Shown here piece after piece: positions 1 to 64,000 of a stretch of 64,000 bases of DNA. The DNA is from an uncultured Phycisphaerales bacterium (GTDB taxonomy: Bacteria; Planctomycetota; Phycisphaerae; Phycisphaerales; UBA1924), in contig CAXBAF010000007.1 in the NCBI GenBank assembly GCA_963973795.1, positions 27,200 to 91,199 of the forward strand, in the 5' to 3' direction. Numbering within the stretch: the first letter of the stretch is position 1; each line of letters opens with the position of its first letter. The translations under genes and the position numbers were made by a program. A model generated the notes under the pieces. The model was not told where the DNA came from, made no database searches, and saw nothing but the letters and a program-made list of their open reading frames with translations.

Positions 1-753
1 CTGCGGAGCGTTGCGGGGACGGTGGAGAACCGGTTTGTGCGCGAGGCGTTGCTCGAGGTCGACGGGGGGGAGAGTGCCCCGTCGGTCCATGTCTTCTTCG
101 CGACGGGGTTTTGCCCGATCCGGGATGAGTTCCGGCTCGATCTTCCGTTGTTTTTTTTCAACGACACCGTTGATTACGTGGGCATCGCGTTCCCCCGGCT
201 CGCGTTTGACGACGACGCGGTGGGGTATCTGGATCTCGAGTCGCCGGACGCATTGGTGCGCACGGAGATGCTCGCGGATATGGACCGTTTGATGGCGATC
301 GAGTTCCGCGAAGAACTGCCGACGCTGATGCGGCGGGCGATCATCGCGACGGTGGCAAAGACGGCGGCGGCCTATGGGATCAACGAGGCAACCCGCGACG
401 ACGAGACGGCGAACGCGCTCGCCCGCATCGCGGCGGGGCTGTATCTGTATTCTCAGAACCGGGCGGACACCCGGGCGTGGGCAACGCTCCCGAAGTCGTA
501 TCAGTATGCACGGCTCGCGGCGCCCTCAGACGGTCGTGTGCTTGTAAGCACACCGGACGGGCAGAGTGTGTTCGTGGATGTCGCTCCGGATTCGGACACG
601 ATTGTGTTTGTTCGGAGCCTGCGTCCGGGGGTAGGCTTGCGGGTACGCTCGGTCCGGTTCGGCTCTGGGGCCGGGGGGGCCAACGTCGAGGAAGGGCCGG
701 AGAAATCGGCTGCGACGCTCTACGAATCACCGACGAACGGAGGCGTGAATTGA
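1..753 (+). CDS. Hypothetical envelope-associated protein, C-terminal part (the gene starts upstream of the window); first gene of a trio with YcfL-like and LpoB-like lipoprotein genes
   Basis: Frame 1 is open from base 1 to TGA 751-753; track ORF 22..753 is the same frame. The stop lies 2 nt before the next ATG. No catalytic motif was recognised. The COG3014-like assignment is only my recollection of what precedes ycfL/lpoB-like genes. Confidence 0.5.
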   Translation: MRSVAGTVENRFVREALLEVDGGESAPSVHVFFATGFCPIRDEFRLDLPLFFFNDTVDYVGIAFPRLAFDDDAVGYLDLESPDALVRTEMLADMDRLMAIEFREELPTLMRRAIIATVAKTAAAYGINEATRDDETANALARIAAGLYLYSQNRADTRAWATLPKSYQYARLAAPSDGRVLVSTPDGQSVFVDVAPDSDTIVFVRSLRPGVGLRVRSVRFGSGAGGANVEEGPEKSAATLYESPTNGGVN

Positions 754-755
754 CC

Positions 756-1187
756 ATGCGAATCAGTGGAATCGCGATTTTGGGCACGCTCGCTCTGGGC
801 TGGCTCGCGGGGTGCCACAGCGGCCCGCCGGCCTCGGTCAACACCGTCGGCCCAGCGCAGCGGCGGGCGGTCCCGACCCCGGTCGCGGATGAGCGGCTGA
901 TTACCGACGAGTTGTTCGCGAACTCGGCGGTGGTGACGGGGCTGATCGAGGGCACGACCCCGGACGGGCTCCGTGTGATCGAGGCGGAGGTGCAGAATGC
1001 GACGAATCGGCACGTGCCGTTCCGCTGGCGGACGTCGTGGTACGACGACCGGGGGCTCGAGGTGCGCGGGCCGACGGTGGTGTGGCGGCACGAGGTGCTG
1101 CCCCCCGGGGCGTTCCGGCGCGTGACGGCGGTGGCGGTGTCGCCTGCGGCGTATGACTTCCGGATGGAATTTTTGTCGGACCGGTAA
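756..1187 (+). CDS. YcfL-like (DUF1425) lipoprotein
   Basis: Internal ATG 756 of track ORF 477..1187 gives MRISGIAILGTLALGWLAGC, a signal peptide plus lipobox. FRWRTSWYDDRGLEV parallels the E. coli YcfL core YRFYWYDARGLEM. Confidence 0.7.
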   Translation: MRISGIAILGTLALGWLAGCHSGPPASVNTVGPAQRRAVPTPVADERLITDELFANSAVVTGLIEGTTPDGLRVIEAEVQNATNRHVPFRWRTSWYDDRGLEVRGPTVVWRHEVLPPGAFRRVTAVAVSPAAYDFRMEFLSDR

Positions 1188-1260
1188 TGATTCAATGACT
1201 GGTTGTCGGCCGGCGGCGTGCGCGCGCGGGCATGCGGCGGCGGGACACGAAAGGGATGCG

Positions 1261-1878
1261 ATGCGGCGGATGCTCGTGAGATCGGCGGTTTGTGGAGTGG
1301 TGCTCGCGGGGCTCGGACTCGCGGGCTGCGAGACATCACCGGTCTCGAACCGGACGCCTTCGCCGACGCGGCGGGTGGGCGAGACGCAGACGCTGGAGAC
1401 GCGCCGGCTGAACCAGCGGGACCTCGAAGATTTCGCGGCCGAGCTCGCGGACGGGTTGATCCGGTCGGGCCGACTCGTCGCGTTCGATGATCAGGGTCCT
1501 CCTTTGGTGCTCATCTCGCGCTTTGTCAACGAGGGTGGGCGGGGCACGATGCACATCGATCGCAACCGGGTGTTCGCCCGGGTGCTCGATGCGATGAACA
1601 GAGCCGGGGTCGCGACGGCGTATGTGGATGATGATCCGACGGTGGAGGCGATCCGCCGCGAGGCGCGAGCCGCGGGGCGTGCGGTGCCCGAGCCTGACTA
1701 TTCGGTGGTGCTTCGGGTGTATGAGGACGTGGCGAGCGTCGGGAACATCAGCGAATTTCAGTACATCCTGCAGATGCAGGTCGCGGCGCTCGATGGGCCT
1801 CGGGTGGGGACGATGGTCTGGAGCGAGGAGCGGGTGATCGCCAAGCAATCGCCTCGGGGCGGGGTGATCGGGCCCTGA
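1261..1878 (+). CDS. LpoB-like (COG3417) lipoprotein
   Basis: ATG 1261 inside track ORF 1153..1878 gives MRRMLVRSAVCGVVLAGLGLAGC (lipobox). LVLISRFVNEGG...RVLDAMNRAG and the C-terminal YILQMQVAAL...MVWSEERVIAKQ parallel E. coli LpoB VLLVDSVNNRTNG...ALANNG and TLQMQLMLVQTGEIIWSGKGAVSQQ. Confidence 0.65.
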   Translation: MRRMLVRSAVCGVVLAGLGLAGCETSPVSNRTPSPTRRVGETQTLETRRLNQRDLEDFAAELADGLIRSGRLVAFDDQGPPLVLISRFVNEGGRGTMHIDRNRVFARVLDAMNRAGVATAYVDDDPTVEAIRREARAAGRAVPEPDYSVVLRVYEDVASVGNISEFQYILQMQVAALDGPRVGTMVWSEERVIAKQSPRGGVIGP

Positions 1879-2071
1879 GTTGCGGCTCCCGTCTGTGGCC
1901 CCGATCGGATCCTCGGGGTGGGCATGACGGGTATGCCCCCGGGTCGGGGCGGTTCGTTGTCGGTCCCCGGCGGTGATGGCCGATATCCGGGGTATGACAG
2001 ACGGATCGAACGAATTTCTGGCGGACGGGTTCGGGACGGACGGGCACGGGGGAGTGATTGGGACGGTGTGC

Positions 2072-3577
2072 ATGTCGATCGGGCTGACGAGGCCGTTTCT
2101 GGTTGGCATCGGTGGGTGCGGGATGTCTGCGCTCGCGCGGGTGCTGTCCGAGGATGGCGCGACGGTGCGCGGCTCGGACATGACCCCGAGCGATGTGACC
2201 CGGGGCCTCGACGAGGCCGGGATCGCGGTCGACTTTGACCAATCGGGCGTTGCTTTGCCTGTCGACATCGATGGGGTGATTGTCTCGGCGGCGATCCGCC
2301 CGGATCACCCGCAGCATGTTGCCGCGGTGGAACGCGGGCTCGCGGTCTTTACCTACGCAGAGGCGCTGGGACGCTGTATGGGCGGTCGGACGGGGGTCTC
2401 GATCGCGGGGACGCACGGGAAGAGCACGACAACGGCGATGCTCGGTTGCGTGCTTGCGGACGCGGGGCTCGACCCTGGCGTGATCGTTGGTGCGTCGTGC
2501 GGGCAGCTCGCCGGCGGGGCGCTCGCGACGGGTGCGCGTCGGGGCATGCCCGGCGGCGCGGGGTTCCGGCTTGGTGCGAAGGCGGTCCCAGCGGGACCTC
2601 TGACGGGCAAGCCCGGGTTCCTGCTCGCGGAAGCCTGCGAGTTCAATCGGTCGTTCCATCACCACAGGCCCGTGATCGGTGCGGTGATGAATGTCGAGGC
2701 GGACCACCTAGATATCTACGGCTCGCTCGACGCGGTCGTGGAGGCGTTCGCGGGATTCGCGGCGTTGCTCCCGGCTGAGGAAGAGGGCGGGCGGCTGCTG
2801 ATCGGGCACGACGGTGCGCATCGCCGTGAGATCACCGCCGGCCTGGGCTGCGCGATCGAGACGATCGGTTTCAGCCCCGCAGCGGACTGGGTCGTGTCGC
2901 ACGATGCGGGTTCTGGCGGCGTCTCGATCGAGGGCCCCGGCGGGGTGCGCACGGGTTGGACGAATACGATGCCGGGTGACCACAACGCGATGAATTCTGC
3001 GACGGCGGCGGCCTTGGCGATCGGGATGGGTGCGGACCCCGAGGTCGTTGGTCGTTCGCTCTCGGCCTTCCGGGGGCTCGATCGGCGGATGCAGGACCTG
3101 GGCGAGCGAACGCTGCCCGGGGGCGGCGCGGTGCGGGTCTTCGACGACTACGGGCACCACCCGACCGAGATCGACGCGACGCTGCGGGCGTTGCGGCATT
3201 CGGCGGTGAGCGAAGGGGGGCGGCTGGTGTGCGTGTTCCAGCCGCACCAGCACAGCCGGACGCGGTTCCTGCTCGATGAGTTCGCGACGAGTTTCGAGCA
3301 GGCGGACGTGGTGATCGTTCCGCACATCTACTTTGTGCGCGACAGCGAGGCCGAGAAGCAGAAGGTGTCCGCGGCCGACCTGGTGGATCGGCTCCGGACG
3401 CGCGGTGTGCGTGCGATGCACCTGTATCCGTTCGGGGCGATCGTCGAGGCGCTCGAGCACGTGTGCCGGGACGGTGATGTGCTGGTCGTCATGGGCGCGG
3501 GCCCGGTGTGGGAGGTTGCCCACGGCTTTGTTGCCCAGGGCGAAGCCGAATCGCCCGGCGCGGCGGTGGCGGGGTGA
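2072..3577 (+). CDS. murC: UDP-N-acetylmuramate--L-alanine ligase
   Basis: Motifs VGIGGCGMSALARVL, GTHGKSTTTAM (P-loop) and FDDYGHHPTEI are present. ATG 2072 gives a canonical N-terminus; the track ORF allows an earlier start at 1973. Confidence 0.93.
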   Translation: MSIGLTRPFLVGIGGCGMSALARVLSEDGATVRGSDMTPSDVTRGLDEAGIAVDFDQSGVALPVDIDGVIVSAAIRPDHPQHVAAVERGLAVFTYAEALGRCMGGRTGVSIAGTHGKSTTTAMLGCVLADAGLDPGVIVGASCGQLAGGALATGARRGMPGGAGFRLGAKAVPAGPLTGKPGFLLAEACEFNRSFHHHRPVIGAVMNVEADHLDIYGSLDAVVEAFAGFAALLPAEEEGGRLLIGHDGAHRREITAGLGCAIETIGFSPAADWVVSHDAGSGGVSIEGPGGVRTGWTNTMPGDHNAMNSATAAALAIGMGADPEVVGRSLSAFRGLDRRMQDLGERTLPGGGAVRVFDDYGHHPTEIDATLRALRHSAVSEGGRLVCVFQPHQHSRTRFLLDEFATSFEQADVVIVPHIYFVRDSEAEKQKVSAADLVDRLRTRGVRAMHLYPFGAIVEALEHVCRDGDVLVVMGAGPVWEVAHGFVAQGEAESPGAAVAG

Positions 3578-4503
3578 GCGTCGTGTCTGCCGGGTTGCAG
3601 ATCGCTGAGCGTGCGCCGATCCCGACCTGGCTCGGGGTGGGTGGCGTGGCGGATCGGCTCTGCCGGCCTCGGGATGTGGCGAAGGTCTCGGCGTGTGTGC
3701 GGGCGCACGGAGACATCCGCGTGCTGGGTGACGGGGCGAATCTGCTGGTCGATGATGACGGCGTGGGCGGGTTGGTGATCGATACGGCGGGCCTTGATGA
3801 GGTCGAGATCGACGACCGGACAGGGTTGGTCCGTGTAGGCGCGGGGGTGAACCTCCCGAAACTGATCACGCGGTGCGCTCGGGTGGGTCTGCGCGGTCTG
3901 GAAGTCCTCGCGGGGATCCCGGCGTCGGTCGGGGGGGCTGCCGTGATGAACGCGGGTGGGCGGTTCGGGGCGATCGCCGACACGATCCACGCGGTCGAGA
4001 TCGTGCGTGAGGATGGGGCGGTGGAGCGGGTCGAACGCGGTGCGATCGCGTACGGGTACCGGGCGAGCGGGCTGGCGGGTGTGGTCGTCGGGGTGGAGTT
4101 TGGGCTCGAGCCGGGTGATCCGGTGGCGATCCGCGATCGGCTGAAATCGTGCATGGCGTATAAAAAGAATTCGCAGCCGATGGCGGCGGATTCGGCGGGG
4201 TGCTGTTTCAAGAACCCGCTGTTGGCCGAACCGATTGACGGGATCGGAGAAGAGGGGGCACGGGTGAGCGCAGGGATGCTGATTGACCGTGCGGGGTGCA
4301 AGGGGTTGCGATCGGGCGGCGCGGTGGTGAGCGGCGAGCATGCGAATTTTCTGGTGACCGAGCGAGGCGCGTGCGCGGGGGATGTGATCCGTCTGATGGA
4401 CGAGGTGGCGGCCCGGGTGCGCGACACGTTCGGCGTTGAACTGGAACGCGAGGTCGTGGTCTGGCGACGTGGTTGTAAAGAGCAGCTGGAGGGCTCGCGA
4501 TGA
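3574..4503 (+). CDS. murB: UDP-N-acetylenolpyruvoylglucosamine reductase
   Basis: Motifs TWLGVGGVA, GDGANLLV, YKKNSQP, AGCCFKNP and HANFLV are present. GTG 3574 overlaps the murC stop (GTGA) and gives a typical length of about 309 aa; the track ORF starts at 3508. Confidence 0.9.
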   Translation: MSVVSAGLQIAERAPIPTWLGVGGVADRLCRPRDVAKVSACVRAHGDIRVLGDGANLLVDDDGVGGLVIDTAGLDEVEIDDRTGLVRVGAGVNLPKLITRCARVGLRGLEVLAGIPASVGGAAVMNAGGRFGAIADTIHAVEIVREDGAVERVERGAIAYGYRASGLAGVVVGVEFGLEPGDPVAIRDRLKSCMAYKKNSQPMAADSAGCCFKNPLLAEPIDGIGEEGARVSAGMLIDRAGCKGLRSGGAVVSGEHANFLVTERGACAGDVIRLMDEVAARVRDTFGVELEREVVVWRRGCKEQLEGSR

Positions 4504-5468
4504 GTTTGCCTTCGGTGCTCGTGCTGGCAGGCGGGCCTGACGCGGAGCGGGCGATCAGTCTCGAGAGTGGGGCGGCGGTTGCTCGCGCCCTGCGGGAGGC
4601 TGGGCACGCGGTCGAGTTTTGCGAGATAGACGGTTTGGACGGGTCGGCACTGGACGCAATGCCGGGCGATGTCGTGTTTCCTGTGCTCCACGGACTGTGG
4701 GGCGAGGGCGGCCCGTTGCAATCGGTGCTCGAGGCTGCTCGTGAGCGGACGGGGCGGGGGTATGTCGGGTGTGGGCCTTCGGCGTCCCGGCTGGCGATGG
4801 ACAAACTCGCGACGAAGATCGCGGCCGGGCGAGCGGGCGTGCGGACACCGCTTGCGGGGGTCGTGGACCCACGTGACGTGTCGTGCTGCGTGCCGCTGCC
4901 GGTGGTGGTGAAGCCGGTTCACGAGGGGTCGAGCGTCGGGCTGATGATCTGCCGGGATCTCGAGGCGTGGGCGACCGCTCGCGAACTGGTCGCGGCGGAT
5001 TCACAGACGGCTCGGGTGTACATGGCCGAGATGATGATCTCGGGGCGCGAGGTGACGGTGTCGCTCGTCGAGGACGGCGATGGCGGGTTTCTGGATCTCC
5101 CGCTTGTGGAGATTATCGCGAGCGGTGGGGTGTATGACTATGACGCGAAGTACACGCGCGGGGATACGCGGTATGTGGTCGAACCCGGGTTGCCCGATGG
5201 CCTGGCGGATGAGATCCGCGAGGCGGCGATCCGGCTCGCGCTGGTGATCGGTGCCCGGGATCTTTCGCGGGTTGATTTTCTGATCGATGGCGAAGGCGTC
5301 GCGTGGTTGCTCGAGCTGAACACGATGCCGGGTTTCACGGCTTCGAGCCTGCTTCCCAAGGCCGCGGCGGCGCGGGGGATCGGGCTTCCGGCACTCGTGT
5401 CGCGGTTGGTCTCGTTGGCGGCTGCGCGTTCGTCGGACGGCGCGGCGTGCGAGAAGATGTCTCGCTGA
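4500..5468 (+). CDS. ddl: D-alanine--D-alanine ligase
   Basis: Motifs VLHGLWGEGG, VVVKPVHEGSSVGL and LLELNTMPGFT are present. The start overlaps the murB stop (ATGA). Confidence 0.93.
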   Translation: MSLPSVLVLAGGPDAERAISLESGAAVARALREAGHAVEFCEIDGLDGSALDAMPGDVVFPVLHGLWGEGGPLQSVLEAARERTGRGYVGCGPSASRLAMDKLATKIAAGRAGVRTPLAGVVDPRDVSCCVPLPVVVKPVHEGSSVGLMICRDLEAWATARELVAADSQTARVYMAEMMISGREVTVSLVEDGDGGFLDLPLVEIIASGGVYDYDAKYTRGDTRYVVEPGLPDGLADEIREAAIRLALVIGARDLSRVDFLIDGEGVAWLLELNTMPGFTASSLLPKAAAARGIGLPALVSRLVSLAAARSSDGAACEKMSR

Positions 5469-5474
5469 CTCTTT

Positions 5475-6431
5475 GTGAACGGAATCATGATGGCGAAGCA
5501 AACGAGACGGTCCAAGAAGAAGACACCGCGCAACTGGAAGGGGTACGGGCGCATCGCGTTGCGTTGCGTTTCGGTTCTGCTGCTGATCGTGTTGGCGTTC
5601 TCGCTCGTGTTCGGCGTGGGGCGATTACGCACGCATGCGGAGGGGCGATTACTTCTGGCGGGACAGAACGCCGCGCCGGATCGGGTGGGCGCGTTCACGG
5701 TGTCGTTCGCGTGGCCCGCGCTGCGGAACACGCCTGGCGAGACCTGGATGCGGCCCGAGGACATGGCGTCGCTGACGCGGGTTGCTGAGTCGGTTGTGCG
5801 GCGGGACGCGCCGCTGAGTGTCGTGCCGCTTCGGGCGGTGTCCGAAACGCTGGGCGATACGGGGTGGTTCGATGGCGATCCGGTCGTCCGTCGCGTGGGG
5901 CCCGGGCGGATCGACGTGGATGGCGACTGGCGGATTCCCGCGGCGGTCGTGCGTTGGGAAGGGATCGATCATCTGGTTTCGGACGCGGCGATGCCGATGC
6001 CGGTCGAGGTCCCGGCGGGTGGGCTGAATCTTCCGTTTATCGAGGGTGTTTACAGCGGTGCGGTCGTCCGCGGCGCCGCGCGATACGCGAACCCCTGGCC
6101 TGGGCCCGGGGTGCGTGTCGGGCTCGATCTTCTCGGGGTGATCCGGAGTAGGGGGTTGGGTGCGGAGGTGTCGGGAATCGACGTCGCGGGGTATCTTAAC
6201 GGGGGGCCTATCGAGATCGTTTCTGCGGACGGGAATCGGGTTGTGTGGGGCTCGCCTGTTGATGAGTGGATCCCCGGGGAGCCGACGGTGAACGAGAAGA
6301 TCGCGCGACTCGAGCAGTTGATCGAACGCACCGGCGCGATCGATGCGGGGCAGCGGCGTGTGGAGATCCATCGGGCCCGGGTCGAGATCGATCGCACGGG
6401 ATCGCTCGGCGGCGGGACTGGTTCGGACTGA
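5475..6431 (+). CDS. FtsQ-like cell-division/envelope protein (bitopic)
   Basis: The gene sits immediately after ddl, as in dcw clusters. It has a basic N-terminal tail (KQTRRSKKKTPRNWK), one TM helix (IALRCVSVLLLIVLAFSLVFGVG) and a periplasmic domain of about 260 aa. The POTRA fold is not verifiable by eye. Confidence 0.5.
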   Translation: MNGIMMAKQTRRSKKKTPRNWKGYGRIALRCVSVLLLIVLAFSLVFGVGRLRTHAEGRLLLAGQNAAPDRVGAFTVSFAWPALRNTPGETWMRPEDMASLTRVAESVVRRDAPLSVVPLRAVSETLGDTGWFDGDPVVRRVGPGRIDVDGDWRIPAAVVRWEGIDHLVSDAAMPMPVEVPAGGLNLPFIEGVYSGAVVRGAARYANPWPGPGVRVGLDLLGVIRSRGLGAEVSGIDVAGYLNGGPIEIVSADGNRVVWGSPVDEWIPGEPTVNEKIARLEQLIERTGAIDAGQRRVEIHRARVEIDRTGSLGGGTGSD

Positions 6432-7237
6432 TGGCGGACGAGACGCGGGAGTCGGCGCCCTCGGCGGAGGCCGATCTCGACATCTTCGGGAAGCCTCCCG
6501 CGAAGCATCGCGATTGGTCGCATCGGCGTCGCGAGCCGCGAGGGCTTGCGCTTGCGTGGACCGTGTATCTCATGCTTGCGACGATCGTCGCGCTCGTGCC
6601 GATGGTTCTCTCGGGTCAGTTGAGCGGTGATGTCTACCGGCCTTCGGCGCGGGTGATGGTCGTGCTCGTCACGGTCGGACTGACGGTGCTGTGGCCGGTG
6701 TTGCGGGTTTCGCAGGCACCGCAAGGCGCGCGGCCCGTGCTGGACGTCGTGCGAGATCTGGGCGTGTTGTGGCTGCCCGCGATGGTGCTGCTGTGGCCAC
6801 AGTCGGTGCTCGCGGGGTGGCCGGTGCGTGTTGTCGGTGCGGCGTCGGTCGTTCTGATTGTCTGGGGCCTGGTGAGCGGCGCTGGATTGATGATCTGGCA
6901 CCGGCATTCGCGGGGTGGCTTCGCCGGGCGGCTTGTGTTGACGACTTTCTGCGTTGGCATCGCGGGAGTGATCCCGCTGGTGCTCGCGACGGCGGGCGTG
7001 CTGTCGTTGGATGCGCCCGCATCGCTGCCGTCGGCGGGTTGGGTGTGGTCGCCTGTGACGGGCGTCTGGGAGATGCTGCGGGAACGGCCCTGGAGCGGGA
7101 TGCCGGCGGCGGTGTCCGGGGCTCACTGGTCGGTGCTGCGGTTGCAGTTGTTGATTTCGGGCGGTGTTTTTTTCGTCTCGGCGATCGTCTGCCGCGGCAA
7201 GCCGCGCGGGGTCGATTCTCCCGCGGATCGTCGCTGA
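6431..7237 (+). CDS. Multi-pass integral membrane protein, unknown function
   Basis: ATG 6431 overlaps the upstream stop (TGATG) inside track ORF 6266..7237. There are several long hydrophobic segments, for example [62 protein letters not shown] and [24 protein letters not shown]. Confidence 0.6.
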
Positions 7238-7338
7238 TTCTCGCGGCGGCGGCTATGCTGGTTTATCTCGACCCCAGACGGCACGGTCCCCGAATGCGAC
7301 CGGCCAGGGCGGTGGATTTTTCTACGGATTGGACGGCT

Positions 7339-7803
7339 ATGGAATTCATCACCGAAGACGAGCGGGCTCAGTTGAAAGCGAAGTTGGACGGGCTGCACGC
7401 CAATCGTCCCAAGATCTCGGAACGCATCGCTGAGGCCCGGGCGTTGGGCGATCTCAAGGAGAACGCGGAGTATCACTCGGCGCGCGAGCAGCAGGGGCTC
7501 GAGGAAGCAGAGATCCGCCGTCTCGAGGAAAGGCTCGCAACCGCGCAGGTGATCGATAAGTCCAGCGGTGCCGCTGGCGTGGTGTTCATCGGGTCGATGG
7601 TGAAGCTCAAGGACAAGAAGACCGGCGATGAAGATGTGTACCGGCTCGTGGGCGAATCGTCCGGTGAGATGAGTGACGAGTTCATCGAGGTGACGACCAG
7701 CAGCCCGATGGGCGAGGCACTGATGAAGTCCCGCGTCGGCGAGGTCGTCAATGTCCGGGCGCCGCGCGGCGTCAAGTCGTTCGAGATTCTCGAGATTCTC
7801 TGA
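7339..7803 (+). CDS. greA: Transcription elongation factor GreA
   Basis: ATG 7339 inside track ORF 6691..7803 gives [16 protein letters not shown]... with [17 protein letters not shown] and a C-terminal FKBP-like part. Length is 154 aa. Confidence 0.93.
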
Positions 7804-7873
7804 GTCGTGTTCTCTGACATCTGATGGTGCGGATGTTTCTTCTCCTTTGTTCCAGACGCTTCGGGGTGCTCCG

Positions 7874-8263
7874 ATGATCCGCCCGGTTCTGTACAGCAAG
7901 ATTCACATGGCGACGGTGACCGCGGCGAAGCCTGACTACGTCGGCTCGATCACGATCGACGCGGACCTGCTCGCGGCGACGGGGATCCGGGTCAACGACC
8001 GGGTGCTGATCGCCAACTGCCGGAACGGTGCCCGGTTCGAGACCTATGTGTTCCTGGGTGAGGCGGGGAGCGGGGCGATCGAACTCAACGGAGCGGCGGC
8101 GCACCTCGTCGAATCGGGGGACCGCGTGATCATCATGCACTTCGCGATGATGGACGACGCTGAGTATGCGTCGCACCGCCCCCGGGTGGCGATCATTGGC
8201 GAGGGGAACCGGATCGTGGACCGGCTCCGGTATGAGCCGAGCGATCTGCCGATCCGCGACTGA
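7874..8263 (+). CDS. panD: Aspartate 1-decarboxylase (pyruvoyl-dependent)
   Basis: ATG 7874 inside track ORF 7751..8263 gives MIRPVLYSKIHMATVTAAKPDYVGSITID. The self-processing Gly-Ser site is present. Confidence 0.92.
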   Translation: MIRPVLYSKIHMATVTAAKPDYVGSITIDADLLAATGIRVNDRVLIANCRNGARFETYVFLGEAGSGAIELNGAAAHLVESGDRVIIMHFAMMDDAEYASHRPRVAIIGEGNRIVDRLRYEPSDLPIRD

Positions 8264-8548
8264 AATGGCCGTTTGATTTTGAGTGGGCCGGCATGCGCGG
8301 GATCTGCGCGTCTTTGGCTGGTGCTGCGATGGTGAGATCCGTAGGTCTACGCGAATTCTTTGTTCGGTGACGATTTGTCGAGCGCGTCGCGAATGGGCGC
8401 GGTGATTCCGGGCTTGTGACTCTGGAGCGGGTGCACGAGCCACGGATGGCGGGACCGCTGGGCCGGCGGATAGCGCTCGCTTCTTGTTTCTCCTCGGTGC
8501 CGCCTGGGCATGACTGCGCGGGCGGCATTTTCACGGTCGGTGTGCGCG

Positions 8549-8935
8549 TCAGCCGCACGCGGCGCACACGCCGTAGAGCGTGATCTCGTGCCCGGTGAGC
8601 CTGAATCCCTTGGGGAGGAGCGGCTTGAGGTTGCCCGGGCATCCCTCGATATCGAACGTCTTGCCGCACACTTCGCAGTGGAAGTGGTGGTGGTGCTTGA
8701 GGCCCGCGGACTCGTAAAGCGCGGGCTGGCCTGGCAGTTCGACCTTGATGATCTCGCCCTCTTCGAGCAGGGCGTTGATGTTGCGATAGACCGTCGCGAG
8801 GGAGATCGAGGGGACGTCGGTACGGCTGATCTCGAGGAGTTCCTGAGGCCCGAGGGGCCTGTCGGATCGTTCGATCGCATCGCGGATCGCGGTCCGCTGC
8901 CGGGTGTTGCGTGGTTGCTGGTTCTGCTCGCTCAC
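8549..8935 (-). CDS. Fur-family metalloregulator (Fur, Zur or PerR type not resolved)
   Basis: The C-terminal 128 codons of track ORF 8549..9703 read RNTRQRTAIRDAIE...LATVYRNINALLEEG...HHHHFHCEVCG...GVCAAC, a winged helix plus two CxxC pairs. GTG 8935 is an in-frame start. The upstream part of the track ORF is Pro/Arg-rich and antisense to the next gene. Confidence 0.8.
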   Translation of the reverse strand: MSEQNQQPRNTRQRTAIRDAIERSDRPLGPQELLEISRTDVPSISLATVYRNINALLEEGEIIKVELPGQPALYESAGLKHHHHFHCEVCGKTFDIEGCPGNLKPLLPKGFRLTGHEITLYGVCAACG

Positions 8936-9075
8936 GGGGGATCTTGGGGGGCGGACGCTGGAAGTCAACCTCGGTCGGACTTGAGGGGGGAGACCGAGCG
9001 GGGCGGTGGGCTCGGCGAATCGGTAGACTCGGGGGCGTGCGACGCGGCTAAACGAGACGGCCGCGGGCCTTCGGC

Positions 9076-11103
9076 ATGGCTTTGTTCGTGCATCGAGACT
9101 CGGCGTGCGGATGGGGAGGCGTTGCGGTGGACGGACTGACGAGACGCGTGCCCTCTGGGTATACGGCGGTGGATCTCTTCCCGGCGGCACCGGCGGGGGG
9201 AGGGGTTCAGCCGTTGCGGGTGTGTGTGCTGGTGCGCAACGAGCCGCAGCCTGTGGGAGGGCGGCTGGTCGTGGTGCGGGATGTATTCGATGCGTCCGTC
9301 TACCTCGGCTGTGTATTGGACGCCTCGGGTGCGGTGGATTCGTGGGTCGAGGTCTGGGTTCAGCGGGTGGACACGCTGGACGCCTCGGCGGGGGGCGGAC
9401 ACGGGACGCTGAGCAACGCCTCGCTCGAGGCCCGCTGGGCGCGGACCGTCGATGGCCTTGCGGCGACGGCGCCGGACATGCTGATCCGAACCGGGTACGA
9501 GACACAGAACCCGACCCCGATCGCTTTGGACGCGGTGAAGGGCGGGGCGCGGACGCCCATGCACGAGGCGACGGGCGCGGACTGGTCGGTGTGCAGGGAC
9601 GAGGATGTGCTCGCGTCGAAAGGGCTGGCGTCGTACCGGTCGTCGCTGGCGCGGCACCTCTGGATCGAGCAGTTGGGAGAGGGGTCGCCGTTCGTTGACG
9701 CATCGGATGTGTCGGCGGTCGGTTCGGCGTTGTTAACCGGCGTGAACCGAGATCTGGTCCCGTTCAACCTGGGCGGGGGCTTGATGATGGTCCGGCGGCT
9801 GGCGCCGATCGGGTATGCCGAGCAGGTGGGCGTGGTCGGCGGGCTGTCGTGGAGCGGCGTACGGCACGGCATCGAGGCGATCGATCTCCGGGCGGGGCAC
9901 GAGATGGTGACCCGGGTGAGCGGGTTCGCGGGTGATCCGGAGCCGATCGATCCGGACCGTCTGTTCCTGGGGCGTCACGGGCGATGGGGGCGGCTCGTTG
10001 AGTCGCTGCATCTGAAATTGAAGATGGTCGCCGAGGCGGTGGGGGCTGTGCGTTCTTCCTCAGAGCGCACGGGGCGACCTCTGCTCAACCTGACGGATGA
10101 GAGTTTTCGTGTCGAGTTATGGGAGGGCGGGATCGGCCTGCCCCGGTTGTGGACGAGCCGGGTCCGTCTTGTTGATCCGGGTTCCGCGTTCGAGATGTCG
10201 ATCGAGGGGCTGCGGGCACGCGGGTTTGTGAGCCCCGACGGCATCGGGCGCGGCGTCTATCGACCCGAACTCGGCGGCGAGGCGACCGGCGGACGGTGTG
10301 ACTTCCGGATTCGGTCCATCGATGAGAGTGATCCGAGCGGTGCGGTGGTCGAAGCTACGTTCCGGACTGACGCGCGGGTGTCCGGCGGCGGGAGCGAGTT
10401 GCTCGAGTTGCGGGTGCCGGCGGAGGGCGAGCGGCTGTTGTTGTATGGGCGGGTGCGGGCCGAGGAGGCGCTGGGGCCCGGGGAGCTGCGGTTCCGCGGC
10501 TTGCCGGTGCCCCTGGATGGGCGGATGGGTGAACTGATTCGCGCGGCCGAGGGTGTTCCGTTGCGAGATGTTTCGTTTGAGGTCGTGCCGCTCGCGTCGA
10601 CGCCCTGCGACCTGCACGCGCTTGGGGTTCTGGGTGTGCGCACGCTGCTGGTCGATGGGGGTAACACGCTGCCGGTCGCGTTGGACGAGCTCGTCAGTCT
10701 TGCTCGGGTCGCGTCTGAGGGGCTGAAGGACGGGCTCGCGCTCGAGGATGCCTTTGAGCGGGCGTTCTTCTCCGATGTGAGGTGGGGAGATTCGCTCGGA
10801 CCGCAGCGGCTGGTGAACGAGGCGATCGTTCCGGCTCAGGCGGCGGACCTGATCCCTCCGGAGATCTGGATGCGGGTGCTGGCGCTTCTGAGCCGGATGC
10901 TGCTGGGGATCGAAGGTGTTTCGATGTGCCGAGACGCCGGGGACACGCGTGGATTGCACCCGCATCTGGTGTTCGACGGAGCTGCGGAGGGTCTGGCGTC
11001 GCTGCTGGTGCGGACGCGGAGCCTGATGGTGGTGGACTGGCGGCACAACCGTGAGGTTCACTCGGTGCTGCGGCGGTATCGCGAGGGGATGGCGTCGGCG
11101 TGA
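9076..11103 (+). CDS. Hypothetical 675-aa protein with no signal peptide; first gene of the plus-strand T6SS-containing block
   Basis: A long ORF with an ATG start and coding-like composition, divergent from the Fur-family gene. No family was recognised by eye. Confidence 0.7.
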   Translation: MALFVHRDSACGWGGVAVDGLTRRVPSGYTAVDLFPAAPAGGGVQPLRVCVLVRNEPQPVGGRLVVVRDVFDASVYLGCVLDASGAVDSWVEVWVQRVDTLDASAGGGHGTLSNASLEARWARTVDGLAATAPDMLIRTGYETQNPTPIALDAVKGGARTPMHEATGADWSVCRDEDVLASKGLASYRSSLARHLWIEQLGEGSPFVDASDVSAVGSALLTGVNRDLVPFNLGGGLMMVRRLAPIGYAEQVGVVGGLSWSGVRHGIEAIDLRAGHEMVTRVSGFAGDPEPIDPDRLFLGRHGRWGRLVESLHLKLKMVAEAVGAVRSSSERTGRPLLNLTDESFRVELWEGGIGLPRLWTSRVRLVDPGSAFEMSIEGLRARGFVSPDGIGRGVYRPELGGEATGGRCDFRIRSIDESDPSGAVVEATFRTDARVSGGGSELLELRVPAEGERLLLYGRVRAEEALGPGELRFRGLPVPLDGRMGELIRAAEGVPLRDVSFEVVPLASTPCDLHALGVLGVRTLLVDGGNTLPVALDELVSLARVASEGLKDGLALEDAFERAFFSDVRWGDSLGPQRLVNEAIVPAQAADLIPPEIWMRVLALLSRMLLGIEGVSMCRDAGDTRGLHPHLVFDGAAEGLASLLVRTRSLMVVDWRHNREVHSVLRRYREGMASA

Positions 11104-11231
11104 CGCGTCCGGATTGGATCAGGTAGTATCGTTGCGTTGGCGGGGCGGTACGGCGCGGCCGTGCGGTGTCCTTGCCTTGCTGTTTCGTATCATCGCGCCG
11201 CGTCTGGCGGCTGATTCGAGGGGAACGGAAG

Positions 11232-11759
11232 ATGGCTCGCACAAAGGTTTCGACGCGTATCGGTATGGTCCTGCTCGCGGTGTTCGGTGTTGTCGCGGTC
11301 GGCTGCGGCGGGACGTCGTTCAAGAAGTTTGACGTTAATGTGTCGCTCGACGGGTCGATGCCGGCTGGCGAGTCCGTGACGGTGGACCTCATTGCGCTCG
11401 GCGGCGATCGGGCCGAAGAACTCGACGGGATGCCGATGCGGAAGTATTGGACGCTCAATGACCCGTACCGCTCGAGTCTTCTTGCGGAAGGCGTGCTGTG
11501 GACGGCGGAACTCGACGCGTCGAACCCCGAGGCGACGCTCAAGTCAACCAACAAGATCTGGAACTCGCCGATCTGGAAGTCGGGCGGGAAACTGTTCGTT
11601 CTCGCGAAACTCCGGGGCGTCGGGCCTGGTCCGAACGGTGACCCGAGGCGGCGGACCATCAATCGCGACGCATCGCTCTGGACGCAGAAGCGGATTGATG
11701 TCACGGTGCGGCAGGACGGGATCTCGTACTCGCCGACCGAGAAATCCGTCGGTCAGTGA
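11232..11759 (+). CDS. Lipoprotein (175 aa); candidate divergent TssJ
   Basis: ATG 11232, preceded by GGAACGGAAG, gives MARTKVSTRIGMVLLAVFGVVAVGCGG (lipobox). Size and a beta-rich pattern (VTVDLIAL, KLFVLAKL) are compatible with TssJ. The TssJ assignment rests on context only. Confidence 0.65.
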   Translation: MARTKVSTRIGMVLLAVFGVVAVGCGGTSFKKFDVNVSLDGSMPAGESVTVDLIALGGDRAEELDGMPMRKYWTLNDPYRSSLLAEGVLWTAELDASNPEATLKSTNKIWNSPIWKSGGKLFVLAKLRGVGPGPNGDPRRRTINRDASLWTQKRIDVTVRQDGISYSPTEKSVGQ

Positions 11760-11779
11760 TCGATGCGAACAGCCGGTGA

Positions 11780-14700
11780 TTGTTTGATGTGTCGGATCGA
11801 TCGCGAGAGACCCGCGTCGGCCTGCGTGGCTCGCGTGGGTTGTGTGGAAGGGGTGCGTGCGTGCCGTTGATTGCGGGCAAGCGTGCGGATTCGATCGGCG
11901 GGCACGCGATTGAGCGTCCTGTCGCGGTCGGGGTGCGCGAGAGCACTTGGCTCGCCTACGACCGGACCGGTGATCCCTGTGTCATCGAGGTCTGGGAGCG
12001 GTTCGACGACGGGCCGGTCGCGGGAGCGGATCTCGACGCGTTTGTTGAGCGTGCGGCGCTTCAGCGGCGGGTCGCGGCTGCAGGCGGCAACGCGGAGCGG
12101 ATACTCGGTGGCGGACACGTCGTTGGCGTACGCACGCTCGAAGCGACGGACTTTGGAGCGTTCTACACGCGCGATCGGTACGGGGTTTCGGCGGCGGAGT
12201 TGGCGGCCGGCAAGGTCCGGCTGCGTGGGGATGCGCTGCACGAGATCATGTCGGGCGTGGTCGGCGGGCTGCAGATTTTCCGTGAGCGGGCGGGTCGGCC
12301 GCACGGGGGGCTTGACGCATCCGCGGTTTTGATCTCCGATGGCGCGCCGGGAAAGCGTCGCGTCGGGCTCCGGGCGCCGGCAACCGCTGGCGAGTTGGCG
12401 GAAATCGGTGATCCCGACGGCGACGAGTTGCGGCGGATCGGTCTGCTGATCTTCGAGTTGGTGCAGCATCGCCCGTTTCGCGCGATGGGTGGGTACCCGG
12501 TCCGTGATGGGTCGGAATGGCAGGGGCTTGGGAAGTCCGGTGGGTTCTGGCTCGGGCTCGTCAATGAATTGCTTGCGCCCTCGGGCTGCAGGCTGACGCT
12601 TGGCGAGGTCGCGTCACGGATCGCGGGGCTGCGGTTCCGGGTGGACAAGCCGGGCGCAGGGGTCTGGCTCGGGCGGGCGGGGATCGCGGCGGCGGTGCTC
12701 GGGCTGGTTGGCGGCGGTGTGTGGTTCGGGCTGCGTCCGAGCGAAGAAGCACCCAGGGCGGATTACCGGGACTCGGAGTTCGAACAGTGGCTCCGCACGG
12801 TGCCTGTTGTGGTGTCGCTACGTGAGCGGGTTGGGGCGATGCCCGACGCGCCGGCGGTTCTGCGCGAGGCGGTCGGGCGGCTTGATCCTGAGTCGACGCC
12901 GCGGGGTGGTGTGGACGATTACTTTGATATCCCGAGTCTGTTTGAGGAAGCGGAGCTGTATCGGGTGTTTCGAGCGAGGCTCGACGGCCCGTTGCCTCAA
13001 CTCGTGGAGAGTGTTCAACAGTTTGCACAGAAAGATTTCGAGGCGAGGGCGGAGACGCAGGAAGAATCCGAGGATCAGAAGCGGCTCGAGCGGCTGGCGT
13101 TCCTGTTCCGGAAGGGGCTTGCCCGCTTCGGCGTCGAGACAGAATCGGAGCAGGTCGCGGACGCCGGGGGTGTCCAGGACGAGACCGGCGAGACGGCCGG
13201 GGGCGGTTCGTCTGATCCTGTCGACGAGGCGACCCTGAGCCTGCTTGACTCGTTCTCTCACGACAATTGGGCGTCGCATGGGATGATCGCGGGGTTGGTT
13301 GAGGGGGACGGGGTTGCCTGGTTCCGGCCTTCCGCAGCGAGTCTCTTTTCTTCACAGCTGGATGAGATCCGCGACGGACTTTCGGTGCTCGCCGACGGCG
13401 CGACGGACTTCGATGGGGCGACGGCGCACAGGCCTGTTGTCGGTGCGGTCGAGGAGACGGTTGGGCGCTTTGTCGGGGCGGTCGAATCTGTCGAGCGCAC
13501 CGCGGGCGTGATCGGTGTGTGGCGTGACGGGCTGTATCCGCGGATTGAATCCGGGAGTTCGGTCATCGCGGCGGCGTCGGCATGGCCTGATGTCCCCGCG
13601 TCGGTTGCGGATGATCTTCCGGATGGCGGCGATCCGTACCTCGCGTCGTTTGAGTCATTCGCGGAGCGGGTCGGCGTCGTTGGCGATGGCGAGACGGATG
13701 AAGACCTCGGTCGGCGTCTGGAGGCTGCGGCGGCCGCGGTGGACGCGGTACGGGCGGTTATCGAGCGAGGGTGGGATGCGGGGTCCGTGGATCTTCTGGC
13801 TCACGCGGCGTGGGTGGAATCGGCTCGGGATCGGATCGCGGAGAGGCCTGCTGCGAGCGACGGTGACGAGTTGGCGGTGTGGATCGATGCCCGGATCGCA
13901 TTGAGCGAGGAATGGCTGGAAAGCGTGGCGTCGGCGACGCCGGTTGCAGCGGACAGCGATTGGCCGGCTGCCGATTTTGCGAGTGAACTCGCGGCGACGC
14001 GTGATTTGTGGCGAGAGGCGATGCGTGACGCGCGGCAGGACACCCTGGAGGCGGAGGCAGAGATCGCGGGCGGGGTCGGGGTGATCGCGCCGGCGCTCGA
14101 TGCGGTCGAGGAGCGGCTGCGTGAGGTCCGGCGGCAGCCGCGGTGGCGGAGTCTTCGCGATGAGGTCGATTCCGAGTCGCGTGGGTTGGAGCGAGACTTT
14201 GCATCGCTGGCGACGATGATCGAGCGGATTCACGCGCAGGTGCTGCAGCCTCCGCGGGATCTGATCGCGTTTTGGCGGGAGAACCCGATCCGCGTGGAGG
14301 GGTTCGACGGCGCGGAGGAGCTGGCGCTTGCGGGCGGGGCGATTGTTGAGCGGTACGCCGTTGAATGGGAACGCTGGGCGGCGGGTGAGGGTCTTGATGA
14401 TGAGGCGTTGAAGCGGGCTCCGCAGACGGACCGTCTTCGGACGGCGCTGCGAGGTGTCGATGAGGTCGTGAGGGCGGCGGCCGAGGATGTCCTGGGTGTG
14501 CTGGGCGAGGCACGGGCGTACGGCCGGTTCGACGGGGACGCGGTGGAGGGTGCGGTCGGGCGTTGGCTTGCCGGGCGATTCGCCGAGGCGGTGTTGTCGT
14601 TCGAGGGGTGGAGTGACAAGTCTCGACTCGGTGACGACGGTGTGTTCGCGACGCGGCTCGGTTCTCTCGCAGACGAAGCGGGGAGCACGCTCGACGCGCT

Positions 14701-16693
14701 CGCGGCGGATCTTGGGACGCTTTCAGAATCGTCGGGGCTTGTGGCGCGCGGGTACGGCGTCGGTGACCGCGTCGATGGATTCGCGGTGGGTGATCGCGTT
14801 GAACTCGCGTCGTTGGCGGATCGGCTTCGATCGCCCGATGTTCCGTCGGTCGCGGATATCGATGAGATAGATCAGGCGGTTCTGGCGGTTGAGGGGTTGG
14901 TTGAGATTTCACGGGTCGATGACCCCAGCTTGCTGATGGATGCGTTTGTCGCCGAGTGCGGTTCGGCGGGGCGGGCCGGGATCGGTGTTCAGGCGATCCG
15001 ACGGCTCGATTCGATCGGCCGGGACGCGGGCGCGTGGCCGAGTTCGATCGATGTGATGTTGCGAGACCGCGACGGCCTCGCGGACGGGATCTCGGCGCTG
15101 CGGGGCACGGTCCCGGCGGGTGACTTTGAGAAGATTGGTGAGGCGCTCCGCGGGATCGTCCGGGCCTGGTGGCTGCGCGGGGTGGCCGAGGCAGACGATC
15201 GCGGTGACTTTGCGCGGGGTGTGAGCGGCGCGTCGTCGTGGTTCGACGGGGTTGGCGACGGCTGGGTCGGGGTGCTTGGTTCGGAATTGCTGACGGGGCG
15301 GGCTCGGTACAACGCGGCGCTCGTGGGGCTGCGGGCCGAGATCGACGAGTTGGGTAGAAAGGCGATGGTGCAGGCGTCGTCATCGGATTCGAGTGCGATC
15401 CCGGGGATCGATGCTCGGCTGCTGTCTGATGTGCGTGCCAAACTCGGTGAGATCAACCGGCTTGCGCAGCAGACGCTCGACGACGGGGAGCGGGCTCGGG
15501 CGTTGATGTGGGTGCGGGGGTTTGAGCGTGAGCTCAACGACGCACAGGGCGGGCGGCGCGGCTGGGATGAGGCCGGTGTTGGCCCAGTCGGCGCAGGGCT
15601 GGCGAACTGGTCGGCGACGCTGGACGAAAACGTGGAGCCGCCGCGGGTGGTGTATTCGTATTCCCCACCGCAGGCGTCGGACGCGGTGTCGATTGAGTTC
15701 AGGCTGGTCTCTGATTTGCCCAGCGGTGGGCAGGTGTTTCTCGGTGCCGATGAGGTGTCGGTGGCTGTGTTCGGAGCCATGCTTCGCGGAACCGCTGAGA
15801 AGCTTGAGGACCGTTTGGCGGGTTCGATGTACGAGGATGTGGACGGCCGGCTCGAGGGGAACATGGTTGAGGGCCCCTCGACGCGAGAGTTGTTTGCTCG
15901 GCGTGGCGGTCGGTCGCGGTTCCGGGTCCGCTCGCGGGAGCTGTGGCTGGATTCCGAAGACGGGCGCTACGGCCCGCCGGAGCGGAAGGCTTCATTCCCG
16001 TCATACCCGGATGGGTTACGAGGTGCAGACCCGAAATCGATCGCGCCGTCTCAGGGCGAGCCGGACGAGGCCCACCCGGTGAACTACGTGAACTCCGCGG
16101 TGGCGTTCGACCTCGCGGAGGCGTTCGGCTGTCGGCTTCCGACGATCGAGGAGTTTCAGGCCGCGATGTCGGCTCCCGGCGTTCCCTCGGTCCGGAGCGG
16201 GCGATGGAACCTGCGCGATGCGACGTTCGGGCGGCAGGTCGAGCACTTCAAATCGGCGTTCGAGATGGAAGTAACGACGCATTATCAGCCGGGCAAGTGG
16301 TCGTACGACGGGACGAACGGCGCGAGTTCCGCGGACTGGGGTCTGGCGGGTGATGACGACCGACTCTGGTTCTATCGGACGGGCGCGGGCGTGGAGAATG
16401 GGTTTCAGAACGGTGTGCTGTTCCGGCACCTGATCGGGAACGTCGCGGAGTATGTGATCGTCGATGAGGGTGCGCGGGACAGCCGGGGCGTGCGCATTCT
16501 GGGCGCGTCGGCGCTGTCCGACCCGACCGTGTCCCCGGGTGATGTGCGGGAGGTCGATGGGGCGCGGAATGGCTACGTGGACGTGGGCTTCCGCCTCGCG
16601 ATCGACGCGGACGACTTCGGGAGCCTCGGCAAGCTGGTCCGTCGACAGATCGCGGAGTCCGACGATTCGTTCTTCGTTGCGGGGGGCGGCTGA
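11780..16693 (+). CDS. Giant bitopic protein: N-terminal degenerate Ser/Thr-kinase-like (pseudokinase) domain, one TM helix, a helical ectodomain of about 1000 aa and a C-terminal FGE-sulfatase (SUMF1)-fold domain; PpkA-position gene
   Basis: The kinase-like region spans about aa 40-285. It reads CVIEVW where VAIK is expected, PHGGLDASAVLI where HRDLKPxN is expected, and has no DFG (RRVGLRAPA), but keeps DELRRIGLLIFELVQHRPF. The TM helix is WLGRAGIAAAVLGLVGGGVWFGL (nt about 12659-12733). The C-terminus (nt about 15685-16620) reads IEFRLV...GCRLPTIEEFQAA...WNLRD...FRHLIGNVAEYV...GYVDVGFRLA. The TTG 11780 start is uncertain. Confidence 0.8.
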   Translation: MFDVSDRSRETRVGLRGSRGLCGRGACVPLIAGKRADSIGGHAIERPVAVGVRESTWLAYDRTGDPCVIEVWERFDDGPVAGADLDAFVERAALQRRVAAAGGNAERILGGGHVVGVRTLEATDFGAFYTRDRYGVSAAELAAGKVRLRGDALHEIMSGVVGGLQIFRERAGRPHGGLDASAVLISDGAPGKRRVGLRAPATAGELAEIGDPDGDELRRIGLLIFELVQHRPFRAMGGYPVRDGSEWQGLGKSGGFWLGLVNELLAPSGCRLTLGEVASRIAGLRFRVDKPGAGVWLGRAGIAAAVLGLVGGGVWFGLRPSEEAPRADYRDSEFEQWLRTVPVVVSLRERVGAMPDAPAVLREAVGRLDPESTPRGGVDDYFDIPSLFEEAELYRVFRARLDGPLPQLVESVQQFAQKDFEARAETQEESEDQKRLERLAFLFRKGLARFGVETESEQVADAGGVQDETGETAGGGSSDPVDEATLSLLDSFSHDNWASHGMIAGLVEGDGVAWFRPSAASLFSSQLDEIRDGLSVLADGATDFDGATAHRPVVGAVEETVGRFVGAVESVERTAGVIGVWRDGLYPRIESGSSVIAAASAWPDVPASVADDLPDGGDPYLASFESFAERVGVVGDGETDEDLGRRLEAAAAAVDAVRAVIERGWDAGSVDLLAHAAWVESARDRIAERPAASDGDELAVWIDARIALSEEWLESVASATPVAADSDWPAADFASELAATRDLWREAMRDARQDTLEAEAEIAGGVGVIAPALDAVEERLREVRRQPRWRSLRDEVDSESRGLERDFASLATMIERIHAQVLQPPRDLIAFWRENPIRVEGFDGAEELALAGGAIVERYAVEWERWAAGEGLDDEALKRAPQTDRLRTALRGVDEVVRAAAEDVLGVLGEARAYGRFDGDAVEGAVGRWLAGRFAEAVLSFEGWSDKSRLGDDGVFATRLGSLADEAGSTLDALAADLGTLSESSGLVARGYGVGDRVDGFAVGDRVELASLADRLRSPDVPSVADIDEIDQAVLAVEGLVEISRVDDPSLLMDAFVAECGSAGRAGIGVQAIRRLDSIGRDAGAWPSSIDVMLRDRDGLADGISALRGTVPAGDFEKIGEALRGIVRAWWLRGVAEADDRGDFARGVSGASSWFDGVGDGWVGVLGSELLTGRARYNAALVGLRAEIDELGRKAMVQASSSDSSAIPGIDARLLSDVRAKLGEINRLAQQTLDDGERARALMWVRGFERELNDAQGGRRGWDEAGVGPVGAGLANWSATLDENVEPPRVVYSYSPPQASDAVSIEFRLVSDLPSGGQVFLGADEVSVAVFGAMLRGTAEKLEDRLAGSMYEDVDGRLEGNMVEGPSTRELFARRGGRSRFRVRSRELWLDSEDGRYGPPERKASFPSYPDGLRGADPKSIAPSQGEPDEAHPVNYVNSAVAFDLAEAFGCRLPTIEEFQAAMSAPGVPSVRSGRWNLRDATFGRQVEHFKSAFEMEVTTHYQPGKWSYDGTNGASSADWGLAGDDDRLWFYRTGAGVENGFQNGVLFRHLIGNVAEYVIVDEGARDSRGVRILGASALSDPTVSPGDVREVDGARNGYVDVGFRLAIDADDFGSLGKLVRRQIAESDDSFFVAGGG

Positions 16694-16701
16694 TGGACCG
16701 G

Positions 16702-16986
16702 TCAGTCGGTGATCAGGGGCACCGTCGCGTAGGCGTCTCGCTCGAGTCGGCGGAAGTTGGCCTCGGCGTGCGCGAGCCTGATGTGGCTGGCGAACATCGC
16801 GGCGCCGATCGAGTCGGTGACGGCGTAGGAGTCCTGCACGACCGGGTTCGGACGGAACCCGAGCGAGGCTTTCGAGGACGTGTGGCACCCGGTGAGCGCG
16901 ACCATCGCGGCGATGGCGGTCGCGGCGATGCAGGCTTTGCGGGTCGCGTTGCGGGCGGCGTTGTCGTTGTTCATAGCAGTCGGCAT
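16702..16986 (-). CDS. Small lipoprotein (94 aa), unknown function; the only minus-strand gene inside the block
   Basis: ATG 16986, preceded by GGAGGGAAACCAGCC, gives MPTAMNNDNAARNATRKACIAATAIAAMVALTGC (lipobox LTGC). It converges on the stop of the 1637-aa gene. The track ORF 16702..17115 extends further upstream. Confidence 0.5.
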   Translation of the reverse strand: MPTAMNNDNAARNATRKACIAATAIAAMVALTGCHTSSKASLGFRPNPVVQDSYAVTDSIGAAMFASHIRLAHAEANFRRLERDAYATVPLITD

Positions 16987-17210
16987 GGCTGGTTTCCCTC
17001 CGGGCGGGTCCGTGTACTGAACCGTCGGATCCGTATCGGCGGCGTGAGGCCGAGCTTTGAGATTGCGGGGGAGATGCGAGGCCGGGTAGTCGGTTTGTCG
17101 GGGTGGGGTCGGCAAACGCCGCGTGATCGGACGGCGGCAACGGCATCGGGGTCGTGGTCTGCGCGGTTTCCGGACGGTCTGTATGATGCGCCGAGCATGA
17201 GATCGGGCGT

Positions 17211-18176
17211 GTGGCGTTGGACGCCGCGTGGGTCCGCAGGAGTCGTGGGATGAGTGGCATGGGCGGAGAAACCTGGCGATCGCTCGCGGAACTGACCGCG
17301 AACCGGCTTCGGCTGATCCAGGCGGATCTTGCCGATGAGTCCGCGGAGTCGCGGCGGGCTCATCTGGATGACGAGGTGCGGGCGGCTCTGGAGAAGGTGC
17401 CCAATGCTGAGCGGAACGATTTTCTGGAACTCATCGAGGATCGATTCCCGGCATGGGAGGGGGGGCGCGTTGTGAGCGGAGCGTCTGAGGGCACGCTGGT
17501 CTCGGCGACCGACATGGCGGAATTCAACGATCCGGCGTTTCTGCTTCGGCAGCTCATGAAGGCCGCTGAGCAGATGACCCCCGAGCAACGCCGGGAGGCC
17601 GGCGAGCGTCTTGCATCGGTGGGCATCGCGCCCTCGGGTGTGGGCGAGATCCCGGTCGAGTCGCTCGCGAAGGCAAAGGCTTCGATGCAGGCGCCAGCGG
17701 ATGCTGACGTGGATGCGGGCCGGGTGCTCGAGGCGTCGGCGCTGCTGGCGGATCAGGTTCTTCTGTTGGACACGCTTGTATGGAAGATCTGGCGACAGAT
17801 CGCGCCGGATTCGCAGCACCGGAGCCGGACGCAGCTCGGCGCAACGATGTCGTCGTACCTGACGGGGAGCGGTGAGACCGGGCGGGGCGAGGTTGCGGAG
17901 AGTCTCGAGCGGTTCCGCCAGCTGACCGCGGCGCTCGTGAGTTCGATCGGCAAGGTTGGGAGCACGGCGTTCACGCAGCTGAGCCAGCTGAACCCCAACA
18001 ACATCGAGACGATGGCGAAGGACGAGAAGAAGTGGAACGAGAGCCTGGAGCTCGCGGCGTGGCGGAAGTATCGCGAGCTCGCGGGCAAGATGGATCAGGC
18101 GACGGTTGAGAACGAGATGATGCGCGCGGTGTCGCGTACGGTTGAGGACATCATCCGCCCGCGCGGGCGTTCGTGA
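17211..18176 (+). CDS. Hypothetical cytoplasmic protein at the fha/tagH position upstream of tssK; no FHA domain visible
   Basis: The ORF lies directly upstream of tssK with a 52-nt gap and is helical and acidic. The C-terminal half (FTQLSQLNPNNIETMAK..KW..LAAWRKYRELAG) is reminiscent of the non-FHA C-terminal region of TagH/Fha-type proteins, recalled from memory only. The start codon is uncertain, with several in-frame Met codons. Confidence 0.6.
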   Translation: MALDAAWVRRSRGMSGMGGETWRSLAELTANRLRLIQADLADESAESRRAHLDDEVRAALEKVPNAERNDFLELIEDRFPAWEGGRVVSGASEGTLVSATDMAEFNDPAFLLRQLMKAAEQMTPEQRREAGERLASVGIAPSGVGEIPVESLAKAKASMQAPADADVDAGRVLEASALLADQVLLLDTLVWKIWRQIAPDSQHRSRTQLGATMSSYLTGSGETGRGEVAESLERFRQLTAALVSSIGKVGSTAFTQLSQLNPNNIETMAKDEKKWNESLELAAWRKYRELAGKMDQATVENEMMRAVSRTVEDIIRPRGRS

Positions 18177-18228
18177 TCGCTGATCGCGGGCGGCGCTGGG
18201 CATTGGTGAGAAAGGGTTCGGGTGATCG

Positions 18229-19593
18229 ATGTCGGTCGAGGTGCACTGGCATGAGGGCCTTTTTCTTCAGCCGCACCACCTGCAGGCGTTCGGCCGGCAG
18301 GTGTGGGATCGCTCAAGGCGAGACCGGCGGCTCGGCTGGGGCTATCCCTACGGCGTTGTCGAGAGCAGGCTGAGCACGGACGAACTCGCGAACATGCGGG
18401 TTCGTTTCGATCGGCTGCGTGCGGTGATGCCCAGCGGGATCGAGGTCGATTGTCCCGGCAACTGCGACCTGCCCTCCCTGGATATCTCGGAGCGGTTCGG
18501 CTCGAGCACGGCCTCGTTCACGGTGAGCCTGGGTGTGCCGCTCTGGCAGAAGGAGCGAGCGAACTCGCTCGAGATCGGTGAGAGCGACTGGCGCGTCAAG
18601 CGGCTGTACCGCGTCGAGGAGCGCGAGAGCCCCGACGAGAACACCGGCGAGAACCCTCAGGGCATGCTGGTGCGGAAGGTCAACGCTCGGCTTCTGATGG
18701 ATGGGGACGACACGACGGACATGGAGATCGTGCCCCTCGTGCGGATCGGGCACGCCGCGGGTGAGGACATCGGTTCGCCTCGGCTTGAGCGGACCTTCGT
18801 GCCGCCCTGCATGCTGCTGAGCGGGTCGAGCGTGCTCCGTGAGATGATGCGCGGTATCGCGAACGACGTGGAGGCCGCGCGGGGCGAGACGGTTGTGCAG
18901 ATGACGCGGGGCGGGTTCAACATCGAGCAGATGCGTGGAGTGCACGTTCAGCAGATGATCAGGCTTCAGACGCTGAACAACTACGCCGCTCGGCTCATGC
19001 ACATGGTGCGGGCCGAGGGTGGGGTGAGCCCGTTTGACATGTATCTCGAGCTTCGGGGGCTGCTGGGCGGGCTTGCGTCGCTCCAGCCAGATCGTGATGC
19101 GTGGGACGCGCCGGACTATGACCATGACGACCCGGGACGGGTCTTCGAGGTGGTCTGCGACCGGATCCGTGCACAGCTGCGGAGCGAGGGCACGGCGAGC
19201 TGGGCTCGGGTGCGGTTCGAGCTCAAGGACGGCCTGCTGGTTGCGGAGCTCTCGGGCGAGCAGTTGACGAATCCGAACGAGTACTTCTTGGGTGTCCAGA
19301 CCGGCCGCGACCCGCGTGAGGTGGCGAAGATGGTCGAGGATCAGGGCGAGTTCAAGCTGACGGCGCTGAGCAAAGCGACGACACGTGTGCGTGGCGTGCA
19401 CCTTGCTGAAGAGCGGCACCCGCCGCTCGAGCTCCCGGCCCAGATAGGGCTGCACTACTTCCGTGTGGATCGGAGCCAGAGCACGCGGGTTTGGGGTCTG
19501 ATCGAGGAAGAGAAGATGCTGGCGATTAATTTTCCGGGCGTCGAGCGTAACGAGTTCGATGATGTTTCGCTGTACATGACGATCCCCGACTGA
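18229..19593 (+). CDS. tssK: T6SS baseplate protein TssK (ImpJ/VasE)
   Basis: The N-terminus VHWHEGLFLQPHHLQ is the TssK signature. Length is 454 aa, and the gene precedes tssL and tssM. Confidence 0.9.
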   Translation: MSVEVHWHEGLFLQPHHLQAFGRQVWDRSRRDRRLGWGYPYGVVESRLSTDELANMRVRFDRLRAVMPSGIEVDCPGNCDLPSLDISERFGSSTASFTVSLGVPLWQKERANSLEIGESDWRVKRLYRVEERESPDENTGENPQGMLVRKVNARLLMDGDDTTDMEIVPLVRIGHAAGEDIGSPRLERTFVPPCMLLSGSSVLREMMRGIANDVEAARGETVVQMTRGGFNIEQMRGVHVQQMIRLQTLNNYAARLMHMVRAEGGVSPFDMYLELRGLLGGLASLQPDRDAWDAPDYDHDDPGRVFEVVCDRIRAQLRSEGTASWARVRFELKDGLLVAELSGEQLTNPNEYFLGVQTGRDPREVAKMVEDQGEFKLTALSKATTRVRGVHLAEERHPPLELPAQIGLHYFRVDRSQSTRVWGLIEEEKMLAINFPGVERNEFDDVSLYMTIPD

Positions 19594-19612
19594 ATCGGCG
19601 GTTCGGTGTCTC

Positions 19613-20356
19613 GTGCGCGGGGCGTGCCCCGGACGCGGGCTGGAGCGATGGATGAAGCTTCTAGCGGTCTGTGAAGAGATTTTTCAGTATGCGTGCCGGC
19701 TGAATCGGTCGGCACGGAAGGGGGCTCCTTTGGAGCCCGCGATGGTGCGCTCGGACATCAAGACCGTTCTGTCGCGGGTGCGGTCGAAAGCGGGTGGTGA
19801 TCCGCTGCTCGCCCAGCAGTACGACCGGGTTGAGCGCCCGCTGATCTACTTCATTGACTTCATGATCGAGGAGAGCGAACTCCCGTTTGCGAGCGAGTGG
19901 AAGGCGAACCGCCTGCAGAACGAGTACTACAGCGTCAACGACGGCGACGAGCACTTCTTCGACATGCTCGACGAGACGCTGCGGGACAACAGCCGGGAGG
20001 CGACGGATCGGCTGAGCGTGTTCTACACGTGTCTCGGCCTGGGATTCACCGGTTTCTACGCGGGGCAGCCTGAGTATCTGCGTCGCAAGATGATGGAGAT
20101 GAACGCTCGTCTTCGGGATGTGATGGAGACCGAAGCGGGGGCGAGGATCGTTCCCGAGGCGTACGAGTACACGGACTCGACCGACCTGATCCAGCCTCCG
20201 ACGCGGAGCCTGGTGAGCCTGGTCATTGTGATGTTCGTTGTGCTGGTCTCGCTGATCGGCACCAGCGTCTATCTGTACTTGGAGCAGTCCGCGGAGATGC
20301 GGCGGGCGTTCGAGGCGATCGACGAGGTGGTCAAGAGCGATGTGTCCGATGGGTAA
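19613..20356 (+). CDS. tssL: T6SS membrane complex protein TssL (DotU family)
   Basis: Motifs RPLIYFIDFMIEES and DRLSVFYTCLGLGFTGFY are present, with a single C-terminal TM helix LVSLVIVMFVVLVSLIGTSVYLYL. The start may be ATG 19652 rather than GTG 19613. Confidence 0.88.
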   Translation: MRGACPGRGLERWMKLLAVCEEIFQYACRLNRSARKGAPLEPAMVRSDIKTVLSRVRSKAGGDPLLAQQYDRVERPLIYFIDFMIEESELPFASEWKANRLQNEYYSVNDGDEHFFDMLDETLRDNSREATDRLSVFYTCLGLGFTGFYAGQPEYLRRKMMEMNARLRDVMETEAGARIVPEAYEYTDSTDLIQPPTRSLVSLVIVMFVVLVSLIGTSVYLYLEQSAEMRRAFEAIDEVVKSDVSDG

Positions 20357-20419
20357 CGACCGGTGCGATCTCGCCGCCGCCGCTGAGGGCCGCGGGGTGA
20401 TCGCCGGAGGCGGAGTCTG

Positions 20420-23400
20420 ATGCAAGCATTGATCTCAAAGTTCATGGCGCTCCCGATCCCCGGCAAGGCCGTGATCGGAATGGTCATGGCGGGCGGCATC
20501 TTCGGTGTCTGCCATCTTCTCGGGATGAACGAGCTTGGGTACTTCCTCGGGATCGCGATGGCGGTCGTGACGGTGGTGCTTGCGCTCTTCGGTCTCGTGA
20601 TGGAGAAACGCGACAAGAAGAAGGCCGAGAACGTCGAGGCGAACATCGCGGACAGCGCCGCGGCGACGCCGTCGGGTGTCAGCAAGGTTGCGGACCGTGC
20701 GAAGCTCGACGATCTGCGTCGTCAGTTCGAGTCTGGAGTCCAGACTTTCCGTGACTACGGCAAGAACCTCTATGACATGCCCTGGTATGTCGTGGTGGGC
20801 GAGCCGGGATCGGGCAAGACCGAGGCGATCCGTCACAGCGGCATCGGCTTCCCGCCGGGGCTCCAGGACCAGCTCCAGGGCACGGGCGGCACCGTCAACA
20901 TGAACTGGTGGTTCACCGATCAGTCGGTGATCATCGACACGGCGGGCCGTCTGATGTTCGAGGACGTTGCACCCGGGGATAACAACGAGTGGAAGGAGTT
21001 CCTGAAACTCCTGCGGACGAGCCGGCCGAACTGCCCGATCAACGGGATGCTGCTGGTGATCCCTGCCGACACGCTGATTACTGATAAGCCGGACGAGATC
21101 GAGAAGAAGGCGGGCAAGATCGCCCAGCAGTTCGACCAGATCCAGCGTTCTCTTGGTGTGCGTTTCCCGGTGTTTGTGCTGATCACGAAGGCCGACCTCG
21201 TCAACGGGTTCCGCGAGTTCTTCGATGACATCACCGATCCGCGGTTGACGGCGCAGATGCTCGGGTGGTCGAACCCGGCGGACCTCGATGAGCCGTTCAA
21301 GCCTGATCGTGTAGAGGAGCACCTCGACAGCCTGCGGCAGCACCTGCTTCAGCGTCGGTTCGCGATGCTGCAGGACCCGATCCATAGCGAGGATCCGAAG
21401 GGACGTCGGATCGACCAGGTCGATGCGCTCTACAAGTTTCCCGAGGCGGTGACTGAGCTTGGCCCGCGGCTTCGGCGGTATCTCGAGATGATTTTCGTCG
21501 CCGGCGAATGGAGCCAGAAGCCTCTGTTCCTGCGCGGGATCTACTTCACGAGCTCGATGCGGGAAGGCGATGCGCTGGATGCGGATCTGGCGGAGGTTCT
21601 CGGCGTCGGGGTTTCGTCGCTGGCGGAGGGCAAGCTTTGGGAGCGGGAGCGGAGCTACTTCCTTCGGGACCTGTTCCTCGACAAGGTTTTCAAGGAGCGT
21701 GGGCTCGTCACGCGTGCGGCGAACGCGGGGCAGGTGAAGCGCAAGCGGGCCATGCTGATCTCGGGGGCGGCGGCGGTGGCTTCGCTTCTGCTCGGTGCGA
21801 TGATTTGGTACAGCTACTCGCAGACCAAGGCGCAGATCCAGAATCCTCGTGATTTCTGGGTCGAGGTGCGGGGCGCGGTCGAGGAGGTGGCGAGCACGGC
21901 GGAGGGGAACGATGATCTGTCGCAGGCCGAGGCGTTGCGGCAGTATCTCAGCCCGCTGACCGTTCGGTACTCCGATGCGAGTGTCCGGGATCTGATTATC
22001 GCGCAGCCGTTGGAGAGCGAGGACGCGGCGGTCCGCTTGGGCGGGGTGAAGCTGACGTACCTTGAGGTTTTTGAGCGGGCGAGAAAATACTACGAGGAGA
22101 ACAGTTCTTCGAGTGGTCTGTTCGCGCTGATCGCGGCGCTCCCCGGCGGCGGCAACGATATTTTCAAACGCCAGTTGCCGGCTCAGCGGGGACTGTTCGA
22201 GCAGCTCGTACTCGTCCGCGCCATCGAACTGGCGCGCGGAGACATCATCGACGGCGGCGCGAATCGCTCAACGCCGATCGGCTGGGGTGATGGTGCGCTG
22301 GGATCGAAGGCGCTCGCCGCGATGATCGCGCTCGAGGCCGATGGGACGATGGGGAACGGCGAGCCGCTCCCCGCGGAAACGATCGACGAGCTCGTGCGAT
22401 TCGCGGTGGCGGCGGAGGGTCCGGACGCCGTCGATGCCGACGCGATGACTCGGCTTCGGGAGTACGCCTCTTGGTTGTATTCAGGGGACTCTTCGTGGCC
22501 GCCGGAGACGCTCCCGGTTGGCACTGAATCCGCGAACGCAGCGGTGGAACGCGGTATCGAGGCGTTCAATCGGTTCTGGCGTAATCCATCCGGTGAAGGC
22601 ACGCTGTTTGGTGCGTTGAAGACACTCGAGGCCGCGGGCGGTTCGCTCACCGCTGCGGAAGAAACCCTGGCGGGTGCGTCGCGTGAGTTGGGTGCGGCGG
22701 CGACTGAGGCCGCGTTCGATGAGAAGAAGGGAGCCTGGCTATCTGCCTACGACCGGTATCGCGCGTCGTATGACGCGTTCTCGACCGCACTGGGCGAGAT
22801 CCCGGAGCAGTACGTGCGGAGCGATTTCGGCTCGGCGGCGTTGCCTGAGGAGGCTCGGCTCGCGGTGTGGGACAGCGCGAGCTCGGCGTACGACGAACTC
22901 ATCGGGCGATTCGGTGACGAGACCCGGCGCGAGAAGCTCGATCCGGAGAATGAGCGTGAGGCCTGGTTGATCGATCAGCGTGAGGCCTTGGTCGCGGCGC
23001 GGAACACCGCGGAGAATGCGTACCGGTCGACGGCTGAGCAGCTCGTTGGCTCGATCCGGGACCGGATCCTGCCTCGGCATCTCGCGCAGCGGGGTCTGGA
23101 CAGGGTCTTTACTGTTCGTTCCAACCTCTTCGCCCAGGCGCACGGGGCGCTGACCCAGGAACGAGTGAGGACAGGGGATTCGCTGCGGGCGGAGCTCGAT
23201 TCGATCAAGTCAGCGCCGGATTCGCAGGTCGTGCCTGCCACAGGCGAGGATCTGGCGTCTGCGGCCCAGTCGGCACGGCTGGTGCACGAGGCTGCGGCAA
23301 GGTCAGCTCGGTATGCGGCGATGCGTGACGACCTTGAAAGGTTGCGCGATTGGGAACAACTGCTGACACGGGAGTCGGCCGATCCGTTACCGATGATTCC

Positions 23401-24829
23401 GTTTACGGGGTTGTCGTCGCTCGAATACGAGCGTCGTTTCGCTCCCGAGAACAACAAACTTGTGCTTGGTTCATTCACCGAACTCAGGGCAGCGATCGAT
23501 CGTCCGGGTGAGGACGGGTCGGCGTATGTGCTGGACGCGGAGAGCCTGAGAACCTCGCTCAAGTCGATCGAGCGAGGACTCGAATCGCACCTCGACGAGT
23601 ACGAACGGTTCTGGACCGAGGACGTCCCGGCGGCGATCCAGGTTCAGCCGGGCCCCTCGGTGACCTGGCGTGATCTGCTCAATGAGCTCCCCAACTCCCG
23701 TCGGATCTTCGACGCGTTCGAGACGCTTCGTGAGATCATGGGCGAAGCATTGGGGGACCCCGCCACGGCGACAAACAATCGGGTCGCCGATCTCGCGAAG
23801 GCGGTCGCCGAGGAAGAAGACGACGATGATCTCCGAGGGATGATCCGGACCGATGTCGTCGCGAGATGGCGTCGGCTGTCCGACGACGCCGCGAGAGCCG
23901 GCGAGTCGCTTCGGCTCTCGGCGGAACAGAAGGAGGTTATGGACGCCTACTTCCCGCTCGAGCAAACGGCGGCGTTCAAGGACCCCTGGGAGCTCGGGCC
24001 TGAAGAAACGTATTGGCGGAGCTTCACGCTCGCGGCGATCGAGCGGATCGCTCGTGAATCGGCGGATGACAAGGAAGGGGCGATCGTCGCGGTCGAGCCC
24101 CTCTGCAGGCGGTTCCCGATCACCCTGAACGCGGACCCGGCAAACGGCCTCGATACCGAGGAGATCCGCCGGGTCGCGAGCACGCTCGGCGGGGTGGGGG
24201 TGCTCGCATCGAGCACGCCGATCACGGCTGTCGCGAGCCCGTTCGATTGGATCAGCAGCGACGAGATCCGTCAGGCCCTTGACAGGATCAGCGGTCGGAG
24301 CCTGCTGCAGGATGCGCCGCGCGTCGGCCGGTTGCGTCGGGCTCTGGGCACGGCGGAGTTCCTCTCCAAGAACGCGGGGAACCTGACGTTCACCCTCGCG
24401 GCGCAGGGGGCGAATTATCCGAAGAACGTCGAGCAGGGAACGCACACGATCTGTGAGCAGGTCGATGTGGCTGGGAAGCCGAACGTTCTCGGCGAGCCTG
24501 GTTTTACGCTGTTTGAATCCCGCGAGGTGTTCTGGGACAACTACTACTGGTCGCTGCCGATGGGCGACCGGATCGAGTTCCGGTTCCAGAATGCGAACCG
24601 CGACGCGCCGGTGACCGCGACGCTCGGGCGTTGGGCGGCGCTCTCGTCGCTCGCGAGCGTTGGCGGGGCGGTCGAGTTCAACGATGGGACCCGGCGGGCG
24701 CAGGTCTGGCCGATCGAGTTCAGGCTCAGCAATGGCCGGTCGTTCTGGATGGGGGCTGTGTTCAGCGGGGGGGACGCCGACGCGTTGTCGGAGATGCGGA
24801 ATTCGTGGCTCACGAAAGAAGAGTGGTGA
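20420..24829 (+). CDS. tssM: T6SS membrane complex protein TssM (IcmF family), 1469 aa
   Basis: Two N-terminal TM helices and a third at AMLISGAAAVASLLLGAMIWYSY. Walker A motif VVVGEPGSGKTEAI and IIDTAGR are present, followed by a long periplasmic C-terminal region. Confidence 0.9.
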   Translation: MQALISKFMALPIPGKAVIGMVMAGGIFGVCHLLGMNELGYFLGIAMAVVTVVLALFGLVMEKRDKKKAENVEANIADSAAATPSGVSKVADRAKLDDLRRQFESGVQTFRDYGKNLYDMPWYVVVGEPGSGKTEAIRHSGIGFPPGLQDQLQGTGGTVNMNWWFTDQSVIIDTAGRLMFEDVAPGDNNEWKEFLKLLRTSRPNCPINGMLLVIPADTLITDKPDEIEKKAGKIAQQFDQIQRSLGVRFPVFVLITKADLVNGFREFFDDITDPRLTAQMLGWSNPADLDEPFKPDRVEEHLDSLRQHLLQRRFAMLQDPIHSEDPKGRRIDQVDALYKFPEAVTELGPRLRRYLEMIFVAGEWSQKPLFLRGIYFTSSMREGDALDADLAEVLGVGVSSLAEGKLWERERSYFLRDLFLDKVFKERGLVTRAANAGQVKRKRAMLISGAAAVASLLLGAMIWYSYSQTKAQIQNPRDFWVEVRGAVEEVASTAEGNDDLSQAEALRQYLSPLTVRYSDASVRDLIIAQPLESEDAAVRLGGVKLTYLEVFERARKYYEENSSSSGLFALIAALPGGGNDIFKRQLPAQRGLFEQLVLVRAIELARGDIIDGGANRSTPIGWGDGALGSKALAAMIALEADGTMGNGEPLPAETIDELVRFAVAAEGPDAVDADAMTRLREYASWLYSGDSSWPPETLPVGTESANAAVERGIEAFNRFWRNPSGEGTLFGALKTLEAAGGSLTAAEETLAGASRELGAAATEAAFDEKKGAWLSAYDRYRASYDAFSTALGEIPEQYVRSDFGSAALPEEARLAVWDSASSAYDELIGRFGDETRREKLDPENEREAWLIDQREALVAARNTAENAYRSTAEQLVGSIRDRILPRHLAQRGLDRVFTVRSNLFAQAHGALTQERVRTGDSLRAELDSIKSAPDSQVVPATGEDLASAAQSARLVHEAAARSARYAAMRDDLERLRDWEQLLTRESADPLPMIPFTGLSSLEYERRFAPENNKLVLGSFTELRAAIDRPGEDGSAYVLDAESLRTSLKSIERGLESHLDEYERFWTEDVPAAIQVQPGPSVTWRDLLNELPNSRRIFDAFETLREIMGEALGDPATATNNRVADLAKAVAEEEDDDDLRGMIRTDVVARWRRLSDDAARAGESLRLSAEQKEVMDAYFPLEQTAAFKDPWELGPEETYWRSFTLAAIERIARESADDKEGAIVAVEPLCRRFPITLNADPANGLDTEEIRRVASTLGGVGVLASSTPITAVASPFDWISSDEIRQALDRISGRSLLQDAPRVGRLRRALGTAEFLSKNAGNLTFTLAAQGANYPKNVEQGTHTICEQVDVAGKPNVLGEPGFTLFESREVFWDNYYWSLPMGDRIEFRFQNANRDAPVTATLGRWAALSSLASVGGAVEFNDGTRRAQVWPIEFRLSNGRSFWMGAVFSGGDADALSEMRNSWLTKEEW

Positions 24830-24882
24830 GATCTCCCCGGCGGCCTCAGGCGAGGCCGGCCCCGAATCGGAAGCAGGACTGA

Positions 24883-27800
24883 ATGCCGAAATCCGAATCG
24901 CATCAGGTGTCGGCGTCCCAGCGCGTTTGGCTCGCGGTGCTCGGGAAGCACCCGGGCTGGAACGATCACCTCGACGACATCGGTCTCGACACCGAGCGGC
25001 TGGTCGCCGTCAAGCGGCATCTCTATGTCGAGGGTGTCGGCGGGGCGATCAACGCGGGGACGTGGGAGGCGTTGAGCGAGCAGGAGCGTGACGAAGGGTT
25101 CTCGCACACCTTCTTCTGGCGCCAAGCGGACGGCATGGTCATCGGGCGGATGTGGTCGTCGAGCGACGGCAAGGGGCGATCGAAGTACCCGATGATCGCG
25201 TGCGCGATGTGCAGGTCGCTCCCGTTTTCGTTCGTCGCGGGCCCGCTGCTTGAGCGGCTGCGCAGGCTCGAAGCGGTCTGCCGAGAGGTGACGACCGCGT
25301 CGGATGTGATCGGCGCGGTCGATCGGGTAAAGGCTGAGGTTGCCGAACTCGCCTCCTTCGCGCCGGAACTGAGCGACGCCCCGGTCGTGGGTGGTGAATC
25401 CGGGAAGGGCTCCGCCGCGGAATTGATCGAGAGCGGCCGGCTCGGCGAGGAAGGAGTCGGTCTTAAGCGTGTGCTGTATCAAATGGACCGCGAGATGGGC
25501 GCCTACGTCCGCCCCGAGGGAAGCGGGACCGCAAGCCGATCAAGATCGGTTGAGGTCCGCGGGCAGCACATCCGTGTCCCGACGTCGTCGGGGCCGATCT
25601 CGCCCGGGCAGGAACACCGGGATCTGAGCCTTTGGGCCCGTCTCCTGCTCAACAAGATCGATCCGTTGGTTCCGATCTTCCTTGCGACCAAGGACGGACG
25701 CGATTGGGTCGACATCATCGTCGGGGAGTTAGGGCCCACGCCGCTCGCGTGCCTGCAGTCTTCGCCCGAGGCGATGCCGTATGTCTCTGACATTCCCTTT
25801 ACGATCGATGGCGATATCGAGCAGTCGATCGAGCAGACCATCGAGGCGTCGCGTGCCGGGACAGTCGTCGAGCGAGATCCGTGTTTCGTTGACGTTCCGC
25901 AGGAACGGCTTGCACCGTTCCTGCGTCCACGCCGGGCAGAGACAAGCGCTGCGGAAACCGATCGGAAGCCGCTCTTTCTCGGGATCGGGGCGGCCGCGAT
26001 CGTCGTGGTGGTTGTTCTCGCTTTCCTGCTGATGCGGGGTGGCGGTGACGGCGTGGATCAACCAGAGACCCGCGAGCAGAGCCGCGCAGAGCCTGCGGAA
26101 AATCCTGCTGCCACCGAGATCAGCGACGGGCAGACACGTGCGGATCCGGTCAATCCGGCTGCGACTCGGGAGACTCCGCCGGGATCGGCTGTTGCAACGG
26201 ATGATCAGGCCACCGAGCCTGCTCCTGCTGATAGCCCGATAGATCGTCCGACCGAGGTGATCGCGTCCGATCCCGTGGGTCGGCTGGAGGCATTCGAGCG
26301 CTGGTGTGCTCGGTACGAGGTCTGGTATCTGCCGTTCACCGAAGCGATTGAGGACGGGGCAATCGCCGGCGACCCTGTGTTCGCAAAGGAGTTGAAGGCG
26401 GCGATCGCCTCCGCGAAGCGCGAGGGCGACCGGCTCGATCCGCTGATCAATACTCCCGGGCGATATCGGAGCCTCGACTCTCTGAGAGAGTCTCCACCCG
26501 ATGCGATCTACGAGCCCGGCTTCGGTGAGACGATCGCCGCGGGGCTCGGCCCGATCGAAACGATCCGGTCGGTGATGCATTCGAGCCGCTGGGAATCGAG
26601 GGAAGCCCTCTCTCGAATGGCGACGCTCACGGAGTCGTTCGGTGGGGTGATGCCGGATGACCTGTCGGCGTTGTCGTTGAGGCTCGATTCGGATGATGGA
26701 GCGGAAGCCGCGGGCGCGGTTCTCGGCCTTGCGGCGGTGTCTGGCAGCCTTGGTGCGAGCGTCTCCGCGATGGACCAACTGATCACGGTCCGAGGTGAAC
26801 TCGAATCGATCCCGGACAACTCTGTTGCGAGGGCGTTCGATCGGCTCAGCCCGATCGGGGAAGAAAGTTCTGGCAACACATGGCTCGCCGAGGCCCGGCG
26901 CAGGTCACTCGAACTCGTCGCGTTTGGCGAGGAATTGCTCGAAGCCGCGGAGTCTAACTATCCACGCGTGGATCCGGAGCTCTTTGCGGGGCGGATCGCG
27001 GCTTTGCCTGAAGCGACCGATTCGGCGACCGCGTTGGCGTACCTCCGGGGCTGGATCGAGACGACCCGGGACCGGTCGCTCTACCTGCTGGCTCCCGCGG
27101 ACGATCCCCGACGCGGGTTGTCTGAGCCGGAACGCGTCGCGGCGTTGCGGGAGGGATTGCAGAATCTGGCGGTGTCGGACGATAACGCCGAGACCCGCGA
27201 GCTCACGGGCCTTCTCGACGCGTACGACGAAGCCGCGAGCGAGTTGCGCGACCTTTCGTGGAACGAGGCGACCAAGGCCCGCGTCACCGAGGAAACAGTG
27301 GCGCTCACCGCGCTGCTGGATGGGATTGCGGACCGCATCGACGCGGAATCACGCAGCCGAGCGATCGAAGCAGAACGATACATCGCGACGCTGAACGCGA
27401 CGGGGACCGTCACGAATTCGGGATCTGACGCGATCGATCGCGCGTGGATCACAGCACGCGACGCCGCGGTCGATCGGTTTGAATCTGATGGTGATGTCGT
27501 CGCACTCTCAAGGGCGATCGACACCACGAAGGAAAGCCTCGCGTCGTTTGAATCGGCGATGCCGAGACCTGAGTTCGACGACGGTGCGTTGGGAACACTC
27601 TCGGCGATGTTTGTCTCGACGGCGGATGAAGAACGCGAACGGGTTCTTTCCGACTTGACCACAGCGGCTGATGCGGCGTCGGACGACGACGCCCTCGCTT
27701 TGTACAACGAGTGGCGTGAGAGAATCGTCGAGTCTTCTGGCTCGTTGGTGTCGCTGCGCGATGGTTTGGACACCTGGGACGATCGCGAGGCTCGCGAGGC

Positions 27801-29478
27801 GGCGGAGCAGTGGGGCGGCTCCTGGGCGGCCGCAAACATGGAATGGCGAGCAGAAGCGCCGGAACTTGGTCGGTATATCGAAGCGCTCGGCTCGCCGAAC
27901 CCTGTCCGTCTCGGGGAGATCGCGCAGTCGCCCGACTCCCAGCCGGGGATCGCGTTTGTGGCGTGGAGCCGCCTCGACGAGGCCGACCCGGAATGGGGCA
28001 CGTCGATCGAGCAACTCGAACTGGATCGGGTCGTGACGGGGCGTCTCGCGGAGTCTGTCGCAGCTCTCCCCGAAGCGAGGGCGGCGGAGGTGACTTCGAG
28101 CATGTCTCGATCGGCGACGGCGCGGTGGCTCCGAGGTGCATCTTCGTGCGACGCTGCACAGTTTTCGAGGATCGCAGCGATCGGTGGTGATCTTCCGCTC
28201 GCGGAAGACCAACTCCCGGCTGGCGTCCGATTCAACCTGTTTGTCGAAGGGCTCCGGCGCTCGCTGGGTCGGGGCGAACCGCTCGACCGGGAAGAACTCG
28301 TCGCTCAGGCAGAATCGGCGCGTGCTGGCCTCGATGAAGGCGGTGGAGCGAGCGCCTGGCTGGCGTCGTTCGTTGATGAGCTTACGGCCCGAGAGGGGCG
28401 TGAGGTTGACTACCGCGTCATCGGCCCGGCGAGAGCGGGGTGGGCTGTTGAGCCGTTCGATTCGGGGCGTGTGCTCCGATATTCATGGACCGGCGCGAAC
28501 CAACCCCGTGAACTGACATTCCGGCTCGTTGAATCGCCGGAGGCCGGCGTGTTTTATCTGGCGGAGACCGAGGCTCCGGCGTGGTTGATGATCGATTTCG
28601 TGCTCAATGGCGAGTACGCCGAGGCCGTGGCATCGAGCCTCCCCGAAGATTGGGACCCGATCCCCGACACCCGGCTCGGGCCGAGAGTCTGGGATTGGGG
28701 GCGGCAGCGAGGCGGCCGCGGGATCCGACTGGCCCGCACCTGGGTGATGAAGGATCGAGGGTCGGACCGGCCGTATTACGCGGACGGGTTCGAGGATCGT
28801 GTCGGCCGACCCGGTGATGACCACCCGATCCAACGAGTTTCAGCTCGGGCGGCGGCGAGCATCGCGGCAGCGGCCGGCTGCCGCTTGCCGACGCAGGCGG
28901 AATGGCGTGCCGCCTTCGGCACGATCGGGAGTCCTCCGCCGAGTGCGGATTGGAATCTCCGCGACCGGACATTCGACGAGCAGCGCTCGCACACGCTCTC
29001 GCTCGGCGCGGGGCTCGCGGTGACGTGGCCCGACCAGCAGTCGTTCGTCGATGGCATGGACGGGATCGGGCAGGGGCCGGACGCGGAGAGCCACGAATGG
29101 TCGGATGGCGTGCTGTGGTTCACCGAGGTCGCGGCGGGTCGTGAGCGTCCGTTCCGCCACCTTCTCGGGAACGTCGCGGAGTATGTGCTGCCGGAAACGA
29201 ACGACGCGGCATGGCTGTCGGATCGGGGCGGCGACGTGGGAAGCCGCGTTCGTGCGCTCGGTGCGGTCTCGCGGGTGCTTCCGGTCATCGGTGGTTCGTC
29301 GCTCTCGCCGCCGGGCGTTGGCGTTGATCGGGCGGTCGTCCCGGCGACCGACACCGGCGTGCTCGGCTACTCAGATGTCGGCTTCCGGCTCGCGTTTTCG
29401 CCAGGGGTTGAAGCGCCGCTGGTGGTTGTGGTCGGGGAGCTTCTGGGCGATGCGCCGTTCTTGCGCATGGCTGATTAG
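24883..29478 (+). CDS. tagF: TagF (DUF2094) domain fused to a TM helix, a giant ectodomain and a C-terminal FGE-sulfatase-fold domain (1531 aa)
   Basis: The N-terminus reads VWLAVLGKHPGWNDHL and IGRMWSSSDGKGRSKYPMIACA, matching the TagF patterns GKLPsrGDFv and pS.D.vGR.yPl. The TM helix PLFLGIGAAAIVVVVVLAFLLM lies at nt about 25969-26034 and is followed by a Pro/Thr/Ala-rich linker. The C-terminus (nt about 28507-29410) reads LTFRLV...GCRLPTQAEWRAAFG...WNLRD...FRHLLGNVAEYV...GYSDVGFRLA. Confidence 0.8.
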   Translation: MPKSESHQVSASQRVWLAVLGKHPGWNDHLDDIGLDTERLVAVKRHLYVEGVGGAINAGTWEALSEQERDEGFSHTFFWRQADGMVIGRMWSSSDGKGRSKYPMIACAMCRSLPFSFVAGPLLERLRRLEAVCREVTTASDVIGAVDRVKAEVAELASFAPELSDAPVVGGESGKGSAAELIESGRLGEEGVGLKRVLYQMDREMGAYVRPEGSGTASRSRSVEVRGQHIRVPTSSGPISPGQEHRDLSLWARLLLNKIDPLVPIFLATKDGRDWVDIIVGELGPTPLACLQSSPEAMPYVSDIPFTIDGDIEQSIEQTIEASRAGTVVERDPCFVDVPQERLAPFLRPRRAETSAAETDRKPLFLGIGAAAIVVVVVLAFLLMRGGGDGVDQPETREQSRAEPAENPAATEISDGQTRADPVNPAATRETPPGSAVATDDQATEPAPADSPIDRPTEVIASDPVGRLEAFERWCARYEVWYLPFTEAIEDGAIAGDPVFAKELKAAIASAKREGDRLDPLINTPGRYRSLDSLRESPPDAIYEPGFGETIAAGLGPIETIRSVMHSSRWESREALSRMATLTESFGGVMPDDLSALSLRLDSDDGAEAAGAVLGLAAVSGSLGASVSAMDQLITVRGELESIPDNSVARAFDRLSPIGEESSGNTWLAEARRRSLELVAFGEELLEAAESNYPRVDPELFAGRIAALPEATDSATALAYLRGWIETTRDRSLYLLAPADDPRRGLSEPERVAALREGLQNLAVSDDNAETRELTGLLDAYDEAASELRDLSWNEATKARVTEETVALTALLDGIADRIDAESRSRAIEAERYIATLNATGTVTNSGSDAIDRAWITARDAAVDRFESDGDVVALSRAIDTTKESLASFESAMPRPEFDDGALGTLSAMFVSTADEERERVLSDLTTAADAASDDDALALYNEWRERIVESSGSLVSLRDGLDTWDDREAREAAEQWGGSWAAANMEWRAEAPELGRYIEALGSPNPVRLGEIAQSPDSQPGIAFVAWSRLDEADPEWGTSIEQLELDRVVTGRLAESVAALPEARAAEVTSSMSRSATARWLRGASSCDAAQFSRIAAIGGDLPLAEDQLPAGVRFNLFVEGLRRSLGRGEPLDREELVAQAESARAGLDEGGGASAWLASFVDELTAREGREVDYRVIGPARAGWAVEPFDSGRVLRYSWTGANQPRELTFRLVESPEAGVFYLAETEAPAWLMIDFVLNGEYAEAVASSLPEDWDPIPDTRLGPRVWDWGRQRGGRGIRLARTWVMKDRGSDRPYYADGFEDRVGRPGDDHPIQRVSARAAASIAAAAGCRLPTQAEWRAAFGTIGSPPPSADWNLRDRTFDEQRSHTLSLGAGLAVTWPDQQSFVDGMDGIGQGPDAESHEWSDGVLWFTEVAAGRERPFRHLLGNVAEYVLPETNDAAWLSDRGGDVGSRVRALGAVSRVLPVIGGSSLSPPGVGVDRAVVPATDTGVLGYSDVGFRLAFSPGVEAPLVVVVGELLGDAPFLRMAD

Positions 29479-29567
29479 GTTGCTTTGTGTGCGGCTGTGA
29501 CGGCCGGTGCGGGTAGTTTGTGCTAACATATGCGTGGGTGATTTTCCACCACGAGCGGGGTTTTGTC

Positions 29568-32252
29568 ATGGGAAGAATCATGCAGCGGAGCGTGCGGGCG
29601 ATTGTGCTCGCCTCTGGGGCAGCGGGCGGTCTTGCTTCGACCGGCGCCTGTGCGTTTGCGGTCTCCGGCGGCGTGTTCGCCGGCGTGGGCGTCGCGGCTG
29701 AGGTCGCGGTGGAAGGCACAGAGTTTGTGGTTGGCGCGGTGGAGGTTGTCTACGCGCCCGGGACCTCGGGCGGGATCGCCCCGTCGGAGCTTGCCGGGGT
29801 GGACGTTGAGCTCGTCCGCCAATCGAGCGGGCTCCTGATTGCCCCGGGGAGCGGGGCCGGCACGCCCGTCACGATCTCACTCGGGAACCTGAGCAACGCG
29901 CGCACGGAGCGTTTCGATTCGAGCGGTCTGCGCTCGGTGCTCGAGGCGATTCACGAGCGGTACACGACGCGGACCGGGGGCAAGGCGTACGTCGTTCCCG
30001 ACGCGACGCAGGTGCTGCTCCGCGGCATTGGTGAGGATTATCGAACCGGGTCGAGTGGCCTTCGGTTCGTCGTCTACCCCAGCCGGGGCACGAATGAACG
30101 CCCGACTCGCGCGACGCCGGCGCCTTCCACGGCCGCGAGTTCGCAGCCTGCAACAACGCCCGAACCTCGGCCGCGTCCTGCGGCGCAGCCTCAACAGGTG
30201 ACACCCGCACCGGCGGCATCGGTTCAGCGTCCGGCCGAGCAGCCGGCAGGTTCGGCCTCGACTCCAGCGCCGACTCAGTCCGAAGCGCCGGCGATCGTCG
30301 AGACAACTGATCCCGATGACGGAGGCCGCGAGCCGCCGGCTCGGATGGACCGGTCAACAACGGTGCGTGTTGTCCCGCAGGATGGGACGGTTTATGACCC
30401 CGACGACCTTCCGGTCGAGCAATTTGAGTTCGATGCGGAGATCGACGGTGAGTCGCCCTTCGAGATGACGGGCTTCGAGTTTTCGTTCCCCAAGCCGCAC
30501 CCCGACCTGCCGGCACCCGAGGCGCTCGGTGATGTCACGGTCCGGCTGATCCGGACGCCGAGCGGCTTTGTCGCGCGCGAGGGCCAGGGCAAGCTTGTCC
30601 GCTTGGGCGACCTGGGCGTTGGCGGTTCCGATCGGCTGTACTTCTCCGCCTTCGAGGCGTCGCTGGCTGCGGTGCTCCAATCGTTCCGCGACGATTCGAT
30701 CGTCGGTGTGCTTGTCACCCCCGATCCCGACAAGGGGATCGGTCCTGACGAGGTCGAGCGGTATTACGACGAGCGTTCGGAATACGGCGTTACGACGCTC
30801 CCGATTCTTGTCTATGTCCCGCAGGTCACCCGGCTGAAGACAATCGCGTCGGGCGATCGGATCGACACCGAAGACCGGCTGAACAGCCCGAAGCACGCGA
30901 GGATCACGCGGGGGTCGCCCCTGCAGCCGGGCGAGGGCGAGATGCCTAACGCGCTGCTGCGGTTCGAGCCCCTGAACACGTACGCGTTCCAGCAGAGCCG
31001 GCACCCCGGCCGGCGCGTGGATGTCGCGATCGCTGATGGCAGCGTGCCGGGCGAGCCCGAGACGCAGGGCGACGCGGAGGTGCAGTACCTCGTGCAGGAG
31101 ATCAAGCCCTGGACGATCTACGCCCAGTTCTCGAACACGGGCACGGAGCAGACCGATCAGTTCCGCGAGCGTGTCGGCTTCGTCAACAACCAACTTCTCG
31201 GCTTCGACGACATCTTCTCGATCGACTACATCACCAGCAATCTCCGCGAGAGTCACGCGATCGTCACTTCATACGACGTGCCCCTTTCGGATGATGGCCG
31301 ACTCCGGGCGAAGGTCGAGGGCGAGTGGTCGGAGTACAAGGCCTCGGATGTCGGCGTCGCGAATGAGAGCTTCGAGGGCCGGACATACGGATTTGGCGGC
31401 GAGCTTCGGTACAACTTCCTGCAGGTCAACGATTTCTTCGTCGATGTTTACGGCGGGGGCAAGTACCGCGATATCGAGGTCGAGAACCTGGGGCTTGTCA
31501 ACGGACGTGGTCAGGAAGAAGTCTTCGTCTTCGACGTCGGACTGAGAGCCGAGCGGGTGCGAGCGAACTATTCGATCTTCGCGGAGGTCGGGCTTGAGAT
31601 CTCGGCGAACGGGATCACGGGTGCGAACGAGGCGGATCTTGAGCGGCTCGGCCGCCTGAACCCCGACGAGGAGTGGACGGCGCTCCATTGGGACGTTGAT
31701 CACAGCTTCTACCTCGACGGTATCGGTTCATGGAACTCCGGGAACCGTCAGTTGGTCCACGAGATCGCGTCGCGATTCAGCGGGCAATACGCGTTTAACA
31801 ACCGCCTCATCCCCAACTATCAGACGGTGGGCGGCGGTCTCTACACGGTCCGCGGGTATCGCGAATCGCTGGTCGCGGGTGATAACGGCGTCTTTGCAAG
31901 CGTCGAGTACCGCTTCCATCTCCCCAAGGCGCTGCCCGCGGGCGATCAGAGCGTTTCGGTGTTCGGCGAGTCGTATCGCGTGCGGACCGACAGCGAAGGT
32001 CTTGCACCCGATTGGGACTTCATTCTCAAGGCTTTCTTCGATGTCGGGTATGTGAACAACAGCCGGGCGCTCGGGTTCGAGAGCGACGAGTCGCTGATGG
32101 GCACCGGGTTGGGTGCCGAGCTGCGTCTGGCGGGGAATCTGAGTTTTCGGACCGACTGGGGCATCGTATTGGACGAGATTGGTTCCGATACCCCCTCCCC
32201 GACGACGGTTGGATCGCAGCGTTGGCACTTTGTCTTCACGCTGCTCTACTGA
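29568..32252 (+). CDS. Two-partner-secretion outer-membrane transporter (TpsB; ShlB/FhaC/HecB family) with an extended N-terminal region
   Basis: ATG 29568 gives MGRIMQRSVRAIVLASGAAGGLASTGACAFA (signal peptide). The C-terminal barrel carries QTVGGGLYTVRGYRESLVAGDNGVFASVEYRF and a terminal aromatic (FVFTLLY). It lies immediately upstream of a TPS-domain gene. Confidence 0.85.
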   Translation: MGRIMQRSVRAIVLASGAAGGLASTGACAFAVSGGVFAGVGVAAEVAVEGTEFVVGAVEVVYAPGTSGGIAPSELAGVDVELVRQSSGLLIAPGSGAGTPVTISLGNLSNARTERFDSSGLRSVLEAIHERYTTRTGGKAYVVPDATQVLLRGIGEDYRTGSSGLRFVVYPSRGTNERPTRATPAPSTAASSQPATTPEPRPRPAAQPQQVTPAPAASVQRPAEQPAGSASTPAPTQSEAPAIVETTDPDDGGREPPARMDRSTTVRVVPQDGTVYDPDDLPVEQFEFDAEIDGESPFEMTGFEFSFPKPHPDLPAPEALGDVTVRLIRTPSGFVAREGQGKLVRLGDLGVGGSDRLYFSAFEASLAAVLQSFRDDSIVGVLVTPDPDKGIGPDEVERYYDERSEYGVTTLPILVYVPQVTRLKTIASGDRIDTEDRLNSPKHARITRGSPLQPGEGEMPNALLRFEPLNTYAFQQSRHPGRRVDVAIADGSVPGEPETQGDAEVQYLVQEIKPWTIYAQFSNTGTEQTDQFRERVGFVNNQLLGFDDIFSIDYITSNLRESHAIVTSYDVPLSDDGRLRAKVEGEWSEYKASDVGVANESFEGRTYGFGGELRYNFLQVNDFFVDVYGGGKYRDIEVENLGLVNGRGQEEVFVFDVGLRAERVRANYSIFAEVGLEISANGITGANEADLERLGRLNPDEEWTALHWDVDHSFYLDGIGSWNSGNRQLVHEIASRFSGQYAFNNRLIPNYQTVGGGLYTVRGYRESLVAGDNGVFASVEYRFHLPKALPAGDQSVSVFGESYRVRTDSEGLAPDWDFILKAFFDVGYVNNSRALGFESDESLMGTGLGAELRLAGNLSFRTDWGIVLDEIGSDTPSPTTVGSQRWHFVFTLLY

Positions 32253-32350
32253 GTTGCTTGTTTCTGTTGTAGACTGGACTTACGAGCGCCCCGGGAAGGG
32301 AATCGCTCCTTTGCTTCGCGTCAACACCGATAAGAATTGAGGGCCTCGAG

Positions 32351-35300
32351 ATGTCGCAACGTCAGACCAAGAGCCGTATGCAGAATCGCCGTGATCGTTC
32401 GCGCACGAGCGGGCTGATCACCGCGGGTGTGATCGCGGGCGTGGTGAGCGTCCCGGCGCTGGCGGGTCCCAGTGGCGAGCAGGTCGTCCACGGGTCGGCC
32501 CGATTCGACCGCGCCGGCAACCACACGACGATCACGACGAGCGATCGCGCGATCATCAACTATGACTCGTTCAACCTGAACCAGTACGAATCCGTCCGGT
32601 TCATGCAGCCCGGTGCGTCGTCGCGGGTTCTGAACCGGATCCAGGGCGCGGCCCCGACGTTGATCGACGGTTCGGTATTCGCCAACGGTAATGTCTACTT
32701 CGTGAACCGGGCGGGTGTCTTCTTCGGGCAGAACGCCGTGATCAACGTGGGCGGGATCTACGCCGCCGCGGGCAACATCACCAACCAGGACTTCCTGAAC
32801 AATGTCAACCAGTTCACCGACCTGTCGGGATCGGTGATCAACGAGGGCACAATCAACGCGACCAGCGAGGCCCACCTGGTTGGTCGTCGGGTCGCGAACT
32901 TTGGACGGATCGTCGCGCCGAACGGCATGGTTTCGATGACCGCCGGGAACGACGTCCTGCTCGGCCAGCGCGGGGGGAGGGTCTTCGCGCGGATCAGTGG
33001 CGACGCGTCGAACGCGGGCGCGGTCGGCGTCGAGAACCACGGTGTCATCGACGCCGGCTCGGGCCAGGTACTCGCGGGTGTGGGTGATCACTTCGCGCTG
33101 GCGCTTTACGACACCTCGGTGATCCGGGGCGATTCGGTCCGCATCGCGGGCTCGGCCCGCAGCACGGTGACGGTGCGCGGCGACATCGACGCCAGCAACG
33201 CGACCGGCAGCGGTGGTGATATCGAGATCCTCGGCGGGCGGATCGGTGTCTACGGCGCCGATCTGGACGCGAGCGGCACGACCGGTGGCGGCAATATCAA
33301 TATCGGCGGCGATGAGCGCGGGCTCGGCGAACGGCTCCGCGCCGAGGTGACGCTTGTGGACAGCGGGACCTCGCTGTCGGTCGATGCGACCTCGAGCGGT
33401 GACGCCGGGCGTGTCGTCGCGTGGTCCGACGGCGCAACAGTGTTCCGCGGAAAGGTCAGCGGCAACGCGCCGGGCAAGGGCGGCTTCACCGAGGTGTCGT
33501 CGCTGGGCTATCTGGAATTCAACGGCTCGATCGATCTTCGGGGCGCCGCCCAGAACGGCACGCTTCTGCTCGATCCCAAGAACATCATCGTGACCGCGAC
33601 GAATCAGGGCGGCGCGACGGATATCAACGACGTCAACAGCTTCGCCGTCGACCCGAACGCGACCACACTCATCCATGACCAGGTCCTCGAAGGCTGGCTC
33701 AACGGCGGCATCCTCGCGGACATCGTCTTCCAGGCGAACAACGACTTTATCTTCAACCCGTTCGCGTCTGTGACACAGAACGCCGGAACCAACTCACTCC
33801 GCATCTTCGCGGGTCGTCGAGTCGTGTTCGGCCCGAACTCGAATCTGATCATGGGCGGCGGCAGTCTGTTCGCGGTCGCGAACGCGGTGAATGAAGCCGG
33901 TTTCGTCGCGGCGAGCCGCGACGCGGGTCTCGGCTCGATCATCCTCGCGAACGGCTCGAACATCGAGATCCAGGGTGCGGGCCAGGTCGCGGACTTCACC
34001 GTCGATACCGGTGCGATGTCCGGTTCCATCGTCATGGTGGGGGAGCTGCTTTCGCCGACGATCAACCTCACCACGATCGACGCCACGAGCCAAGTGCTCT
34101 TCGTCGAAGACGGCAACGGGCTCACCGACCAGATCGGGCTCGGGGGCAGCGTCATCGTGAACGCGGGCGGTCAGGTCCTGTTCACCGGCAACGCGGGCGA
34201 GTGGTCGTTCGGTGCGCTGGATGTCACATCGCCTGAGATCCTCTTTGATAATGCCGCGACGGGCGTCGCGGCGACGGCCGGCTCGCTCCGGTTCGCCTCG
34301 CCTGTGTTCAACTCGGCGACCAACGGTCTGTTCACCTTCAACGGCCCGGCTGCCATCGAGGGGACCTACACGTCGGCCGGCGCGGCGCTCTTCACGGGCA
34401 CGCTGGACCTTGAGGGCGGGATCGATAGCAACGGCGACCTGACTTTCCAGGACGCGGTGACCCTGACGGGCGACGCGGTCATCAATCAGCTCTCGGCGGG
34501 CAATATTGAGTTCGCGAGCACCCTCGGCGCAACGAACGCGCTCATGGATGACCTGACCGTCAACCTCAACGGCAACGGCGACCTCTCGTTCCGCGGGCAG
34601 ATCGGGACCTTCGCGTCCCAACTCGGAGATATCCGGGTAACCGGCCTCAACGACACGCTCACGTTTGATGACTTTGTCTTCGCCGATTCGCTGACCTCCT
34701 CGGGTATCGGCGGCACGGTCAACCTCGGCAACGGCGATGACCAGTTCACGCTGCAGGGCAACAACGGGGCGGGCGCGGCGCTCGCGATCACTGGCGCCGA
34801 TGTCAATCTGGGCGGCAACGTGCTCGCGGTGGCGAGCGGTGTCTCCATCGAGCAACTGCTCACCGTCGCCGGCGATTTCTCGATCGGTGCGCTCAACCCA
34901 GCCGGGACGATCTCGCTGGGGTCGGTGCTTCTCGATGCCTCGGGCGGCAACGCGAACCTGACGCTCAACACGTTCGGCGGGGCGGACATCTTCGTCGCCG
35001 ACGGCGCGGGCGAGACCATCCGGCGCGACGCGAGCGGCGCGAACAGCGCCGATCTGAACATCAACTCGTCAGGCGGCGACGTGACCCTCGGCAATGTTCT
35101 CGCGAACGGGGCCGCGGATAACTTCCTGAATCTCCTTGAGATCCAGGCGGGCGCAGGCGAGGTGAACTATGCGGGCACCCGCTACGCGGCCGAGACGCTG
35201 ACGCTCAACGCCGCCGCCCACAACCTCGCCGACGCGGACAGCGTCTTCGGGGACGACGCGGCGTCGACCGCCGTCACCCAGGACATCTCCTTCCTGGGCG

Positions 35301-38300
35301 GCAATGTCAATGTCGCCGCGGGGCGGATGCTCGAGCTGAACGCGCTCGGCGCGGGCGGCAACGCTTCGGTTTTCGGCGTGCGGACGAACGGCGCGGGCTC
35401 CTCGCTCGTCTTCCGCGCGACCGACACCGCGTCGCTCGGCACGGGCGACACGGTCGGCGACGCGGGCAACGCCCTCGCGTCGATCGACGTGATCTCCGAT
35501 GACGTCACGATCGGCAACGGGATCTTCGCGACCGATCTGCTCCTCGATCCCACACTCGATTTCCTGACCTTCGGCGCCGTCAATTTCCTCGGCATGATGG
35601 TCGACGCGGGCGAGATCGCGAACCTCAACCTCGGTGCGATCGGCACCCTCTCGCTCGGCAGCAACGACATCGCCAACTTCGGCGCGTACAACGGCATTAC
35701 GGTTCTCACCGGCGGCACCGCGCTCACTTCCGTCGGGCAGCTCAACGCCTTCGGGAATACCTCGGTCTCCGGCTCATTCGTGACGAACGCCGCGGGGGTG
35801 AACTTCTTCGGCCCCACGACGCTCAATGCGGGCTCGACTTTCCAGACCACCGATTCGCAGGTGCGGTTCTTCTCATCCCTGGCGGCGTTCAACAACGCCT
35901 CTCTGGTCGATACCGGCAACGGGCTGATCTCGTTCGTCAACATCCTGCCGGTCCCGGGCGGCGTCGAGGTCGGCGCGGCGATCGACGCGGCCTTCGGCGG
36001 CGGCTCGCTCGCCATCACCACCGGGGCGGGCGGCACGGTCACACTCTTCGACGTCGGCCCCGCATCGCAGCTCGCGACGCTCACCGTAGACGGCGGGACC
36101 ATCAACTTCCGCGGCCAGCGATACGACGCCGCGGCCCAGACTTACACCGCCGACGCGTTCAACCTGCTCGGGGACGGGCCCGGCGTCCCGGGCAACGCGA
36201 TCTCCTTCTCGGGTGTGACGCCCGGGATGAATGTCCAGTCGCTCTCGTTCCTCGATCTGGGCGGCGGCGCTGACGCGACCGTGCAGGTCGCGGCGGGCGT
36301 CGCGGTCGACGCGATGCTCGACGGGGCGTTCCTCTCCGAGGCCGAGATCCTCGGGACGGGCGGCGCCGAGTCGCTGACCGTCGACGCGGGCTCGATCCAA
36401 CTCGACCGCGATCTCGGCAACTTCGCACCGGGTTCGGAGCTTGGGTCGGTCTCGCTGACCGCCGCCAACATCACCGCCGCGAATGTGTTCACCTCCGGTG
36501 ACCAGACCTACACGCTCGATACGGGTGCCGGGCAGCTGACGCTGAACGGCGCGACCTATCTCAGCACGGGCGCGTCCACGATCTCGATCAACGGCACCGC
36601 CGCGGACAACGTCCTTCTCAACGCGGGCGGACCGACGCTGTTTAATGTCGCGAACGGCACCGTCAACCTGAATGTCCCCTCGATCGTCGGGGCGGGCAAC
36701 GACCTCGTGGTGAACGCGGGGACCGCGGGCACGATCACCTTCGCGCCGGGCATCCAGATCACCGACGCGGGCCAGTTCTACTCCGCGGGCACGATGAACT
36801 TCCTCGGCTCCGCGATGCTCTCGAGCATGAACCCGGGGGCGGCGATCTCGTTCATTGGGGGCACGGTCGGCACGGCAGGCGACCTGACGATCCAGACCAC
36901 GGGCGCGAATGCGGGTGTGAATTTCACGAGCGCACCGCTAACCGTGGGCGGCGCCCTGCTCGTGACGACCGCGGGTGACGCGTCCGCCGTTGGCTTCTCG
37001 GGCGGGTCCGTGAACGCGACGGCCCTGATCATCTCGACGACCGGTCCGAACTCCGGTATTTCCTTCTTCAACGCCCCGGTGACAGCCACTAGCTTGTTCG
37101 CGCGGACCACTGGCGATTCGTCGGCCGTGGACTTCACGGGCGGCTCGATCAGCACAACGGTGGGCGCGCTCATCACGACCGGGGGTGCGAACTCCGGCAT
37201 CTCTCTCACCAACGCCTCGCTCACCGGGGGGACCAGCGTGGTCTTCTCGACCGGTGGCGACGCCTCCGTGCTGAACTTCTCGGGCAGCGCGATCAACGCC
37301 GCCGATGACATAGTGTTCCAGACCTTCGGCATGAACTCCGGTATCGACCTCATCAACGCTCCGCTGACCGCGGGCGGCAACTTGCTCCTGCAGTCAACCG
37401 GCGACGGCTCCGCCCTGGACTTCTCGGGCAGCGCGATCAACGCCGCCAATGACCTGACACTCGACACCGCCGGTGCGAACTCCGGTATCACCCTCACCAC
37501 CGCCCCGCTGACCGCGGGCGGCACCCTGCTCGTCCGGTCCACCGGCGACAACTCTGCCCTGAGCCTCTCGGGCGGCGCGATCAACACGACGGGTGACCTG
37601 ACGATCTCGACGACCGGCGCGAATTCCGATGTTGCCCTTGCGAACGCCGCGGCGACCATCGGCGGGCTGACGACGATCACGACCACGGGTCTGAACGCGG
37701 GGATCGCGTTGACCAACGCCCCGCTGAGCCTGGGCGGCAACCTGCTGCTCCAGACCACCGGCGCGAACTCGGCGGTGAACGCCGCGGGCGGGGCGATCAC
37801 CCTCAACGGATTCGATGTCACGGTCGACGTGTCCGGCGTTGGCGGGGATGTAAGCCTCGCGAACCTGATCGCCGCGGGCGGCGAGACGGTGACGATCCGT
37901 GCCAACGGCCTGACGACCCTCGCGGGTGCGGGCGGCGCGGGCCTCGGCTTGCTCGATCTGCAGACCAACACGCTCGCGATCAACGGTCTGACGGCCGCCG
38001 ACAGTGTGCTGATCAACACCCTCGGGTTCAACCCGCAGGACATTTCTGTGGGCGATGACGCCGCGCTCACGCCCGGGACACTCAACATCTCGAACGCGTC
38101 GCTGGCGAACCTCACGCCGGTCGCCGGGGGGACCAACAGCCTCACGATCGGCAACGCGGCATACGCGGGGCAGATCCTGATCGGGGACGCGACGATCAAC
38201 CGTGATGTCGCGTTCACAACGGGAGGCAGCGGGATCATCAGTCTCGCTTCGACCGGCCTGCAGGGTACGGGCGGCCTGACGAGCATCGCGATGACCGCTC

Positions 38301-40594
38301 CCGAGATCCGCCTCGGCGGGGCGATCCAGTCGAACGCCGGGGCCTTCGCCCTCGCGTTGAACGGACCGGTGAACGTCTCGGGCACCGCCGATATCGACAC
38401 CAACGGCGGCGCGATCCTCTTCGCCGACGCGATCAACGGTCTGAACCCAGGTACCGGGTTCCTCGACGTCGACACCGCGGGCGGCACGATCACGATGCGT
38501 GAAGACCTCGGCGTCATCGGTGCCACCAACGCGCTCGGACAGCTTTCGCTGGCCGGGGCCCCGACGCTCCGCCTCGTCGGTGCGAACACCTCGGGCGACC
38601 AGTTCTTCCAGACAACGGGCGGCGCGATCACGCTGCTCGACGGGGCAGCCTTCACCGCCGGCGACAACGGTGGCATCGCGTTCGCGAGCAATGTCGCCGC
38701 GCTGGGCGATGCACAGGCGACCACTGGTGCCGCAGGTTCGATCACTTTCCAGGGTCTGCTCGACGGCGTCGGCTCGCCGGCCCAGACCGTCACCCTGCTG
38801 ACAGGGGCCGGCGGTTCGGTGAATCTCGCCCAGGTGGGCGGGCCCGCCGGTCTCGGATCGTTGGATGTCACGACGGGGACGGTGACCCTCTCGGGTAACC
38901 TGTCGCTGCTGCAGAATCTTTCGATCATGGCGGACCAGACGCTGCTCAGCGGCGACCAGTCCATATCGGCTCAGTCGATCACACTCGCGACCGACGTCGA
39001 TTCCAACGGGGCGGCCGCGAATCTCTCGCTCGAGAACGCGATCACCACGTTGATCAACGGCCGCTTGGGCGGCAACTCGCCGCTCGCCTCGTTCACCTCT
39101 TCGCAGAACGGGACAACGACCCTCACGGGTGGCGTGTTCAGCAACGGCCTCGCGCTGTTCCGCAACGGTGTGATCATCTCCGGTGACGCGATCGTCCAGT
39201 CGTTCGGGAACACGGCCGCTGACGGCGTCCGCTTCCTCTCGACCATCGACGGCACCACGGCCGGGGCCGACTCGCTCACGCTGCTCACCGACCTGACAGG
39301 CGGGGAGTTGGCCGGCATCTCGCCCAACGGCCTTGGCATCGTGGATGCCAACGTCCCGGTGATCTCGCTGTTCGGCGACGTGGGCTCGAACATCGCCCTC
39401 GGCACGTTGGGCCTCAACTTCGGTGTTGATGTCAACGGTAACGCCATCGATGGTCGTGCCTTCGTCCCGGCTAACGCGACGATCGTGCTCGGCGATTCGA
39501 ACGCGTTCTTCGCCAATGGGACGACCACCGACCTGACCATCAACGCCGACAGCCTGTTCATGGGCCTCCGCGAGAAAATGGTCGCCCTCGGCAGCCTCAC
39601 GGCCAGCGGGTCCAACGCCCGCCTGGGTGATATCGCGACGATCAACAACCTCGCGGTCAACTACGACGCGGTCACCGTGCTCCTCCGCGAGGCTGCGGAT
39701 ATCTTTGACCCGACGACCGGGCTGGTCGCCCAGGACAGCGGCACCGACTTCGTCGCGGGCGGCACGCTCCAGTTCGGCACGATCGTCGCCTTCGACGGCC
39801 CCGGCGGGGCCCCGGAGTTCTCGCTCCCCGGCGGTGACCCGTCGATCGACGCGAACGTCGGAGCGTTCCTGTTCAAGTCGCTCGACAGCGACGTGAACGC
39901 GCTCGTGAACGGCGGCGGCGTGGTCGTCGACGTCCGAGCGGACGGCCCGACGAACACCAACGTCGCCGAAGCCCTCGCGGGTGCGATCCCGCAGGAGCAG
40001 GCCGCCGAGCCGGTGGTGACCGATGTCCCGCTCAGCCAGGTCGCGTTGGACGCGTTGGTTGACCTGGGCATCATCATCAAGCAGCCGGGCGAGAACCTGT
40101 ACCTGATCGATCTCCCCGATGACATCGCGGGTGCGGCGGATTCGACCCGCGTCTCGCGTCGCCGTCTGGAACCCACCCTGGTGAACTCGCTGGTCTCTGA
40201 CTACGACGCCGCGGTGAAGACGACGGTGACGGCGACGCCCGCCGAGGCGGGTGAAGGCCAGGCCGAGACTGTCTCCGTCGTCCGCCGGGACACCGAGATC
40301 AAGTCGATCCTGGATGACGCCTGGGACGCGTTCGTCGAGGCCGAGGGTGACAATGGCACCGCGGCCGACTTCTACGCCTTCGTCCGCTCCAATGCGGGGC
40401 AGTTCAGCAAGGCCGTGGTCGAGATCGAGCGTCTTCAGGAGGTCGTCTCCGCGGCCCGCGTGCTGGGTCTCACGGAGCGTGAGATCAGCGCCGTGAAGAC
40501 CAAGATGTTCACGATGATGCAGCCCAACATGGGTGCCAGGGCCTTCCGCGACCTGATCGATGCGACCCCCGCGGCGTTGCTCGGCGTCCGCTGA
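32351..40594 (+). CDS. Filamentous-haemagglutinin-like TpsA exoprotein (2747 aa)
   Basis: After a signal region, the N-terminal TPS (haemagglutination activity) domain reads IINYDSFNLNQYESVRFMQPGASSRVLNRIQGAAPTLIDGSVFANGNVYFVNRAGVFFGQNAVINVGG. This is followed by about 2300 aa of Gly/Ala/Thr/Asn-rich beta-helix-type repeats and a non-repetitive helical C-terminus. Confidence 0.9.
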   Translation: MSQRQTKSRMQNRRDRSRTSGLITAGVIAGVVSVPALAGPSGEQVVHGSARFDRAGNHTTITTSDRAIINYDSFNLNQYESVRFMQPGASSRVLNRIQGAAPTLIDGSVFANGNVYFVNRAGVFFGQNAVINVGGIYAAAGNITNQDFLNNVNQFTDLSGSVINEGTINATSEAHLVGRRVANFGRIVAPNGMVSMTAGNDVLLGQRGGRVFARISGDASNAGAVGVENHGVIDAGSGQVLAGVGDHFALALYDTSVIRGDSVRIAGSARSTVTVRGDIDASNATGSGGDIEILGGRIGVYGADLDASGTTGGGNINIGGDERGLGERLRAEVTLVDSGTSLSVDATSSGDAGRVVAWSDGATVFRGKVSGNAPGKGGFTEVSSLGYLEFNGSIDLRGAAQNGTLLLDPKNIIVTATNQGGATDINDVNSFAVDPNATTLIHDQVLEGWLNGGILADIVFQANNDFIFNPFASVTQNAGTNSLRIFAGRRVVFGPNSNLIMGGGSLFAVANAVNEAGFVAASRDAGLGSIILANGSNIEIQGAGQVADFTVDTGAMSGSIVMVGELLSPTINLTTIDATSQVLFVEDGNGLTDQIGLGGSVIVNAGGQVLFTGNAGEWSFGALDVTSPEILFDNAATGVAATAGSLRFASPVFNSATNGLFTFNGPAAIEGTYTSAGAALFTGTLDLEGGIDSNGDLTFQDAVTLTGDAVINQLSAGNIEFASTLGATNALMDDLTVNLNGNGDLSFRGQIGTFASQLGDIRVTGLNDTLTFDDFVFADSLTSSGIGGTVNLGNGDDQFTLQGNNGAGAALAITGADVNLGGNVLAVASGVSIEQLLTVAGDFSIGALNPAGTISLGSVLLDASGGNANLTLNTFGGADIFVADGAGETIRRDASGANSADLNINSSGGDVTLGNVLANGAADNFLNLLEIQAGAGEVNYAGTRYAAETLTLNAAAHNLADADSVFGDDAASTAVTQDISFLGGNVNVAAGRMLELNALGAGGNASVFGVRTNGAGSSLVFRATDTASLGTGDTVGDAGNALASIDVISDDVTIGNGIFATDLLLDPTLDFLTFGAVNFLGMMVDAGEIANLNLGAIGTLSLGSNDIANFGAYNGITVLTGGTALTSVGQLNAFGNTSVSGSFVTNAAGVNFFGPTTLNAGSTFQTTDSQVRFFSSLAAFNNASLVDTGNGLISFVNILPVPGGVEVGAAIDAAFGGGSLAITTGAGGTVTLFDVGPASQLATLTVDGGTINFRGQRYDAAAQTYTADAFNLLGDGPGVPGNAISFSGVTPGMNVQSLSFLDLGGGADATVQVAAGVAVDAMLDGAFLSEAEILGTGGAESLTVDAGSIQLDRDLGNFAPGSELGSVSLTAANITAANVFTSGDQTYTLDTGAGQLTLNGATYLSTGASTISINGTAADNVLLNAGGPTLFNVANGTVNLNVPSIVGAGNDLVVNAGTAGTITFAPGIQITDAGQFYSAGTMNFLGSAMLSSMNPGAAISFIGGTVGTAGDLTIQTTGANAGVNFTSAPLTVGGALLVTTAGDASAVGFSGGSVNATALIISTTGPNSGISFFNAPVTATSLFARTTGDSSAVDFTGGSISTTVGALITTGGANSGISLTNASLTGGTSVVFSTGGDASVLNFSGSAINAADDIVFQTFGMNSGIDLINAPLTAGGNLLLQSTGDGSALDFSGSAINAANDLTLDTAGANSGITLTTAPLTAGGTLLVRSTGDNSALSLSGGAINTTGDLTISTTGANSDVALANAAATIGGLTTITTTGLNAGIALTNAPLSLGGNLLLQTTGANSAVNAAGGAITLNGFDVTVDVSGVGGDVSLANLIAAGGETVTIRANGLTTLAGAGGAGLGLLDLQTNTLAINGLTAADSVLINTLGFNPQDISVGDDAALTPGTLNISNASLANLTPVAGGTNSLTIGNAAYAGQILIGDATINRDVAFTTGGSGIISLASTGLQGTGGLTSIAMTAPEIRLGGAIQSNAGAFALALNGPVNVSGTADIDTNGGAILFADAINGLNPGTGFLDVDTAGGTITMREDLGVIGATNALGQLSLAGAPTLRLVGANTSGDQFFQTTGGAITLLDGAAFTAGDNGGIAFASNVAALGDAQATTGAAGSITFQGLLDGVGSPAQTVTLLTGAGGSVNLAQVGGPAGLGSLDVTTGTVTLSGNLSLLQNLSIMADQTLLSGDQSISAQSITLATDVDSNGAAANLSLENAITTLINGRLGGNSPLASFTSSQNGTTTLTGGVFSNGLALFRNGVIISGDAIVQSFGNTAADGVRFLSTIDGTTAGADSLTLLTDLTGGELAGISPNGLGIVDANVPVISLFGDVGSNIALGTLGLNFGVDVNGNAIDGRAFVPANATIVLGDSNAFFANGTTTDLTINADSLFMGLREKMVALGSLTASGSNARLGDIATINNLAVNYDAVTVLLREAADIFDPTTGLVAQDSGTDFVAGGTLQFGTIVAFDGPGGAPEFSLPGGDPSIDANVGAFLFKSLDSDVNALVNGGGVVVDVRADGPTNTNVAEALAGAIPQEQAAEPVVTDVPLSQVALDALVDLGIIIKQPGENLYLIDLPDDIAGAADSTRVSRRRLEPTLVNSLVSDYDAAVKTTVTATPAEAGEGQAETVSVVRRDTEIKSILDDAWDAFVEAEGDNGTAADFYAFVRSNAGQFSKAVVEIERLQEVVSAARVLGLTEREISAVKTKMFTMMQPNMGARAFRDLIDATPAALLGVR
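36899..37810 (+). repeat. In-frame tandem repeat inside the tpsA-like gene: about 6.5 copies of a 141-144 bp (47-48 aa) unit
   Basis: The repeated peptide pattern is TGANSGI.LT.APLT.GG.LL..T.GD.SA..FSGSAIN...DL....; an identical block of about 30 nt, ACTTCTCGGGCAGCGCGATCAACGCCGCC, recurs about 144 bp apart (near 37272 and 37416). Confidence 0.8.
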
Positions 40595-40607
40595 ACAGTC
40601 CGCTGAA

Positions 40608-40655
40608 CCGAGAACCAAACCGGGTTTCGTCGGGGCGTGCGTCGCACGCCCCGAC
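40608..40655 (+). terminator. Long GC-rich hairpin after the tpsA-like gene (candidate intrinsic terminator)
   Basis: AACCGGGTTTCGTCGGGGCGTGC-gtc-GCACGCCCCGACGAACCCGGTT forms a 22-bp stem with a one-base bulge, followed by ATTCTTTG. It starts 14 nt after the stop codon, and tssA starts 41 nt downstream. Confidence 0.65.
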
Positions 40656-40695
40656 GAACCCGGTTATTCTTTGACGGGACCCAGAGGAACGAGCC

Positions 40696-41925
40696 GTGGC
40701 ACTGATCGACATCGACAAGCTACTCAGCGAAATCTCGCCGGACGAGCCTTGCGGCCCGGACCTCGAGTACGACGCCGAATTCGTTGCGTTGCAGCAGGAC
40801 GCGGAAGGCACGCCGGCGAAGTACACGCCCGACGGGCAGCTCGTCGATGAAGGCGAGGACCCCAACTGGCGTGACATCCGAGATCGCTGTGTCGCGATGT
40901 TTGATCGGACGATCGATCTCCGGATCGCCGTGCTGCTGGCCGACGCCCTCATGTGCCAGCACGGCCTCGAGGGGCTCCGCGACGGGCTCGCGTTGCTCAA
41001 GGCGATGCACGAGCGGTGCTGGGATCATTTCCACCCGCAGCTCGATCCGGACGATGACAACGACCCGCTGATGCGGATGAACCTCGTCGCGGCATTCGCC
41101 GCGCCGATCGGCATGGACGGCGATCCGCTTCGGTTCCAGCAGCGTCTCAGGGATGTCCCGCTCGCCAAGTCGCGTCAGATCGGAAATTTCGCGCTTCGTG
41201 ATCTGATGGTCGCAACGGGTGATCTTCCTCCGAGCGCTTCGTCCGGCGAAACTCCGCCCAACGAGCAACTGATCGAGGCCGCCTTCCGTGATACGGAGGG
41301 CGACGAACTTAAGCGAGCGGGCGAGGCCGCCTCCGAAGCCGTGGTTCTTTCTCGAGAATTGGATCAGTGGGTCACGACGAAGGTCGGCTCGACCAACGCC
41401 GCGAACCTCGCGTCATGGCACGAGATCGTGGGTGATCTCAACAAACGCCTGACCGCTCGTATCGCGGCCCGCTTCCCGGGCGAAGCCGTCGGCGATGACG
41501 AGGAATCGGGTGCCGATGATGATGTTAGAACCACCGAAGGTGGTTCTCCCCGGCCGTCTTCGGCGGGCCTGAGCGGTGGGGTTCACTCACGCGACGACGT
41601 GCTCCGAGCGCTGAACAAAGTCCTTGAGTACTACGCCGCATACGAGCCATCGAGCCCGGTGCCCATGCTGATCCGGCGGGCTCAGCGGCTCGTCACGATG
41701 GACTTCATCGACATCATCCGGGACCTGAGCCCCACGGCGATCGAGCAACTCCGCGTGATCGGTGGCGAAGAGGCGGTCTCGGGTTCCGCCGGCCCCGTGA
41801 GCACGGCGCCACCCCCGACGCCCGCAAGCGCAGCGGCACCCGCGGCCCCGCCGCCCAGCAGGTCGTCCTCTGGTTCCGCTGAACCGGTAAAACTCAGCGC
41901 GTCGGATTTTGCGCCGAGATCCTGA
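40696..41925 (+). CDS. tssA: T6SS protein TssA (ImpA N-terminal domain; short TssA1-like type)
   Basis: The N-terminus reads LLSEISPDEPCGPDLEYDAEFVALQ (ImpA_N). The C-terminal region reads YEPSSPVPMLIRRAQRLVTMDFIDIIRDL and is followed by a Pro/Ala/Ser-rich tail. The start is GTG. Confidence 0.88.
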   Translation: MALIDIDKLLSEISPDEPCGPDLEYDAEFVALQQDAEGTPAKYTPDGQLVDEGEDPNWRDIRDRCVAMFDRTIDLRIAVLLADALMCQHGLEGLRDGLALLKAMHERCWDHFHPQLDPDDDNDPLMRMNLVAAFAAPIGMDGDPLRFQQRLRDVPLAKSRQIGNFALRDLMVATGDLPPSASSGETPPNEQLIEAAFRDTEGDELKRAGEAASEAVVLSRELDQWVTTKVGSTNAANLASWHEIVGDLNKRLTARIAARFPGEAVGDDEESGADDDVRTTEGGSPRPSSAGLSGGVHSRDDVLRALNKVLEYYAAYEPSSPVPMLIRRAQRLVTMDFIDIIRDLSPTAIEQLRVIGGEEAVSGSAGPVSTAPPPTPASAAAPAAPPPSRSSSGSAEPVKLSASDFAPRS

Positions 41926-42120
41926 TCGACGGAGCCGGAACCTGTACGGCGTGCCTGTTTCCGATCGCTCGGCTGCACACGACCGTATTTCTTCTGGTAT
42001 CTTGTACGCTTGGAATGTGCCGACCCCGTTGGGGGGCGGGAATTGGGATCGTTTGCCCGGGAGGGCGGCGGTTGACCGGCAGAAGACCGCGCCGGCGGTC
42101 GATCGGAAGGGAGCAGGCCG

Positions 42121-42636
42121 ATGGCCAAGCAGAGCAGTCAGAAATTCATCGCGCGGAACCGTGCCCCGCGCGTGCAGGTCGAGTACGACCTGGAGCTGTA
42201 TGGCGCAGAAAAGAAGGTCAACCTGCCGTTTGTCATGGGTGTGATGGCGGATCTCTCGGGAAAACCCGAGGAAGCGCTCGCGCCGGTCGGCGACCGGAAG
42301 TTCCAGGAAATCGATGTCGATAACTTCGACGACCGTCTCAAGAGTGCCAAACCGCGTGTCGCGTTCCAGGTGCCGAACACATTGACCGGAGAGGGCAACC
42401 TCTCGGTCGACCTGACCTTCGAGAGCATGGACGATTTTTCGCCCGCGGCCGTCGCCCGGAAGGTCGATTCGCTCAACAAACTGCTGACGGCACGCGAGCA
42501 ACTCAGCAATCTCCTCGCGTACATGGACGGCAAGTCCGACGCCGAGGAACTCATTCAGAAAGCGTTGAAAGACCCGAGCCTCCTGCAGGCGCTCTCGAGC
42601 GGCGGCGGCGATGGCGGCGGCGAAGGGGGTGAATGA
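42121..42636 (+). CDS. tssB: T6SS contractile sheath small subunit TssB (VipA)
   Basis: The motif PRVQVEYDLELYGAEKKVNLPFVMGVMADLSGK is present. Length is 171 aa. Confidence 0.95.
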   Translation: MAKQSSQKFIARNRAPRVQVEYDLELYGAEKKVNLPFVMGVMADLSGKPEEALAPVGDRKFQEIDVDNFDDRLKSAKPRVAFQVPNTLTGEGNLSVDLTFESMDDFSPAAVARKVDSLNKLLTAREQLSNLLAYMDGKSDAEELIQKALKDPSLLQALSSGGGDGGGEGGE

Positions 42637-44126
42637 TCATGGCAGAAGCAAACCCAGAAGCGCAGGGCGCATCGGAAACTCTGGAGGCCGGCGAGTTCGC
42701 ATCGCTCCTTGAGAAGAACTTCAAGCCCAAGAGCGACCGGCAGAAGGAAGCGATCGAGGACGGGGTCAAGACCCTGGCTGAGCAGGCGCTCGCCGACACC
42801 GCGCTCGTCAGCGATGACGCGGTGAAATCGATTGAGGCGATTATCGCCGAGATCGACCGCAAACTCACCGAGCAGGTCAACCAGATCATCCACAACGAGG
42901 ACTTCCAGGCGCTCGAGGGAACCTGGCGCGGATTGCACCACCTTGTCAATAACACCGAGACGGACGAGACGCTCAAGATCCGCGTCATGAACATCTCCAA
43001 GAAGGACCTGAGCAAGACACTCAAGAAATTCAAGGGGACTGCCTGGGACCAGAGCCCGCTGTTCAAGAAGATCTACGAGGAAGAGTTCGGAAGCCCCGGC
43101 GGAGAGCCCTACGGCTGCCTCATCGGCGACTACCACTTCGACCACACCGCGCCCGATGTCGAGATCCTTAGCGGGATGGCGCAGATCGCGGGCGCCGCAC
43201 ACGCGCCGTTCATCGCAGGGTCTGATCCCAAGGTGATGAACATGGACTCGTGGCAGGAGCTCTCCAACCCGCGCGACCTGACCAAGATCTTCCAGAGCCC
43301 CGAGTATGCCTCGTGGCGTTCGCTGCGTGACAGCGACGACTCGAAGTACCTCGGGCTCGCGATGCCGCGGTTCCTCAGCCGGATCCCTTACGGCTCAACG
43401 ACCAACCCCGTCGATGAGTTCGCGTTCGAAGAGGACACCGAGGGCTCGGACCACAACAAGTACACCTGGTCCAACTCGGCCTACGCCATGGGCGTCAATA
43501 TCACCCGGGCGTTCAAGACCTACGGCTGGTGCACCACCATCCGCGGCGTTGAGTCGGGTGGCATGGTCGAGGGCCTCCCGGTCCACACCTTCCCGACCGA
43601 CGACGGCGGCGTGGACATGAAGTGCCCGACGGAGATCGCGATCACCGATCGCCGCGAGGCCGAACTCGCCAAGAACGGGTTCATGCCGCTGAGCCACTGG
43701 AAGAACACCGACTACGCGGTGTTCGTCGGTGCCCAGAGCCTTCACAAACCGGCGGAGTACGAGGACCCGGACGCGACCGCGAACGCGAACCTCGGTGCCC
43801 GGTTGCCCTACCTGTTCGCGACAACCCGGTTCGCCCACTACCTCAAGTGCATCGTGCGTGACAAGGTCGGCTCCTTTAAGGAGCGGGCCGACATGGAGAA
43901 ATGGCTCAACAACTGGATCATGCAGTATGTCGAGCCCGATCCCTCGAACGCGACCGAGGACGCGAAGGCCCGCCGCCCGCTCGCAGCCGCCGAGGTCGTC
44001 GTCGAAGAGGTCGAGGGGAATCCGGGCTATTACAGCTCGAAGTTCTTCCTGCGGCCGCACTACCAGCTCGAGGGGCTCTCGGTTTCGTTGCGTCTGGTCA
44101 GCAAGCTTCCGAGCCAGAAAAGCTGA
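42633..44126 (+). CDS. tssC: T6SS contractile sheath large subunit TssC (VipB)
   Basis: Motifs SPLFKKIYEEEFGSPGGEPYGCLIGDYHF, GLAMPRFLSRIPYG and FLRPHYQLEGLS are present. The start overlaps the tssB stop by 4 nt. Confidence 0.95.
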   Translation: MIMAEANPEAQGASETLEAGEFASLLEKNFKPKSDRQKEAIEDGVKTLAEQALADTALVSDDAVKSIEAIIAEIDRKLTEQVNQIIHNEDFQALEGTWRGLHHLVNNTETDETLKIRVMNISKKDLSKTLKKFKGTAWDQSPLFKKIYEEEFGSPGGEPYGCLIGDYHFDHTAPDVEILSGMAQIAGAAHAPFIAGSDPKVMNMDSWQELSNPRDLTKIFQSPEYASWRSLRDSDDSKYLGLAMPRFLSRIPYGSTTNPVDEFAFEEDTEGSDHNKYTWSNSAYAMGVNITRAFKTYGWCTTIRGVESGGMVEGLPVHTFPTDDGGVDMKCPTEIAITDRREAELAKNGFMPLSHWKNTDYAVFVGAQSLHKPAEYEDPDATANANLGARLPYLFATTRFAHYLKCIVRDKVGSFKERADMEKWLNNWIMQYVEPDPSNATEDAKARRPLAAAEVVVEEVEGNPGYYSSKFFLRPHYQLEGLSVSLRLVSKLPSQKS

Positions 44127-44354
44127 TCCGGGCCGGTGGATTCGAGTCCTTCGTCAGAGTCGGTTCAAGGCCGGGAGGGGGGCTCCCCGGCCCAGGGAAC
44201 GGGTTTTTCTCCCCCCAGCACGAGATTCTGTGCCAGGATGCGTTGCGCCTTTTCAGAGATTCCGCTTGACAAGGTGTAGCGATGATCACGGGGACAATCG
44301 AAACCCCGGCAGCACATTCGAAACCGGCCCGCTCGGGCCTCAGGGAGCACCACA

Positions 44355-44855
44355 ATGAGCTTTGACGGATTTATCAAGGTCCAGGGCATCAAGGGCGACA
44401 GCACCGACAGTGCACACGCCGAATGGATCGAGATCCAGGCGTTCAGCCACTCGATCGTCCAGTCCACCGGCGGCGCCGCTTCCGCCCAGGGCACCCACGC
44501 CGGCGGCCGGGCCGACCACGGCGATTTCTCGATCGTCAAGCGGCTCGACAGCGCCAGTCCCGCCCTGTTCATGCACGTCTGCTCGGCCAAGCCGATCCCC
44601 GAGATCGTCGTCGAGCTCTGCCGTGCGATGGGCGACAAGACCGTGTTTATGAAGTACACCCTCAAGGACGCGATCGTGTCGTCGGTCCGCCCCAGTGGCT
44701 CGACCGACGGTGAGGATCTGATCCCGCTGGAGGAAGTCACGTTCCGGTACGGCGAGGTCCACCTCGAGTACACCCCGACCGATCCTCGCAGCGGCGGCAA
44801 GACCGGCGCCGCGATCATGGCCGCCTGGAGCACGCTGGAAAACCAGCCGCTCTGA
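44355..44855 (+). CDS. hcp: T6SS inner tube protein Hcp (TssD)
   Basis: The motif FIKVQGIKGDSTDSAHAEWIEIQAFSHSI is present. Length is 166 aa. Confidence 0.93.
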   Translation: MSFDGFIKVQGIKGDSTDSAHAEWIEIQAFSHSIVQSTGGAASAQGTHAGGRADHGDFSIVKRLDSASPALFMHVCSAKPIPEIVVELCRAMGDKTVFMKYTLKDAIVSSVRPSGSTDGEDLIPLEEVTFRYGEVHLEYTPTDPRSGGKTGAAIMAAWSTLENQPL

Positions 44856-44990
44856 TCCGCGACGCGGAGGACATTGGGAAGAGCCCGCTCGGCCTCGCCG
44901 GTTGATCGGATGCTCCCTCCCGGGCCGCCCATCGCTCATCGCAATGGGTTCGCCCGCGATCGGACGGCCGACGAATCTGTTACAGTGCAA

Positions 44991-45020
44991 GGGCGGGGCC
45001 TCGAGGCCCCGCCCTTGTTC
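44991..45020 (+). terminator. GC hairpin with a T-rich tail downstream of hcp (candidate intrinsic terminator)
   Basis: GGGCGGGGCC-tcga-GGCCCCGCCC forms a perfect 10-bp stem, followed by TTGTTC. It lies in the 237-nt hcp-tagJ spacer. Confidence 0.65.
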
Positions 45021-45092
45021 ATCGAGGCACTTTGGCAGCAGTGAATTCTTGAGTCCGGGCGATCCGCGACCGAGCGTTGGGGGGGACGGCAG

Positions 45093-45932
45093 ATGAACGC
45101 CGAGCAGTTGCTCAAGGAAGGCAAGCCGACCGAGGCGCTCGCGGCTCTTCGCGACGAGGTCCGGTCGGACCCATCCAACGCGGAACTCCGCGCATTCCTC
45201 TATCAGTTGCTCTGCGTGCTGGGAGATTGGGACCGGGCGCTCACGCAGATCAATGTCCTGGGCGATCTCAAGCCCAAGGACCTCATCATGGTCGAGTTCT
45301 ACCGCAACGCGATCCGCTGCGAGGCGCTCCGAGACCAGGTCTTCGCCGGCAACCGCACGCCGCTCATGCTCGGCGAACCGGCGGAGTGGATGGGCTGGAT
45401 GGTCCAGGCTGTCGGCCATCACGCACGCGGTGAAATCGCCGCCGCCGCTAGGCTCCGCGATCGTGCATTCGAGGCCGCGCCCGCGATCGATGGCACGATC
45501 AACGGTCAGCCGTTCGACTGGCTCGCCGATACCGACCACCGCCTCGGCCCGATCCTTGAGGTCATTATCCAGGGCAAGTATTACTGGGTGCCCTTCGACC
45601 ACATCAGCGCGATGAAAATCGATCCCCCCGGGAGCCTGCGTGACATGGTCTGGGCCCAGGCTCAGTTCATCTGGAGCAACAAAGGCAAGGCGGTGGGGCT
45701 CATCCCCGTCCGCTATCCCGGGACGATCTCGGGTGGAACCGACGCCGAACGGCTGAGCCGGGCGACTTCATTCGCTGATCTCGAAGACGGCTATTGCGTC
45801 GGCTCGGGGCAGCGCATCTTTGCGAGTGACGCGGGTGAGACCCCGCTGCTTGAAGCACAGCTCATCACGCTCGGCCCTCAAGACGATGATGAAGACGGAT
45901 CGCCGGACCCCGCGGAGACGGGAAATGGCTGA
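45093..45932 (+). CDS. tagJ: T6SS accessory protein TagJ (ImpE family)
   Basis: The TPR-like N-terminus reads LLKEGKPTEALAALRDEVRSDPSNAELRAFLYQLLCVLGDWDRAL, and the C-terminal part contains YYWVPFDHISAMKIDPP. The gene lies between hcp and tssE, as in P. aeruginosa HSI-I. Confidence 0.85.
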   Translation: MNAEQLLKEGKPTEALAALRDEVRSDPSNAELRAFLYQLLCVLGDWDRALTQINVLGDLKPKDLIMVEFYRNAIRCEALRDQVFAGNRTPLMLGEPAEWMGWMVQAVGHHARGEIAAAARLRDRAFEAAPAIDGTINGQPFDWLADTDHRLGPILEVIIQGKYYWVPFDHISAMKIDPPGSLRDMVWAQAQFIWSNKGKAVGLIPVRYPGTISGGTDAERLSRATSFADLEDGYCVGSGQRIFASDAGETPLLEAQLITLGPQDDDEDGSPDPAETGNG

Positions 45933-46431
45933 GCTCACCCCGACCGAGCGCCTCCAGCCCTGTCTGCTGGACCGCCTGACCGACGACGAGCCCACCAAAT
46001 CGGCAGAGAGCCGTGACCGGCGTGTCTTCACCACCAGGCAGCTCCGCGAGGCCGTGCTCCGCGACCTGAGCTGGCTGCTCAATACCGCCCAGCGGCTGGG
46101 CCCCGATGAGAGAGACGAGGCGCCCGAGGTCTACGGCAGCGTGCTCAACTACGGCGTGCCCGATCTCACGGGTGTCACGACCGGCGGGCTCGACATAGGC
46201 GGGCTCGAGAAGGCCCTGATCCGCGCGATCCGAGCGTTCGAACCCCGGATCATGCCGGGAACGCTGCGCATCGTCGCCTCGGTGAACGAGGGCGAGATGT
46301 CGGGCAACGCGCTGGTCTTCGAGGTCCGCGGAGATCTCTGGGCCCAGCCGATCCCTGAGCCGCTCTACATGAAGACCGAGGTCGATCTCGAGACCGGGCA
46401 GTACGTGGTGGAGGAAGCGGCCGGGCGCTGA
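45925..46431 (+). CDS. tssE: T6SS baseplate protein TssE (gp25-like)
   Basis: ATG 45925 inside track ORF 45820..46431 gives MAELTPTERLQPCLLDRLTDDEP..., with LRDLSWLLNT and FEPRI. It overlaps tagJ by 8 nt. Confidence 0.88.
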   Translation: MAELTPTERLQPCLLDRLTDDEPTKSAESRDRRVFTTRQLREAVLRDLSWLLNTAQRLGPDERDEAPEVYGSVLNYGVPDLTGVTTGGLDIGGLEKALIRAIRAFEPRIMPGTLRIVASVNEGEMSGNALVFEVRGDLWAQPIPEPLYMKTEVDLETGQYVVEEAAGR

Positions 46432-46468
46432 CGCGGCCGGCAAAGATCCCGCATCCGGAAGAGGCACG

Positions 46469-48376
46469 ATGGACCAGAAGCTCGTCCGCTATTACGAACG
46501 CGAGCTCCGGCACGTCCGCGAGACGGCCGCCGAGTTCGCCCGCGACTTTCCGAAGATCGCCGGACGTCTCGCGCTCGACGAGTTCGAGTGCGCAGACCCG
46601 TACGTCGAGCGATTACTCGAGGGGTTCGCTTTCCTCGCGGCCCGCGTGCAGCTCAAACTCGACGCCGAGTTTCCCAGGTTCAGCCAGCACCTGCTCGAGT
46701 CCGTCTACCCACACTATCTGTGTCCGACGCCCTCGATGTGCGTGGTTCAGATCCGCCCGGATCTGGAAGACTCGGGCCTCGCCGCCGGCTTCACCGTACC
46801 CCGAGACACCGCCCTGCGGAGCACGATCGGGAGGAGCGACCAGAGCGCCTGCGAGTACCGCACGGCCCACGACGTCACGCTCACGCCCATCGAACTCGTC
46901 GAGGCCCAGTACCACGACCGGGATCTCCTCTCTCTCGATCTCCCGCGCGATGCCCGGCCTGCCGCCGTGGTCCGGCTCCGCCTCCGCGCGTCCGCCGGCC
47001 TGCTCTTTGAGGAGATCGAGACCGACAAACTCGCGATCCACCTGCGCGGAGCCGGGAACCTCCCGACCCGCCTTTACGAGCGACTCATTGCGCACACATC
47101 CGCCGTCCTCGTTCGTCCCACGCAGCGGCCTCCCGCGTGGACGGTGCGGCTCGATCCCAAGGCGAGCGTTCGTCAGATGGGGTTCGCCGACAATGAGGCG
47201 TTGCTCCCGGTCGTCCCGCGGACCTTCCAGGGCTACCGGCACCTCCAGGAGTACTTTGCCTTCCCCGAGCGGTTCCGATTTATCGAGATCTCGGGTCTCC
47301 GCCGAGCATTCGAGCGTTGCGACGCTCCCTCGATCGAGATCGATTTTCTGCTCAATGACGGCGACCCCGAGCTCGAGCAGGCGGTCGATGCGTCGGCGTT
47401 CGCGCTGCACTGTACGCCCGCGATCAACCTGTTCCCCAAACGGTGCGACCGGATCCATGTTTCTGACCGATTCCATGAGTTCCACGTCGTTCCCGACAAA
47501 ACCCGCCCGCTCGATTACGAGATCTACGACATCACCGACGTCGTGGGCGTGGGGGGGCAGATCGACGACGAACGCTCGTTCCGACCGTTCTACAAAGCCA
47601 GCGACATGGACGAGGACACGGGGGACGGCGGGGCGTTCTTCGAGACCGCCCGCAAGCCGCGCCAACTGACCGACCGCGAGCGTCGGTCGGGCCGCCGATC
47701 GAGCTACCCGGGGAGCGAGGTCTATCTCCAGCTCGTCGACGCGTCGAGCGCACCCTACCGATCGGACCTCCGCCAGCTCGCGATCAGCACCCGGTGCACC
47801 AACCGCGACCTGCCGCTCCGGATGCCCGTCGGCCAGGGCCGGACAGACTTCTCGATGGACATCGGCGGGTCCGTCGAGTCGATCCGCTGCCTGACCGGGC
47901 CCACGCCTCCCCGCCCCAGCTTTGTCGAGGGTGAGATTCTCTGGCGCCTGATCAGCCACCTCTCGCTCAACTATCTTTCGCTCTCGGATTCGGATCTTGC
48001 GCTGGGGTCTGACTACACCGATCCCAACTCAAGCGGCGCCGCCGCGATGCGCGATCTGCTCAAGATCTACGGGCACCTCTCCGAAGCACCGACGCGTAAG
48101 CAGATCGAGGGTCTGCGGAGCATCCGCAGCCGACCGATCACCAGACGCGTGCCGCGGGACGGGCCGATCAGCTTCGCCCGAGGCCTCGCGATCGACGTGA
48201 GTTTCGAGGAGGGGTACTTCGAAGGTTCCGGCTGCTTCGTCCTCGGCGCTGTCCTCGAGCGGTTCTTCGCGAAGTATGTCTCGATCAACAGTTTCACAGA
48301 AACCCGAGTCCACACCCGCGAGCGGGGGGAGATCATGCGATGGCCAACCAGGATCGGAACGCGGCACACGCTCTGA
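46469..48376 (+). CDS. tssF: T6SS baseplate protein TssF (ImpG)
   Basis: The N-terminus reads LVRYYERELRHVRETAAEFARDFPKIAGRL. Length is 635 aa. Confidence 0.93.
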   Translation: MDQKLVRYYERELRHVRETAAEFARDFPKIAGRLALDEFECADPYVERLLEGFAFLAARVQLKLDAEFPRFSQHLLESVYPHYLCPTPSMCVVQIRPDLEDSGLAAGFTVPRDTALRSTIGRSDQSACEYRTAHDVTLTPIELVEAQYHDRDLLSLDLPRDARPAAVVRLRLRASAGLLFEEIETDKLAIHLRGAGNLPTRLYERLIAHTSAVLVRPTQRPPAWTVRLDPKASVRQMGFADNEALLPVVPRTFQGYRHLQEYFAFPERFRFIEISGLRRAFERCDAPSIEIDFLLNDGDPELEQAVDASAFALHCTPAINLFPKRCDRIHVSDRFHEFHVVPDKTRPLDYEIYDITDVVGVGGQIDDERSFRPFYKASDMDEDTGDGGAFFETARKPRQLTDRERRSGRRSSYPGSEVYLQLVDASSAPYRSDLRQLAISTRCTNRDLPLRMPVGQGRTDFSMDIGGSVESIRCLTGPTPPRPSFVEGEILWRLISHLSLNYLSLSDSDLALGSDYTDPNSSGAAAMRDLLKIYGHLSEAPTRKQIEGLRSIRSRPITRRVPRDGPISFARGLAIDVSFEEGYFEGSGCFVLGAVLERFFAKYVSINSFTETRVHTRERGEIMRWPTRIGTRHTL

Positions 48377-49398
48377 TCCTCCGGCTGATGGAGAAGCCGT
48401 ACGCGTACGACTTCTTCGCCGCAGTCCGCAGGGTCGAGGCAAGCAAGAACACGCCCGCTCGCACGGGGGCGTCCCAACGCCTGCGCGATGATCCCATCCG
48501 GTTCGCCCAGGAACCCTCCCTGGCGTTCGCCCCGTCCACGCTGCACGGATACACGCCGGGCGCGCGTGGTCAACCCGACCGGATGACCGTCAACTTCATG
48601 GGACTGTTCGGCCCCAACGGTCCCCTCCCGCTCCATCTCACCGAGTACGCCCGCGATCGCGACCGCAACGCACGCGACAAGTCGTTCGTTCGCTTCGCCG
48701 ACATCTTCCACCACCGGATGATCGCGCTGTTCTACCGGGCCTGGGCGGTCAACCAGGCCGCGGTCTCGTTCGATCGCATCGCCGACGACCCGGATTCGGA
48801 CCGGTTCGGCTTCTACGTCGCCAGCGTGATCGGCCTCGCCGACAAGACGCTCCGCCGGCGCGACGGCGTGCCCGATATCGCCAAGCAGCACTTCGCCGGG
48901 CGTCTCGTCCAGCAGTCCAAGCCTCCCGAGGGGTTGGCGGCGATCCTGTCGGATTACTTCGGAATGCCCTGCCAGATCGAAGAGTTCGTCGGGCAATGGA
49001 TCGATATCCCCGAGGCCGACCGGCTCCGCATGGGCGCGCACCCCGCGATCGGTCGGCTCGGCGAGTCCGCGGTCGTCGGCGCGCGCACGTGGGATTGCAG
49101 CCAGAAGTTCCGCATCGTCATCGGCCCGATCTCTCTGGATCAGTTCCACCGCCTGCTCCCGACGGGGCGGTCCTTCGCTCGCCTCGTCGGCTGGGTCCGC
49201 AACTACATCGGATACGAATTCGATTGGGACGCGAAGATCATTCTCAAGAAAGAGGAAGTCCCCGTCGCGAGGCTGGGTGGCGACGGTCGGTCGCCCCCCT
49301 CGATGCTCGGCTGGACGACGTGGACAAGCACGAAGCCGTTCGAGGACGACGCGGACGACCTCGTTCTGCGAGCGCCCGACGAGGGGCACATGGTGTAG
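48340..49398 (+). CDS. tssG: T6SS baseplate protein TssG (ImpH)
   Basis: Motifs YAYDFFAAVRRVE and NFMGLFGPNGPLPLHLTEY are present. It overlaps the end of tssF. Confidence 0.92.
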   Translation: MANQDRNAAHALILRLMEKPYAYDFFAAVRRVEASKNTPARTGASQRLRDDPIRFAQEPSLAFAPSTLHGYTPGARGQPDRMTVNFMGLFGPNGPLPLHLTEYARDRDRNARDKSFVRFADIFHHRMIALFYRAWAVNQAAVSFDRIADDPDSDRFGFYVASVIGLADKTLRRRDGVPDIAKQHFAGRLVQQSKPPEGLAAILSDYFGMPCQIEEFVGQWIDIPEADRLRMGAHPAIGRLGESAVVGARTWDCSQKFRIVIGPISLDQFHRLLPTGRSFARLVGWVRNYIGYEFDWDAKIILKKEEVPVARLGGDGRSPPSMLGWTTWTSTKPFEDDADDLVLRAPDEGHMV

Positions 49399-49484
49399 AT
49401 TGCGTCGCCCGGGATGATCCCGAGCGGCACCGGATGAGATTATTGGGAAGGGGACGCCGGCGCGTCCCGTCGGAGGATTCGACG

Positions 49485-52280
49485 ATGGCCGAGATCAGTC
49501 TCAAAGCACTCTTCGGGAAGTTCAACAGCCTGTGCTACAAATCGAGCGAGGCCGCGACGGTCTACTGCAAGATGCGTGGCAACCCCCATGTCGAGGTGCT
49601 GCACTTCTTCCACCAGGTGCTGCAACTGCAGGACTCGGATCTGCACCGCATCATCCGCCACTACAACCTCAACCCGTCCGTTCTCGCGTCGGATCTCACC
49701 GAATCGCTCGACAAGCTCCCCCGCGGGGCGTCCAGCCTTTCCGGGTTCTCCGCCGACTTCGAAGAGGCCGTCGAGCGTGCTTGGACATACGCGACGCTGC
49801 TCCTCAACGAGTCTTCGATCCGTTCCGGGCACATCATTGTCGGGCTGCTCAAGACCAAGGGCCTGCTCCGCTCGCTCACGGCGATCAGCGGCGAGTTCGA
49901 GAAGATCAAGGTCGAGGACCTGACCGACAAGTGGGAGAAGATCCTGGGCGATTCGGTCGAGGCGGGGCTCGCTGCGAAGGACGGCTCCAAGGTGGGCGGC
50001 GGGGCCGTCCCGGGTGAAGCTTCGGGCGCGATGTCGCCCGCCCAGATGGGCAAGGAAGAGGCCCTCAAGCGATTCTGCAAGGACCTGACCGAGGAGGCCC
50101 GCACCGGGAAGATCGACCCGATCGTGGGCCGCGACGACGAGACCCGTCAGGTTGTCGACATTCTGATGCGCCGTCGGCAGAACAACCCTGTCCTCGTCGG
50201 CGAGGCCGGCGTGGGCAAAACCGCCGTCGCGGAGGGGTTCGCGCACAAGATCGTCGAGAACGACGTCCCTCCCCCGCTCCAGGGCGTGCGTCTGCTCGAA
50301 CTCGACGTCAGCGCGCTCCAGGCGGGCGCGAGCATGAAGGGCGAGTTCGAGGAGCGCCTCAAGCAGGTCATCGAGGAAGTCCAGGCATCGAGCCAGCCCA
50401 CGATTCTGTTCATCGACGAGGTCCACAGGCTCATCGGCGCTGGCGGCGCCGCGGGCACGGGCGACGCCGCCCAGCTCCTCAAGCCGGCGCTCGCCCGCGG
50501 TCTCCTACGCACCGTCGCCGCGACCACCTGGGCCGAGTACAAGAAGCACATCGAGAAGGACCCGGCGCTCACCCGCCGCTTCCAGACCGTGCAGGTGGAT
50601 GAGCCCGACGAGGCCCGCGCGATCAGGATGATGCGGAAGGTCGCGGGCATCTTCGAGCAGCACCATCAGGTCCAGATCCTCGACGAGGCGATCGAGTCGG
50701 CCGTCAAGCTGGGGCACCGCTACATCCCGGGTCGTCAGCTCCCCGACAAGGCGGTGAGCCTTCTTGACACCGCGTGTGCGCGCGTCGCGATCGGGCAGCA
50801 CGCCGTCCCCGCCGCGGTCGACGACTGCCGCAAGCGAATCCAGGCGTACGAGACCGAGATCGAGATCCTCGGTCGTGAGAAGGATGTCGGGCGAGACCAC
50901 GAGAAGCGCGTCGCGGGGCTCGAAGCCGCGATCGCTGAGCAGAACGAGATTCTCTCCGGCCTCGAGGAGTCGTGGAAAAAGGAGAAGGATCTGGTCGACA
51001 AGATCCTCGCCTGCCGGATGAAGCTCCGCGGCGGGACGGTCGTCCACGCAAAATCGTCCGCCACTTCCCCATCCGACGTAGGGGGCGACCTCGACGACGA
51101 CGAGGGCAATACGGGCGATGATCCCGGCAGCGTCGACACGATGGGCGGGAGCGTCACCGAAGCGTCCGCGACGGCGCTGTCCGACACGGAGCGGGAGGAA
51201 GTCGCCGCGGAACTCGAATCGCTCCAGGGGCAGCTCTTGGCGCTCCAGGGCGAGAACCCGCTGATCCTCCCCGAGTGCGACGCGAACGCGGTCGCCGCCG
51301 TCGTCGCCGACTGGACCGGCATCCCCGTTGGCAAGATGGTCAAAAACGAGATCCAGGCGATTCTGAGCCTTGCCGAGACGCTCAACCACCGCGTCATCGG
51401 TCAGAAGCACGGGCTCGACGCGATCGCCAAGCGAGTCCAGACCAGCCGGGCGAGCCTCGACAATCCCAACAAGCCCATCGGCGTCTTCATGCTCGCGGGT
51501 CCCTCGGGTGTCGGCAAGACCGAGACCGCGCTGGCGCTGGCCGAATCCCTCTATGGCGGTGAGCAGAACATTGTCACCATCAATATGAGCGAGTTCCAGG
51601 AAGCGCACACCGTCTCGACGCTCAAGGGGGCGCCTCCCGGCTATGTCGGGTATGGCGAGGGCGGGATCCTCACGGAGGCCGTCCGGCGCAAGCCCTATTC
51701 CGTGGTGCTGCTCGACGAGGTCGAGAAGGCGCACAGCGATGTCCACGAGATCTTTTTCCAGGTCTTCGACAAGGGGACGATGGAGGACGGCGAAGGCCGG
51801 GTGATCGATTTCAAGAACACGATCATCCTGCTCACGACCAACGTCGGGTCCGACCTCATCATGAACATGTGCGCCGACCCCGACCTGATGCCGAGCGTCG
51901 AGGGGCTCCAGAAGTCGCTCCGCGAGCCCATGCTCAAGGTCTTCCCCGCGGCCCTGCTCGGGCGGATGACGGTGATCCCGTACTTCCCGCTCAGCGACGA
52001 CATGATCCGCGAGATCAGCAAGCTGCAACTCGGGCGGATCCAGTCCCGGATCGCCGGCAACCACGGCGCCGAGTTCGTCTACGGCGACGACGTGCTCGAC
52101 CTGATCGTCAGCCGGTGCACCGAACTCGAGTCGGGCGGCCGGATGATCGACGCGATCCTGACGCAGACCATGCTGCCCGAGATCTCCAGCGCGTTCCTGA
52201 ACCGGATGATGGAGGGCGGGGAGATCAACAAGGTTTCCGTCGGTGTTGACGATGGCGAGTTCACGTACAGATTCGAGTGA
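49485..52280 (+). CDS. clpV: T6SS AAA+ ATPase ClpV (TssH)
   Basis: ATG 49485 inside track ORF 48996..52280 gives a ClpV-type N-domain (LFGKFNSLCYKSSEAAT...). Two Walker A motifs are present, GEAGVGKTAVAEG and GPSGVGKTETA. Length is 931 aa. Confidence 0.93.
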   Translation: MAEISLKALFGKFNSLCYKSSEAATVYCKMRGNPHVEVLHFFHQVLQLQDSDLHRIIRHYNLNPSVLASDLTESLDKLPRGASSLSGFSADFEEAVERAWTYATLLLNESSIRSGHIIVGLLKTKGLLRSLTAISGEFEKIKVEDLTDKWEKILGDSVEAGLAAKDGSKVGGGAVPGEASGAMSPAQMGKEEALKRFCKDLTEEARTGKIDPIVGRDDETRQVVDILMRRRQNNPVLVGEAGVGKTAVAEGFAHKIVENDVPPPLQGVRLLELDVSALQAGASMKGEFEERLKQVIEEVQASSQPTILFIDEVHRLIGAGGAAGTGDAAQLLKPALARGLLRTVAATTWAEYKKHIEKDPALTRRFQTVQVDEPDEARAIRMMRKVAGIFEQHHQVQILDEAIESAVKLGHRYIPGRQLPDKAVSLLDTACARVAIGQHAVPAAVDDCRKRIQAYETEIEILGREKDVGRDHEKRVAGLEAAIAEQNEILSGLEESWKKEKDLVDKILACRMKLRGGTVVHAKSSATSPSDVGGDLDDDEGNTGDDPGSVDTMGGSVTEASATALSDTEREEVAAELESLQGQLLALQGENPLILPECDANAVAAVVADWTGIPVGKMVKNEIQAILSLAETLNHRVIGQKHGLDAIAKRVQTSRASLDNPNKPIGVFMLAGPSGVGKTETALALAESLYGGEQNIVTINMSEFQEAHTVSTLKGAPPGYVGYGEGGILTEAVRRKPYSVVLLDEVEKAHSDVHEIFFQVFDKGTMEDGEGRVIDFKNTIILLTTNVGSDLIMNMCADPDLMPSVEGLQKSLREPMLKVFPAALLGRMTVIPYFPLSDDMIREISKLQLGRIQSRIAGNHGAEFVYGDDVLDLIVSRCTELESGGRMIDAILTQTMLPEISSAFLNRMMEGGEINKVSVGVDDGEFTYRFE

Positions 52281-52484
52281 TCAAAGCGGCGGAGCGCCCC
52301 GAGATCTGGAGGTCGCCTGCGCGTCTGTGCGCGCCAGATATCCTCGTTTTTCTGGTAGTTAGAGCACCTGTGAGTGGTCCGAAGCCGCGCCGCTCAGTAG
52401 GCTCTCGTCGTAGCCTCGGCGACGGTGATCCGGGGAGCGAATCGGCCGATTCCGGCCTGCTGATGAAAACAGGAGACTCCGGGG

Positions 52485-54683
52485 ATGCGAACCAAACACG
52501 CCCTCGCCGCCGCGACCGACGCCGCCACCGACTGGCTGCGGGCAACTCCCTCAGCCGCGGGCCAGCAGCCCGTCGAGGAGATCTTCGGGAGCGATGTCTT
52601 CGACCAGCGGGCGATGCGCGAGCGTCTCCCCAAGCAGACCTACAAGGAATTGATGAGGACCATCGACGACGGCGAGCGGCTCGCACCGCAGGTCGCCGAC
52701 GTCGTGGCCTCGATCATGAAGGACTGGGCGATGGAGCGGGGCGCGACCCACTTCACCCACTGGTTCCAGCCCCTCACCGGGTCCACCGCCGAGAAGCACG
52801 ACGCGATGATCATCCCCGCGGGCGACGGGAACATCGTCACCCAATTCAGCGGGGTCGAGCTCGTCCAAGGGGAGCCCGACGCGTCGAGTTTCCCCTCAGG
52901 GGGCCTGCGCGCCACGTTCGAGGCCCGCGGCTACACAGCCTGGGACCCGACCAGCCCCGCGTTCATCATCCGCGGCCGAAACCACGGCACGCTCTGCGTC
53001 CCGACCGCCTTCGTCTCCTGGACGGGCGAAGCTCTCGACAAGAAGACGCCGCTCCTCCGCTCGATCGACGCCCTGAGCACGCAGGCGCTCCGCATCCTGA
53101 AGCTCTTCGGGACCGACGTGGGTGTCAGCAAGGTCAGGCCCTCTGTCGGGACCGAGCAGGAGTACTTCCTCGTCGATCGGCACCTGTACTACGCCCGCCC
53201 CGATCTGGTTACCTGCGAGCGCACGCTCTTCGGTGCCAAACCCCCGAAGGGACAGGAACTCGACGACCACTACTTCGGCGCCATCCCCCAGCGGGTGATT
53301 GCGTTCATGGCCGAGGTTGAGCACGAGCTCTACCGCCTCGGCGTCCCGATCAAGACCCGCCACAACGAGGTCGCCCCTGGCCAGTACGAGATCGCACCGA
53401 TCTTCGAGGACTGCAACGTCGCCTGCGACCACCAGATGCTGGTGATGGAGACCCTCCGCCGGGTCGCGCCTCGCTTTGGTCTGCAGGCGCTTCTGCACGA
53501 GAAACCGTTCGCCGAGGTCAACGGGTCGGGTAAGCACAACAACTGGTCGATGTCCACCGACACCGGCACCAACCTGCTCGACCCCCGTGACGACACACAC
53601 ACGAACATGCAGTTTCTGGTCTTCCTGACCGCCGTGATCCGGGCCGTGGATGTCCACGCCGATTTGTTGCGTGCCTCGATCGCGAGCGCTGCCAACGACC
53701 ACCGCCTGGGCGCCAACGAGGCCCCGCCCGCGATCATTTCGATCTTCCTGGGCGACATGCTCACCGACATCGTCGAGCAGCTCGAGAAGGGCACCCCGAA
53801 GCGCACGCTCAAGGGCGGGGCGATCGACCTTGGCGCGATGACGCTGCCCCAGATCCCGCGTCACTCGGGCGACCGGAACCGGACGAGCCCTTTCGCGTTC
53901 ACCGGCAACAAGTTCGAATTCCGCGCCGTCGGCTCGACCGCGTCGGTCTCCTGGCCCAACACAATTATGAACACGATCGTCGCCGAGTCGCTCGACGAGA
54001 TCGCCTCGCAGCTCGAGACCGCGACCCAAGGCAAGGGCAAGGGCAAGAAAGAATCGCTCGAGACGGCGTGCAAAAGGCTGCTCAAGACGCTCCTCAAGCA
54101 GCACAAGCGTGTCATTTTCAACGGAGACGGCTATAGCCAGGAATGGCACGACGAGGCCGCGAAGCGGGGGCTCCCGAACCTCGTCAATTCCGAGGAGGCG
54201 TACAAGGTCTACGGCTCCAAGAAGGCCAAGGACCTGTTCAAGAAGTACAAGGTCCTCGCCCCCGCCGAGCTCGAAAGCCGCAAGCACATCTTCTACGAGA
54301 AGTACACCAAGCAGCTCCAGATCGAAAGCGAGCAAATGGTCCTTCTGGGCCGGCAGTACATCCTTCACGCGGCCCTCGAGCAGCAGGCCGCTCTGGCGGA
54401 GACGGTGACCAAGACGGAAGCAGCCGGCGTGGACGCGTCCGGACTGAAATCGGCGCTCACTGATTTCGCCGATACCGTCAACGCGTTCCGTATGAGCATC
54501 GACAGGCTCGATAACGCCGACGACAAGCAGGACGAAGACCCCGTGAAGCAGGCGAAGTACATCGTCTCGACCATTCTCCCGATCATGGCAGAGTGCCGTG
54601 AGCTGGGCGATCGCCTGGAAACGATGGTGTCCGCCGATCTCTGGCCGCTCCCGTCCTACAGGGAGATGCTCTTCATCCGGTAG
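52485..54683 (+). CDS. glnN: Glutamine synthetase type III
   Basis: Length is 732 aa. Motifs [26 protein letters not shown] and [10 protein letters not shown] are present. Confidence 0.88.
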
Positions 54684-54686
54684 CGG

Positions 54687-54712
54687 GCCGGCGTCGGAGA
54701 ACGCCGGCTTCT
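54687..54712. terminator. Hairpin between convergent glnN and thyA (possible terminator)
   Basis: GCCGGCG-tcggagaa-CGCCGGC is followed by TTCT and starts 4 nt after the glnN stop. The stem is short (7 bp). Confidence 0.4.
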
Positions 54713-54794
54713 CGCAGCGTCGCCCGGCTTCGAGCCGAACAGACAGGATGTCGTGAACCGCTGGCGGGCAAGTGTCCCCGGTAGGCGGGCGCGC

Positions 54795-55643
54795 TCAGAC
54801 CGCGACCGCCGCCGCGATGTGCGGGTGCGGCTCATACCCCTCGATGACGACATCGTCGAACCGGAACGCGAAGAGATCACGCACCTCGGGGTTGAGCCGA
54901 ACGGTCGGCCGGGCGAGCGGCGTCCGCCCGAGCTGCAGCCGAGCCTGATCGAGATGGTTCAGGTAGAGGTGCGCATCGCCCAGCGTGTGGATGAACGCCC
55001 CGGGGCGGTACCCGCACACTTGGGCGAGCATCATCGTCAGCAACGCATAGCTCGCGATGTTGAATGGGACCCCGAGGAAGACGTCCGCCGATCGCTGGTA
55101 GAGCTGGCAGCTGAGGCGGTCCGGGCCGCCGTCCTGCACGGTCTCGACCGCGAACTGGAACAGGCAGTGGCACGGGGGCAGCGCCATCTCGTCGATCTGC
55201 CCGACGTTCCACGCACACACCAGATGCCGCCGGCTGCTGGGATTGTCGGTCAGCCCGTCGAGCAGCAACCTGATCTGATCGATCTCCCGCCCGTCCGGCG
55301 TGGGCCAGGCCCGCCACTGCTTGCCATAGACAGGCCCCAGTTCGCCGTCCTCGCCCGCCCATTCGTCCCAGATCCGCACACCCACTTCGTTGAGCGACCG
55401 GGCGTTCGTGTCCCCTCTCAGGAACCACAGAAGCTCGTGGATGATCGAGCGCAAATGGAGCTTCTTGGTCGTTACGAGCGGGAATCCCGATTCCGCAGAG
55501 GCGGGTCCAAGCGACCCGTCCGCGTTCGTCAGGTCGTACCGTGTCTGGTGACCGAAGACGCTGAGCGTCCCGGTCCCGGTCCGGTCCTCCTTGCGGGCAC
55601 CCTCGTCGAGAATCCTTCTCAGCAGGTCGTGGTATTCACGCAT
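54795..55643 (-). CDS. thyA: Thymidylate synthase (ThyA type)
   Basis: ATG 55643 inside track ORF 54795..55724 gives [27 protein letters not shown]. Motifs [10 protein letters not shown] and [21 protein letters not shown] are present. Confidence 0.93.
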
Positions 55644-55666
55644 AATCGGAGTGTATCGCGGCCGGA

Positions 55667-57208
55667 TCAGTCCGCGGCGTCGCCGTCGGCACCGGGCTGG
55701 GCTTCTTTCCCAAGAAACACCCAATCTCCGTCAAACGCGGCGGGATCCTCCGCAACCCGGCTCTCGACCAGGTCAGACGGCACCCAATTCATCGCGCGTT
55801 CTGCCGACCGCCCCCCGTCGTCGTCACGGTCCATGCCGACCGAATAGAGCACCGGGCCGTGTGCCAGCACTCGGTACCGAAGCGGTTCGCCTGAGAACCG
55901 ATCGACCGGCACGGCATCGAGAAACTCGGGGACCAATTCATCGAGCGAGCCGGGCCACTCGCCGTATTTCGCCCGGTAGCGGGCAACCCCCAGCGATGCC
56001 GCAGTGGCATCCCGCTGCTGGTTGAGGTTCTCCGCGGTCGTGAACGCCCTGGAGTACGCCGGGACGATGAGCGACACCATCATCATCCCAGGATCAGGCG
56101 GGAACGAACGACTCGCCGCGTCGATAGTCTCCATCGCCGCCTCATCCGATGCACCCCGATCCCAGAGCGGCTCGTCACTCCATCGCGACGCGCCGTCGAG
56201 CACGTTTTCGTACGCAGCCGTGACCGTTCGACGATCGGACGCGTACAGGCGAACGGCCCCGTTCATGATCCTCGCCCCGGGCGACGGATCACCCGACCCG
56301 CTGCCGCCGCTCGACGCGCCGTAACCATCGAGATCGCTGAGCATGGCGAGTCCGTTGGCAGTGAACCGTCCGTTTCCGTTGCCGTCATCGGTATAGATCC
56401 GCTGCAGGAAGTCGTAAAAGAAGCACTGCTCGCCGGACATATCGAGCCGGTAGTCGCCCCCGCCATGAAGCCCAGAAAGGCGTGCCTGAACGCGTGCAAG
56501 CAGGGCCTCATCAAGCAAATCGGGATGGCTGATCAGCGTTTCACTGATCCGATCGAACGCCATCACTCGGATCGCAATCGCGACGAGCTGGTTAATGAGT
56601 GTTCTGTGCTCTTCTGATTGATCCGCGATCGAGAGAATCGCGTCGATGTCAGAGACGTACCGTGCCCCGTCGCCCTGCCGTGCCGCGAGTGAAGCATCCG
56701 CTTCCAGCAGCTTCGCGAATGACCGGAACTGGCCGAGATGAGGGAGGAAGAACATATCCAACAGAACCGGTGGTGCCGACGCGTCGTCTCGATCGAGCGG
56801 CGGCTCCTGCCCGGCCGCCTCCCAGAACGCTTCGGGCTGCTTCTCGGAGGTCACGAACCCCAAGCCCGGCTTCGACGCCGCGAGCCGGATTTGAGCCAAC
56901 TCGTCGCTCAGTGATTCGATCCGCTCCTTAAACTCTGAAGGCTCCGCGGTGCGCCACGCCGGGTCCGACAGTTCGGCCAACTCGTCGCTCGACCTTGCTG
57001 CCAACGCGATCACCAGATCGCGATAGATCGGCCACGCCCGATCCGCCTCGGGGACCGCCGCTGCACGCTCGTTGAGCTTTGCCTCGTAGTCAACCGCGAC
57101 ATTCGGGCTGCCGCCTCCCAGACTCCACAGCAGCGTCGGCACGCCCGCGCACATCAGCACCATCACGCCGAAACACCCGATCGCGACTTTCTTTCCCTTC
57201 GACGCCAT
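55667..57208 (-). CDS. Hypothetical N-terminally membrane-anchored protein (513 aa)
   Basis: The N-terminal anchor is [23 protein letters not shown]. The C-terminal [28 protein letters not shown] loosely resembles the tail motif of GspG-like pseudopilins. There is no firm family call. Confidence 0.6.
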
Positions 57209-57274
57209 CCGTCACCTCCATGAACGCTGGCGATCGGTCTCGCCGGGAACCGGTGTCAATCACGATCCCGCGAT

Positions 57275-59044
57275 TCACTGTCTCCGGACCAACTCCACCT
57301 CGTTCGATCCACGCAGTTTTACACGGCGGTATTCGACACGCACCGTCTCCCCCGGCTCGTACGCCGAGAGCACCCGGATCATTTCTTTCATGTCCCGCAC
57401 GGGTCGGCCGTCGATCGCGGTGATCACGTCCAGCCGGCGCAGCCCGGTCCGCCGGCGTGCCTCCCGGGGCACCTTCGTCACCGTCGGCCCATCCCCCTCG
57501 CCCTGCTCGATATCGACCCCGAGCACCGCGTTCAGGTCTGTCCCCGTCTCGGCGACCATCGGCAGCTCGTCGGCCACCCACGCCCGGTAGGCCGACTCGA
57601 TTGACGGGAGTTCCATACCGAGCACGGCTTCCATCGCCGCGATCCCGGAACGATCCGCCTCGAATCCGACCTCGGGGTCGCTCGTGTACCGCGCGTACCA
57701 GTCGGCGAGCACGCCTCGGTCCTGGAGAAACATAAAGATGGTGCGCGCGTGGGCGTACGCCGCGAGCGGACGACGGGTAGAAAAGTCCGCGTGCCCCCGG
57801 CCCATGAACACGGCAAAGTCCGGGAGCGGCCCGGCACGGGCCAGCCGCTTCACGATATTGGTCCGCCAGGACGGAACGGGGATCCACGCGTCCGCAGTGT
57901 CCGCAGCCCGAACCGGCTCGAGATGCTCCTTCGATTCTTGCTGGCCATCGGCGGGGATGAGGTTCGGGTCAACACCCTCGGGAACATCTCTCGCAACCGA
58001 ACGCCGGGGCTCTTTGTTGACGATCCGAGTCGGGTCCATGTCCTCCACAAGGCTCGCGAGCCCTTCTTGGACCCAGATTGGGTGGGTCTGCCCCAGGCGG
58101 TCCATGTCGCGCCAGTGCAGCACATGGAAGAACTCATGTCTGAGCGTCGGGCCGAGGTCCTGCGCAACAAGCCGTTTCTCATCGTGCTCGTAGGAGCCGC
58201 CGATGCCGGCGAATGCCCGCCGGGCGCGCTCGCCGTAAGTCCAGAACGCCCACTTCAGGAAGTCGCGTTGGTCTGGGAGTGCGAGCACGACAAACGACGC
58301 CCCATCGACGGGTTCGTCCGATCCGACCGGGAGAACCCCGCAGGCCCAGCCGGCGACCTTTGCGATCTCGGTCATCGCCTGGTCGGTCTCTCGCGCGTCA
58401 TGGGACGAGATCACGTCGATGCGGAGCGTGTCGTCGGCGCGGATCTCTTTCTTCCCGCGGACCCACGCTTCGGTCTGCTCGAATCGAACGCGCCGCTGCG
58501 CGTCGATGATCCGGCCCCAGTGCTCGATCAGTTCCTGAAACTGTTGGGTCTCTCGAATCGGTGCGAGGTAGGGATCCCGCTCCAGATGGCCCCGGTTCGC
58601 GAATCCGAGCTCGATCGCGCGGCGCAGGTCCGCGTTTGCCTCGTCGAGCTTCCCCCGGGCCGCCCGGGCGCACGCCAGGTTGTAGTGGACGACGAAGTTC
58701 TCGGGATCGATCTCCAATTGCGCACGCAGCACTCGCTCGGCCTCGGCGAAGTCCCCTGCACCGAATGCCTCGACCGCCTGGGATGTCAGCTCAGAGGACG
58801 CCGCCCGGCGTTCGTTGACCGCTCGCATCGCGTCGGCAGCCGCATCGATTTCCTCGTCGAGAACCGACAACGGATCGGGCTCTCGATCGGCCTGAGCGGA
58901 AGCCAGTCCCGCCGAGATCAACAGCACCGCGGCGCAGGTGATGGCCGAGCTGACCACAACACCAAGGCTTCCCCTTTTCGCGATGCTCGTTTCTGCCAAT
59001 CCGGATCCCCGATCGGTACCGCGTCCGGCGGGCCTGATCCCCAT
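57275..59044 (-). CDS. Secreted putative zinc metalloprotease (DUF1570-like HExxH) with an N-terminal TPR-like region and a C-terminal PDZ domain
   Basis: HEFFHVLHW provides the HExxH motif. The TPR-like region reads AERVLRAQLEIDPENFVVHYNLACARAARGKLDEA, and the PDZ-like C-terminus reads LRRLDVITAIDGRPVRDMKEMIRVL. The signal-like segment is VVVSSAITCAAVLLISAGLASAQ. ATG 59044 was chosen because the track start 59080 would overlap purN. Confidence 0.65.
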   Translation of the reverse strand: MGIRPAGRGTDRGSGLAETSIAKRGSLGVVVSSAITCAAVLLISAGLASAQADREPDPLSVLDEEIDAAADAMRAVNERRAASSELTSQAVEAFGAGDFAEAERVLRAQLEIDPENFVVHYNLACARAARGKLDEANADLRRAIELGFANRGHLERDPYLAPIRETQQFQELIEHWGRIIDAQRRVRFEQTEAWVRGKKEIRADDTLRIDVISSHDARETDQAMTEIAKVAGWACGVLPVGSDEPVDGASFVVLALPDQRDFLKWAFWTYGERARRAFAGIGGSYEHDEKRLVAQDLGPTLRHEFFHVLHWRDMDRLGQTHPIWVQEGLASLVEDMDPTRIVNKEPRRSVARDVPEGVDPNLIPADGQQESKEHLEPVRAADTADAWIPVPSWRTNIVKRLARAGPLPDFAVFMGRGHADFSTRRPLAAYAHARTIFMFLQDRGVLADWYARYTSDPEVGFEADRSGIAAMEAVLGMELPSIESAYRAWVADELPMVAETGTDLNAVLGVDIEQGEGDGPTVTKVPREARRRTGLRRLDVITAIDGRPVRDMKEMIRVLSAYEPGETVRVEYRRVKLRGSNEVELVRRQ

Positions 59045-59057
59045 ACGCCGCCGGCGA

Positions 59058-59669
59058 CTACACGGTTCTACGGTCATCATCGATCGCGAGTTGCAGCGCG
59101 TCGGGGAGGGTCTCGAGTTCGAGCTCGAAGACCCGCGCCCCGAGATCCTCGGGGGTGTCGCCCGGATGTACCGGGCACGCCCGCTGCAGGATCACCGGAC
59201 CCGCGTCGTAGGCGTTGTCGCAGTAATGCACAGTGCATCCGCTCTGCGATTCACCTGCCTCGATGACGGCTCGGTGAACTCTGGTCCCGAAGAGCCCCTT
59301 GCCGCCGAACCGTCCGCCCGTTCCATCTCCCGGGAGCAGGGCCGGGTGAATATTAACGATCCGCCGTTCGAGTTCAGGCGGCACCGGGACCCGTCGGAGG
59401 TAGCCGGCGAGGACGACCAGCCCCGCACCGGTCCGGCAGACCCGCTCGAGCAGTTCATCGGACGTGAACTCGCCGGGAACGATCTCGGGGCGGTACCCCA
59501 ACGCCTCGGCGCGTTCGACCCCGACACACTGACGGGAGGCGACGACATCGACAATCCGGGCTTCGAGCCGCCCGGATGCGATCCGGTCATGCAGATTCAC
59601 CAGCGTCCGACCGGACCCCGACAGGAACACCGCGAGCCGAGATCGGTCAATACCTGAAGACTCGTTCAT
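59058..59669 (-). CDS. purN: Phosphoribosylglycinamide formyltransferase
   Basis: Motifs LAVFLSGSGRTL, VVLAGYLRRV, NIHPALLP and GCTVHY are present. Confidence 0.88.
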   Translation of the reverse strand: MNESSGIDRSRLAVFLSGSGRTLVNLHDRIASGRLEARIVDVVASRQCVGVERAEALGYRPEIVPGEFTSDELLERVCRTGAGLVVLAGYLRRVPVPPELERRIVNIHPALLPGDGTGGRFGGKGLFGTRVHRAVIEAGESQSGCTVHYCDNAYDAGPVILQRACPVHPGDTPEDLGARVFELELETLPDALQLAIDDDRRTV

Positions 59670-60082
59670 GACGACAGCGCCGCGATCGCCGCGTCCCGAT
59701 CCGGCTTCACCATCAGCAGGCGGTCCATCCGGGTCAGCTTGAACAACTCGGTGAGTTCAGTCGAGAGGCCGCACACCGCGAGCGTTCCCTTGCGTTCACC
59801 CATGCGTTTATGAAGCTTGACAACGGCACCGATACCCGCGGACGCGAGCATCCCGACCGAGGCAAGATCGAGCACGATCGCCGTGCATCGCTCGTCGATC
59901 AGGGCTTCGGTCTCGTCGTAAAGGATGCCCGACTCTCGTTCGGTAATGTGCTCGTCGACGACACAGACACAGAGCACGGGTCCCACCCGCTCCGCAACGA
60001 TGTGGACGCTATTGAAGACTTCTACTGCCTTTGCCGTAGGTGTCTTGCTGGATCTGTCCTTGCCGGATTTCCTGGAAAACAA
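59666..60082 (-). CDS. STAS-domain protein (anti-sigma-factor antagonist family)
   Basis: Motifs IVLDLASVGMLASAGIGAVVKL and LAVCGLSTELTELFKLTRMDRLL are present. There is a 4-nt overlap with the purN start. Confidence 0.75.
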   Translation of the reverse strand: MFSRKSGKDRSSKTPTAKAVEVFNSVHIVAERVGPVLCVCVVDEHITERESGILYDETEALIDERCTAIVLDLASVGMLASAGIGAVVKLHKRMGERKGTLAVCGLSTELTELFKLTRMDRLLMVKPDRDAAIAALSS

Positions 60083-60097
60083 AGCGGTCCCCTGCGG

Positions 60098-60541
60098 TCA
60101 ACAGTCCTTGGTATCGAATCGGGTGGGATACGTCGATGGCGCGGGCGCTTCTCGAAACGGGACGGAGCGTCCTGCGCGATCAAGCGACACCATCGTGACT
60201 GTCGCGGTCGTCACTCGGATGGGTTCGCCGGTGTTGTGCCGGCGCGCGTCCACCTGGACACAGATCGTCACGCTCTTTGTCCCGACGCGCGACGTGTGAG
60301 CGTACAGTTCGATGATGTCCCCGAGGAACACGGGCGCGATGAAATCGACTCGTTCCATCGACGCGGTGACCCACACGCAGTGGGCGTGCCTGAGGGCCGC
60401 GACCATCGCCGCTTGATCTACGTAACTCATGATAACGCCGCCGAAGATCGTCCCGTTGGGGTTCGTGTCCCGCGGCATCGAGACCACCCGCAACGCGAGC
60501 GTTCGGTCTTCCGGGGGATGATTCTCGGGCGGGGTGCTCAT
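60098..60541 (-). CDS. Acyl-CoA thioesterase (hotdog fold, YciA/4HBT-like)
   Basis: ATG 60541 inside track ORF 60098..60640. Motifs MPRDTNPNGTIFGGVIMSYVDQAA and VDFIAPVFLGDIIELYA are present. Confidence 0.8.
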   Translation of the reverse strand: MSTPPENHPPEDRTLALRVVSMPRDTNPNGTIFGGVIMSYVDQAAMVAALRHAHCVWVTASMERVDFIAPVFLGDIIELYAHTSRVGTKSVTICVQVDARRHNTGEPIRVTTATVTMVSLDRAGRSVPFREAPAPSTYPTRFDTKDC

Positions 60542-60597
60542 CGCCGCCAGCGTAGCGTCACCGCCGCGTGCGCGTCGCGCGACGCGTACTGTTCGGG

Positions 60598-61242
60598 ATG
60601 ACCACAAACGACACGAACGCAGCCGGCGTCGCGGCCCCATGCCTCGAGGTCTTCTCGGCCCTCACACCCCACGCGATCGTAGAACGGTACCGGAACGGCC
60701 TCGTCGCCCTGGACCCGCGCGTCCTTGAGATGGACGACGATGTCGCGGACCGTTGGTTCGAACCCCAAGACCACGTCGGCCTCTGGTCGGCCCGGGCACT
60801 CCTGACCCACCTGATGGATGTCGAGATCCTCAACGCGATGCGGATCCGCCGGGTGCTCGCCGAGGAGAACCCGGTGTTCGAGAACTGGGACGAGCACGCC
60901 TTCCTCGATTCTAGGCTTTCCCGCCCAGGGCCCGATGCCCTTCTCATGCCCAGCGGGGCATGCGTCGCGACCGTCCACACGCTGCGGCAGACGCTCGCGT
61001 CGATGCTCGTGCAACTCAGCCCAGAAGACTGGGAACGCAAGGCGATGACGCCGTACCAGGGCGAAGTGACGCTTCTCGACATCGTCCGCTACGTCACCTG
61101 GCACCTCGAGCACCACGCCGCGTTCCTGAACGCGAAGGTCAACCTCGTGCTCGGCCCCGCCGCAGAGGGCGACACGTCCTTCGAAGGTTGCGGCGAGGGC
61201 TGCGCCTGTGCGAGCCAGAGCAACGAACAGACCGCAGGGTAA
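60598..61242 (+). CDS. DinB-family (four-helix bundle) protein
   Basis: LLTHLMDVEI and the C-terminal YVTWHLEHHAAFL provide His-containing DinB-type motifs. The start is uncertain, at 60568 or 60598. Confidence 0.6.
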   Translation: MTTNDTNAAGVAAPCLEVFSALTPHAIVERYRNGLVALDPRVLEMDDDVADRWFEPQDHVGLWSARALLTHLMDVEILNAMRIRRVLAEENPVFENWDEHAFLDSRLSRPGPDALLMPSGACVATVHTLRQTLASMLVQLSPEDWERKAMTPYQGEVTLLDIVRYVTWHLEHHAAFLNAKVNLVLGPAAEGDTSFEGCGEGCACASQSNEQTAG

Positions 61243-61294
61243 TTCCCAGCCAGATTATCTCTCGCAGCCCGAGGCCCATTAGGAAAGCGCCGCG

Positions 61295-62983
61295 TTGAAC
61301 CCACTCTTCGAACAACGTCGGTACCTGATCCCGTTCAGATCGACTCTGCTCCCGCAGATATTCACCGACACGCTCGTGATCGGGGGAGGCGTCGCCGGTC
61401 TCCGCGCGGCGATCGAAGCCGCTCGCCCGGACGCCGAGGATGAGCACCCCCCGAGCGATGTCATCCTGCTGAGCAAGTCCGACTTCGGGGCCACCAACAC
61501 GGCTTGGGCGCAGGGCGGTGTTGCCGCCGTGCTCCGCGAAGGGGACTCCTTCGATCAGCACGCGCGTGACACGATCTCAGCCGGTGCCGGGCTCTGCGAT
61601 GAAAAAGCAGTGCAGGATTTCGTTCAGCGCGGCGCGACCCGCATCCGCGAGCTCATCGATTGGGAGATCCGATTCGACCGGGACGAGGACACCAACGAAC
61701 TGCTGGCCGGTCGCGAGGGCGGGCACACGGCGAGCCGGATCTACCACGCCGACGGTGACGCGACAGGCCGTGAGTTCCAACGCGTGCTCGTTGAGCGTGT
61801 CCGAGCCGCCGAGAACGTCCGGATCTTCGATGGCTGTTTCGCGCTCGATCTCATTACCGCGAGCGACGAGCCCGGGTCACCTGTCCGAGGCGCGATCACC
61901 CACCACCCCAGATACGGCCTCCAGATGATCTGGGCAAAGACGACAATCCTCGCGTGCGGCGGCGCGGGCCAGCTGTACCGCGAAACCACAAACCCACGCG
62001 GCGCGACCGCCGACGGCCTCGCCCTCGCCTTCCGCGCCGGGGCGTCGGTCGCTGACATGGCATTCGTCCAGTTCCACCCAACGACTCTCTATCTCCCGGG
62101 TGCAAACAGGGCCCTGATCAGCGAGGCGGTCCGGGGCGAGGGAGCCCACCTCGTCGACGCGAGCGGCCATCGTTTCATGACCGACATCCATGAAATGGCC
62201 GAGCTCGCCCCGCGCGACATTGTCAGTCGGGCAATCGTGAGTCGCATCGCCGACCAGGGCGGCACCAACGTCTGGCTCGACTGCAAGCCGATCGACGGGT
62301 TCGCCGCGCGTTTCCCTGGCATCGACGCTGTCCTCAAGCGGTTCGGCATCGACGCGAGCACCGACCTCGTCCCGGTCCATCCCGCGGCTCACTACTTCGT
62401 GGGCGGTGTGCGCGCCGACGCGAACGGTCGAACCGACGTCCCCGGCCTGCTCGCCGCGGGAGAGGTCGCCTGCACAGGGTTCCACGGTGCAAATCGACTC
62501 GCGAGCAATTCCCTGCTGGAGGGCCTTGTCGCCGGAGCGGCGTGCGGCCTCACCGCCAGGGAGCGGGCCGCGGATCTCTCCAACGCCGGCGGCCCGACCC
62601 AGGTCGTCAGCGACATCCGGCCCAGTGAGCAAGGCGAGATCGATCTCATCGACATCCGATCCAGCCTCCGCAGCGCGATGTGGCGGAATGTCGGTATCCA
62701 ACGGACTGGCGCGAAAGTCCGCGACACCGTCGACATGTTCGATTTCTGGGCCCGCTACACGCTCGATAAAATCTTCGACGAGCCGGAAGCGTGGGAAACC
62801 CAGAACCTGCTGATGGTTGGTGCTCTCGTGAGCCGGTCCGCGTTCTGGCGCGGAGAGAGCCGAGGCTGTCACGCTCGGAGCGACGAACCAAGCTCCAAGG
62901 AGGCGTTCGCGGTCCACGATGTCTGGCGTCGGGGCCGGTCGTCACCAGTCACCGTGGCGCGAGACGAGATCTATTCAAGCTGA
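61295..62983 (+). CDS. nadB: L-aspartate oxidase
   Basis: The FAD-binding motif DTLVIGGGVAGLRAA is present, with HPTTL, FHGANRLASNSLLEGLV and GCHAR. A TTG start is implied by the track. Confidence 0.9.
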   Translation: MNPLFEQRRYLIPFRSTLLPQIFTDTLVIGGGVAGLRAAIEAARPDAEDEHPPSDVILLSKSDFGATNTAWAQGGVAAVLREGDSFDQHARDTISAGAGLCDEKAVQDFVQRGATRIRELIDWEIRFDRDEDTNELLAGREGGHTASRIYHADGDATGREFQRVLVERVRAAENVRIFDGCFALDLITASDEPGSPVRGAITHHPRYGLQMIWAKTTILACGGAGQLYRETTNPRGATADGLALAFRAGASVADMAFVQFHPTTLYLPGANRALISEAVRGEGAHLVDASGHRFMTDIHEMAELAPRDIVSRAIVSRIADQGGTNVWLDCKPIDGFAARFPGIDAVLKRFGIDASTDLVPVHPAAHYFVGGVRADANGRTDVPGLLAAGEVACTGFHGANRLASNSLLEGLVAGAACGLTARERAADLSNAGGPTQVVSDIRPSEQGEIDLIDIRSSLRSAMWRNVGIQRTGAKVRDTVDMFDFWARYTLDKIFDEPEAWETQNLLMVGALVSRSAFWRGESRGCHARSDEPSSKEAFAVHDVWRRGRSSPVTVARDEIYSS

Positions 62984-62997
62984 ATGATCGGTGCGGC

Positions 62998-63660
62998 ATG
63001 AATCAACGGAACGGGCGATCCGGATCGACAACCACGCTCCAACACTTGCCAATCAACCCCAAGGGCCGAGTCACGTCGCGCACCATGATCGGAGCATCAG
63101 CCGCCGCCGCGGTGATGGTGGGAAGTCTCACCGCCTGTGTCGAGGTCAACCGCGAGCCTGTCGGCAAGCCGCTCCTCTCGGGTCTCCAGAGCGGCGGGGG
63201 TTTCACCAGCCTCCGCCAGCTCGACGAGAACGGCCAGCCCGCCAGCCCCGCAGGCCTCGGCACGGGAGCCGACAAACGCACCGTCGCCGAGGACGGCACC
63301 GTAATCCTCAGATCGCCGACCATTAGCGACCTGATGCGACACATCCTCGAAACCGTCGTGAACGACGAAGAAGAACCCTTCACCGAGCATCTGCTCTCAT
63401 CGGTCACAAAGCGCGAATTTATCGAACGCGGCTACGACCCCGCCGAGGCATTCCGCGAGCTCAAACGCCGCGAAGACGACGTCCGCGCGCTCTTCCGCGC
63501 GATCCCGATCGGCGAGTTCACGCCGGGGGTCATGCTCCGGAACGTCGGGCCCAACATGTTCCGCCTCGGCATCAAGGGCGACCCCGACCTCCGATGGTCG
63601 TTCATCGACGTCGTCCTCGAAAAAGGGCATTACAAACTCCGATGGCTCGGCCGGGATTGA
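62998..63660 (+). CDS. Hypothetical lipoprotein
   Basis: An internal ATG (62998, or alternatively 63085) of track ORF 62791..63660 leads to MIGASAAAAVMVGSLTAC, a lipobox-like sequence. No family was recognised. Confidence 0.55.
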   Translation: MNQRNGRSGSTTTLQHLPINPKGRVTSRTMIGASAAAAVMVGSLTACVEVNREPVGKPLLSGLQSGGGFTSLRQLDENGQPASPAGLGTGADKRTVAEDGTVILRSPTISDLMRHILETVVNDEEEPFTEHLLSSVTKREFIERGYDPAEAFRELKRREDDVRALFRAIPIGEFTPGVMLRNVGPNMFRLGIKGDPDLRWSFIDVVLEKGHYKLRWLGRD

Positions 63661-63690
63661 CCCGCGGGCGATCGACGCTTTGCTCTCGCC

Positions 63691-64000
63691 TCATCCCCCG
63701 GTCGTCTGCCGGGCTTTCAGCGTCATCGGGACGATGATCTCTTCGCCGTTGCGGATCACCGTCAACTCGATCTCGTCACCCGGGTTGTGCGTCGTGAGCA
63801 TCGGCATCCAATCCTGCACCGTCGCGACAGCCTCGCCGTTCCAGACCGTGATCCGGTCACCCTCTTTCAGGCCGGCGTCGGCGGCGCTCGTCCCGTCGAA
63901 GACCCGCGCGACGACGATACCACCCGCTTCGCCCGAATAGTCACCCGGCGCGATGCCGACACGGACCTTCACCCCGCCCGGCCCGCCCATCCGCTGGCGC
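63691..64000 (-). CDS. C-terminal PDZ domain of a larger protein (HtrA/DegP-like protease or another PDZ protein); the 5' end lies beyond the window
   Basis: The sequence GIVVARVFDGTSAADAGLKEGDRITVWNGEAV...GDEIELTVIRNGEEI is a typical PDZ domain. The frame stays open to base 64000. Confidence 0.6.
   Translation of the reverse strand, partial: RQRMGGPGGVKVRVGIAPGDYSGEAGGIVVARVFDGTSAADAGLKEGDRITVWNGEAVATVQDWMPMLTTHNPGDEIELTVIRNGEEIIVPMTLKARQTTGG

Follow-up and report, generated by a model that had tools for sequence, protein, structure and literature searches.

Gene content of the locus

The window, a 64-kb stretch of DNA analysed at its full length, carries at 9076-52280 a block that profile searches confirm, at the level of sequence, as a genuine and intact H1-like type VI secretion system (T6SS) gene cluster of a marine Phycisphaerales bacterium. 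The cluster is located between fur and glnN, and the window is matched by contig DDFO01000054.1 (GCA_002337215.1) and by one Tara Oceans scaffold. The genes of the block, and the one that follows it, are listed below with the evidence for each.

9127-11103, + strand: unk658, first cluster gene, a conserved T6SS-associated cytoplasmic protein; no Pfam, NCBIfam or PDB sequence match
11232-11759, + strand: 175-aa lipoprotein (lipobox AVG|C); by its position, a candidate TssJ analogue
11861-16693, + strand: unk1610, with a kinase-like N-terminal domain, a membrane helix, a presumed periplasmic region and a C-terminal FGE-sulfatase-like (TagR-like) domain
16702-16986, - strand: 94-aa lipoprotein (lipobox LTG|C), clade-specific; no Pfam match
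17250-18176, + strand: unk308, homologue of the TagH/Fha1 C-terminal domain, without an FHA domain; family matches PF20232
18229-19593, + strand: TssK, baseplate; PF05936 E 4e-60, TIGR03353 217 bits (cutoff 100)
19652-20356, + strand: TssL (DotU), short, without a peptidoglycan-binding domain; PF09850 E 1.7e-26, 93.6 bits (cutoff 27); TIGR03349 68 bits, under its cutoff of 90
20420-24829, + strand: TssM; PF14331 (IcmF-related_N) E 6e-58, 196.6 bits
24883-29478, + strand: TagF (residues 1-~330), one membrane helix, a ~900-aa region and a C-terminal FGE-sulfatase-like domain; from fold and motifs
29568-32252, + strand: TpsB-type outer-membrane transporter (type Vb); PF03865 (ShlB) E 2.7e-15, 57.1 bits (cutoff 22.7)
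32351-40594, + strand: TpsA-type giant exoprotein, 2747 aa; TPS domain E 1.1e-18, 68.6 bits (cutoff 33.5)
40696-41925, + strand: TssA, short H1-type; TIGR03363 217 bits (cutoff 160.85), ImpA_N E 5.6e-30
42121-42636, + strand: TssB, small sheath subunit; PF05591 E 5e-58, TIGR03358 190 bits, over cutoff
42633-44126, + strand: TssC, large sheath subunit; TIGR03355 726 bits, over cutoff
44355-44855, + strand: Hcp (TssD), tube; PF05638 E 7.5e-37, 126.9 bits, TIGR03344 77.7 bits (cutoff 58.9)
45093-45932, + strand: TagJ (ImpE/HsiE1); PF07024 E 1.7e-40, 138 bits
45925-46431, + strand: TssE, gp25-like baseplate protein; TIGR03357 79.6 bits, over cutoff, and PF04965
46469-48376, + strand: TssF; PF05947 E 1.6e-231, TIGR03359 650 bits, over cutoff
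48340-49398, + strand: TssG; PF06996 E 4.7e-105, TIGR03347 336.5 bits, over cutoff
49488-52280, + strand: ClpV (TssH), final cluster gene; TIGR03345 1218 bits (cutoff 885)
52485-54683: GlnN, type III glutamine synthetase, next gene after clpV; GSIII_N E 3e-77

Twelve components, all on the + strand, are supported by HMM searches against Pfam and NCBIfam (TssK, TssL, TssM in its N-terminal part only, TssA, TssB, TssC, Hcp, TagJ, TssE, TssF, TssG and ClpV), and TagF is supported by its fold. The gene order is (Fha-like)-tssK-tssL-tssM-tagF, then a two-partner secretion (TPS) pair, then tssA-B-C-hcp-tagJ-E-F-G-clpV. An earlier note on this DNA had read the two HSI-I arms in these orders, pointing in one direction, with clpV followed directly by glnN; each of these observations is borne out, and the gene calls stand after the Pfam/NCBIfam check of the block's proteins that had been set beforehand. 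Subtype i T6SSs have 13 core components. All 13 genes that the note called core are supported, but only 11 are core, TagF and TagJ being accessory; the two core components undetected in the block are VgrG and a recognisable TssJ. By content, the locus encodes the sheath (TssB/C), the tube (Hcp), the baseplate wedge (TssE/F/G/K), the TssA cap and the ClpV recycler. It also encodes TssL and TssM, which make up the inner-membrane portion of the membrane complex, as well as TagJ and accessory proteins specific to the lineage.

Intergenic gaps within the block are at most 237 bp, with the sole exception of 16694-17249, where the small minus-strand lipoprotein gene is the only ORF. The start of tssE (ATG at 45925, read off the sequence) overlaps the tagJ stop by 8 nucleotides. 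For TssC, a look-up of the exact protein found no record, probably owing to a different start codon. A scan for promoters and terminators from 40.5 to 52.6 kb gave nothing beyond shuffle expectation. A recent foreign island is unsupported: G+C content stays within 62-69%, housekeeping genes flank the cluster, and relatives keep the synteny.

Assignment to the H1/HSI-I-like (i3) type is supported by sequence matches and gene position. The best PDB match of TssC is Pseudomonas aeruginosa H1 TssC1 (5n8n, 821 bits, with other sheaths at 495 and ~397), TagJ matches HsiE1 (4uqz; E 1.7e-77, 264 bits), TssA is of the short TIGR03363 form, and tagJ sits between hcp and tssE. The gene orders of both arms are also those of the P. 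aeruginosa H1-T6SS, and an FGE/COG1262-type periplasmic domain is shared with TagR of that system. Unlike P. aeruginosa H1, the window has its arms on one strand and in swapped order, with no vgrG after clpV; tssJ, an FHA domain, PppA, TagQ/S/T and a bona fide kinase were undetected in the window; a membrane helix joins TagF, and likewise a pseudokinase-like domain, to an FGE-like domain; and the TssM C-terminus is unrecognisable. TagJ, which had been described as subtype-restricted, is not confined to H1, having been listed in Agrobacterium, Burkholderia, Neisseria, Salmonella, Serratia and Xanthomonas in a 2026 review (PMC13584744).

In comparison with the related locus L007, dN/dS is 0.03 for TssB and TssC, 0.06 for TssF and 0.11-0.14 for ClpV, Hcp and TssG, close to the value of 0.12 for the neighboring GlnN (dS ~0.6-1.7). 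The machine therefore appears to be maintained.

Envelope-facing and regulatory components

No ORF in the window matched the TssJ/T6SS-SciN family of Pfam or TIGR03352. The 175-aa lipoprotein is always present in this T6SS family, right after unk658 or after tagF, and its own family numbers 165 representatives. It was ruled out as a sequence-recognisable TssJ, as Pfam TssJ/T6SS-SciN matched no member in a first set of 27 or in a later one of 143, and its profile found nothing among PDB sequences. The 94-aa lipoprotein is annotated as a gene on public contigs and was located by tblastn at the same position in L089 (66%), L164 and L001. TssM has canonical membrane helices and a canonical NTPase domain at its N-terminus; against TIGR03348 the protein scores 311.6 bits, under the cutoff of 388, with only profile positions 36-496 of 1168 matched. 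Its C-terminal ~970 aa (residues 501-1469, periplasmic by topology) gave no Pfam match at E<=1 and no PDB sequence match. Because there is no canonical TssJ and the periplasmic part of TssM is unrecognisable, the outer-membrane part of the machine is unaccounted for.

PDB sequence searches with the TagF candidate, unk658, the lipoprotein, unk308 and TssM, as proteins or profiles, returned nothing useful, and residues 1-339 of the 24883-29478 product have no Pfam match. The identity of TagF was instead confirmed by its predicted structure: the AlphaFold2 model of this region (pLDDT 90.5) has TagF crystal structures as its top Foldseek matches, led by Acinetobacter baylyi 9t0n (E 3.4e-7, TM 0.5) and including P. 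aeruginosa 6iz8/2qnu (probability 1.0). [quoted passage not shown] The membrane helix of the fusion lies at about 26029-26100, and its C-terminus matches FGE-sulfatase with E-values of 5e-6 and 5.4e-7.

This C-terminus has a paralog within the cluster. The C-terminal ~570 aa of unk1610 share 29% identity with it (E 2e-20) and match FGE-sulfatase at E 0.0075; a single predicted membrane helix at about 12656-12740 precedes the long, presumably periplasmic region of unk1610. The unk1610 N-terminus found nothing in Pfam at E<=1. Pkinase is matched by three of 24 members of its family (best E 0.0059), and the family consensus CGRPHGNLKATNVLI resembles an HRD catalytic loop without the Asp, so that this domain is probably a pseudokinase. 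As for unk308, it is always directly upstream of tssK in loci of the Planctomycetes-Verrucomicrobia group (PVC), which is the place of TagH in proteobacterial i3 loci. The window copy has no Pfam match; PF20232 (T6SS_FHA_C) is matched by six of 14 family members (best E 7.6e-4), and alignment to the proteobacterial TagH C-terminus with hhalign gave E 0.0022 at a probability of only 13%.

Pkinase, PP2C and FHA had no Pfam match in the window, and the threonine phosphorylation pathway TagQRST-PpkA-PppA-Fha is not recognisable there. From topology and weak profile matches to T6SS_FHA_C (7.6e-4, in relatives) and Pkinase (0.0059), we infer a different arrangement. A membrane-tethered TagF, joined to a periplasmic FGE/TagR-like domain, would hold assembly back until a periplasmic signal is sensed, acting through sequestration of the FHA-less TagH homologue or of Hcp, and the paralogous pseudokinase-FGE protein would stand in for the PpkA/TagR branch without phosphorylation. 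The paralogous FGE-like C-termini and the T6SS_FHA_C matches in the unk308 family speak in favor of this proposal.

Published work on TagF also favors this proposal. TagF sequesters TagH (PMC13584744), and A. baylyi TagF is a spike-loading checkpoint, independent of Fha/PpkA/PppA, that is brought to the membrane by TagZ (bioRxiv 10.64898/2025.12.08.692957); the A. baylyi protein is also the best structural match of the window TagF. Whereas the Acinetobacter protein is recruited by a partner, that of the window is covalently membrane-anchored. Fusion of TagF to a second post-translational-control domain is known from Agrobacterium tumefaciens TagF-PppA (bioRxiv 10.64898/2025.12.08.692957; PMC5995506), although in that protein the partner is a cytoplasmic phosphatase, as against a transmembrane segment with a presumably periplasmic FGE-like domain in the window.

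Arm exchange and the spike genes

To place the cluster in context, we compared it with roughly 160 related loci. The PVC relatives (for example L012, L014, L100, L132 and L172) belong to Phycisphaerales, Sedimentisphaerales and other Planctomycetota. They share with the window unk658, the lipoprotein, the FGE-fused sensor, the FHA-less TagH homologue, a Pfam-invisible TagF and the one-strand layout. Unlike the window, they have the tssA half first, they mostly encode TagF as a standalone protein of ~320 aa, and they retain clpV-vgrG-(adaptor/effector)-PAAR right before the unk658 homologue, which opens the tssK arm. Sister clades L011-L014, L019 and L021 encode a canonical VgrG immediately after clpV. 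VgrG lies within ~5 kb of clpV in 34 of 42 genome loci; among 30 metagenome loci, VgrG was found just upstream of unk658 in 19 and PAAR in 18, a place where effector-like (M23+Tlde1) and adaptor (DUF2169) genes also occur.

In the clade of the window, represented by at least five other genomes, the arms are swapped, the vgrG junction is gone and clpV abuts glnN. The vgrG-less layout, with TPS-tssA...clpV-glnN and fur-unk658, is common to the window, L007, L008, L009 (the complete chromosome CP060234.1), L010/L001 and L089. The ancestral order, which sister clades still show, would on one strand have been tssA...clpV-vgrG-adaptor/effector-PAAR-unk658-lipoprotein-sensor-fha-like-tssK-L-M-tagF. 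In the window's clade the halves are exchanged, with the tssK half leading, the TPS pair in the middle and the tssA half last, and the junction that once carried vgrG, cargo and PAAR is no longer present. Judged by gene order, the loss of vgrG and PAAR from the cluster is derived and clade-specific, and it came about because the two arms swapped.

No large ORF of the window has a Pfam or NCBIfam match to VgrG or PAAR. Home-built HMMs, with seeds verified by Pfam, found in a six-frame search of the 64-kb window no better than E 0.063 for VgrG (stop-to-stop ORFs of at least 40 aa) and E 0.92 for PAAR (ORFs of at least 25 aa); as a positive control, they strongly match 42 + 32 VgrG and 54 PAAR in related loci. 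The gene calls for the flanking DNA, ~9 kb before the window and ~6 kb after it, included no VgrG or PAAR. Nor does the block hold a recognisable effector/immunity pair. The earlier note had seen no VgrG, PAAR or evident effector/immunity pair in the block, and had named a VgrG or PAAR domain in the unassigned ORFs or giant proteins as the finding that would overturn it; Pfam, NCBIfam and HMM searches agree with the former and found no such domain. Its description of the cluster as a non-canonical variant is right in part. The one-strand layout is not unusual, being the rule in related PVC loci and seen also in retrieved Pseudomonas and Xanthomonas i3 loci, and a vgrG-less main cluster is likewise a known pattern: in 35% of T6SSi-bearing replicons, VgrG is encoded outside the main locus (PMC4793230), and the Acinetobacter T6SS-1 main cluster lacks vgrG (PMC6838775).

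A. baumannii and A. baylyi carry the spike, PAAR and effector genes of T6SS-1 in separate islands (PMC6838775), although the core genes of the window differ from theirs in being of H1-like lineage with TagJ, and no TagN/TagX/TslA set was seen. An orphan vgrG-PAAR-vgrG-effector island is present in the metagenomic relative L171. A search with a profile of Phycisphaerales VgrGs was saturated, all 8000 candidates scoring below 1e-20; its best 120, with none on contigs of the window's clade, weigh neither for nor against such an island there. VgrG nucleates baseplate assembly. Given this role and the strong purifying selection on the core genes, the spike, tip and toxin genes most likely lie at another place in the genome; by analogy with Acinetobacter, they and the effector/immunity genes would occupy at least one orphan vgrG island. 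We consider it quite probable, as an overall reading, that this is a functional H1-like (i3) main locus from which the arm swap took out vgrG, PAAR and cargo, with the spike, tip and effector genes residing elsewhere.

The TPS pair offers another way to account for the missing effectors. A TpsB with an adjacent TpsA bearing an N-terminal TPS domain (also matched by TIGR01901 at E 2.8e-16, 59.2 bits) was found, as expected from sequence for a type Vb pair; the remaining 2500 aa of TpsA gave nothing in Pfam at E<=1. Were the pair coupled to the T6SS, TpsA might serve as a cell-contact adhesin or a contact-dependent toxin, regulated together with firing and taking over part of the role of effectors in the cluster. 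Its placement fits such a role: in the window and in relatives, TpsB-TpsA separates tagF from tssA (TpsB between the two arms also in L001; TpsA before tssA in L007-L009), a TpsA-like gene is upstream of tssA in the more distant L011-L013, and in L119 and L150 the cluster has TpsA-like genes next to it. TPS is, however, an independent type Vb pathway, neither a toxin domain nor an immunity gene was found (the gap to tssA is 101 bp), many related T6SS loci have no TPS gene in the sequence available, and co-location may be mere hitch-hiking at a recombination junction. We regard coupling as unlikely.

Decay of the cluster into a non-functional remnant, after loss of its spike and cargo genes, is more improbable still. 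It would agree with the absence of vgrG, PAAR and effectors from the cluster, with the unrecognisable TssJ and with the divergent TssM C-terminus. Against it, the core ORFs are all intact in the window and in at least five related genomes, their dN/dS (0.03-0.14) equals that of glnN, at dS of ~0.6-1.7, and the same non-TssJ lipoprotein and TssM type occur in relatives that retain vgrG and PAAR.

Least probable of all is an apparatus that runs without canonical VgrG/PAAR, with unk658 or part of a giant protein as spike or hub: within ~80 kb there is no VgrG or PAAR, and unk658 has a VgrG-like length and a fold without known match, but most related loci have it alongside a canonical VgrG and PAAR, and so it is no stand-in for them, a hidden VgrG domain would show, given Pfam E-values of 1e-89 to 1e-104 for Phycisphaerales VgrGs, and we know of no VgrG-independent T6SSi. 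The unk658 family comprises 112 proteins of ~655-670 aa in Phycisphaerae, other Planctomycetota and Kiritimatiellae. Its AF2 model (pLDDT 82, pTM 0.82) found nothing in PDB and BFVD with Foldseek at E<=1e-3, with no likeness to gp27, gp5 or a beta-helix; a cryptic VgrG is ruled out by this fold and by coexistence with VgrG in relatives (L014; 19/30 loci).

Implications for Planctomycetota secretion

The reading of a functional main locus with relocated spike genes leaves features that are more unusual than the missing spike: no recognisable TssJ, the unmatched periplasmic part of TssM, the TagF-helix-FGE/TagR-like fusion, the FHA-less TagH homologue, unk658 and the embedded TPS pair. Tentatively, and with less confidence than we place in that reading, the PVC H1-like T6SS may be a distinct sub-architecture. 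In it, an unrelated lipoprotein together with a new periplasmic domain of TssM would take the place of the TssJ/TssM-C link to the outer membrane, and a phosphorylation-independent transmembrane switch (TagF::FGE-like, pseudokinase::FGE-like and FHA-less TagH) that of the TagR-PpkA-PppA-Fha relay. The new-fold unk658 would be a constant extra component; in the window's clade, a giant TPS protein would have been recruited into the operon, and spike and cargo moved out.

T6SS biology so far rests almost wholly on Proteobacteria and Bacteroidota. The window and the ~160 related loci suggest that marine and sediment Planctomycetota keep the H1-like firing machine, with the parts that touch the envelope and those that decide on firing replaced. 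The absence of spike and effector genes from the cluster is a clade-specific rearrangement and no new principle; Acinetobacter and a third of T6SS-bearing replicons offer precedents. In these uncultured lineages, new effectors should be sought in orphan vgrG islands and not in the main cluster. The TagF-membrane-FGE fusion would be a natural 'wired' TagF checkpoint, and could make the releasing signal directly testable.

Gene content and genomic setting

Pfam and NCBIfam searches confirmed TssK, TssL, TssM, TssA, TssB, TssC, Hcp, TagJ, TssE, TssF, TssG and ClpV in the type VI secretion (T6SS) cluster, most with scores far over the curated cutoffs. TssL lies over the Pfam cutoff and under the TIGRFAM cutoff, and in TssM (1469 aa) the model matches cover only the first ~500 residues, the C-terminal ~970 having no match in Pfam or PDB sequences. 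The proposed affinity to the P. aeruginosa H1 (HSI-I) system held: TssC scores 821 bits against the H1 sheath (5n8n), with the next entry at 495, V. cholerae VipB at ~397 and Francisella IglB at 254 bits; TagJ scores 264 bits against HsiE1; and TssA is of the short TIGR03363 type. These similarities support assignment to the H1/i3 subtype.

Genes discussed below (window coordinates, strand)
8549-9126, divergent: fur with its spacer to unk658
9127-11103, +: unk658, the first cluster gene
11861-16693, +: unk1610
16702-16986, -: 94-aa lipoprotein gene
17250-18176, +: unk308
24883-29478, +: tagF, fused to a membrane helix and an FGE-sulfatase-like C-terminus
29568-40594, +: two-partner secretion pair between tagF and tssA

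Housekeeping genes lie on both sides of the T6SS block, with murC, murB, ddl, greA, panD and fur upstream and glnN (type III glutamine synthetase), thyA, purN and nadB downstream. G+C in the window is 62-69%. The unk658 protein is 100% identical to one on contig DDFO01000054.1 (207 kb, GCA_002337215.1) and one on a 120-kb Tara Oceans scaffold, and its relatives carry the names Phycisphaeraceae or Phycisphaerales. The + strand carries all cluster genes except one small gene, and no gap between them exceeds 237 bp other than that of 556 bp between unk1610 and unk308. That gap holds the sole opposite-strand gene in the block, for the 94-aa lipoprotein, whose conservation at this position is confined to the window's clade (66%, 43% and 49% identity in the related loci L089, L164 and L001). 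The divergent fur adjoins the first T6SS gene across a 191-bp spacer, a pairing kept in L089; inspection by eye of this GC-rich spacer revealed no obvious AT-rich Fur-box-like sequence.

Some further features of the region were recorded. Both glnN and gcvP are called as fragments in DDFO01000054.1 (L170; 458 + 347 aa; 238 aa) and are intact in the window and in Tara scaffold_53 (L169; 732 aa), which makes indel errors in the deposited MAG contig likely. Some 2-9 kb upstream of the window, L167 (705-7084) encodes a 1036-aa Ser/Thr kinase with TPR repeats, a 980-aa FG-GAP repeat protein and an EF-hand protein. The + strand has a very strong excess of G over C (skew +0.1 to +0.28) and of T over A (AT skew to -0.2) in two stretches, 1-18 kb and 28-30 kb; from ~30 kb on both skews fall to ~0 or slightly negative, with the cumulative GC skew maximum near 33 kb. 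Genes are on the + strand on both sides of this change; its cause may lie in the composition of the encoded proteins, in a past rearrangement that left a scar, or in a switch linked to replication.

Absence and probable relocation of the spike genes

Neither VgrG nor PAAR had a Pfam or NCBIfam match anywhere among the ORFs, nor when the giant proteins were searched piece by piece, in line with the earlier note's claim of a block without spike genes. An HMM built from nine VgrGs of related loci (five from Phycisphaerales, Pfam-recognised at E 1e-89 to 1e-104) gave a best E of 0.063 against all stop-to-stop ORFs in the six frames of the window, and a PAAR HMM, with seeds Pfam-recognised at E 7e-28, gave 0.92; as a positive control, the same HMMs detected 74 VgrG and 54 PAAR ORFs in 160 related loci. 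Precomputed Pfam calls were likewise negative for ~9 kb upstream and ~6 kb downstream. The structure model of unk658 (flagged earlier as 9076..11103; pLDDT 82) had no significant neighbour in PDB or BFVD and no gp27/gp5 similarity. Because all of these approaches were negative, the absence within the window is solid.

The two-partner secretion pair comprises TpsB (894 aa, ShlB domain) and TpsA (2747 aa, TPS domain). Past the TPS domain, ~2500 aa of TpsA have no Pfam match, and neither a toxin domain nor an immunity gene or immunity-like ORF after TpsA was detected. The position of the pair is kept in the window's clade (L001, L007-L009), and TpsA-like genes adjoin more distant family loci (L011-L013, L119, L150). 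It may be a co-selected adhesin, or a hitch-hiker at a rearrangement junction.

Related loci come from two scans, one of species-representative genomes with TssG and one of JGI metagenomes with unk658 family proteins. The close relatives (UBA7812, a 699-kb contig, closed chromosome CP060234.1, GCA_027083355.1 and metagenome contig MDTG01235021) all have TpsA - tssA...clpV - glnN without vgrG at one end, the opposite end being fur - unk658. In the next clades out, with TssG 50-56% identical, a canonical VgrG lies directly 3' of clpV, and in L014 the order after clpV is VgrG, two DUF6931 genes, PAAR, unk658, lipoprotein and a kinase-like gene. Where genome loci had enough sequence, VgrG lay within ~5 kb of clpV in 34 of 42. 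Among 30 metagenome loci whose sequence reaches 7 kb or more upstream of unk658, VgrG is present there in 19 and PAAR in 18, PAAR often being 100-1000 bp from unk658, and adaptor (DUF2169) and effector-like genes (M23 + Tlde1, LysM/PG-binding) lie between VgrG and PAAR. From these positions, the usual family order is one co-directional array with a vgrG-cargo-PAAR module where the two halves join. The window's clade has the two halves in exchanged order and has lost this junction. The one-strand layout, previously taken as non-canonical, is normal in the family, and the i3 loci retrieved from Pseudomonas and Xanthomonas are co-directional too (clpV - vgrG - tagH - tssK).

Cargo beside VgrG in sister clades (L012 18338-20863, L014 16103-17375, L102 6944-8269) includes an 841-aa protein that combines Peptidase_M23 with Tlde1/YkuD (L,D-transpeptidase-type effector) domains, two DUF6931 proteins encoded in tandem and a DUF2169 adaptor, and points to peptidoglycan-targeting antibacterial effectors in Planctomycetota. 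In one subclade (L133, L134, L136, L137, L140, L146, L148, L150, L163), the gene immediately preceding unk658 is a TssC-like ORF on the other strand, which gives a divergent layout like that of HSI-I. In L133, clpV-vgrG is additionally present farther upstream on the + strand, suggesting either that there is a second sheath gene or that the arms are arranged differently.

A locus without a spike might be a decaying remnant, which is unlikely: neither the window nor its relatives show a disrupted core ORF, and dN/dS values of 0.03-0.14 compare with 0.12 for GlnN.

dN/dS between the window and UBA7812, with GlnN as the housekeeping comparison
TssB: 0.03
TssC: 0.03
TssF: 0.06
ClpV: 0.11
Hcp: 0.12
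TssG: 0.14
GlnN: 0.12

Baseplate assembly needs VgrG. The simplest reading is that spike, tip and effectors would be encoded outside the main cluster, elsewhere in the genome. An orphan vgrG-PAAR-vgrG-effector island is present in a metagenomic relative, VgrG away from the main locus is documented in 35% of T6SSi-bearing replicons (PMC4793230), and the spike genes of the Acinetobacter main cluster are likewise elsewhere (PMC6838775). The earlier observation is confirmed and its interpretation supported in part, the missing spike and effector genes being a probable clade-specific relocation with clear precedents.

Accessory genes of the PVC family

The tagF call was originally motif-based, the N-terminal 339 residues being invisible to Pfam. 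For an AlphaFold2 model of these residues (pLDDT 90.5), the best Foldseek matches are crystal structures of TagF (A. baylyi 9t0n, E 3.4e-7, TM ~0.5, full length; P. aeruginosa 6iz8/2qnu), and invariant residues of the family coincide with the published TagF alpha and beta loops (bioRxiv 10.64898/2025.12.08.692957); on these two grounds we accept the call. The segment falls in a large family whose members are standalone proteins of ~320 aa that Pfam leaves unannotated; window 24883-25900 belongs to this family of more than 200 clusters of PVC (Planctomycetes-Verrucomicrobia group) proteins with the TagF fold. This branch is therefore overlooked by current TagF models, and its numbers will come out too low in surveys of TagF context.

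A 175-aa lipoprotein is a constant companion of the cluster in related loci, and none of its family of 165 representatives matches the TssJ model. Together with the unrecognisable periplasmic part of TssM, this candidate non-TssJ lipoprotein suggests that the outer half of the membrane complex is remodelled. The unk308 gene is always directly 5' of tssK, the position of TagH/Fha in Proteobacteria; 6 of 14 family members match T6SS_FHA_C (best E 7.6e-4), hhalign aligns the family weakly with TagH C-termini (E 0.0022, probability 13%), and the FHA domain is absent. The C-terminal ~570 aa of TagF and unk1610 are paralogous and include an FGE-sulfatase-like domain, the COG1262 type found in periplasmic TagR (PMC13584744). 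The unk1610 N-terminus is tentatively kinase-like, its HRD motif having another residue in place of the catalytic Asp, and the searches turned up neither a PP2C nor an FHA domain, nor any kinase at threshold level.

From the FGE-fused TagF and unk1610, the FHA-less unk308, the kinase-like N-terminus lacking Asp and the lack of PP2C, FHA and threshold-level kinase domains, we infer a plausible model in which the H1 control circuit would run independently of phosphorylation. Two single-pass proteins would sense a periplasmic signal through their predicted FGE-like domains, one of them bearing TagF on its cytoplasmic side. TagF sequesters TagH (PMC13584744), and A. baylyi TagF keeps the tube and sheath from growing before the spike has been loaded (bioRxiv 10.64898/2025.12.08.692957). 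The A. baylyi protein is recruited to the membrane by TagZ (same preprint), whereas TagF in the window would be covalently anchored.

This accessory architecture, common to the whole PVC family (a putative non-TssJ lipoprotein, a divergent TssM C-terminus, an FHA-less TagH, a TagF and a predicted pseudokinase, each FGE-fused, and unk658), is a more novel aspect of the system than the missing spike.

What the first reader, a model, noticed from the sequence alone, without database searches (positions are those of the whole stretch)
11780..16693. PpkA-position gene encodes an apparent pseudokinase joined by one TM helix to a giant ectodomain
The N-terminal ~285 aa align by eye to the Hanks kinase fold, but every catalytic landmark is replaced. 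CVIEVW (nt 11978-11995) stands where VAIK is expected, so the beta3 Lys is Glu. PHGGLDASAVLI (nt about 12299-12334) stands where HRDLKPxN is expected, so the catalytic Asp and Asn are lost. RRVGLRAPA stands where DFG is expected. The alphaF-type DELRRIGLLIFELVQHRPF is retained. In HSI-I, PpkA is an active kinase with a periplasmic VWA domain that phosphorylates Fha1. This protein keeps the topology (cytoplasmic kinase fold, a single TM helix at nt about 12659-12733, a large periplasmic part) but probably signals by scaffolding or allostery rather than phosphotransfer.
Basis: partly seen in the sequence, partly recalled or inferred. Interest (0 to 1): 0.75.

Follow-up and report, generated by a model that had tools for sequence, protein, structure and literature searches.

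The report
Dead-kinase membrane protein in T6SS cluster
A giant membrane protein in a type VI secretion gene cluster of a marine Phycisphaerae bacterium carries a well-conserved but catalytically dead protein-kinase domain, and it belongs to a large, unannotated family that probably controls or anchors the secretion machine by binding rather than by phosphorylation.

Summary
The ORF at 11780-16693 (+) is real, with a probable start at GTG 11861 (1610 aa).

Pfam and NCBIfam find no kinase. An AlphaFold model of the N-terminal 280 aa (pLDDT 85, pTM 0.87) nevertheless matches about 1,900 PDB protein kinases. A family profile hits StkP, PknA and PknB at E 1e-10 to 1e-7.

All catalytic positions are replaced:
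- beta3 Lys is Glu43.
- HRD Asp is Gly150.
- The catalytic-loop Asn is Ala155.
- The DFG Asp is Ala172.

No Lys or Asp is invariant among the orthologues, yet this domain is the best-conserved part of the protein.

One TM helix follows, then about 1,320 acidic residues. The protein ends in an FGE/SUMF1-like domain that lacks both catalytic cysteines.

The family has at least 681 clusters (50% identity) in Planctomycetota and Verrucomicrobiota. Most members read K / HGN / N / D-P-A. The window's clade is more degenerate still.

The gene lies in a conserved block: 660-aa unknown, lipoprotein, this gene, 306-aa unknown, TssK, TssL, TssM, TagF fusion. The TagF fusion shares the C-terminal 545 aa with this protein. 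No FHA, PP2C or active kinase was found in the ORFs scanned. The function is inferred, not shown.

The parts
11861..16693 (+). Probable CDS of the pseudokinase-TM-ectodomain protein (1610 aa). The mechanical ORF begins at TTG 11780.
   Evidence: ORF list. Identical database protein P0001 of 1610 aa and orthologue N-termini. GGAAGGGG lies 6 nt upstream of GTG 11861.
11888..12655 (+). Cytoplasmic kinase-fold (pseudokinase) domain, aa ~10-265.
   Evidence: AF2 pLDDT 85 / pTM 0.87. Foldseek hits to Mps1, Rv3910 pseudokinase, PknI, PknB and ULK2 at E 5e-9 to 1e-7. Profile hits to StkP, PknA and PknB. It is the most conserved segment among 12 orthologues.
11987..11989 (+). Glu43 at the beta3 (VAIK) lysine position.
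   Evidence: In the family alignment column, 83 of 159 sequences have K and 17 have E. E is invariant in the window's clade. The profile alignment places fvvKvl on vaVKVL of StkP.
12296..12325 (+). Catalytic-loop equivalent RPHGGLDASA (aa 146-155). The HRD Asp is Gly150, the loop Lys is Asp152 and the loop Asn is Ala155.
   Evidence: Aligned to ivHRDLKPqNILL of StkP and RAD53. Column counts: pos150 N 101 / D 17 / G 8; pos152 K 108; pos155 N 131 / A 11.
12374..12382 (+). DFG-equivalent triplet A172-P173-A174.
   Evidence: The family column has D at 172 in 127 of 159 sequences, followed by P then A/L. Strand beta8 is at aa 168-170 in the model, which gives the canonical beta8+1 spacing. This mapping is an inference from those two results.
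12659..12733 (+). Single transmembrane helix (aa 267-291).
   Evidence: Kyte-Doolittle scan: one segment at aa 273-291 in P0001. A single segment at aa ~250-300 is found in nearly all family members.
12734..14971 (+). Poorly conserved, acidic, Ala/Gly/Asp/Arg/Glu-rich extracytoplasmic region.
   Evidence: Conservation is 0.33-0.50 against 0.64-0.79 for the kinase-fold domain. Net charge of aa 295-1270 is -82. No Pfam or NCBIfam hit.
14972..16603 (+). C-terminal ~545-aa module shared with the TagF-fusion paralogue.
   Evidence: BLASTP of the two window proteins: 29% identity, E 3e-20. It covers aa 1065-1608 of the 1637-aa ORF and aa 1020-1505 of the paralogue.
15656..16690 (+). FGE/SUMF1-like (PF03781) domain without the catalytic cysteine pair.
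   Evidence: Pfam is weak in this protein (E 0.0043-0.065) but reaches 1e-10 in family members. Profile A7 against PDB FGEs gives 3e-9. FGE 'GGSYLCHDSYCNRYR' aligns to 'GgSALSdpevapdk'.
24883..29478 (+). Paralogous bitopic protein (1531 aa): TagF-fold cytoplasmic domain (24883-25932), TM (25969-26034), long ectodomain, FGE-like C-terminus.
   Evidence: AF2 pLDDT 89 / pTM 0.90. Foldseek top hit is TagF of A. baylyi 9t0n at E 1.1e-8, followed by P. aeruginosa TagF 2qnu/6iz8. Invariant G21 K22 ... D28 and S93-x-D95-x3-R99 match the conserved TagF residues listed in PMC5995506. Pfam FGE-sulfatase E 5e-6.
9076..11103 (+). Conserved unknown 675-aa protein ('X660'), always upstream of the lipoprotein gene and the pseudokinase gene.
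   Evidence: Synteny in L001, L002, L004, L005 and 24 of 45 genome loci. No Pfam, NCBIfam or PDB profile hit.
11232..11759 (+). Small predicted lipoprotein (MARTKV...LAVFGVVAVGC), a possible TssJ analogue.
   Evidence: A lipobox-like signal peptide is visible in the sequence. Its position is conserved. There is no Pfam TssJ hit, so TssJ identity is not shown.
17211..18176 (+). Conserved unknown 321-aa protein ('X306') between the pseudokinase gene and tssK.
   Evidence: Synteny. No family or PDB hit. Unrelated to the TagF-like domain.
18229..24829 (+). tssK (18229-19593), tssL (19613-20356) and tssM (20420-24829).
   Evidence: Pfam T6SS_VasE 4e-60 and DotU 1.7e-26. IcmF-related_N 6e-58.

Best explanation
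The gene encodes a bitopic inner-membrane accessory protein of a PVC-type type VI secretion system.

Anatomy:
- The N-terminal ~265 aa form a Hanks-type protein-kinase fold in the cytoplasm. It cannot catalyse phosphotransfer because the beta3 Lys, HRD Asp, catalytic-loop Lys and Asn, DFG Asp and the Gly-rich loop are all lost. It is under strong purifying selection, so it is a true pseudokinase.
- One TM helix links it to ~1,320 extracytoplasmic residues.
- These end in a non-catalytic FGE/SUMF1-like (C-type-lectin-like) module, presumably a binding domain.

Most likely mechanism:
- The pseudokinase acts as a protein-protein interaction head that docks on cytoplasmic parts of the membrane complex or baseplate (TssL/TssM/TssK, or the conserved unknown neighbours).
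- This couples the state of the envelope, read by the C-terminal module, to T6SS assembly without phosphorylation.
- It probably works alongside the paralogous TagF-TM-FGE-like protein encoded after tssM, which carries the same periplasmic module on the known T6SS brake domain.

What is shown: the fold, the loss of catalytic residues, the conservation, the single hydrophobic segment, the domain content, the family size, the synteny, and the TagF fold of the paralogue.

What is inferred: N-in/C-out topology, binding partners, sensing, and the direction of regulation.
For: Kinase fold: AF2 pLDDT 85 / pTM 0.87; about 1,900 PDB kinase matches, including the Rv3910 pseudokinase domain; profile E 5.6e-10 to StkP.

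Dead active site:
- Column mapping gives E43, G150, D152, A155 and A172.
- No invariant Lys or Asp exists among 10 orthologues at 40-71% identity to the window sequence.
- No Pfam Pkinase hit, even at E<=1.

Selection: the kinase-fold domain is the most conserved segment (0.64-0.79), against 0.33-0.50 for most of the ectodomain.

Architecture: kinase-like domain, one TM, long ectodomain and FGE-like end are conserved in a family of at least 681 50%-identity clusters.

T6SS linkage:
- The same gene order, X660-lipoprotein-this gene-X306-TssK-TssL-TssM, occurs in the window, in L001, L002, L004 and L005, and in 18 of 37 genome loci.
- The window holds TssA, B, C, E, F, G, K, L, M, Hcp, ClpV and TagJ.

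Paralogue: a TagF fold with invariant TagF loop residues, fused to a TM helix and to the same C-terminal 545-aa module.

No FHA, PP2C or active kinase was found in the window ORFs that were scanned.

FGE-like domain: it lacks both catalytic Cys.
Against: - No experiment and no interaction data exist. Partners and the direction of regulation are guesses.
- The trio X660-lipoprotein-pseudokinase also occurs without T6SS genes within 10 kb in Tepidisphaera sp. (L034). By tblastn, 19 of 37 genome loci show no adjacent TssK/L/M. The module may therefore not be strictly T6SS-dedicated, or the search may have missed divergent genes.
- Topology rests on hydropathy and the absence of a signal peptide only.
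- The long ectodomain is poorly conserved. That fits a spacer or anchor as well as it fits a sensor.
- The catalytic-position mapping comes from profile alignments and model secondary structure, not from a residue-level structural superposition.
Confidence: 0.6

Rival explanations
1. The protein is a structural subunit or envelope anchor of the T6SS membrane complex rather than a signal transducer. The pseudokinase would be a fixed scaffold in the cytoplasmic face, as YukC/EssB is in the type VIIb system. The huge periplasmic part with its lectin-like end would tether the machine to peptidoglycan or the outer layers of the PVC envelope.
For: - The gene lies among membrane-complex and baseplate genes (lipoprotein, TssK, TssL, TssM) in many genomes.
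- No recognisable TssJ (PF12790) or peptidoglycan-binding Tag protein was found in the window.
- The long, acidic, weakly conserved ectodomain looks like a spacer.
- There is precedent for a membrane pseudokinase as the central assembly subunit of a secretion system (bioRxiv 10.1101/2020.05.09.085852).
Against: - A paralogue with the same periplasmic module carries TagF, a regulatory domain. That suggests the module feeds regulators.
- The trio can lie away from T6SS genes.
- Nothing tested here separates anchoring from sensing.
Confidence: 0.25
2. The pseudokinase domain is a phospho-acceptor docking platform. An active Hanks kinase encoded elsewhere phosphorylates it, and a phospho-binding protein is then recruited. 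This is how the Rv3910 (MviN) pseudokinase works: it is phosphorylated by PknB and then binds the FHA protein FhaA.
For: - Rv3910 kinase-homology domain structures (3uqc, 3otv; 3oun with FhaA) are among the best fold matches, with the highest sequence identity in the list (17-18%).
- T6SSs elsewhere use FHA-phosphothreonine recognition (PMC3953482).
Against: - No FHA-domain protein, kinase or PP2C phosphatase is detectable in the window ORFs scanned or in the conserved gene block.
- No conserved Thr/Ser site was identified.
Confidence: 0.08
3. The domain is an atypical but active kinase, or another nucleotide-dependent enzyme, that uses non-canonical residues in the way WNK or CASK do.
For: - The wider family keeps Lys, Asn and the DFG-type Asp in most members.
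- Three representatives have HGD with all other residues intact. Some relatives may therefore bind nucleotide or even be active.
Against: - In the window's clade the Lys, Asn and DFG Asp are all replaced.
- The Gly-rich loop is degenerate.
- No Lys or Asp is invariant anywhere in the domain.
- The window protein itself also lacks the HRD Asp (G150).
Confidence: 0.04
4. The ORF is a decaying remnant of a PpkA-like kinase gene (a pseudogene) or a spurious long ORF in GC-rich DNA.
For: High-GC DNA gives many long spurious ORFs on other frames in this window.
Against: - An identical 1610-aa protein is found on 3 contigs.
- Full-length orthologues occur down to 29% identity.
- The kinase-fold domain is the best-conserved part.
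- The AF2 model is confident.
- There are hundreds of family members with the same architecture.
Confidence: 0.01

Closest known systems
PpkA (T6SS threonine-phosphorylation-pathway kinase of Pseudomonas aeruginosa H1-T6SS, Agrobacterium and Serratia)
   Same: It is encoded in a T6SS cluster. It is a bitopic protein with a cytoplasmic Hanks-type kinase fold, one TM helix and a periplasmic domain. It sits in a cluster that also encodes TagF.
   Different: - PpkA is catalytically active, has a periplasmic VWA domain, and works with the PP2C phosphatase PppA and an FHA protein (PMC3953482, PMC5995506, and my own knowledge).
- Here all catalytic residues are lost, and the outside part is ~1,320 aa ending in an FGE-like domain.
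- No PppA or Fha is detectable.
- The gene order differs: this gene lies between a lipoprotein gene and tssK.
- No specific sequence relationship to PpkA was tested.
YukC/EssB, the membrane pseudokinase of the type VIIb secretion system (Bacillus, Staphylococcus)
   Same: It has a cytoplasmic pseudokinase domain, a single TM helix and an extracellular domain. It acts by protein-protein interaction as a central assembly subunit of a secretion machine (bioRxiv 10.1101/2020.05.09.085852).
   Different: - It belongs to a different secretion system and phylum.
- YukC is ~450 aa with a small extracellular domain.
- No YukC/EssB hit was seen in Pfam or among the top 50 fold matches.
- It is an analogy, not family membership.
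Rv3910 (MviN/MurJ) intracellular kinase-homology domain of Mycobacterium tuberculosis
   Same: It is a bacterial pseudokinase domain attached to a membrane protein. It is among the best structural matches (3uqc, 3otv, 3oun; E 7e-9 to 6e-8; 17-18% identity).
   Different: - Rv3910 is fused to a polytopic flippase-like protein, is phosphorylated by PknB and recruits the FHA protein FhaA. No such partners are seen here.
- Identity is only 17-18%.
Formylglycine-generating enzyme / SUMF1 / EgtB family (PF03781)
   Same: The C-terminal ~300 aa match FGE profiles and structures. Databases name family members 'SUMF1/EgtB/PvdO family nonheme iron enzyme'.
   Different: Both catalytic cysteines of FGE are missing in the aligned segment. 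The database name describes only the last fifth of the protein and misses the kinase fold altogether.
TagF (T6SS post-translational repressor / assembly checkpoint) and TagF fusions such as TagF-PppA of Agrobacterium
   Same: This applies to the paralogue at 24883-29478. It has the TagF fold and conserved TagF loop residues, and it lies directly after tssM as in H1-T6SS.
   Different: - Known TagF proteins are soluble or recruited to the membrane by a partner (TagZ; bioRxiv 10.64898/2025.12.08.692957).
- This one is covalently fused to a TM helix and to a ~1,150-aa ectodomain that shares its C-terminal module with the pseudokinase protein.
- No Pfam TagF hit was found.

Membership tests
Eukaryotic-like (Hanks-type) protein kinase superfamily, fold level | Bilobal kinase fold: N-lobe beta sheet plus alphaC, C-lobe alphaE/alphaF/alphaG. 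| tested here: met
   AF2 model pLDDT 85 / pTM 0.87 with the expected order of strands and helices. About 1,900 PDB kinase matches with TM 0.5-0.7. Family profile E 5.6e-10 to StkP.
Active Ser/Thr protein kinase (Pfam PF00069 Pkinase) | Score above the Pfam gathering threshold. | tested here: not met
   No Pkinase or PK_Tyr_Ser-Thr hit at E<=1 for this protein. One relative gave PK_Tyr_Ser-Thr at E 0.042, below threshold.
Active Ser/Thr protein kinase (Pfam PF00069 Pkinase) | beta3 lysine (VAIK). | tested here: not met
   Glu43, invariant in the clade.
Active Ser/Thr protein kinase (Pfam PF00069 Pkinase) | Catalytic loop HRDxKxxN: Asp base, Lys, Asn. | tested here: not met
   H148-G149-G150-L-D152-A-S-A155.
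Active Ser/Thr protein kinase (Pfam PF00069 Pkinase) | DFG aspartate. | tested here: not met
   A172-P173-A174 at the column where 127 of 159 family members have Asp. The position relative to beta8 comes from the model.
Active Ser/Thr protein kinase (Pfam PF00069 Pkinase) | Glycine-rich loop GxGxxG. | tested here: not met
   The window has V-A-V-G-V-R-E-S-T-W. Only one Gly is kept.
Pseudokinase (operational class) | Kinase fold, loss of catalytic residues, and evidence of selection on the domain. | tested here: met
   The domain is the most conserved part of the protein among 12 orthologues.
Pseudokinase (operational class) | Absence of phosphotransfer activity and of nucleotide binding. | not testable with these tools
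   Needs purified protein.
PpkA / threonine phosphorylation pathway of T6SS | Partner PP2C phosphatase (PppA) and FHA-domain protein (Fha) in the cluster. | tested here: not met
   No PP2C or FHA Pfam hit in the large ORFs that were scanned. None in the precomputed Pfam annotation of orthologous loci.
PpkA / threonine phosphorylation pathway of T6SS | Periplasmic VWA domain. | tested here: not met
   The only ectodomain hit is FGE-sulfatase.
FGE/SUMF1 (PF03781) | FGE-like fold recognisable by profile. | tested here: met
   Profile A7 against PDB FGEs gives E 3e-9. Pfam reaches E 1e-10 in relatives. The window protein alone is below threshold (E 0.0043).
FGE/SUMF1 (PF03781) | Catalytic cysteine pair (copper site). 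| tested here: not met
   LCHDSYC of FGE aligns to LSdpeva.
TagF (for the paralogue 24883-29478) | TagF fold and the conserved GK...D and SxDxxxR loops. | tested here: met
   Foldseek 9t0n at E 1.1e-8, plus 2qnu and 6iz8. Invariant G21, K22, D28, S93, D95, R99 compared with the residues listed in PMC5995506.
TagF (for the paralogue 24883-29478) | Pfam TagF model hit. | tested here: not met
   No hit even at E<=10.
YukC/EssB (T7SSb pseudokinase) | Sequence or fold match to YukC/EssB specifically. | tested here: not met
   No Pfam hit. Not among the top 50 fold matches.

The most novel reading that the evidence does not exclude
PVC bacteria may have replaced the kinase/phosphatase/FHA relay of proteobacterial T6SSs with a phosphorylation-free two-receptor switch.

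Two paralogous envelope-spanning proteins would read the same periplasmic cue through a shared FGE-like module. They would deliver opposite outputs in the cytoplasm. One is a TagF brake. The other is a dead-kinase scaffold that licenses membrane-complex or baseplate assembly, possibly together with the conserved unknown proteins X660 and X306.
Probability: 0.2. Interest if true: 0.8.

Novelty: new variant of a known kind. Interest (0 to 1): 0.6.

Why it matters
Post-translational control of T6SS firing is understood almost only in Proteobacteria, through PpkA/PppA/Fha and TagF.

This finding adds several things:
- A widespread gene family in Planctomycetota and Verrucomicrobiota (at least 681 clusters at 50% identity). 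It is unannotated, or misnamed 'SUMF1/EgtB/PvdO family nonheme iron enzyme'.
- In that family a kinase fold has been kept while catalysis was lost stepwise. HRD became HGN in most members, and all landmarks are lost in this clade.
- The protein is paired with a membrane-fused TagF that carries the same periplasmic module.

This gives a concrete, testable example of a bacterial membrane pseudokinase tied to a contractile secretion system. It also provides a natural series for asking what a kinase fold does once it stops being an enzyme, and it corrects the database annotation. No paper describing it was found.

Tried and rejected
- Pfam and NCBIfam scans of the whole protein found no kinase.
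- phmmer of the N-terminal 307 aa against PDB found nothing.
- A word-indexed homologue search with the N-terminus alone found nothing. Orthologues were reached only with the full-length query.
- The clade-only profile (A1) against PDB gave only sub-significant kinase hits (E 0.37-2.5). A broader profile (A2) was needed.
- The TagF identity of the paralogue could not be shown by sequence. It was shown only by structure prediction and fold search.
- X660 and X306 gave no Pfam, NCBIfam or PDB-profile hits. X306 is unrelated to the TagF-like domain.
- I tested whether X660 contains a second degenerate kinase-like core. hhalign picks the RPHGNL...LTDP segment both times, but at E 0.05-0.23 and probability <=1%. 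It is not supported.
- The search for related loci with the diverse alignment A2 failed for lack of a conserved stretch. A five-sequence HGN subset worked.
- The pseudogene or spurious-ORF reading is rejected on conservation.
Full report
**What is there.**

The window is high-GC DNA (about 66%) from a marine Phycisphaerae-type planctomycete. The identical protein sits in a cluster with a TARA Oceans surface-water sequence, and named relatives are all Phycisphaerae or Phycisphaeraceae MAGs.

The ORF 11780-16693 (+) is real. The database copy (P0001, 100% identical, 1610 aa) and all orthologues begin at MPLIAG/MGGIAG. This corresponds to GTG 11861, which has a GGAAGGGG Shine-Dalgarno-like run just upstream.

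**Is the N-terminus a kinase fold?**

Family libraries do not see it:
- There is no Pfam kinase hit even at E<=1.
- There is nothing in NCBIfam.
- There is nothing by phmmer against PDB.

I collected 11 full-length orthologues at 29-100% identity and aligned their cytoplasmic domains (A1).
- An AlphaFold2 model built on that alignment is confident: pLDDT 85, pTM 0.87. It has the secondary-structure order of a protein kinase.
- Foldseek against the PDB returns about 1,900 chains at E<=1e-3. Every one of the 50 listed is a protein kinase or pseudokinase.
- The leading hits are Mps1/TTK, the Rv3910 (MviN) kinase-homology domain, PknI, PknB and ULK2, with E from 5e-9 and probability 1.00.

An exhaustive profile search with A1 found 867 proteins (50%-identity representatives) at E<=1e-3 and 681 at E<=1e-10. 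A 26-sequence profile of diverse members (A2) hits solved bacterial Hanks kinases by sequence alone: StkP 5.6e-10, PknA 8e-8, then PknI, PknE and PknB. The fold assignment therefore rests on two independent lines.

**Are the catalytic residues gone?**

The profile alignments place family 'fvvKvl' on 'vaVKVL' and 'RpHGnLkpsNvLl' on 'ivHRDLKPqNILL'. Column counts over 159 family sequences give the following.

| Position | Canonical residue | Wider family | Window protein |
|---|---|---|---|
| 43 (beta3) | Lys | Lys in 83 | Glu, invariant in the clade |
| 150 (HRD) | Asp | Asn in 101, Asp in 17 | Gly |
| 152 (catalytic loop) | Lys | Lys in 108 | Asp |
| 155 (catalytic loop) | Asn | Asn in 131 | Ala |
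| 172 (DFG, one residue after beta8) | Asp | Asp in 127, as D-P-A/L | A-P-A |

The Gly-rich loop is VAVGVRESTW. Among the ten aligned orthologues no Lys and no Asp is invariant anywhere in the domain.

The typical family member is thus a 'K / HGN / K / N / D-P-A' kinase-like protein. It lacks only the catalytic base, rather as HER3 does (my own knowledge). A few members keep HGD with everything else intact. The window's clade has lost all landmarks.

The domain is not decaying. It is the best-conserved part of the protein, with top-residue frequency 0.64-0.79 and a peak at aa 201-240 (GYPVR...FWLGLVNELL). Most of the ectodomain scores 0.33-0.50.

**The rest of the protein.**

A single hydrophobic segment (aa 267-291) follows. 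It is conserved in position across the family.

With no signal peptide and a cytoplasmic-type fold at the N-terminus, N-in/C-out is the sensible topology. This is an inference.

The next ~980 aa are acidic (net charge -82), rich in Ala, Gly, Asp, Arg and Glu, and match nothing.

The last ~330 aa are an FGE/SUMF1-like domain:
- The Pfam hit is weak in this protein (E 0.0043 to 0.065).
- It is clear in relatives, down to E 1e-10.
- A profile gives E 3e-9 to solved FGEs.
- In that alignment the FGE catalytic cysteines (LCHDSYC) face LSdpeva, so it is not an FGE enzyme.

Public records call family members 'hypothetical protein' or 'SUMF1/EgtB/PvdO family nonheme iron enzyme'. The kinase fold is unannotated.

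**Surroundings.**

The window carries a T6SS cluster:
- TssK, TssL and TssM immediately downstream
- TssA, TssB, TssC, Hcp, TagJ/ImpE, TssE, TssF, TssG and ClpV further on
- a TpsB/TpsA two-partner secretion pair inserted in the middle

The local order is: Fur (minus strand), X660 (675 aa, unknown), a small lipoprotein, the pseudokinase gene, X306 (321 aa, unknown), tssK, tssL, tssM, and a 1531-aa protein.

This order recurs in distant relatives from Phycisphaerae MAGs (L001, L002, L004, L005). It also recurs in 18 of 37 genome loci with enough downstream DNA. The family spans Phycisphaerales, Tepidisphaerales, Sedimentisphaerales, 'Planctomycetaceae' MAGs, Opitutaceae, Verrucomicrobiia and Chthoniobacterales.

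In Tepidisphaera sp. CP051526 the trio X660-lipoprotein-pseudokinase stands without T6SS genes within 10 kb. The trio is therefore the tightest unit, and its link to T6SS is frequent rather than universal. Some of the negatives may be misses by tblastn.

**The paralogue.**

The 1531-aa protein after tssM shares its last ~545 aa with the pseudokinase protein (29% identity, E 3e-20). That stretch includes the FGE-like domain.

Its N-terminal 350 aa match nothing by sequence. They do have more than 300 homologues, mostly stand-alone ~320-aa proteins of Planctomycetota.

An AF2 model (pLDDT 89, pTM 0.90) matches TagF of Acinetobacter baylyi (9t0n, E 1.1e-8) and TagF of P. aeruginosa (2qnu, 6iz8).

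The invariant G21-K22...D28 and S93-x-D95-x3-R99 reproduce the G8-K9...D15 and S79-D81-R85 loops. Lin et al. showed these loops to be needed for TagF function (PMC5995506).

The cluster therefore encodes two bitopic proteins with the same periplasmic end. One has a TagF head and the other a dead-kinase head. No FHA, PP2C or active kinase gene was found in the ORFs scanned in the window or in the annotated orthologous loci.

**How it most likely works.**

*Shown:* a conserved, catalytically stripped kinase fold; one membrane-spanning segment; a long outside part ending in a non-catalytic lectin-like FGE fold; conserved placement next to T6SS membrane-complex genes; and a TagF-headed paralogue.

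*Inferred:* the kinase fold serves as a cytoplasmic interaction surface that contacts TssL, TssM, TssK or the unknown neighbours. It would couple what the periplasmic module binds to T6SS assembly, in concert with or in opposition to the membrane-fused TagF.

I give this 0.6. The rivals are:

| Rival | Basis | Confidence |
|---|---|---|
| Structural or anchoring role | By analogy with YukC/EssB of T7SSb; the data do not separate it from sensing | 0.25 |
| Phospho-acceptor platform like Rv3910/FhaA | No FHA partner is visible | 0.08 |
| Atypical active kinase | Conceivable for HGD/HGN relatives, not for this clade | 0.04 |
| Pseudogene | Excluded by conservation | 0.01 |

**Comparison and novelty.**

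The protein resembles PpkA in being a T6SS-cluster bitopic protein with a kinase fold inside and a domain outside. It fails every PpkA membership feature tested: catalysis, VWA domain, PppA and Fha partners, and gene position.

It resembles YukC/EssB and Rv3910 in being a membrane-tethered bacterial pseudokinase, but it belongs to neither family.

Five literature searches found no description of a T6SS-linked pseudokinase, of this family, or of TM-fused TagF proteins with FGE-like ends. The 2025 TagF preprint describes TagF in contexts lacking Fha and the threonine phosphorylation pathway, with membrane recruitment by a separate protein, TagZ. That is conceptually close to the covalent membrane fusion seen here.

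I rate the finding a new variant of a known kind and moderately to clearly interesting. The anatomy is solid, and the mechanism is still inference.

Noticed in passing
window 24883-29478: A 1531-aa protein directly after tssM is a TagF-fold domain fused to a TM helix, a long ectodomain and an FGE-like C-terminus. No sequence library recognises the TagF part. The domain has more than 300 homologues in Planctomycetota, mostly stand-alone ~320-aa proteins.
   Followed up: yes
window 9076-11103 (X660) and 17211-18176 (X306): Two conserved proteins of unknown function flank the pseudokinase gene in nearly all related T6SS loci. They have no Pfam, NCBIfam or PDB-profile match. X660 aa ~316-368 (...GRPLLNLTDESFRVEL...RVRLVDP) is repeatedly aligned by hhalign to the family's RPHGNLKPSNVL...RVxLTDP segment, but not significantly (E 0.05-0.23).
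   Followed up: partly
window 29520-40594: A two-partner secretion pair lies inside the T6SS cluster between the TagF fusion and tssA. It consists of a ShlB/FhaC-type TpsB of 910 aa and a 2747-aa TpsA with a TPS domain. L003 (Phycisphaeraceae) also has a ShlB gene just after its T6SS membrane genes.
   Followed up: no
window 11232-11759: A small predicted lipoprotein (signal peptide ending LAVFGVVAVGC) always precedes the pseudokinase gene. It sits where TssJ would be expected but has no Pfam TssJ/SciN hit. No other TssJ candidate was seen in the window.
   Followed up: partly
L034 (Tepidisphaera sp. CP051526, 7293-14350): The trio X660 - small protein - pseudokinase giant occurs with no T6SS genes within 10 kb. 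An ABC transporter lies upstream and a T2SS-type ATPase on the opposite strand downstream. About half of the genome loci show no adjacent TssK/L/M by tblastn.
   Followed up: partly
window 8549-9703 (-): A Fur-family regulator gene is divergently oriented just upstream of X660. Its mechanical ORF carries a long Pro/Arg-rich N-terminal extension that is probably not translated. Fur is at the same place in L001 and L002, which hints at metal-dependent transcriptional control of this T6SS block.
   Followed up: no
window 1-30000: GC skew is strongly positive (0.1-0.28) over the first ~30 kb, where nearly all genes are on the + strand. It falls to about zero or slightly negative beyond ~34 kb.
   Followed up: no

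Follow-up and report, generated by a model that had tools for sequence, protein, structure and literature searches.

To our knowledge, TagF is generally seen as a soluble cytoplasmic brake on the T6SS whose input signal is unknown, and the mechanism by which TagR activates PpkA is also unresolved as far as we know. TagR (PA0071) acts on PpkA (TagE, the Hanks-type Thr kinase of the T6SS) from the periplasm and is annotated as an "FGE-sulfatase domain-containing protein" (COG1262). PpkA itself has scaffold and localisation roles that are independent of its kinase activity. TagF from Acinetobacter depends on TagZ, a bitopic protein. In A. tumefaciens, G22K23 and S93D95R99 of TagF are required for both Fha binding and repression, and D29F30 is required for repression only. 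The only published TagF fusion in the literature that we searched is the cytoplasmic TagF-PppA.

The window that we analyzed is a 64,000-nt stretch of DNA from an uncultured Phycisphaerales bacterium (contig CAXBAF010000007.1). It includes a marine planctomycete T6SS cluster with two paralogous proteins, A (1610 aa) and B (1531 aa), that are laid out alike: an N-terminal head that is predicted to be cytoplasmic, one TM helix, a middle region of about 800-950 aa that is rich in Ala, Glu, Asp, and Arg, and a C-terminal FGE-sulfatase-like domain. The features are as follows.

11861-16693, + strand: gene for protein A, with putative pseudokinase head, TM helix, long ectodomain, and FGE-like domain (100% identity with database protein P0060; family alignment)
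11861-12664, + strand: head A, predicted cytoplasmic, with a predicted protein-kinase fold that lacks the catalytic residues (AF2 model and Foldseek)
12671-12739, + strand: the one TM helix predicted in A (about aa 271-293; hydropathy peak in 11 of 11 family members)
12740-15625, + strand: middle ectodomain of A, rich in Ala, Glu, Asp, and Arg (composition) and homologous to B from about nt 13106 on (hhalign)
15626-16615, + strand: FGE-sulfatase-like domain of A, probably non-catalytic (PF03781 at 16.5 bits, E = 0.007; BLASTP to B; joint profile)
16436-16456, + strand: first copy of the 21-nt block GGGAACGTCGCGGAGTATGTG, which encodes GNVAEYV (exact match to 29167-29187)
18229-24829, + strand: tssK-tssL-tssM, between A and B (Pfam VasE, DotU, and IcmF-related_N)
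24883-29478, + strand: gene for protein B, with putative TagF head, TM helix, linker, long ectodomain, and FGE-like domain (37 sequences aligned)
24883-25917, + strand: head B, predicted cytoplasmic, a putative TagF domain with a C-terminal extension (AF2 model, Foldseek, and invariant motifs)
25969-26037, + strand: the one TM helix predicted in B (about aa 363-385; hydropathy 3.0; conserved in 37 of 37 aligned members)
26038-28452, + strand: Pro/Thr/Ala-rich linker of B, to about nt 26292, and then its Ala/Glu/Asp/Arg-rich ectodomain, homologous to that of A (hhalign and composition)
28453-29400, + strand: FGE-sulfatase-like domain of B, probably non-catalytic (PF03781 at 26.8-29.9 bits, cutoff 23.3; profile matches to FGE structures)
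29167-29187, + strand: second copy of the 21-nt block (exact match to 16436-16456)

For the B family, we recovered 59 homologues and aligned 37 of them. Protein A had first been read as 1637 aa from a TTG at 11780, which we do not uphold: the most likely start is the GTG at 11861, which gives 1610 aa and so equals P0060. Neither A nor B has a signal peptide, and in both of them positive charges precede the one conserved TM helix. We predict that the heads are in the cytoplasm and the ectodomains in the periplasm.

By its modelled fold and its motifs, head B is a TagF domain, as the first-pass annotation had claimed. The AF2 model of head B has a pLDDT of 86.9, and TagF structures make up all of its best six Foldseek matches (9t0n with E = 1.3e-7, then 6iz8 and 2qnu), with probabilities of 0.99-1.00 and target-normalised TM scores of 0.41-0.56. 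G21, K22, D28, S93, D95, and R99 are invariant across 37 sequences. These residues make up GK, D, and S-x-D-x3-R motifs in the same register as in a canonical TagF, and they correspond to the functional residues of A. tumefaciens TagF. (The deviations are that His29 replaces Phe and that the DW pair is not evident.) The fold, these residues, and the place directly after tssM are shared with TagF from P. aeruginosa (PA0076) and A. baylyi (ACIAD2683) and with TagF-PppA from A. tumefaciens; in the relatives of B, tssM starts about 4.4 kb upstream of the head wherever the flank was recovered. In contrast to these proteins, the TagF domain of B takes up the first 345 aa of a membrane protein of 1531 aa, of which about 1150 are predicted to be periplasmic, it lies below the Pfam threshold, and it has no Fha partner in the locus. 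Specifically, the window's protein B has no match to TagF_N (PF09867, gathering cutoff of 27 bits), and 5 of 19 relatives have weak matches (best E = 0.006; P0033 scores 19.7 bits).

Judging from its residues, head A is a pseudokinase and not an active PpkA. Its AF2 model (pLDDT 85.9) has 1820 kinase matches in the PDB by Foldseek (E ≤ 1e-3, TM score of about 0.65), including the pseudokinase of Rv3910/MviN, so the original description of this head as PpkA-like is right about the fold. It does not extend to activity, as all of the key catalytic residues appear to be lost. Glu43 is at the position of the beta3 (VAIK) Lys and is invariant across the family; H148-G149-G150 is found in the window protein where HRD is expected, with the Asp present in 6 of 9 aligned relatives; R167-V168-G169 is in place of DFG; and Ala is at the position of the catalytic-loop Asn. 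Overall, the catalytic Lys, the Asn, and the DFG Asp are replaced throughout the A family, and the HRD Asp was lost in the lineage of the window protein. (The alignments to kinases that underlie these assignments are individually weak, with E = 0.12, and are consistent with each other and with the order of strands and helices in the model.) Scans of both heads for known families (Pfam down to E ≤ 10, and NCBIfam) found nothing, which for head A includes Pkinase, and sequence-profile searches of the PDB with the heads found neither TagF nor kinases; both identities came only via structure prediction and Foldseek.

A resembles PpkA in its N-terminal kinase fold, its one TM helix, its predicted periplasmic C-terminal region, and its location in a T6SS cluster, but it lacks the key catalytic residues, a match to Pkinase, and an Fha substrate or PppA in the locus, and on the periplasmic side it has a long stretch rich in Ala, Glu, Asp, and Arg and then the FGE-like domain. 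Because neither Fha nor PppA is present, the PpkA-type phosphorylation pathway is not encoded in the locus, but A and B might still be phosphorylated by Hanks kinases from other parts of the genome. EssB/YukC of T7SSb and the pseudokinase domain of MviN/Rv3910 also have a dead kinase fold on a membrane protein that serves as a scaffold, and Rv3910 is among the best structural matches to head A. However, these proteins belong to other secretion or cell-wall systems and have other ectodomains, and the likeness is at the level of the fold.

Beyond the heads, A and B are homologous across nearly their entire periplasmic parts. The C termini had been called paralogous, which BLASTP bears out (E = 3e-20, 29% identity, A1065-1608 to B1020-1505), and all six of the motif pairs that were quoted are in both translations. 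A local alignment of the C-terminal domains has 116 identities among 296 aligned residues. The similarity continues through the long middle region: when we compared the profile of the A family to that of the B family with hhalign, the probability was 100 and E was 1.7e-67, with 958 aligned columns (414-1561 of the A profile and 517-1520 of the B profile). Ala, Glu, Asp, and Arg together account for 43% of the middle regions, which presumably form helical stalks.

The 21-nt block occurs exactly twice, as reported in the first-pass annotation (zero occurrences are expected in shuffles), but the first copy begins at 16436, not at 16434. We reject recent gene conversion as its source: the block merely encodes the shared GNVAEYV, and codon sharing across the aligned domains is near expectation (the same codon at 58 of the 116 identical residues, versus 50.4 expected from codon usage). 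The nucleotide identity of the aligned C-terminal domains is 51%. A neighbour-joining tree of these domains is star-like at depth, has the A domains of Phycisphaerales as a single derived clade and two distant A-type proteins among the B-type domains, and is too weak to tell which protein was the donor of the ectodomain.

The C-terminal domains belong to the FGE-sulfatase superfamily. B is above the cutoff for PF03781, although the match spans profile positions 87-136 only; A alone is below the cutoff yet is homologous to B. A joint profile of the two C-terminal domains matches human FGE structures (E = 9e-11) in two stretches across both halves of the domain, and in a relative, P0038, positions 39-254 of the 255 in PF03781 are covered (E = 4.6e-12). 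The joint profile also matches the PorK/GldK lipoproteins weakly. The link to TagR that the first-pass annotation drew through the FGE-sulfatase fold holds at the superfamily level, by annotation. When we searched for homologues with the C-terminal profile, we found mostly fragments of the A/B family and FGE proteins with TIR, caspase, or TPR domains, which was uninformative about TagR. As far as annotation allows a comparison, A, B, and TagR each have a domain from this superfamily on the periplasmic side of T6SS control. However, TagR is secreted as a protein in its own right and acts together with TagQ, TagS, and TagT, while in A and B the domain is covalently attached and there are no TagS/T genes.

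Across the cluster, gene calls and Pfam identified no FHA, PP2C (PppA), Pkinase, or ABC-transporter (TagS/T-type) genes. Thus, the earlier view that tagQ, tagS, and tagT are missing is sound for the last two, but as two conserved small lipoprotein genes flank A, the absence of tagQ is not certain. A protein of about 308 aa is at the position of tagH, but we rejected it as TagH because it has no detectable similarity; neither it nor a 658-aa protein has relatives in the PDB. The order A, small lipoprotein, protein of about 300 aa, tssK-L-M, B, TpsB, TpsA recurs in divergent genomes, and among 80 related loci, tssK-L-M is in the same order wherever the upstream flank was recovered. A related alphaproteobacterial cluster has both Fha and PppA. 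We located two plasmid loci via TagJ: the one from Qingshengfaniella has TagH, TagF, PP2C, and a kinase but not tagR, and the stretch that we examined of the one from Thiodictyon has no TagH, TagF, PP2C, kinase, or tagR.

Homologues of the TagF-like head come from 384 species genomes, chiefly of Planctomycetota and Verrucomicrobiota, and form about 1000 protein clusters at the 50% identity level. The head occurs as a soluble protein of about 300 aa or in a fused long form. In the 60 loci whose upstream flank could be scored, a second FGE domain lies upstream in 28 of 34 long-form loci versus 11 of 26 short-form loci (Fisher p = 0.002). A and B thus tend to occur together but need not: 6 long-form loci are without an upstream FGE domain and 11 short-form loci have one.

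We propose, with a probability of roughly 0.55, that A and B are paralogous single-pass inner-membrane accessories of a PVC-type T6SS and that their heads are coupled, for regulation, to a shared periplasmic module. Each protein would join a different cytoplasmic T6SS-control head (the TagF brake in B, and a PpkA-like but catalytically dead kinase fold in A) to the same kind of large module, which would comprise a long and presumably helical stalk and a terminal, non-catalytic binding domain of the FGE/TagR type. The ectodomains, which may pair with themselves or with each other, would relay a cue from the periplasm or the envelope (damage to the envelope, a ligand, or a partner in the outer membrane) across the membrane. 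The cue would lift or apply the TagF brake and would bring the pseudokinase scaffold to the site of TssJLM/TssK assembly, so that firing would be set post-translationally and without Thr phosphorylation. The observations behind this proposal are the domain identities, the shared ectodomain, the lost catalytic residues, the TagF motifs, the gene order, the lack of Fha, PppA, and TagS/T in the locus, and the unfused forms, and we infer the topology, the helicity of the stalk, the cue, the pairing of A with B, and the regulatory as opposed to structural role. Published precedents for the proposal as a whole are the action of TagR on PpkA, the need of TagF for TagZ, and the kinase-independent roles of PpkA. 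In particular, TagZ is a single-pass protein with a variable periplasmic domain, and its anchor is needed for TagF to act; in B, the TM helix and the ectodomain would do this job in cis. (TagZ is a separate and short protein, and we see its likeness to B at the level of function.) Three observations run against this proposal: Fha, the known target of TagF, is absent from the locus, A and B do not always occur together, and FGE-fold domains are purely structural in other proteins such as PorK/GldK.

A second possibility, which we consider to be slightly short of an even chance, is that there is no connection to TagR. The FGE-like domain would have been drawn from a general pool of planctomycetal single-pass kinases and later copied onto TagF, and the likeness to TagR, being at the superfamily level only, would be uninformative about how TagR, PpkA, and TagF are coupled in Pseudomonas. 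Among the accessory domains of Ser/Thr kinases in Planctomycetota, the FGE (sulfatase-modifying-factor) domain ranks third in abundance, and in single-pass proteins it mostly faces the periplasm (PMC11032199). As such domains are common on planctomycetal kinases, an origin from TagR specifically is unproven, and the domain in A and B may stem from this pool. These kinases share with A a kinase fold, a TM helix, and a periplasmic FGE domain, but they are described as kinases, with no link to the T6SS, whereas A has a dead active site, about 950 aa inserted ahead of its FGE domain, and a paralogue with a TagF head. A proteobacterial family of Ser/Thr kinases also bears an FGE-sulfatase domain. 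Furthermore, the partner domains vary in related loci (a Verrucomicrobiota T6SS locus has a short TagF and an active kinase with Ig-like and TPR domains, and other TagF fusions have PEGA/CarboxypepD_reg domains or have TPR repeats ahead of the FGE domain), which suggests that the ectodomains are interchangeable. However, this possibility is about origin alone and would not conflict with the regulatory coupling of both heads to a periplasmic module; the analogy of an FGE-type domain that controls a PpkA-type head would stay.

Third, A and B could be structural accessories that span the envelope as part of the PVC T6SS membrane complex. The stalks would bridge the periplasm and the FGE fold would dock on a component of the outer membrane or the cell wall; the pseudokinase would be akin to EssB/YukC (type VIIb) and the FGE fold to PorK/GldK (type IX). 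This would fit with the location of the genes within the tssJ-like / tssK-L-M block wherever the upstream flank was recovered, with the apparent inability of head A to signal by phosphotransfer, with the weak match to PorK/GldK, and with the interaction of PpkA with TssJ/L/M, which does not depend on catalysis. Also, T7SSb reportedly has a membrane pseudokinase among its core components. Nevertheless, a structural role seems unlikely, as head B keeps the exact motifs by which TagF represses secretion. In addition, 15 of the 60 scorable loci have only a soluble TagF-like protein of about 300 aa and no detectable second FGE protein, which implies that the ectodomains are dispensable for building a T6SS.

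Finally, membership in PF03781 might suggest that the FGE-like domains are periplasmic formylglycine-generating or related oxidative enzymes, but this is highly improbable given their large insertions and the single Cys in each domain, which is within GCRLPT (C1424 in A and C1333 in B), with none between GGS/GAS and GFRLA and none in the segment that aligns to the human FGE active site GGSYM(C)HRSYC. With one Cys per domain, the FGE catalytic Cys pair is absent from both proteins, which the first-pass annotation had raised as a question.

We rate this membrane-tethered pair of TagF and a pseudokinase, which is not described in the literature that we searched, as a variant of known T6SS regulators. 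The TagF-like head defines a type of T6SS locus whose components are absent from a 2026 review of accessory factors, and Pfam-based surveys overlook TagF in the PVC superphylum. More speculatively, and with considerable doubt, A and B might form a trans-envelope T6SS checkpoint of the PVC group that is independent of phosphorylation: a TagF brake and a PpkA-derived pseudokinase scaffold would be hard-wired to the same TagR-type sensor as an antagonistic and possibly heteromeric pair, and the split and fused forms would be Rosetta-stone evidence that FGE-type domains control PpkA-type and TagF-type heads from the periplasm, including in Pseudomonas. As the fusion of TagF to a TM helix and a TagR-type ectodomain is widespread and has a dead-kinase paralogue, we hypothesize that extracytoplasmic cues may act directly on both arms of the post-translational control of the T6SS, and that the kinase arm can serve as a scaffold without phosphorylation.

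Two proteins of the window share one layout: a head (an N-terminal domain predicted to be cytoplasmic), a membrane helix, a long ectodomain and a C-terminal FGE-like domain. They differ in their heads:

11861-16693, plus strand: protein A, 1610 aa
24883-29478, plus strand: protein B, 1531 aa

The first-pass annotation had described their C-termini as paralogous, and this is confirmed and extended. Every motif pair that it quoted is found in the sequences, BLASTP aligns A with B (E = 3e-20), and the similarity runs on through the long middle region. In particular, a profile-profile comparison of the A family with the B family aligned 958 columns (E = 1.7e-67), beginning about 120-165 residues past the membrane helix and reaching the C-terminus, so the paralogy spans essentially the whole ectodomain. 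Both families have exactly one conserved hydrophobic helix. The 21-nt block said to be identical in the two genes occurs at only two places in the window, 29167 as reported and 16436 (not 16434), and codes for GNVAEYV. Recent exchange is ruled out as its source: the codon is shared at 58 identical A/B residues versus 50.4 expected, which is no more than codon usage predicts. Thus, the block is an old conserved motif.

The C-terminal domain of B scores above the PF03781 cutoff, over the HP..V..A..GCRLPT..EW core only, and A by itself falls below it (16.5 bits). A profile built from both families plus more canonical relatives matches human FGE structures (E = 9e-11, in two stretches, one towards each end of the domain) as well as bacterial FGEs, EgtB/OvsA and PorK/GldK. 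The database relative P0038 covers positions 39-254 of the 255 in PF03781; aligned with compact FGE domains, those of A and B have two large insertions. As the first-pass annotation had asked, we looked for the catalytic cysteine pair, and it is absent: each domain has a single cysteine, within GCRLPT, and the alignment places none at the FGE active-site positions. Because of this, the domain is predicted to be a non-catalytic FGE-fold module.

Head B went unrecognised in searches of family model libraries and PDB sequences. For an AlphaFold2 model from 19 homologues (pLDDT 86.9), every one of the six best PDB matches is a TagF, of either P. aeruginosa or A. baylyi. G21, K22, D28, S93, D95 and R99 are invariant (37 sequences) and are spaced like G22K23, D29F30 and S93D95R99 of A. 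tumefaciens TagF, in which Fha binding and repression both need the GK and SDR residues, and D29F30 is needed just for repression (PMC5995506). When head B is aligned with a canonical TagF from a related cluster in an alphaproteobacterium, the register is the same (AFGKIPATGDFI vs AVLGKHPGWNDHL; second motif, PSVDAAGRYFPL vs SSSDGKGRSKYPM). Head B is a divergent yet genuine TagF domain, as had been proposed.

The model of head A (pLDDT 85.9) has 1820 matches among the protein kinases of the PDB (E ≤ 1e-3, TM about 0.65); one of the top ones is the pseudokinase Rv3910/MviN of M. tuberculosis. Alignments with PknB (an approximate sequence) and with a T6SS-linked kinase are each weak (E = 0.12) and give one register (RPHGGLDASAVLI = IIHRDVKPANIMI, RVGL = DFGI). 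The family lacks the glycine-rich loop and has an invariant Glu at the beta3 Lys position, H-G-(D/G/R/E) at HRD (Gly in the window protein), Ala or Ser at the catalytic Asn and Arg-Val-Gly at DFG. Because the Lys, HRD, Asn and DFG positions are replaced, protein A is a pseudokinase; the label "PpkA-like" fits its architecture and genomic context but not its catalysis. The best-conserved stretch lies in the C-lobe (GYPVRDG..W..LG....FWLGLVNELL.P), and its conservation suggests a protein-docking surface.

Both genes belong to the window's single T6SS cluster, downstream of murC-murB-ddl-greA and nearly all on the plus strand (one small lipoprotein gene excepted). The order is 658-aa protein, 175-aa lipoprotein, A, 94-aa lipoprotein, ~308-aa protein, TssK, TssL, TssM, B, ShlB/FhaC-type transporter, 2747-aa TPS-domain protein, TssA, TssB, TssC, Hcp, TagJ, TssE, TssF, TssG and ClpV. 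The less familiar members are:

9127-11103, plus strand: 658-aa protein
11232-11759, plus strand: 175-aa lipoprotein (lipobox VAVGC), directly after the 658-aa gene
16702-16986, minus strand: 94-aa lipoprotein (signal peptide and LTGC lipobox), between A and the ~308-aa gene
17250-18176, plus strand: ~308-aa protein, directly upstream of tssK
20420-24829, plus strand: divergent TssM, recognised in its IcmF-related N-terminal domain only
29520-32252 and 32351-40594, plus strand: two-partner-secretion pair (transporter and TPS-domain protein), directly after B

The called genes of the cluster include no FHA, PP2C, Pkinase or ABC-transporter domains. The 658-aa protein has no detected relatives in Pfam, NCBIfam or the PDB. 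The 175-aa lipoprotein is TssJ-like by size and position and does not match the TssJ model. The 94-aa lipoprotein is kept in three related loci (L004, L005 and L008) with a common motif, D.LGAAMF, and may play a TagQ-like part as a partner of the ectodomains at the outer membrane. The ~308-aa gene lies directly 5' of tssK in every related locus with its upstream flank recovered, the position held by tagH (Fha) in the related alphaproteobacterial cluster. Its product matches no family or PDB entry and does not detectably resemble TagH; this protein is a candidate for the TagF head's target. The TIGR03348 match of TssM covers the profile no further than position 496 of 1168; its score, 311.6, is below the curated cutoff of 388. 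The two-partner-secretion pair is present in most related PVC loci, adjoins tssA in a Rhodobacterales plasmid T6SS (NZ_CP042263.1) and is absent from the accessory factors listed in a 2026 review; the pair seems to be a conserved accessory of T6SSs of this type.

The window, with a G+C content of 64-69%, has matches among contigs from marine metagenomes (a TARA scaffold and DDFO01000054.1 of GCA_002337215.1). Its first ~30 kb show a strong positive GC skew (+0.10 to +0.28) and, for the most part, a negative AT skew; both are near zero in 30000-64000, though most genes, including the T6SS cluster as a whole, are on the plus strand. Possible sources are the amino-acid composition of Gly/Asp/Glu/Arg-rich proteins, or replication.

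B-type proteins occur in MAGs of Phycisphaerae and other Planctomycetota and share contigs with A-type proteins. An exhaustive profile search with head B gave 1002 clusters (50% identity) at E ≤ 1e-3, and the 185,579 species genomes scanned contain 384 loci, mainly in Phycisphaerales, Sedimentisphaerales, Tepidisphaerales, Planctomycetaceae and Pirellulales, with a minority in a few Verrucomicrobiota, Kiritimatiellae and Victivallales. In those of the 80 loci fetched whose upstream flank was recovered, tssM starts ~4.4 kb before the TagF-like head, and a ~300-aa gene, tssK and tssL also lie upstream of the head. The TagF-like protein takes three forms: soluble (~300 aa), head plus membrane helix (~380 aa) and a long fusion (700-1860 aa) with its own FGE domain. 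In L034, L036, L047 and other related loci, the head (around position 10001) is a complete protein of one of the two shorter forms. Where the upstream sequence was long enough to score a second FGE domain some 9 kb upstream, the position of A, 28 of 34 loci with a long form have one, against 11 of 26 with a short form (p = 0.002). Other fusions join the head to PEGA/CarboxypepD_reg domains, or to TPR repeats preceding the FGE domain. In one Verrucomicrobiota locus (L045, 9965-20637), the gene after a short TagF codes for an active Ser/Thr kinase of 2941 aa that also contains a zinc ribbon, TPR repeats and some 15 Ig-like repeats.

This series of fused and unfused forms is the pattern that a Rosetta-stone argument requires, and it links the FGE-type periplasmic module to PpkA-type and TagF-type heads alike. 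Is the module a TagR-type sensor? The premise that TagR (PA0071, the periplasmic activator of PpkA in P. aeruginosa) has the FGE-sulfatase fold is right at the level of annotation (COG1262; "FGE-sulfatase domain-containing protein"). However, among the accessory domains of planctomycetal single-pass kinases, the periplasmic FGE domain ranks third in frequency, and it is known in a proteobacterial kinase family too. So, kinases are linked to FGE domains outside this cluster as well, and the module need not derive from TagR. The proposed TagR-type fusion is partly supported: both heads carry an FGE-type module, but an origin from TagR, rather than from this generic pool, is only one possibility.

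A related cluster on a Rhodobacterales plasmid, whose TagJ is 49% identical, has the classical layout with separate TagH, TagF, PP2C and kinase genes. The PVC loci lack TagH and PppA, have a dead kinase and often carry TagF as a fusion, so these loci look like a remodelled form of the classical pathway. Full-text literature searches turned up no account of a TagF anchored in the membrane, of a pseudokinase in a T6SS or of T6SS accessory proteins in planctomycetes, and the 2026 accessory-factor review includes none of these in its list. A and B are variations on already known T6SS regulators, and the variant itself is new. The main rival to a regulatory role is that A and B are purely structural. 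The most likely working model is that they would form a phosphorylation-independent trans-envelope switch of the T6SS, which is consistent with findings that Acinetobacter TagF requires a bitopic partner, that the scaffold roles of PpkA do not depend on catalysis, and that TagR works from the periplasm.

Follow-up and report, generated by a model that had tools for sequence, protein, structure and literature searches.

The window, a 64,000-nt stretch of contig C7 in the metagenome-assembled genome (3.83 Mb, 91% complete) of a marine bacterium that named homologues assign to Phycisphaerae, Planctomycetota, carries a complete T6SS cluster on the + strand. The first arm of the cluster encodes, in order, a 675-aa and a 197-aa protein, both without an assigned family, a 1637-aa protein, the product of the gene under study, which we call X, TssK, TssL, TssM and a 1531-aa protein. 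These are followed by a TpsB/TpsA pair and then by tssA, tssB, tssC, hcp, tagJ, tssE, tssF, tssG and clpV. Both arms match the gene order of the Pseudomonas aeruginosa H1-T6SS, with the fha-position gene, tssK-L-M and tagF in one arm and tssA-B-C-hcp-tagJ-tssE-F-G-clpV in the other, and the argument that X occupies the fha position, which the original prediction had made from the sequence, is on this order a fair one. The features of the first arm that bear on X are collected in Table 1.

Table 1. Positions of X, its parts and its neighbours in the window
Feature	Position	Strand	Basis
Pseudokinase at the PpkA position: dead kinase-fold head, predicted TM helix, C-terminus like that of the TagF protein	11780..16693	+	hhalign
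Ribosome-binding site AGGAG, 7 nt before ATG 17250	17238..17242	+	read from sequence
X, FHA-less TagH homologue, 308 aa, predicted all-helical and cytoplasmic	17250..18176	+	homologue alignment, AlphaFold2, hhalign
Block 1 of X, residues 7-72, TANRLRLIQADLADE...RFPAWE, homologous to the helical post-FHA segment TagH 114-179	17268..17465	+	hhalign, HMMER
Block 2 of X, residues 198-281, sP..IE...KKWNES.E.a.WRKY, homologous to the TagH C-terminal core 276-361 (PF20232)	17841..18092	+	hhalign
tssK, 52 nt after X	18229..19593	+	PF05936 4e-60; TIGR03353 4e-64
tssL (DotU)	19613..20356	+	PF09850 1.7e-26
tssM, 1469 aa	20420..24829	+	PF14331 6e-58; TIGR03348 1e-92
Membrane-anchored TagF: TagF-fold head ~15-340, hydrophobic ~365-385, long outer region, FGE-sulfatase-like C-terminus	24883..29478	+	AlphaFold2, Foldseek

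In all of the X loci tssK follows X without an intervening tssJ (the gap here is 18177-18228), and no TssJ is detectable with Pfam in the window. Canonical planctomycete loci carry a TssJ-like lipoprotein gene before tssK, for example after TagH in locus L008.

Extent and predicted fold of X

The interval 17211..18176 on the + strand holds one open reading frame, as originally predicted, and its earlier start codon is a GTG at 17211. The predicted start, and with it the length of 321 aa, did not stand. Alignment of X with 41 homologues (42 sequences in all) shows that the homologues begin at the corresponding MSG..., and an AGGAG lies 7 nt upstream of ATG 17250, from which we conclude that this ATG is the true start and that X is 308 aa long. 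A promoter scan of 16600-18300 found no sigma-70-like promoter.

An AlphaFold2 model of X built from the 42 sequences (pLDDT 82) is made up of 13 helices and contains no strands. The FHA domain folds as a beta-sandwich, and the all-helical model is therefore incompatible with it. Comparison of the model with the PDB using Foldseek gave no significant fold match (best E 1.5, to generic helical repeats), so the structure gives no functional clue; a structure of the post-FHA part of TagH was not met in this search, and sequence searches of the PDB with X returned only noise at E>2.

X matched no Pfam or NCBIfam model at E<=0.1, and no FHA domain was found in it by Pfam even at E<=10. FHA is also absent from the families most often matched by the 41 relatives of X (Pfam, E<=10), a local FHA HMM found none in the six-frame ORFs of the window, and all five FHA matches in the genome lie on contigs other than that of the window. 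A separate upstream FHA exon would have no room, because the non-coding DNA upstream of X measures ~260 nt. Together, the negative profile searches and the all-helical model confirm the earlier claim that the protein encoded at 17211..18176 has no FHA domain.

Two other accounts of the missing domain were considered and rejected. Loss of FHA as an assembly or frameshift artefact does not agree with the lengths of the best 150 of the 869 homologous clusters described below (247-348 aa, too short to include FHA) or with the common start of the aligned homologues. The proposal that the N-terminus of X is a new domain in place of FHA fails because this part matches the segment of TagH that lies just after the FHA domain.

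Relationship of X to the post-FHA part of TagH

A profile of 189 X sequences was compared using hhalign with a profile of 55 TagH sequences from Planctomycetota. The two aligned with 97.1% probability (E 5.6e-11) over 240 columns, pairing X 7-281 with TagH 114-361, which is the part following the FHA domain, at an identity of only ~16%. The closest TagH is the planctomycetal subfamily represented by P0233 (locus L008/L053). When the N-terminal part of X was used by itself, block 1 alone matched TagH at 95-96% (E 7e-9 to 3e-8), and with the C-terminal half block 2 alone matched at 91.9% (E 6.8e-7), the order of the two blocks along TagH being preserved. A TagH profile of only five sequences gave 65% probability over 54 columns. 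As controls, 20 column-shuffled X alignments were run against TagH and gave E>=0.11, and the reversed alignment gave 0.074. Plain HMMER agreed with the profile comparison: an HMM of X residues 1-75 matched 51 of the 55 aligned TagH sequences at ~115-180, directly after their FHA domain, with a best E of 1e-10. Four positions (R19, R21, F66 and P67) are invariant in the alignment of X homologues.

The commonest Pfam match in the X family is PF20232, the C-terminal domain of T6SS FHA proteins, which was matched by 12 of 42 members, in every case below threshold (best E 0.0033). The window's own X has no match to PF20232, and a search of the genome with this model at E<=10 found no other TagH-like gene. 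The original prediction described the C-terminal half of X as loosely TagH-like; the relation to TagH holds, and its restriction to the C-terminal half does not, given that X 7-281 is covered. X is thus related to TagH/Fha and does not come from an unrelated family. Judged by sequence comparison, X is TagH minus its first ~110 residues, with both post-FHA helical blocks kept. Like TagH/Fha1 (TIGR03354; PF00498 plus PF20232, T6SS_FHA_C), it stands at the head of (tssJ)-tssK-tssL-tssM-tagF. Unlike TagH/Fha1, it lacks the N-terminal FHA domain of ~110 residues and so cannot read phosphothreonine, it falls below every curated threshold, and it is not separated from tssK by tssJ.

We found 77 relatives of ~303-310 aa by a word-indexed search, and a full HMMER profile search extended the family to 869 clusters at 50% identity, 445 of them below 1e-30; no Pfam or NCBIfam model matched the family at threshold. 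A scan of the genome collection gave 21 X loci, from Phycisphaerales, Tepidisphaerales, Sedimentisphaerales and Verrucomicrobiota (Pedosphaera, Limisphaerales). All related loci that extend far enough, including metagenome loci L001-L003, show the order X-tssK-tssL-tssM-TagF-head, and the closer relatives alone (10 loci) have the pseudokinase gene directly upstream of X. Among 151 Planctomycetota species genomes, 24 of which have tssK, the X profile matched its own genome alone.

The position of X is also that of the FHA-bearing TagH in five canonical planctomycete loci, and a form that bridges the two was found just upstream of tssK. The gene at this place in another planctomycete, G081 (locus L014), codes for a protein in which an FHA domain (Pfam 1.2e-6) is combined with a coiled coil and an X-like C-terminal domain (HMM E 7e-7 against X, hhalign 91.5% over 139 columns, PF20232 weak), and the three detectable relatives of this protein all have FHA. 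An FHA-less X-like protein precedes tssK in G063, as does a weaker one in G128 (E 0.18), where a 208-aa ORF, which may encode a TssJ-like lipoprotein, lies between the X-like gene and tssK. FHA-bearing and FHA-less forms of the X-like domain therefore occur at one position in Planctomycetota, which favours an origin of X by loss of FHA over coincidence.

It could be argued that X is an unrelated helical protein at the fha position whose similarity to TagH is an artefact of composition or coiled coils, and the X of the window, with no Pfam or NCBIfam match, no PDB fold match and such low identity to TagH, would suit this reading. Against it, two separate collinear blocks match where the shuffled and reversed controls fail, plain HMMER reaches TagH with an E of 1e-10, the bridging FHA protein carries an X-like domain and the gene sits where TagH does. 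We consider an artefact of this kind extremely improbable.

Two further observations concern the planctomycete TagH proteins themselves. Canonical loci L055 (15386-18611, G131) and L056 (769-2966, G061) carry two or three tandem TagH paralogues, and one of the five TagH proteins in the five-sequence alignment carries an FHA domain so degenerate that Pfam misses it.

Threonine phosphorylation genes and the neighbours of X

In an hhalign comparison, the heads of ten members of the family of the 1637-aa protein aligned with the Ser/Thr kinase domains of this genome (26 sequences; 98.7%, E 2.4e-16, 180 columns), and no Pkinase match was found in the window. Relatives that cover these columns all have Glu or Arg in place of the beta3 Lys and lack the DFG motif; in the protein of this genome the HRD position reads HGG, so that the HRD Asp is also gone. 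The pseudokinase named in the original prediction is therefore borne out as a kinase-fold head without its catalytic residues. HGD is kept at the HRD position in several relatives (L020, L021, L022, L026) and the head from L029 keeps KPTN; active-site decay across the family is uneven. The single hydrophobic stretch of the 1637-aa protein is read as a TM helix.

Downstream of tssM, the head of the 1531-aa protein gave an AlphaFold2 model of pLDDT 87 and pTM 0.87, for which the top Foldseek matches were the TagF proteins of Acinetobacter baylyi (9t0n, E 1.3e-6) and Pseudomonas aeruginosa (6iz8, E 7.5e-3). Sequence-based support was slighter, and the fold comparison decided the matter: Pfam and PDB sequence searches were negative for the TagF and kinase heads alike, the hhalign comparison with three planctomycete TagF proteins was weak (P 0.012), and PF09867 matched weakly in 3 of 16 TagF-head relatives. 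The hydrophobic stretch after the head, taken from the translation, is read as a TM helix, and PF03781 matches at residues 1310-1356 (E 5e-6). The C-terminal ~500 aa of the 1637-aa and 1531-aa proteins are paralogous (29% identity, E 4e-25), and both giants end in a predicted periplasmic FGE-sulfatase-like module. TagR, an activator of PpkA, is FGE-sulfatase-like and binds the periplasmic domain of PpkA (PMC13713981). Across loci the TagF-head proteins measure 318-354 aa (head alone), 650-840 aa or, with an added outer region, >1100-1531 aa; in four relatives the gene lies at L027 17492-18487, L028 10154-11110, L033 10017-10970 and L037 16794-17855.

No match to PF13672 or PF00481 (PP2C) was found anywhere in the genome, none of the seven significant SpoIIE-type matches (PF07228) lies on C7, and local HMMs detected no PP2C, SpoIIE or kinase in the six-frame ORFs of the window. 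The block thus has no PP2C gene, as had been claimed, and profile searches found neither FHA nor PP2C in the window. Up to 10 kb on each side of X, the X loci likewise have no kinase, PP2C or FHA detectable with HMMs. Elsewhere in the genome there are 28 Pkinase matches above the curated cut-off. One active-looking kinase gene lies on C7 ~6 kb upstream of the window, with mur/ddl cell-wall genes between it and the T6SS cluster. At C15:49025-58546, two FHA-SpoIIE fusions (612 and 586 aa) flank a kinase gene, with no evident link to the T6SS.

T6SS loci without PpkA/PppA are common, and this lack alone is not unusual. Among 18 T6SS-bearing Planctomycetota, an FHA-bearing TagH was found in six (five loci examined) and PP2C_2 on the tssK contig in one (G086, ~11 kb from tssK). 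Both Fha and the phosphorylation pathway are missing from 22% of TagF gene contexts (bioRxiv 10.64898/2025.12.08.692957), and tagH occurs without tagE/tagG in V. cholerae, E. coli O157 and Y. pestis (PMC13584744). In those clusters a TagH-family protein is likewise kept without a cognate active kinase or phosphatase, but the TagH there is described with FHA, whereas X lacks the domain altogether.

The original description of the pathway as dismantled fits what is found at this locus, namely a TagH body without FHA, a dead kinase head, a TagF-fold head and FGE-sulfatase-like modules on both giants. Compared with the H1-T6SS (TagQRST-PpkA-PppA-Fha1-TagF), the cluster likewise has a PpkA-like protein that spans the membrane once and bears a kinase-fold head, a TagF and a TagR-type FGE-sulfatase module. 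It differs in that the kinase head is without catalytic residues, PppA and the FHA domain are missing, TagF is predicted to be membrane-anchored, and the TagR-type module, a free periplasmic protein in the H1-T6SS, is fused to the C-termini of the pseudokinase and TagF. The TSA cluster of A. baylyi (TagF plus TagZ) also has a membrane-held TagF without PpkA, PppA or an FHA protein (bioRxiv 10.64898/2025.12.08.692957), and the structure of that TagF is the best structural match of the TagF head here. Unlike that of A. baylyi, the cluster here retains a pseudokinase and a cryptic homologue of TagH, and its TagF is held by its own predicted TM helix rather than by a TagZ partner. In the papers searched we found no description of a TagH body without FHA, nor of its occurrence together with an inactive PpkA-like protein and a TagF that carries a TagR-like ectodomain. 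At the level of sequence, the X family is a large, unannotated FHA-less TagH family of PVC bacteria, in a threonine phosphorylation pathway that is seemingly hollowed out.

A possible role for X in T6SS control

We suggest that X probably does the job of the TagH body, promoting assembly at the membrane complex while being held or released by the TagF head and, in loci that have it, by the pseudokinase head, without phosphorylation. X would be a cytoplasmic adaptor that promotes T6SS assembly at the TssK/L/M complex, and TagF would hold it back. Phosphothreonine would be neither written by the dead kinase, nor read by X, nor erased by a phosphatase of the cluster; since the cluster has no writer, reader or eraser of this mark, control would be exerted by proteins that touch one another directly. 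An outside signal would be sensed by the periplasmic FGE-like (TagR-type) modules on the pseudokinase and TagF and, passing through the single TM helices, would change how both cytoplasmic heads bind or release X. The pseudokinase cannot be essential to the function of X, since its gene accompanies X in the 10 loci of closer relatives only.

Direct binding of TagF to Fha has been reported in Agrobacterium and Pseudomonas (PMC5995506). We found no mapping of the TagF-binding site on Fha in that paper, and if TagF were to bind FHA itself, this mode of sequestration would not be open to X. TagF may also not target X at all, by comparison with A. baylyi, where Fha and the phosphorylation pathway are lacking, TagF acts on Hcp, and TagZ brings TagF to the membrane (bioRxiv 10.64898/2025.12.08.692957); this counts against the adaptor model.

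The A. baylyi case leads to the main alternative, in which X is a constitutive structural or assembly factor derived from TagH without a checkpoint role, TagF acts on Hcp or the baseplate, and the pseudokinase has the unrelated task of an envelope sensor or anchor. The TagF of A. baylyi needs recruitment to the membrane and the TagF here is itself membrane-anchored, the more distant X loci have no pseudokinase, and TagH is kept in species without PpkA and PppA (PMC13584744), all of which would agree with a constitutive factor. We nevertheless consider it unlikely, because X and TagF are invariably found in one five-gene module, TagF does bind Fha in the two systems cited above, and the paralogous TagR-like ectodomains of the two regulators point to a common signalling role.

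As in the original prediction, we infer a phosphorylation-independent checkpoint, and we do so for a genome with 28 Ser/Thr kinases, 7 SpoIIE and 5 FHA matches elsewhere. The 28 active-looking kinases could still phosphorylate X. An active Ser/Thr kinase might therefore act in trans on X or TssL, with an FHA protein or SpoIIE phosphatase encoded elsewhere closing the circuit; the inventory just given, including the FHA-SpoIIE/kinase cluster on C15, and the active kinase gene upstream of the window on C7 would make such a circuit conceivable. The T6SS cluster is linked to none of them, however, the mur/ddl genes stand between it and the C7 kinase, and the related loci all lack a kinase, PP2C or FHA gene in the ~10 kb around X. 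In P. aeruginosa, moreover, PpkA signalling is dedicated and cluster-encoded (PMC13713981). Phosphorylation in trans thus appears improbable to us, and control of X by the TagF and pseudokinase heads is the reading that we prefer.

More tentatively, and with some doubt on our part, the X-type clusters of Phycisphaerae and Verrucomicrobiota might represent a fossilised threonine phosphorylation pathway, in which all the catalytic and phospho-reading parts (kinase active site, PP2C, FHA) have been lost and the contact scaffold kept. The TagH body would dock on the heads of the dead kinase and the membrane-anchored TagF, and the two TagR-like ectodomains would gate firing by transmembrane conformational signalling. 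If this reading is true, the post-FHA body of TagH would be the true effector of the pathway and phosphorylation one control among others. How TagH/Fha acts beyond its FHA domain is unclear (PMC13584744), and the existence of a large FHA-less family suggests that the post-FHA body is the functional core. The X family, syntenic with tssK-L-M-tagF, offers a clean object for studying this body.

Diverged homologues of Fha, TagF and the phosphorylation pathway can all be hidden in clusters that standard HMMs score as being without these three, and surveys of T6SS accessory genes may accordingly undercount them. An HMM of the X family would improve T6SS annotation in Planctomycetota and Verrucomicrobiota.

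Several genes in and around the cluster were noted in passing. The sole minus-strand gene of the block (16702-16985) encodes a small lipoprotein of ~94 aa with the lipobox LTGC; it is convergent with the stop of the 1637-aa gene and divergent from X, and a 103-aa minus-strand gene occupies the same place in L003 (9473-9784). The closer X loci all keep a gene for the 675-aa protein (9076-11103) upstream of that for the pseudokinase, with 38-71% identity between the proteins, and a weak homologue (22% identity, E 3e-9) is encoded directly upstream of the FHA-bearing TagH in a canonical locus (G125; L053 3-1706); it may be a further T6SS-associated gene. Two vgrG genes lie off the main cluster (C9:111084-112631 and C4:165297-166805), with none in the window. 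The TpsB/TpsA two-partner secretion pair lies inside the T6SS cluster at 29520-40594, and in distant relatives, including Verrucomicrobiota, TpsB or TpsA homologues are found immediately upstream of X (L001 1-9789; L034 1984-3975; L038 2-9724), making this a recurrent association.
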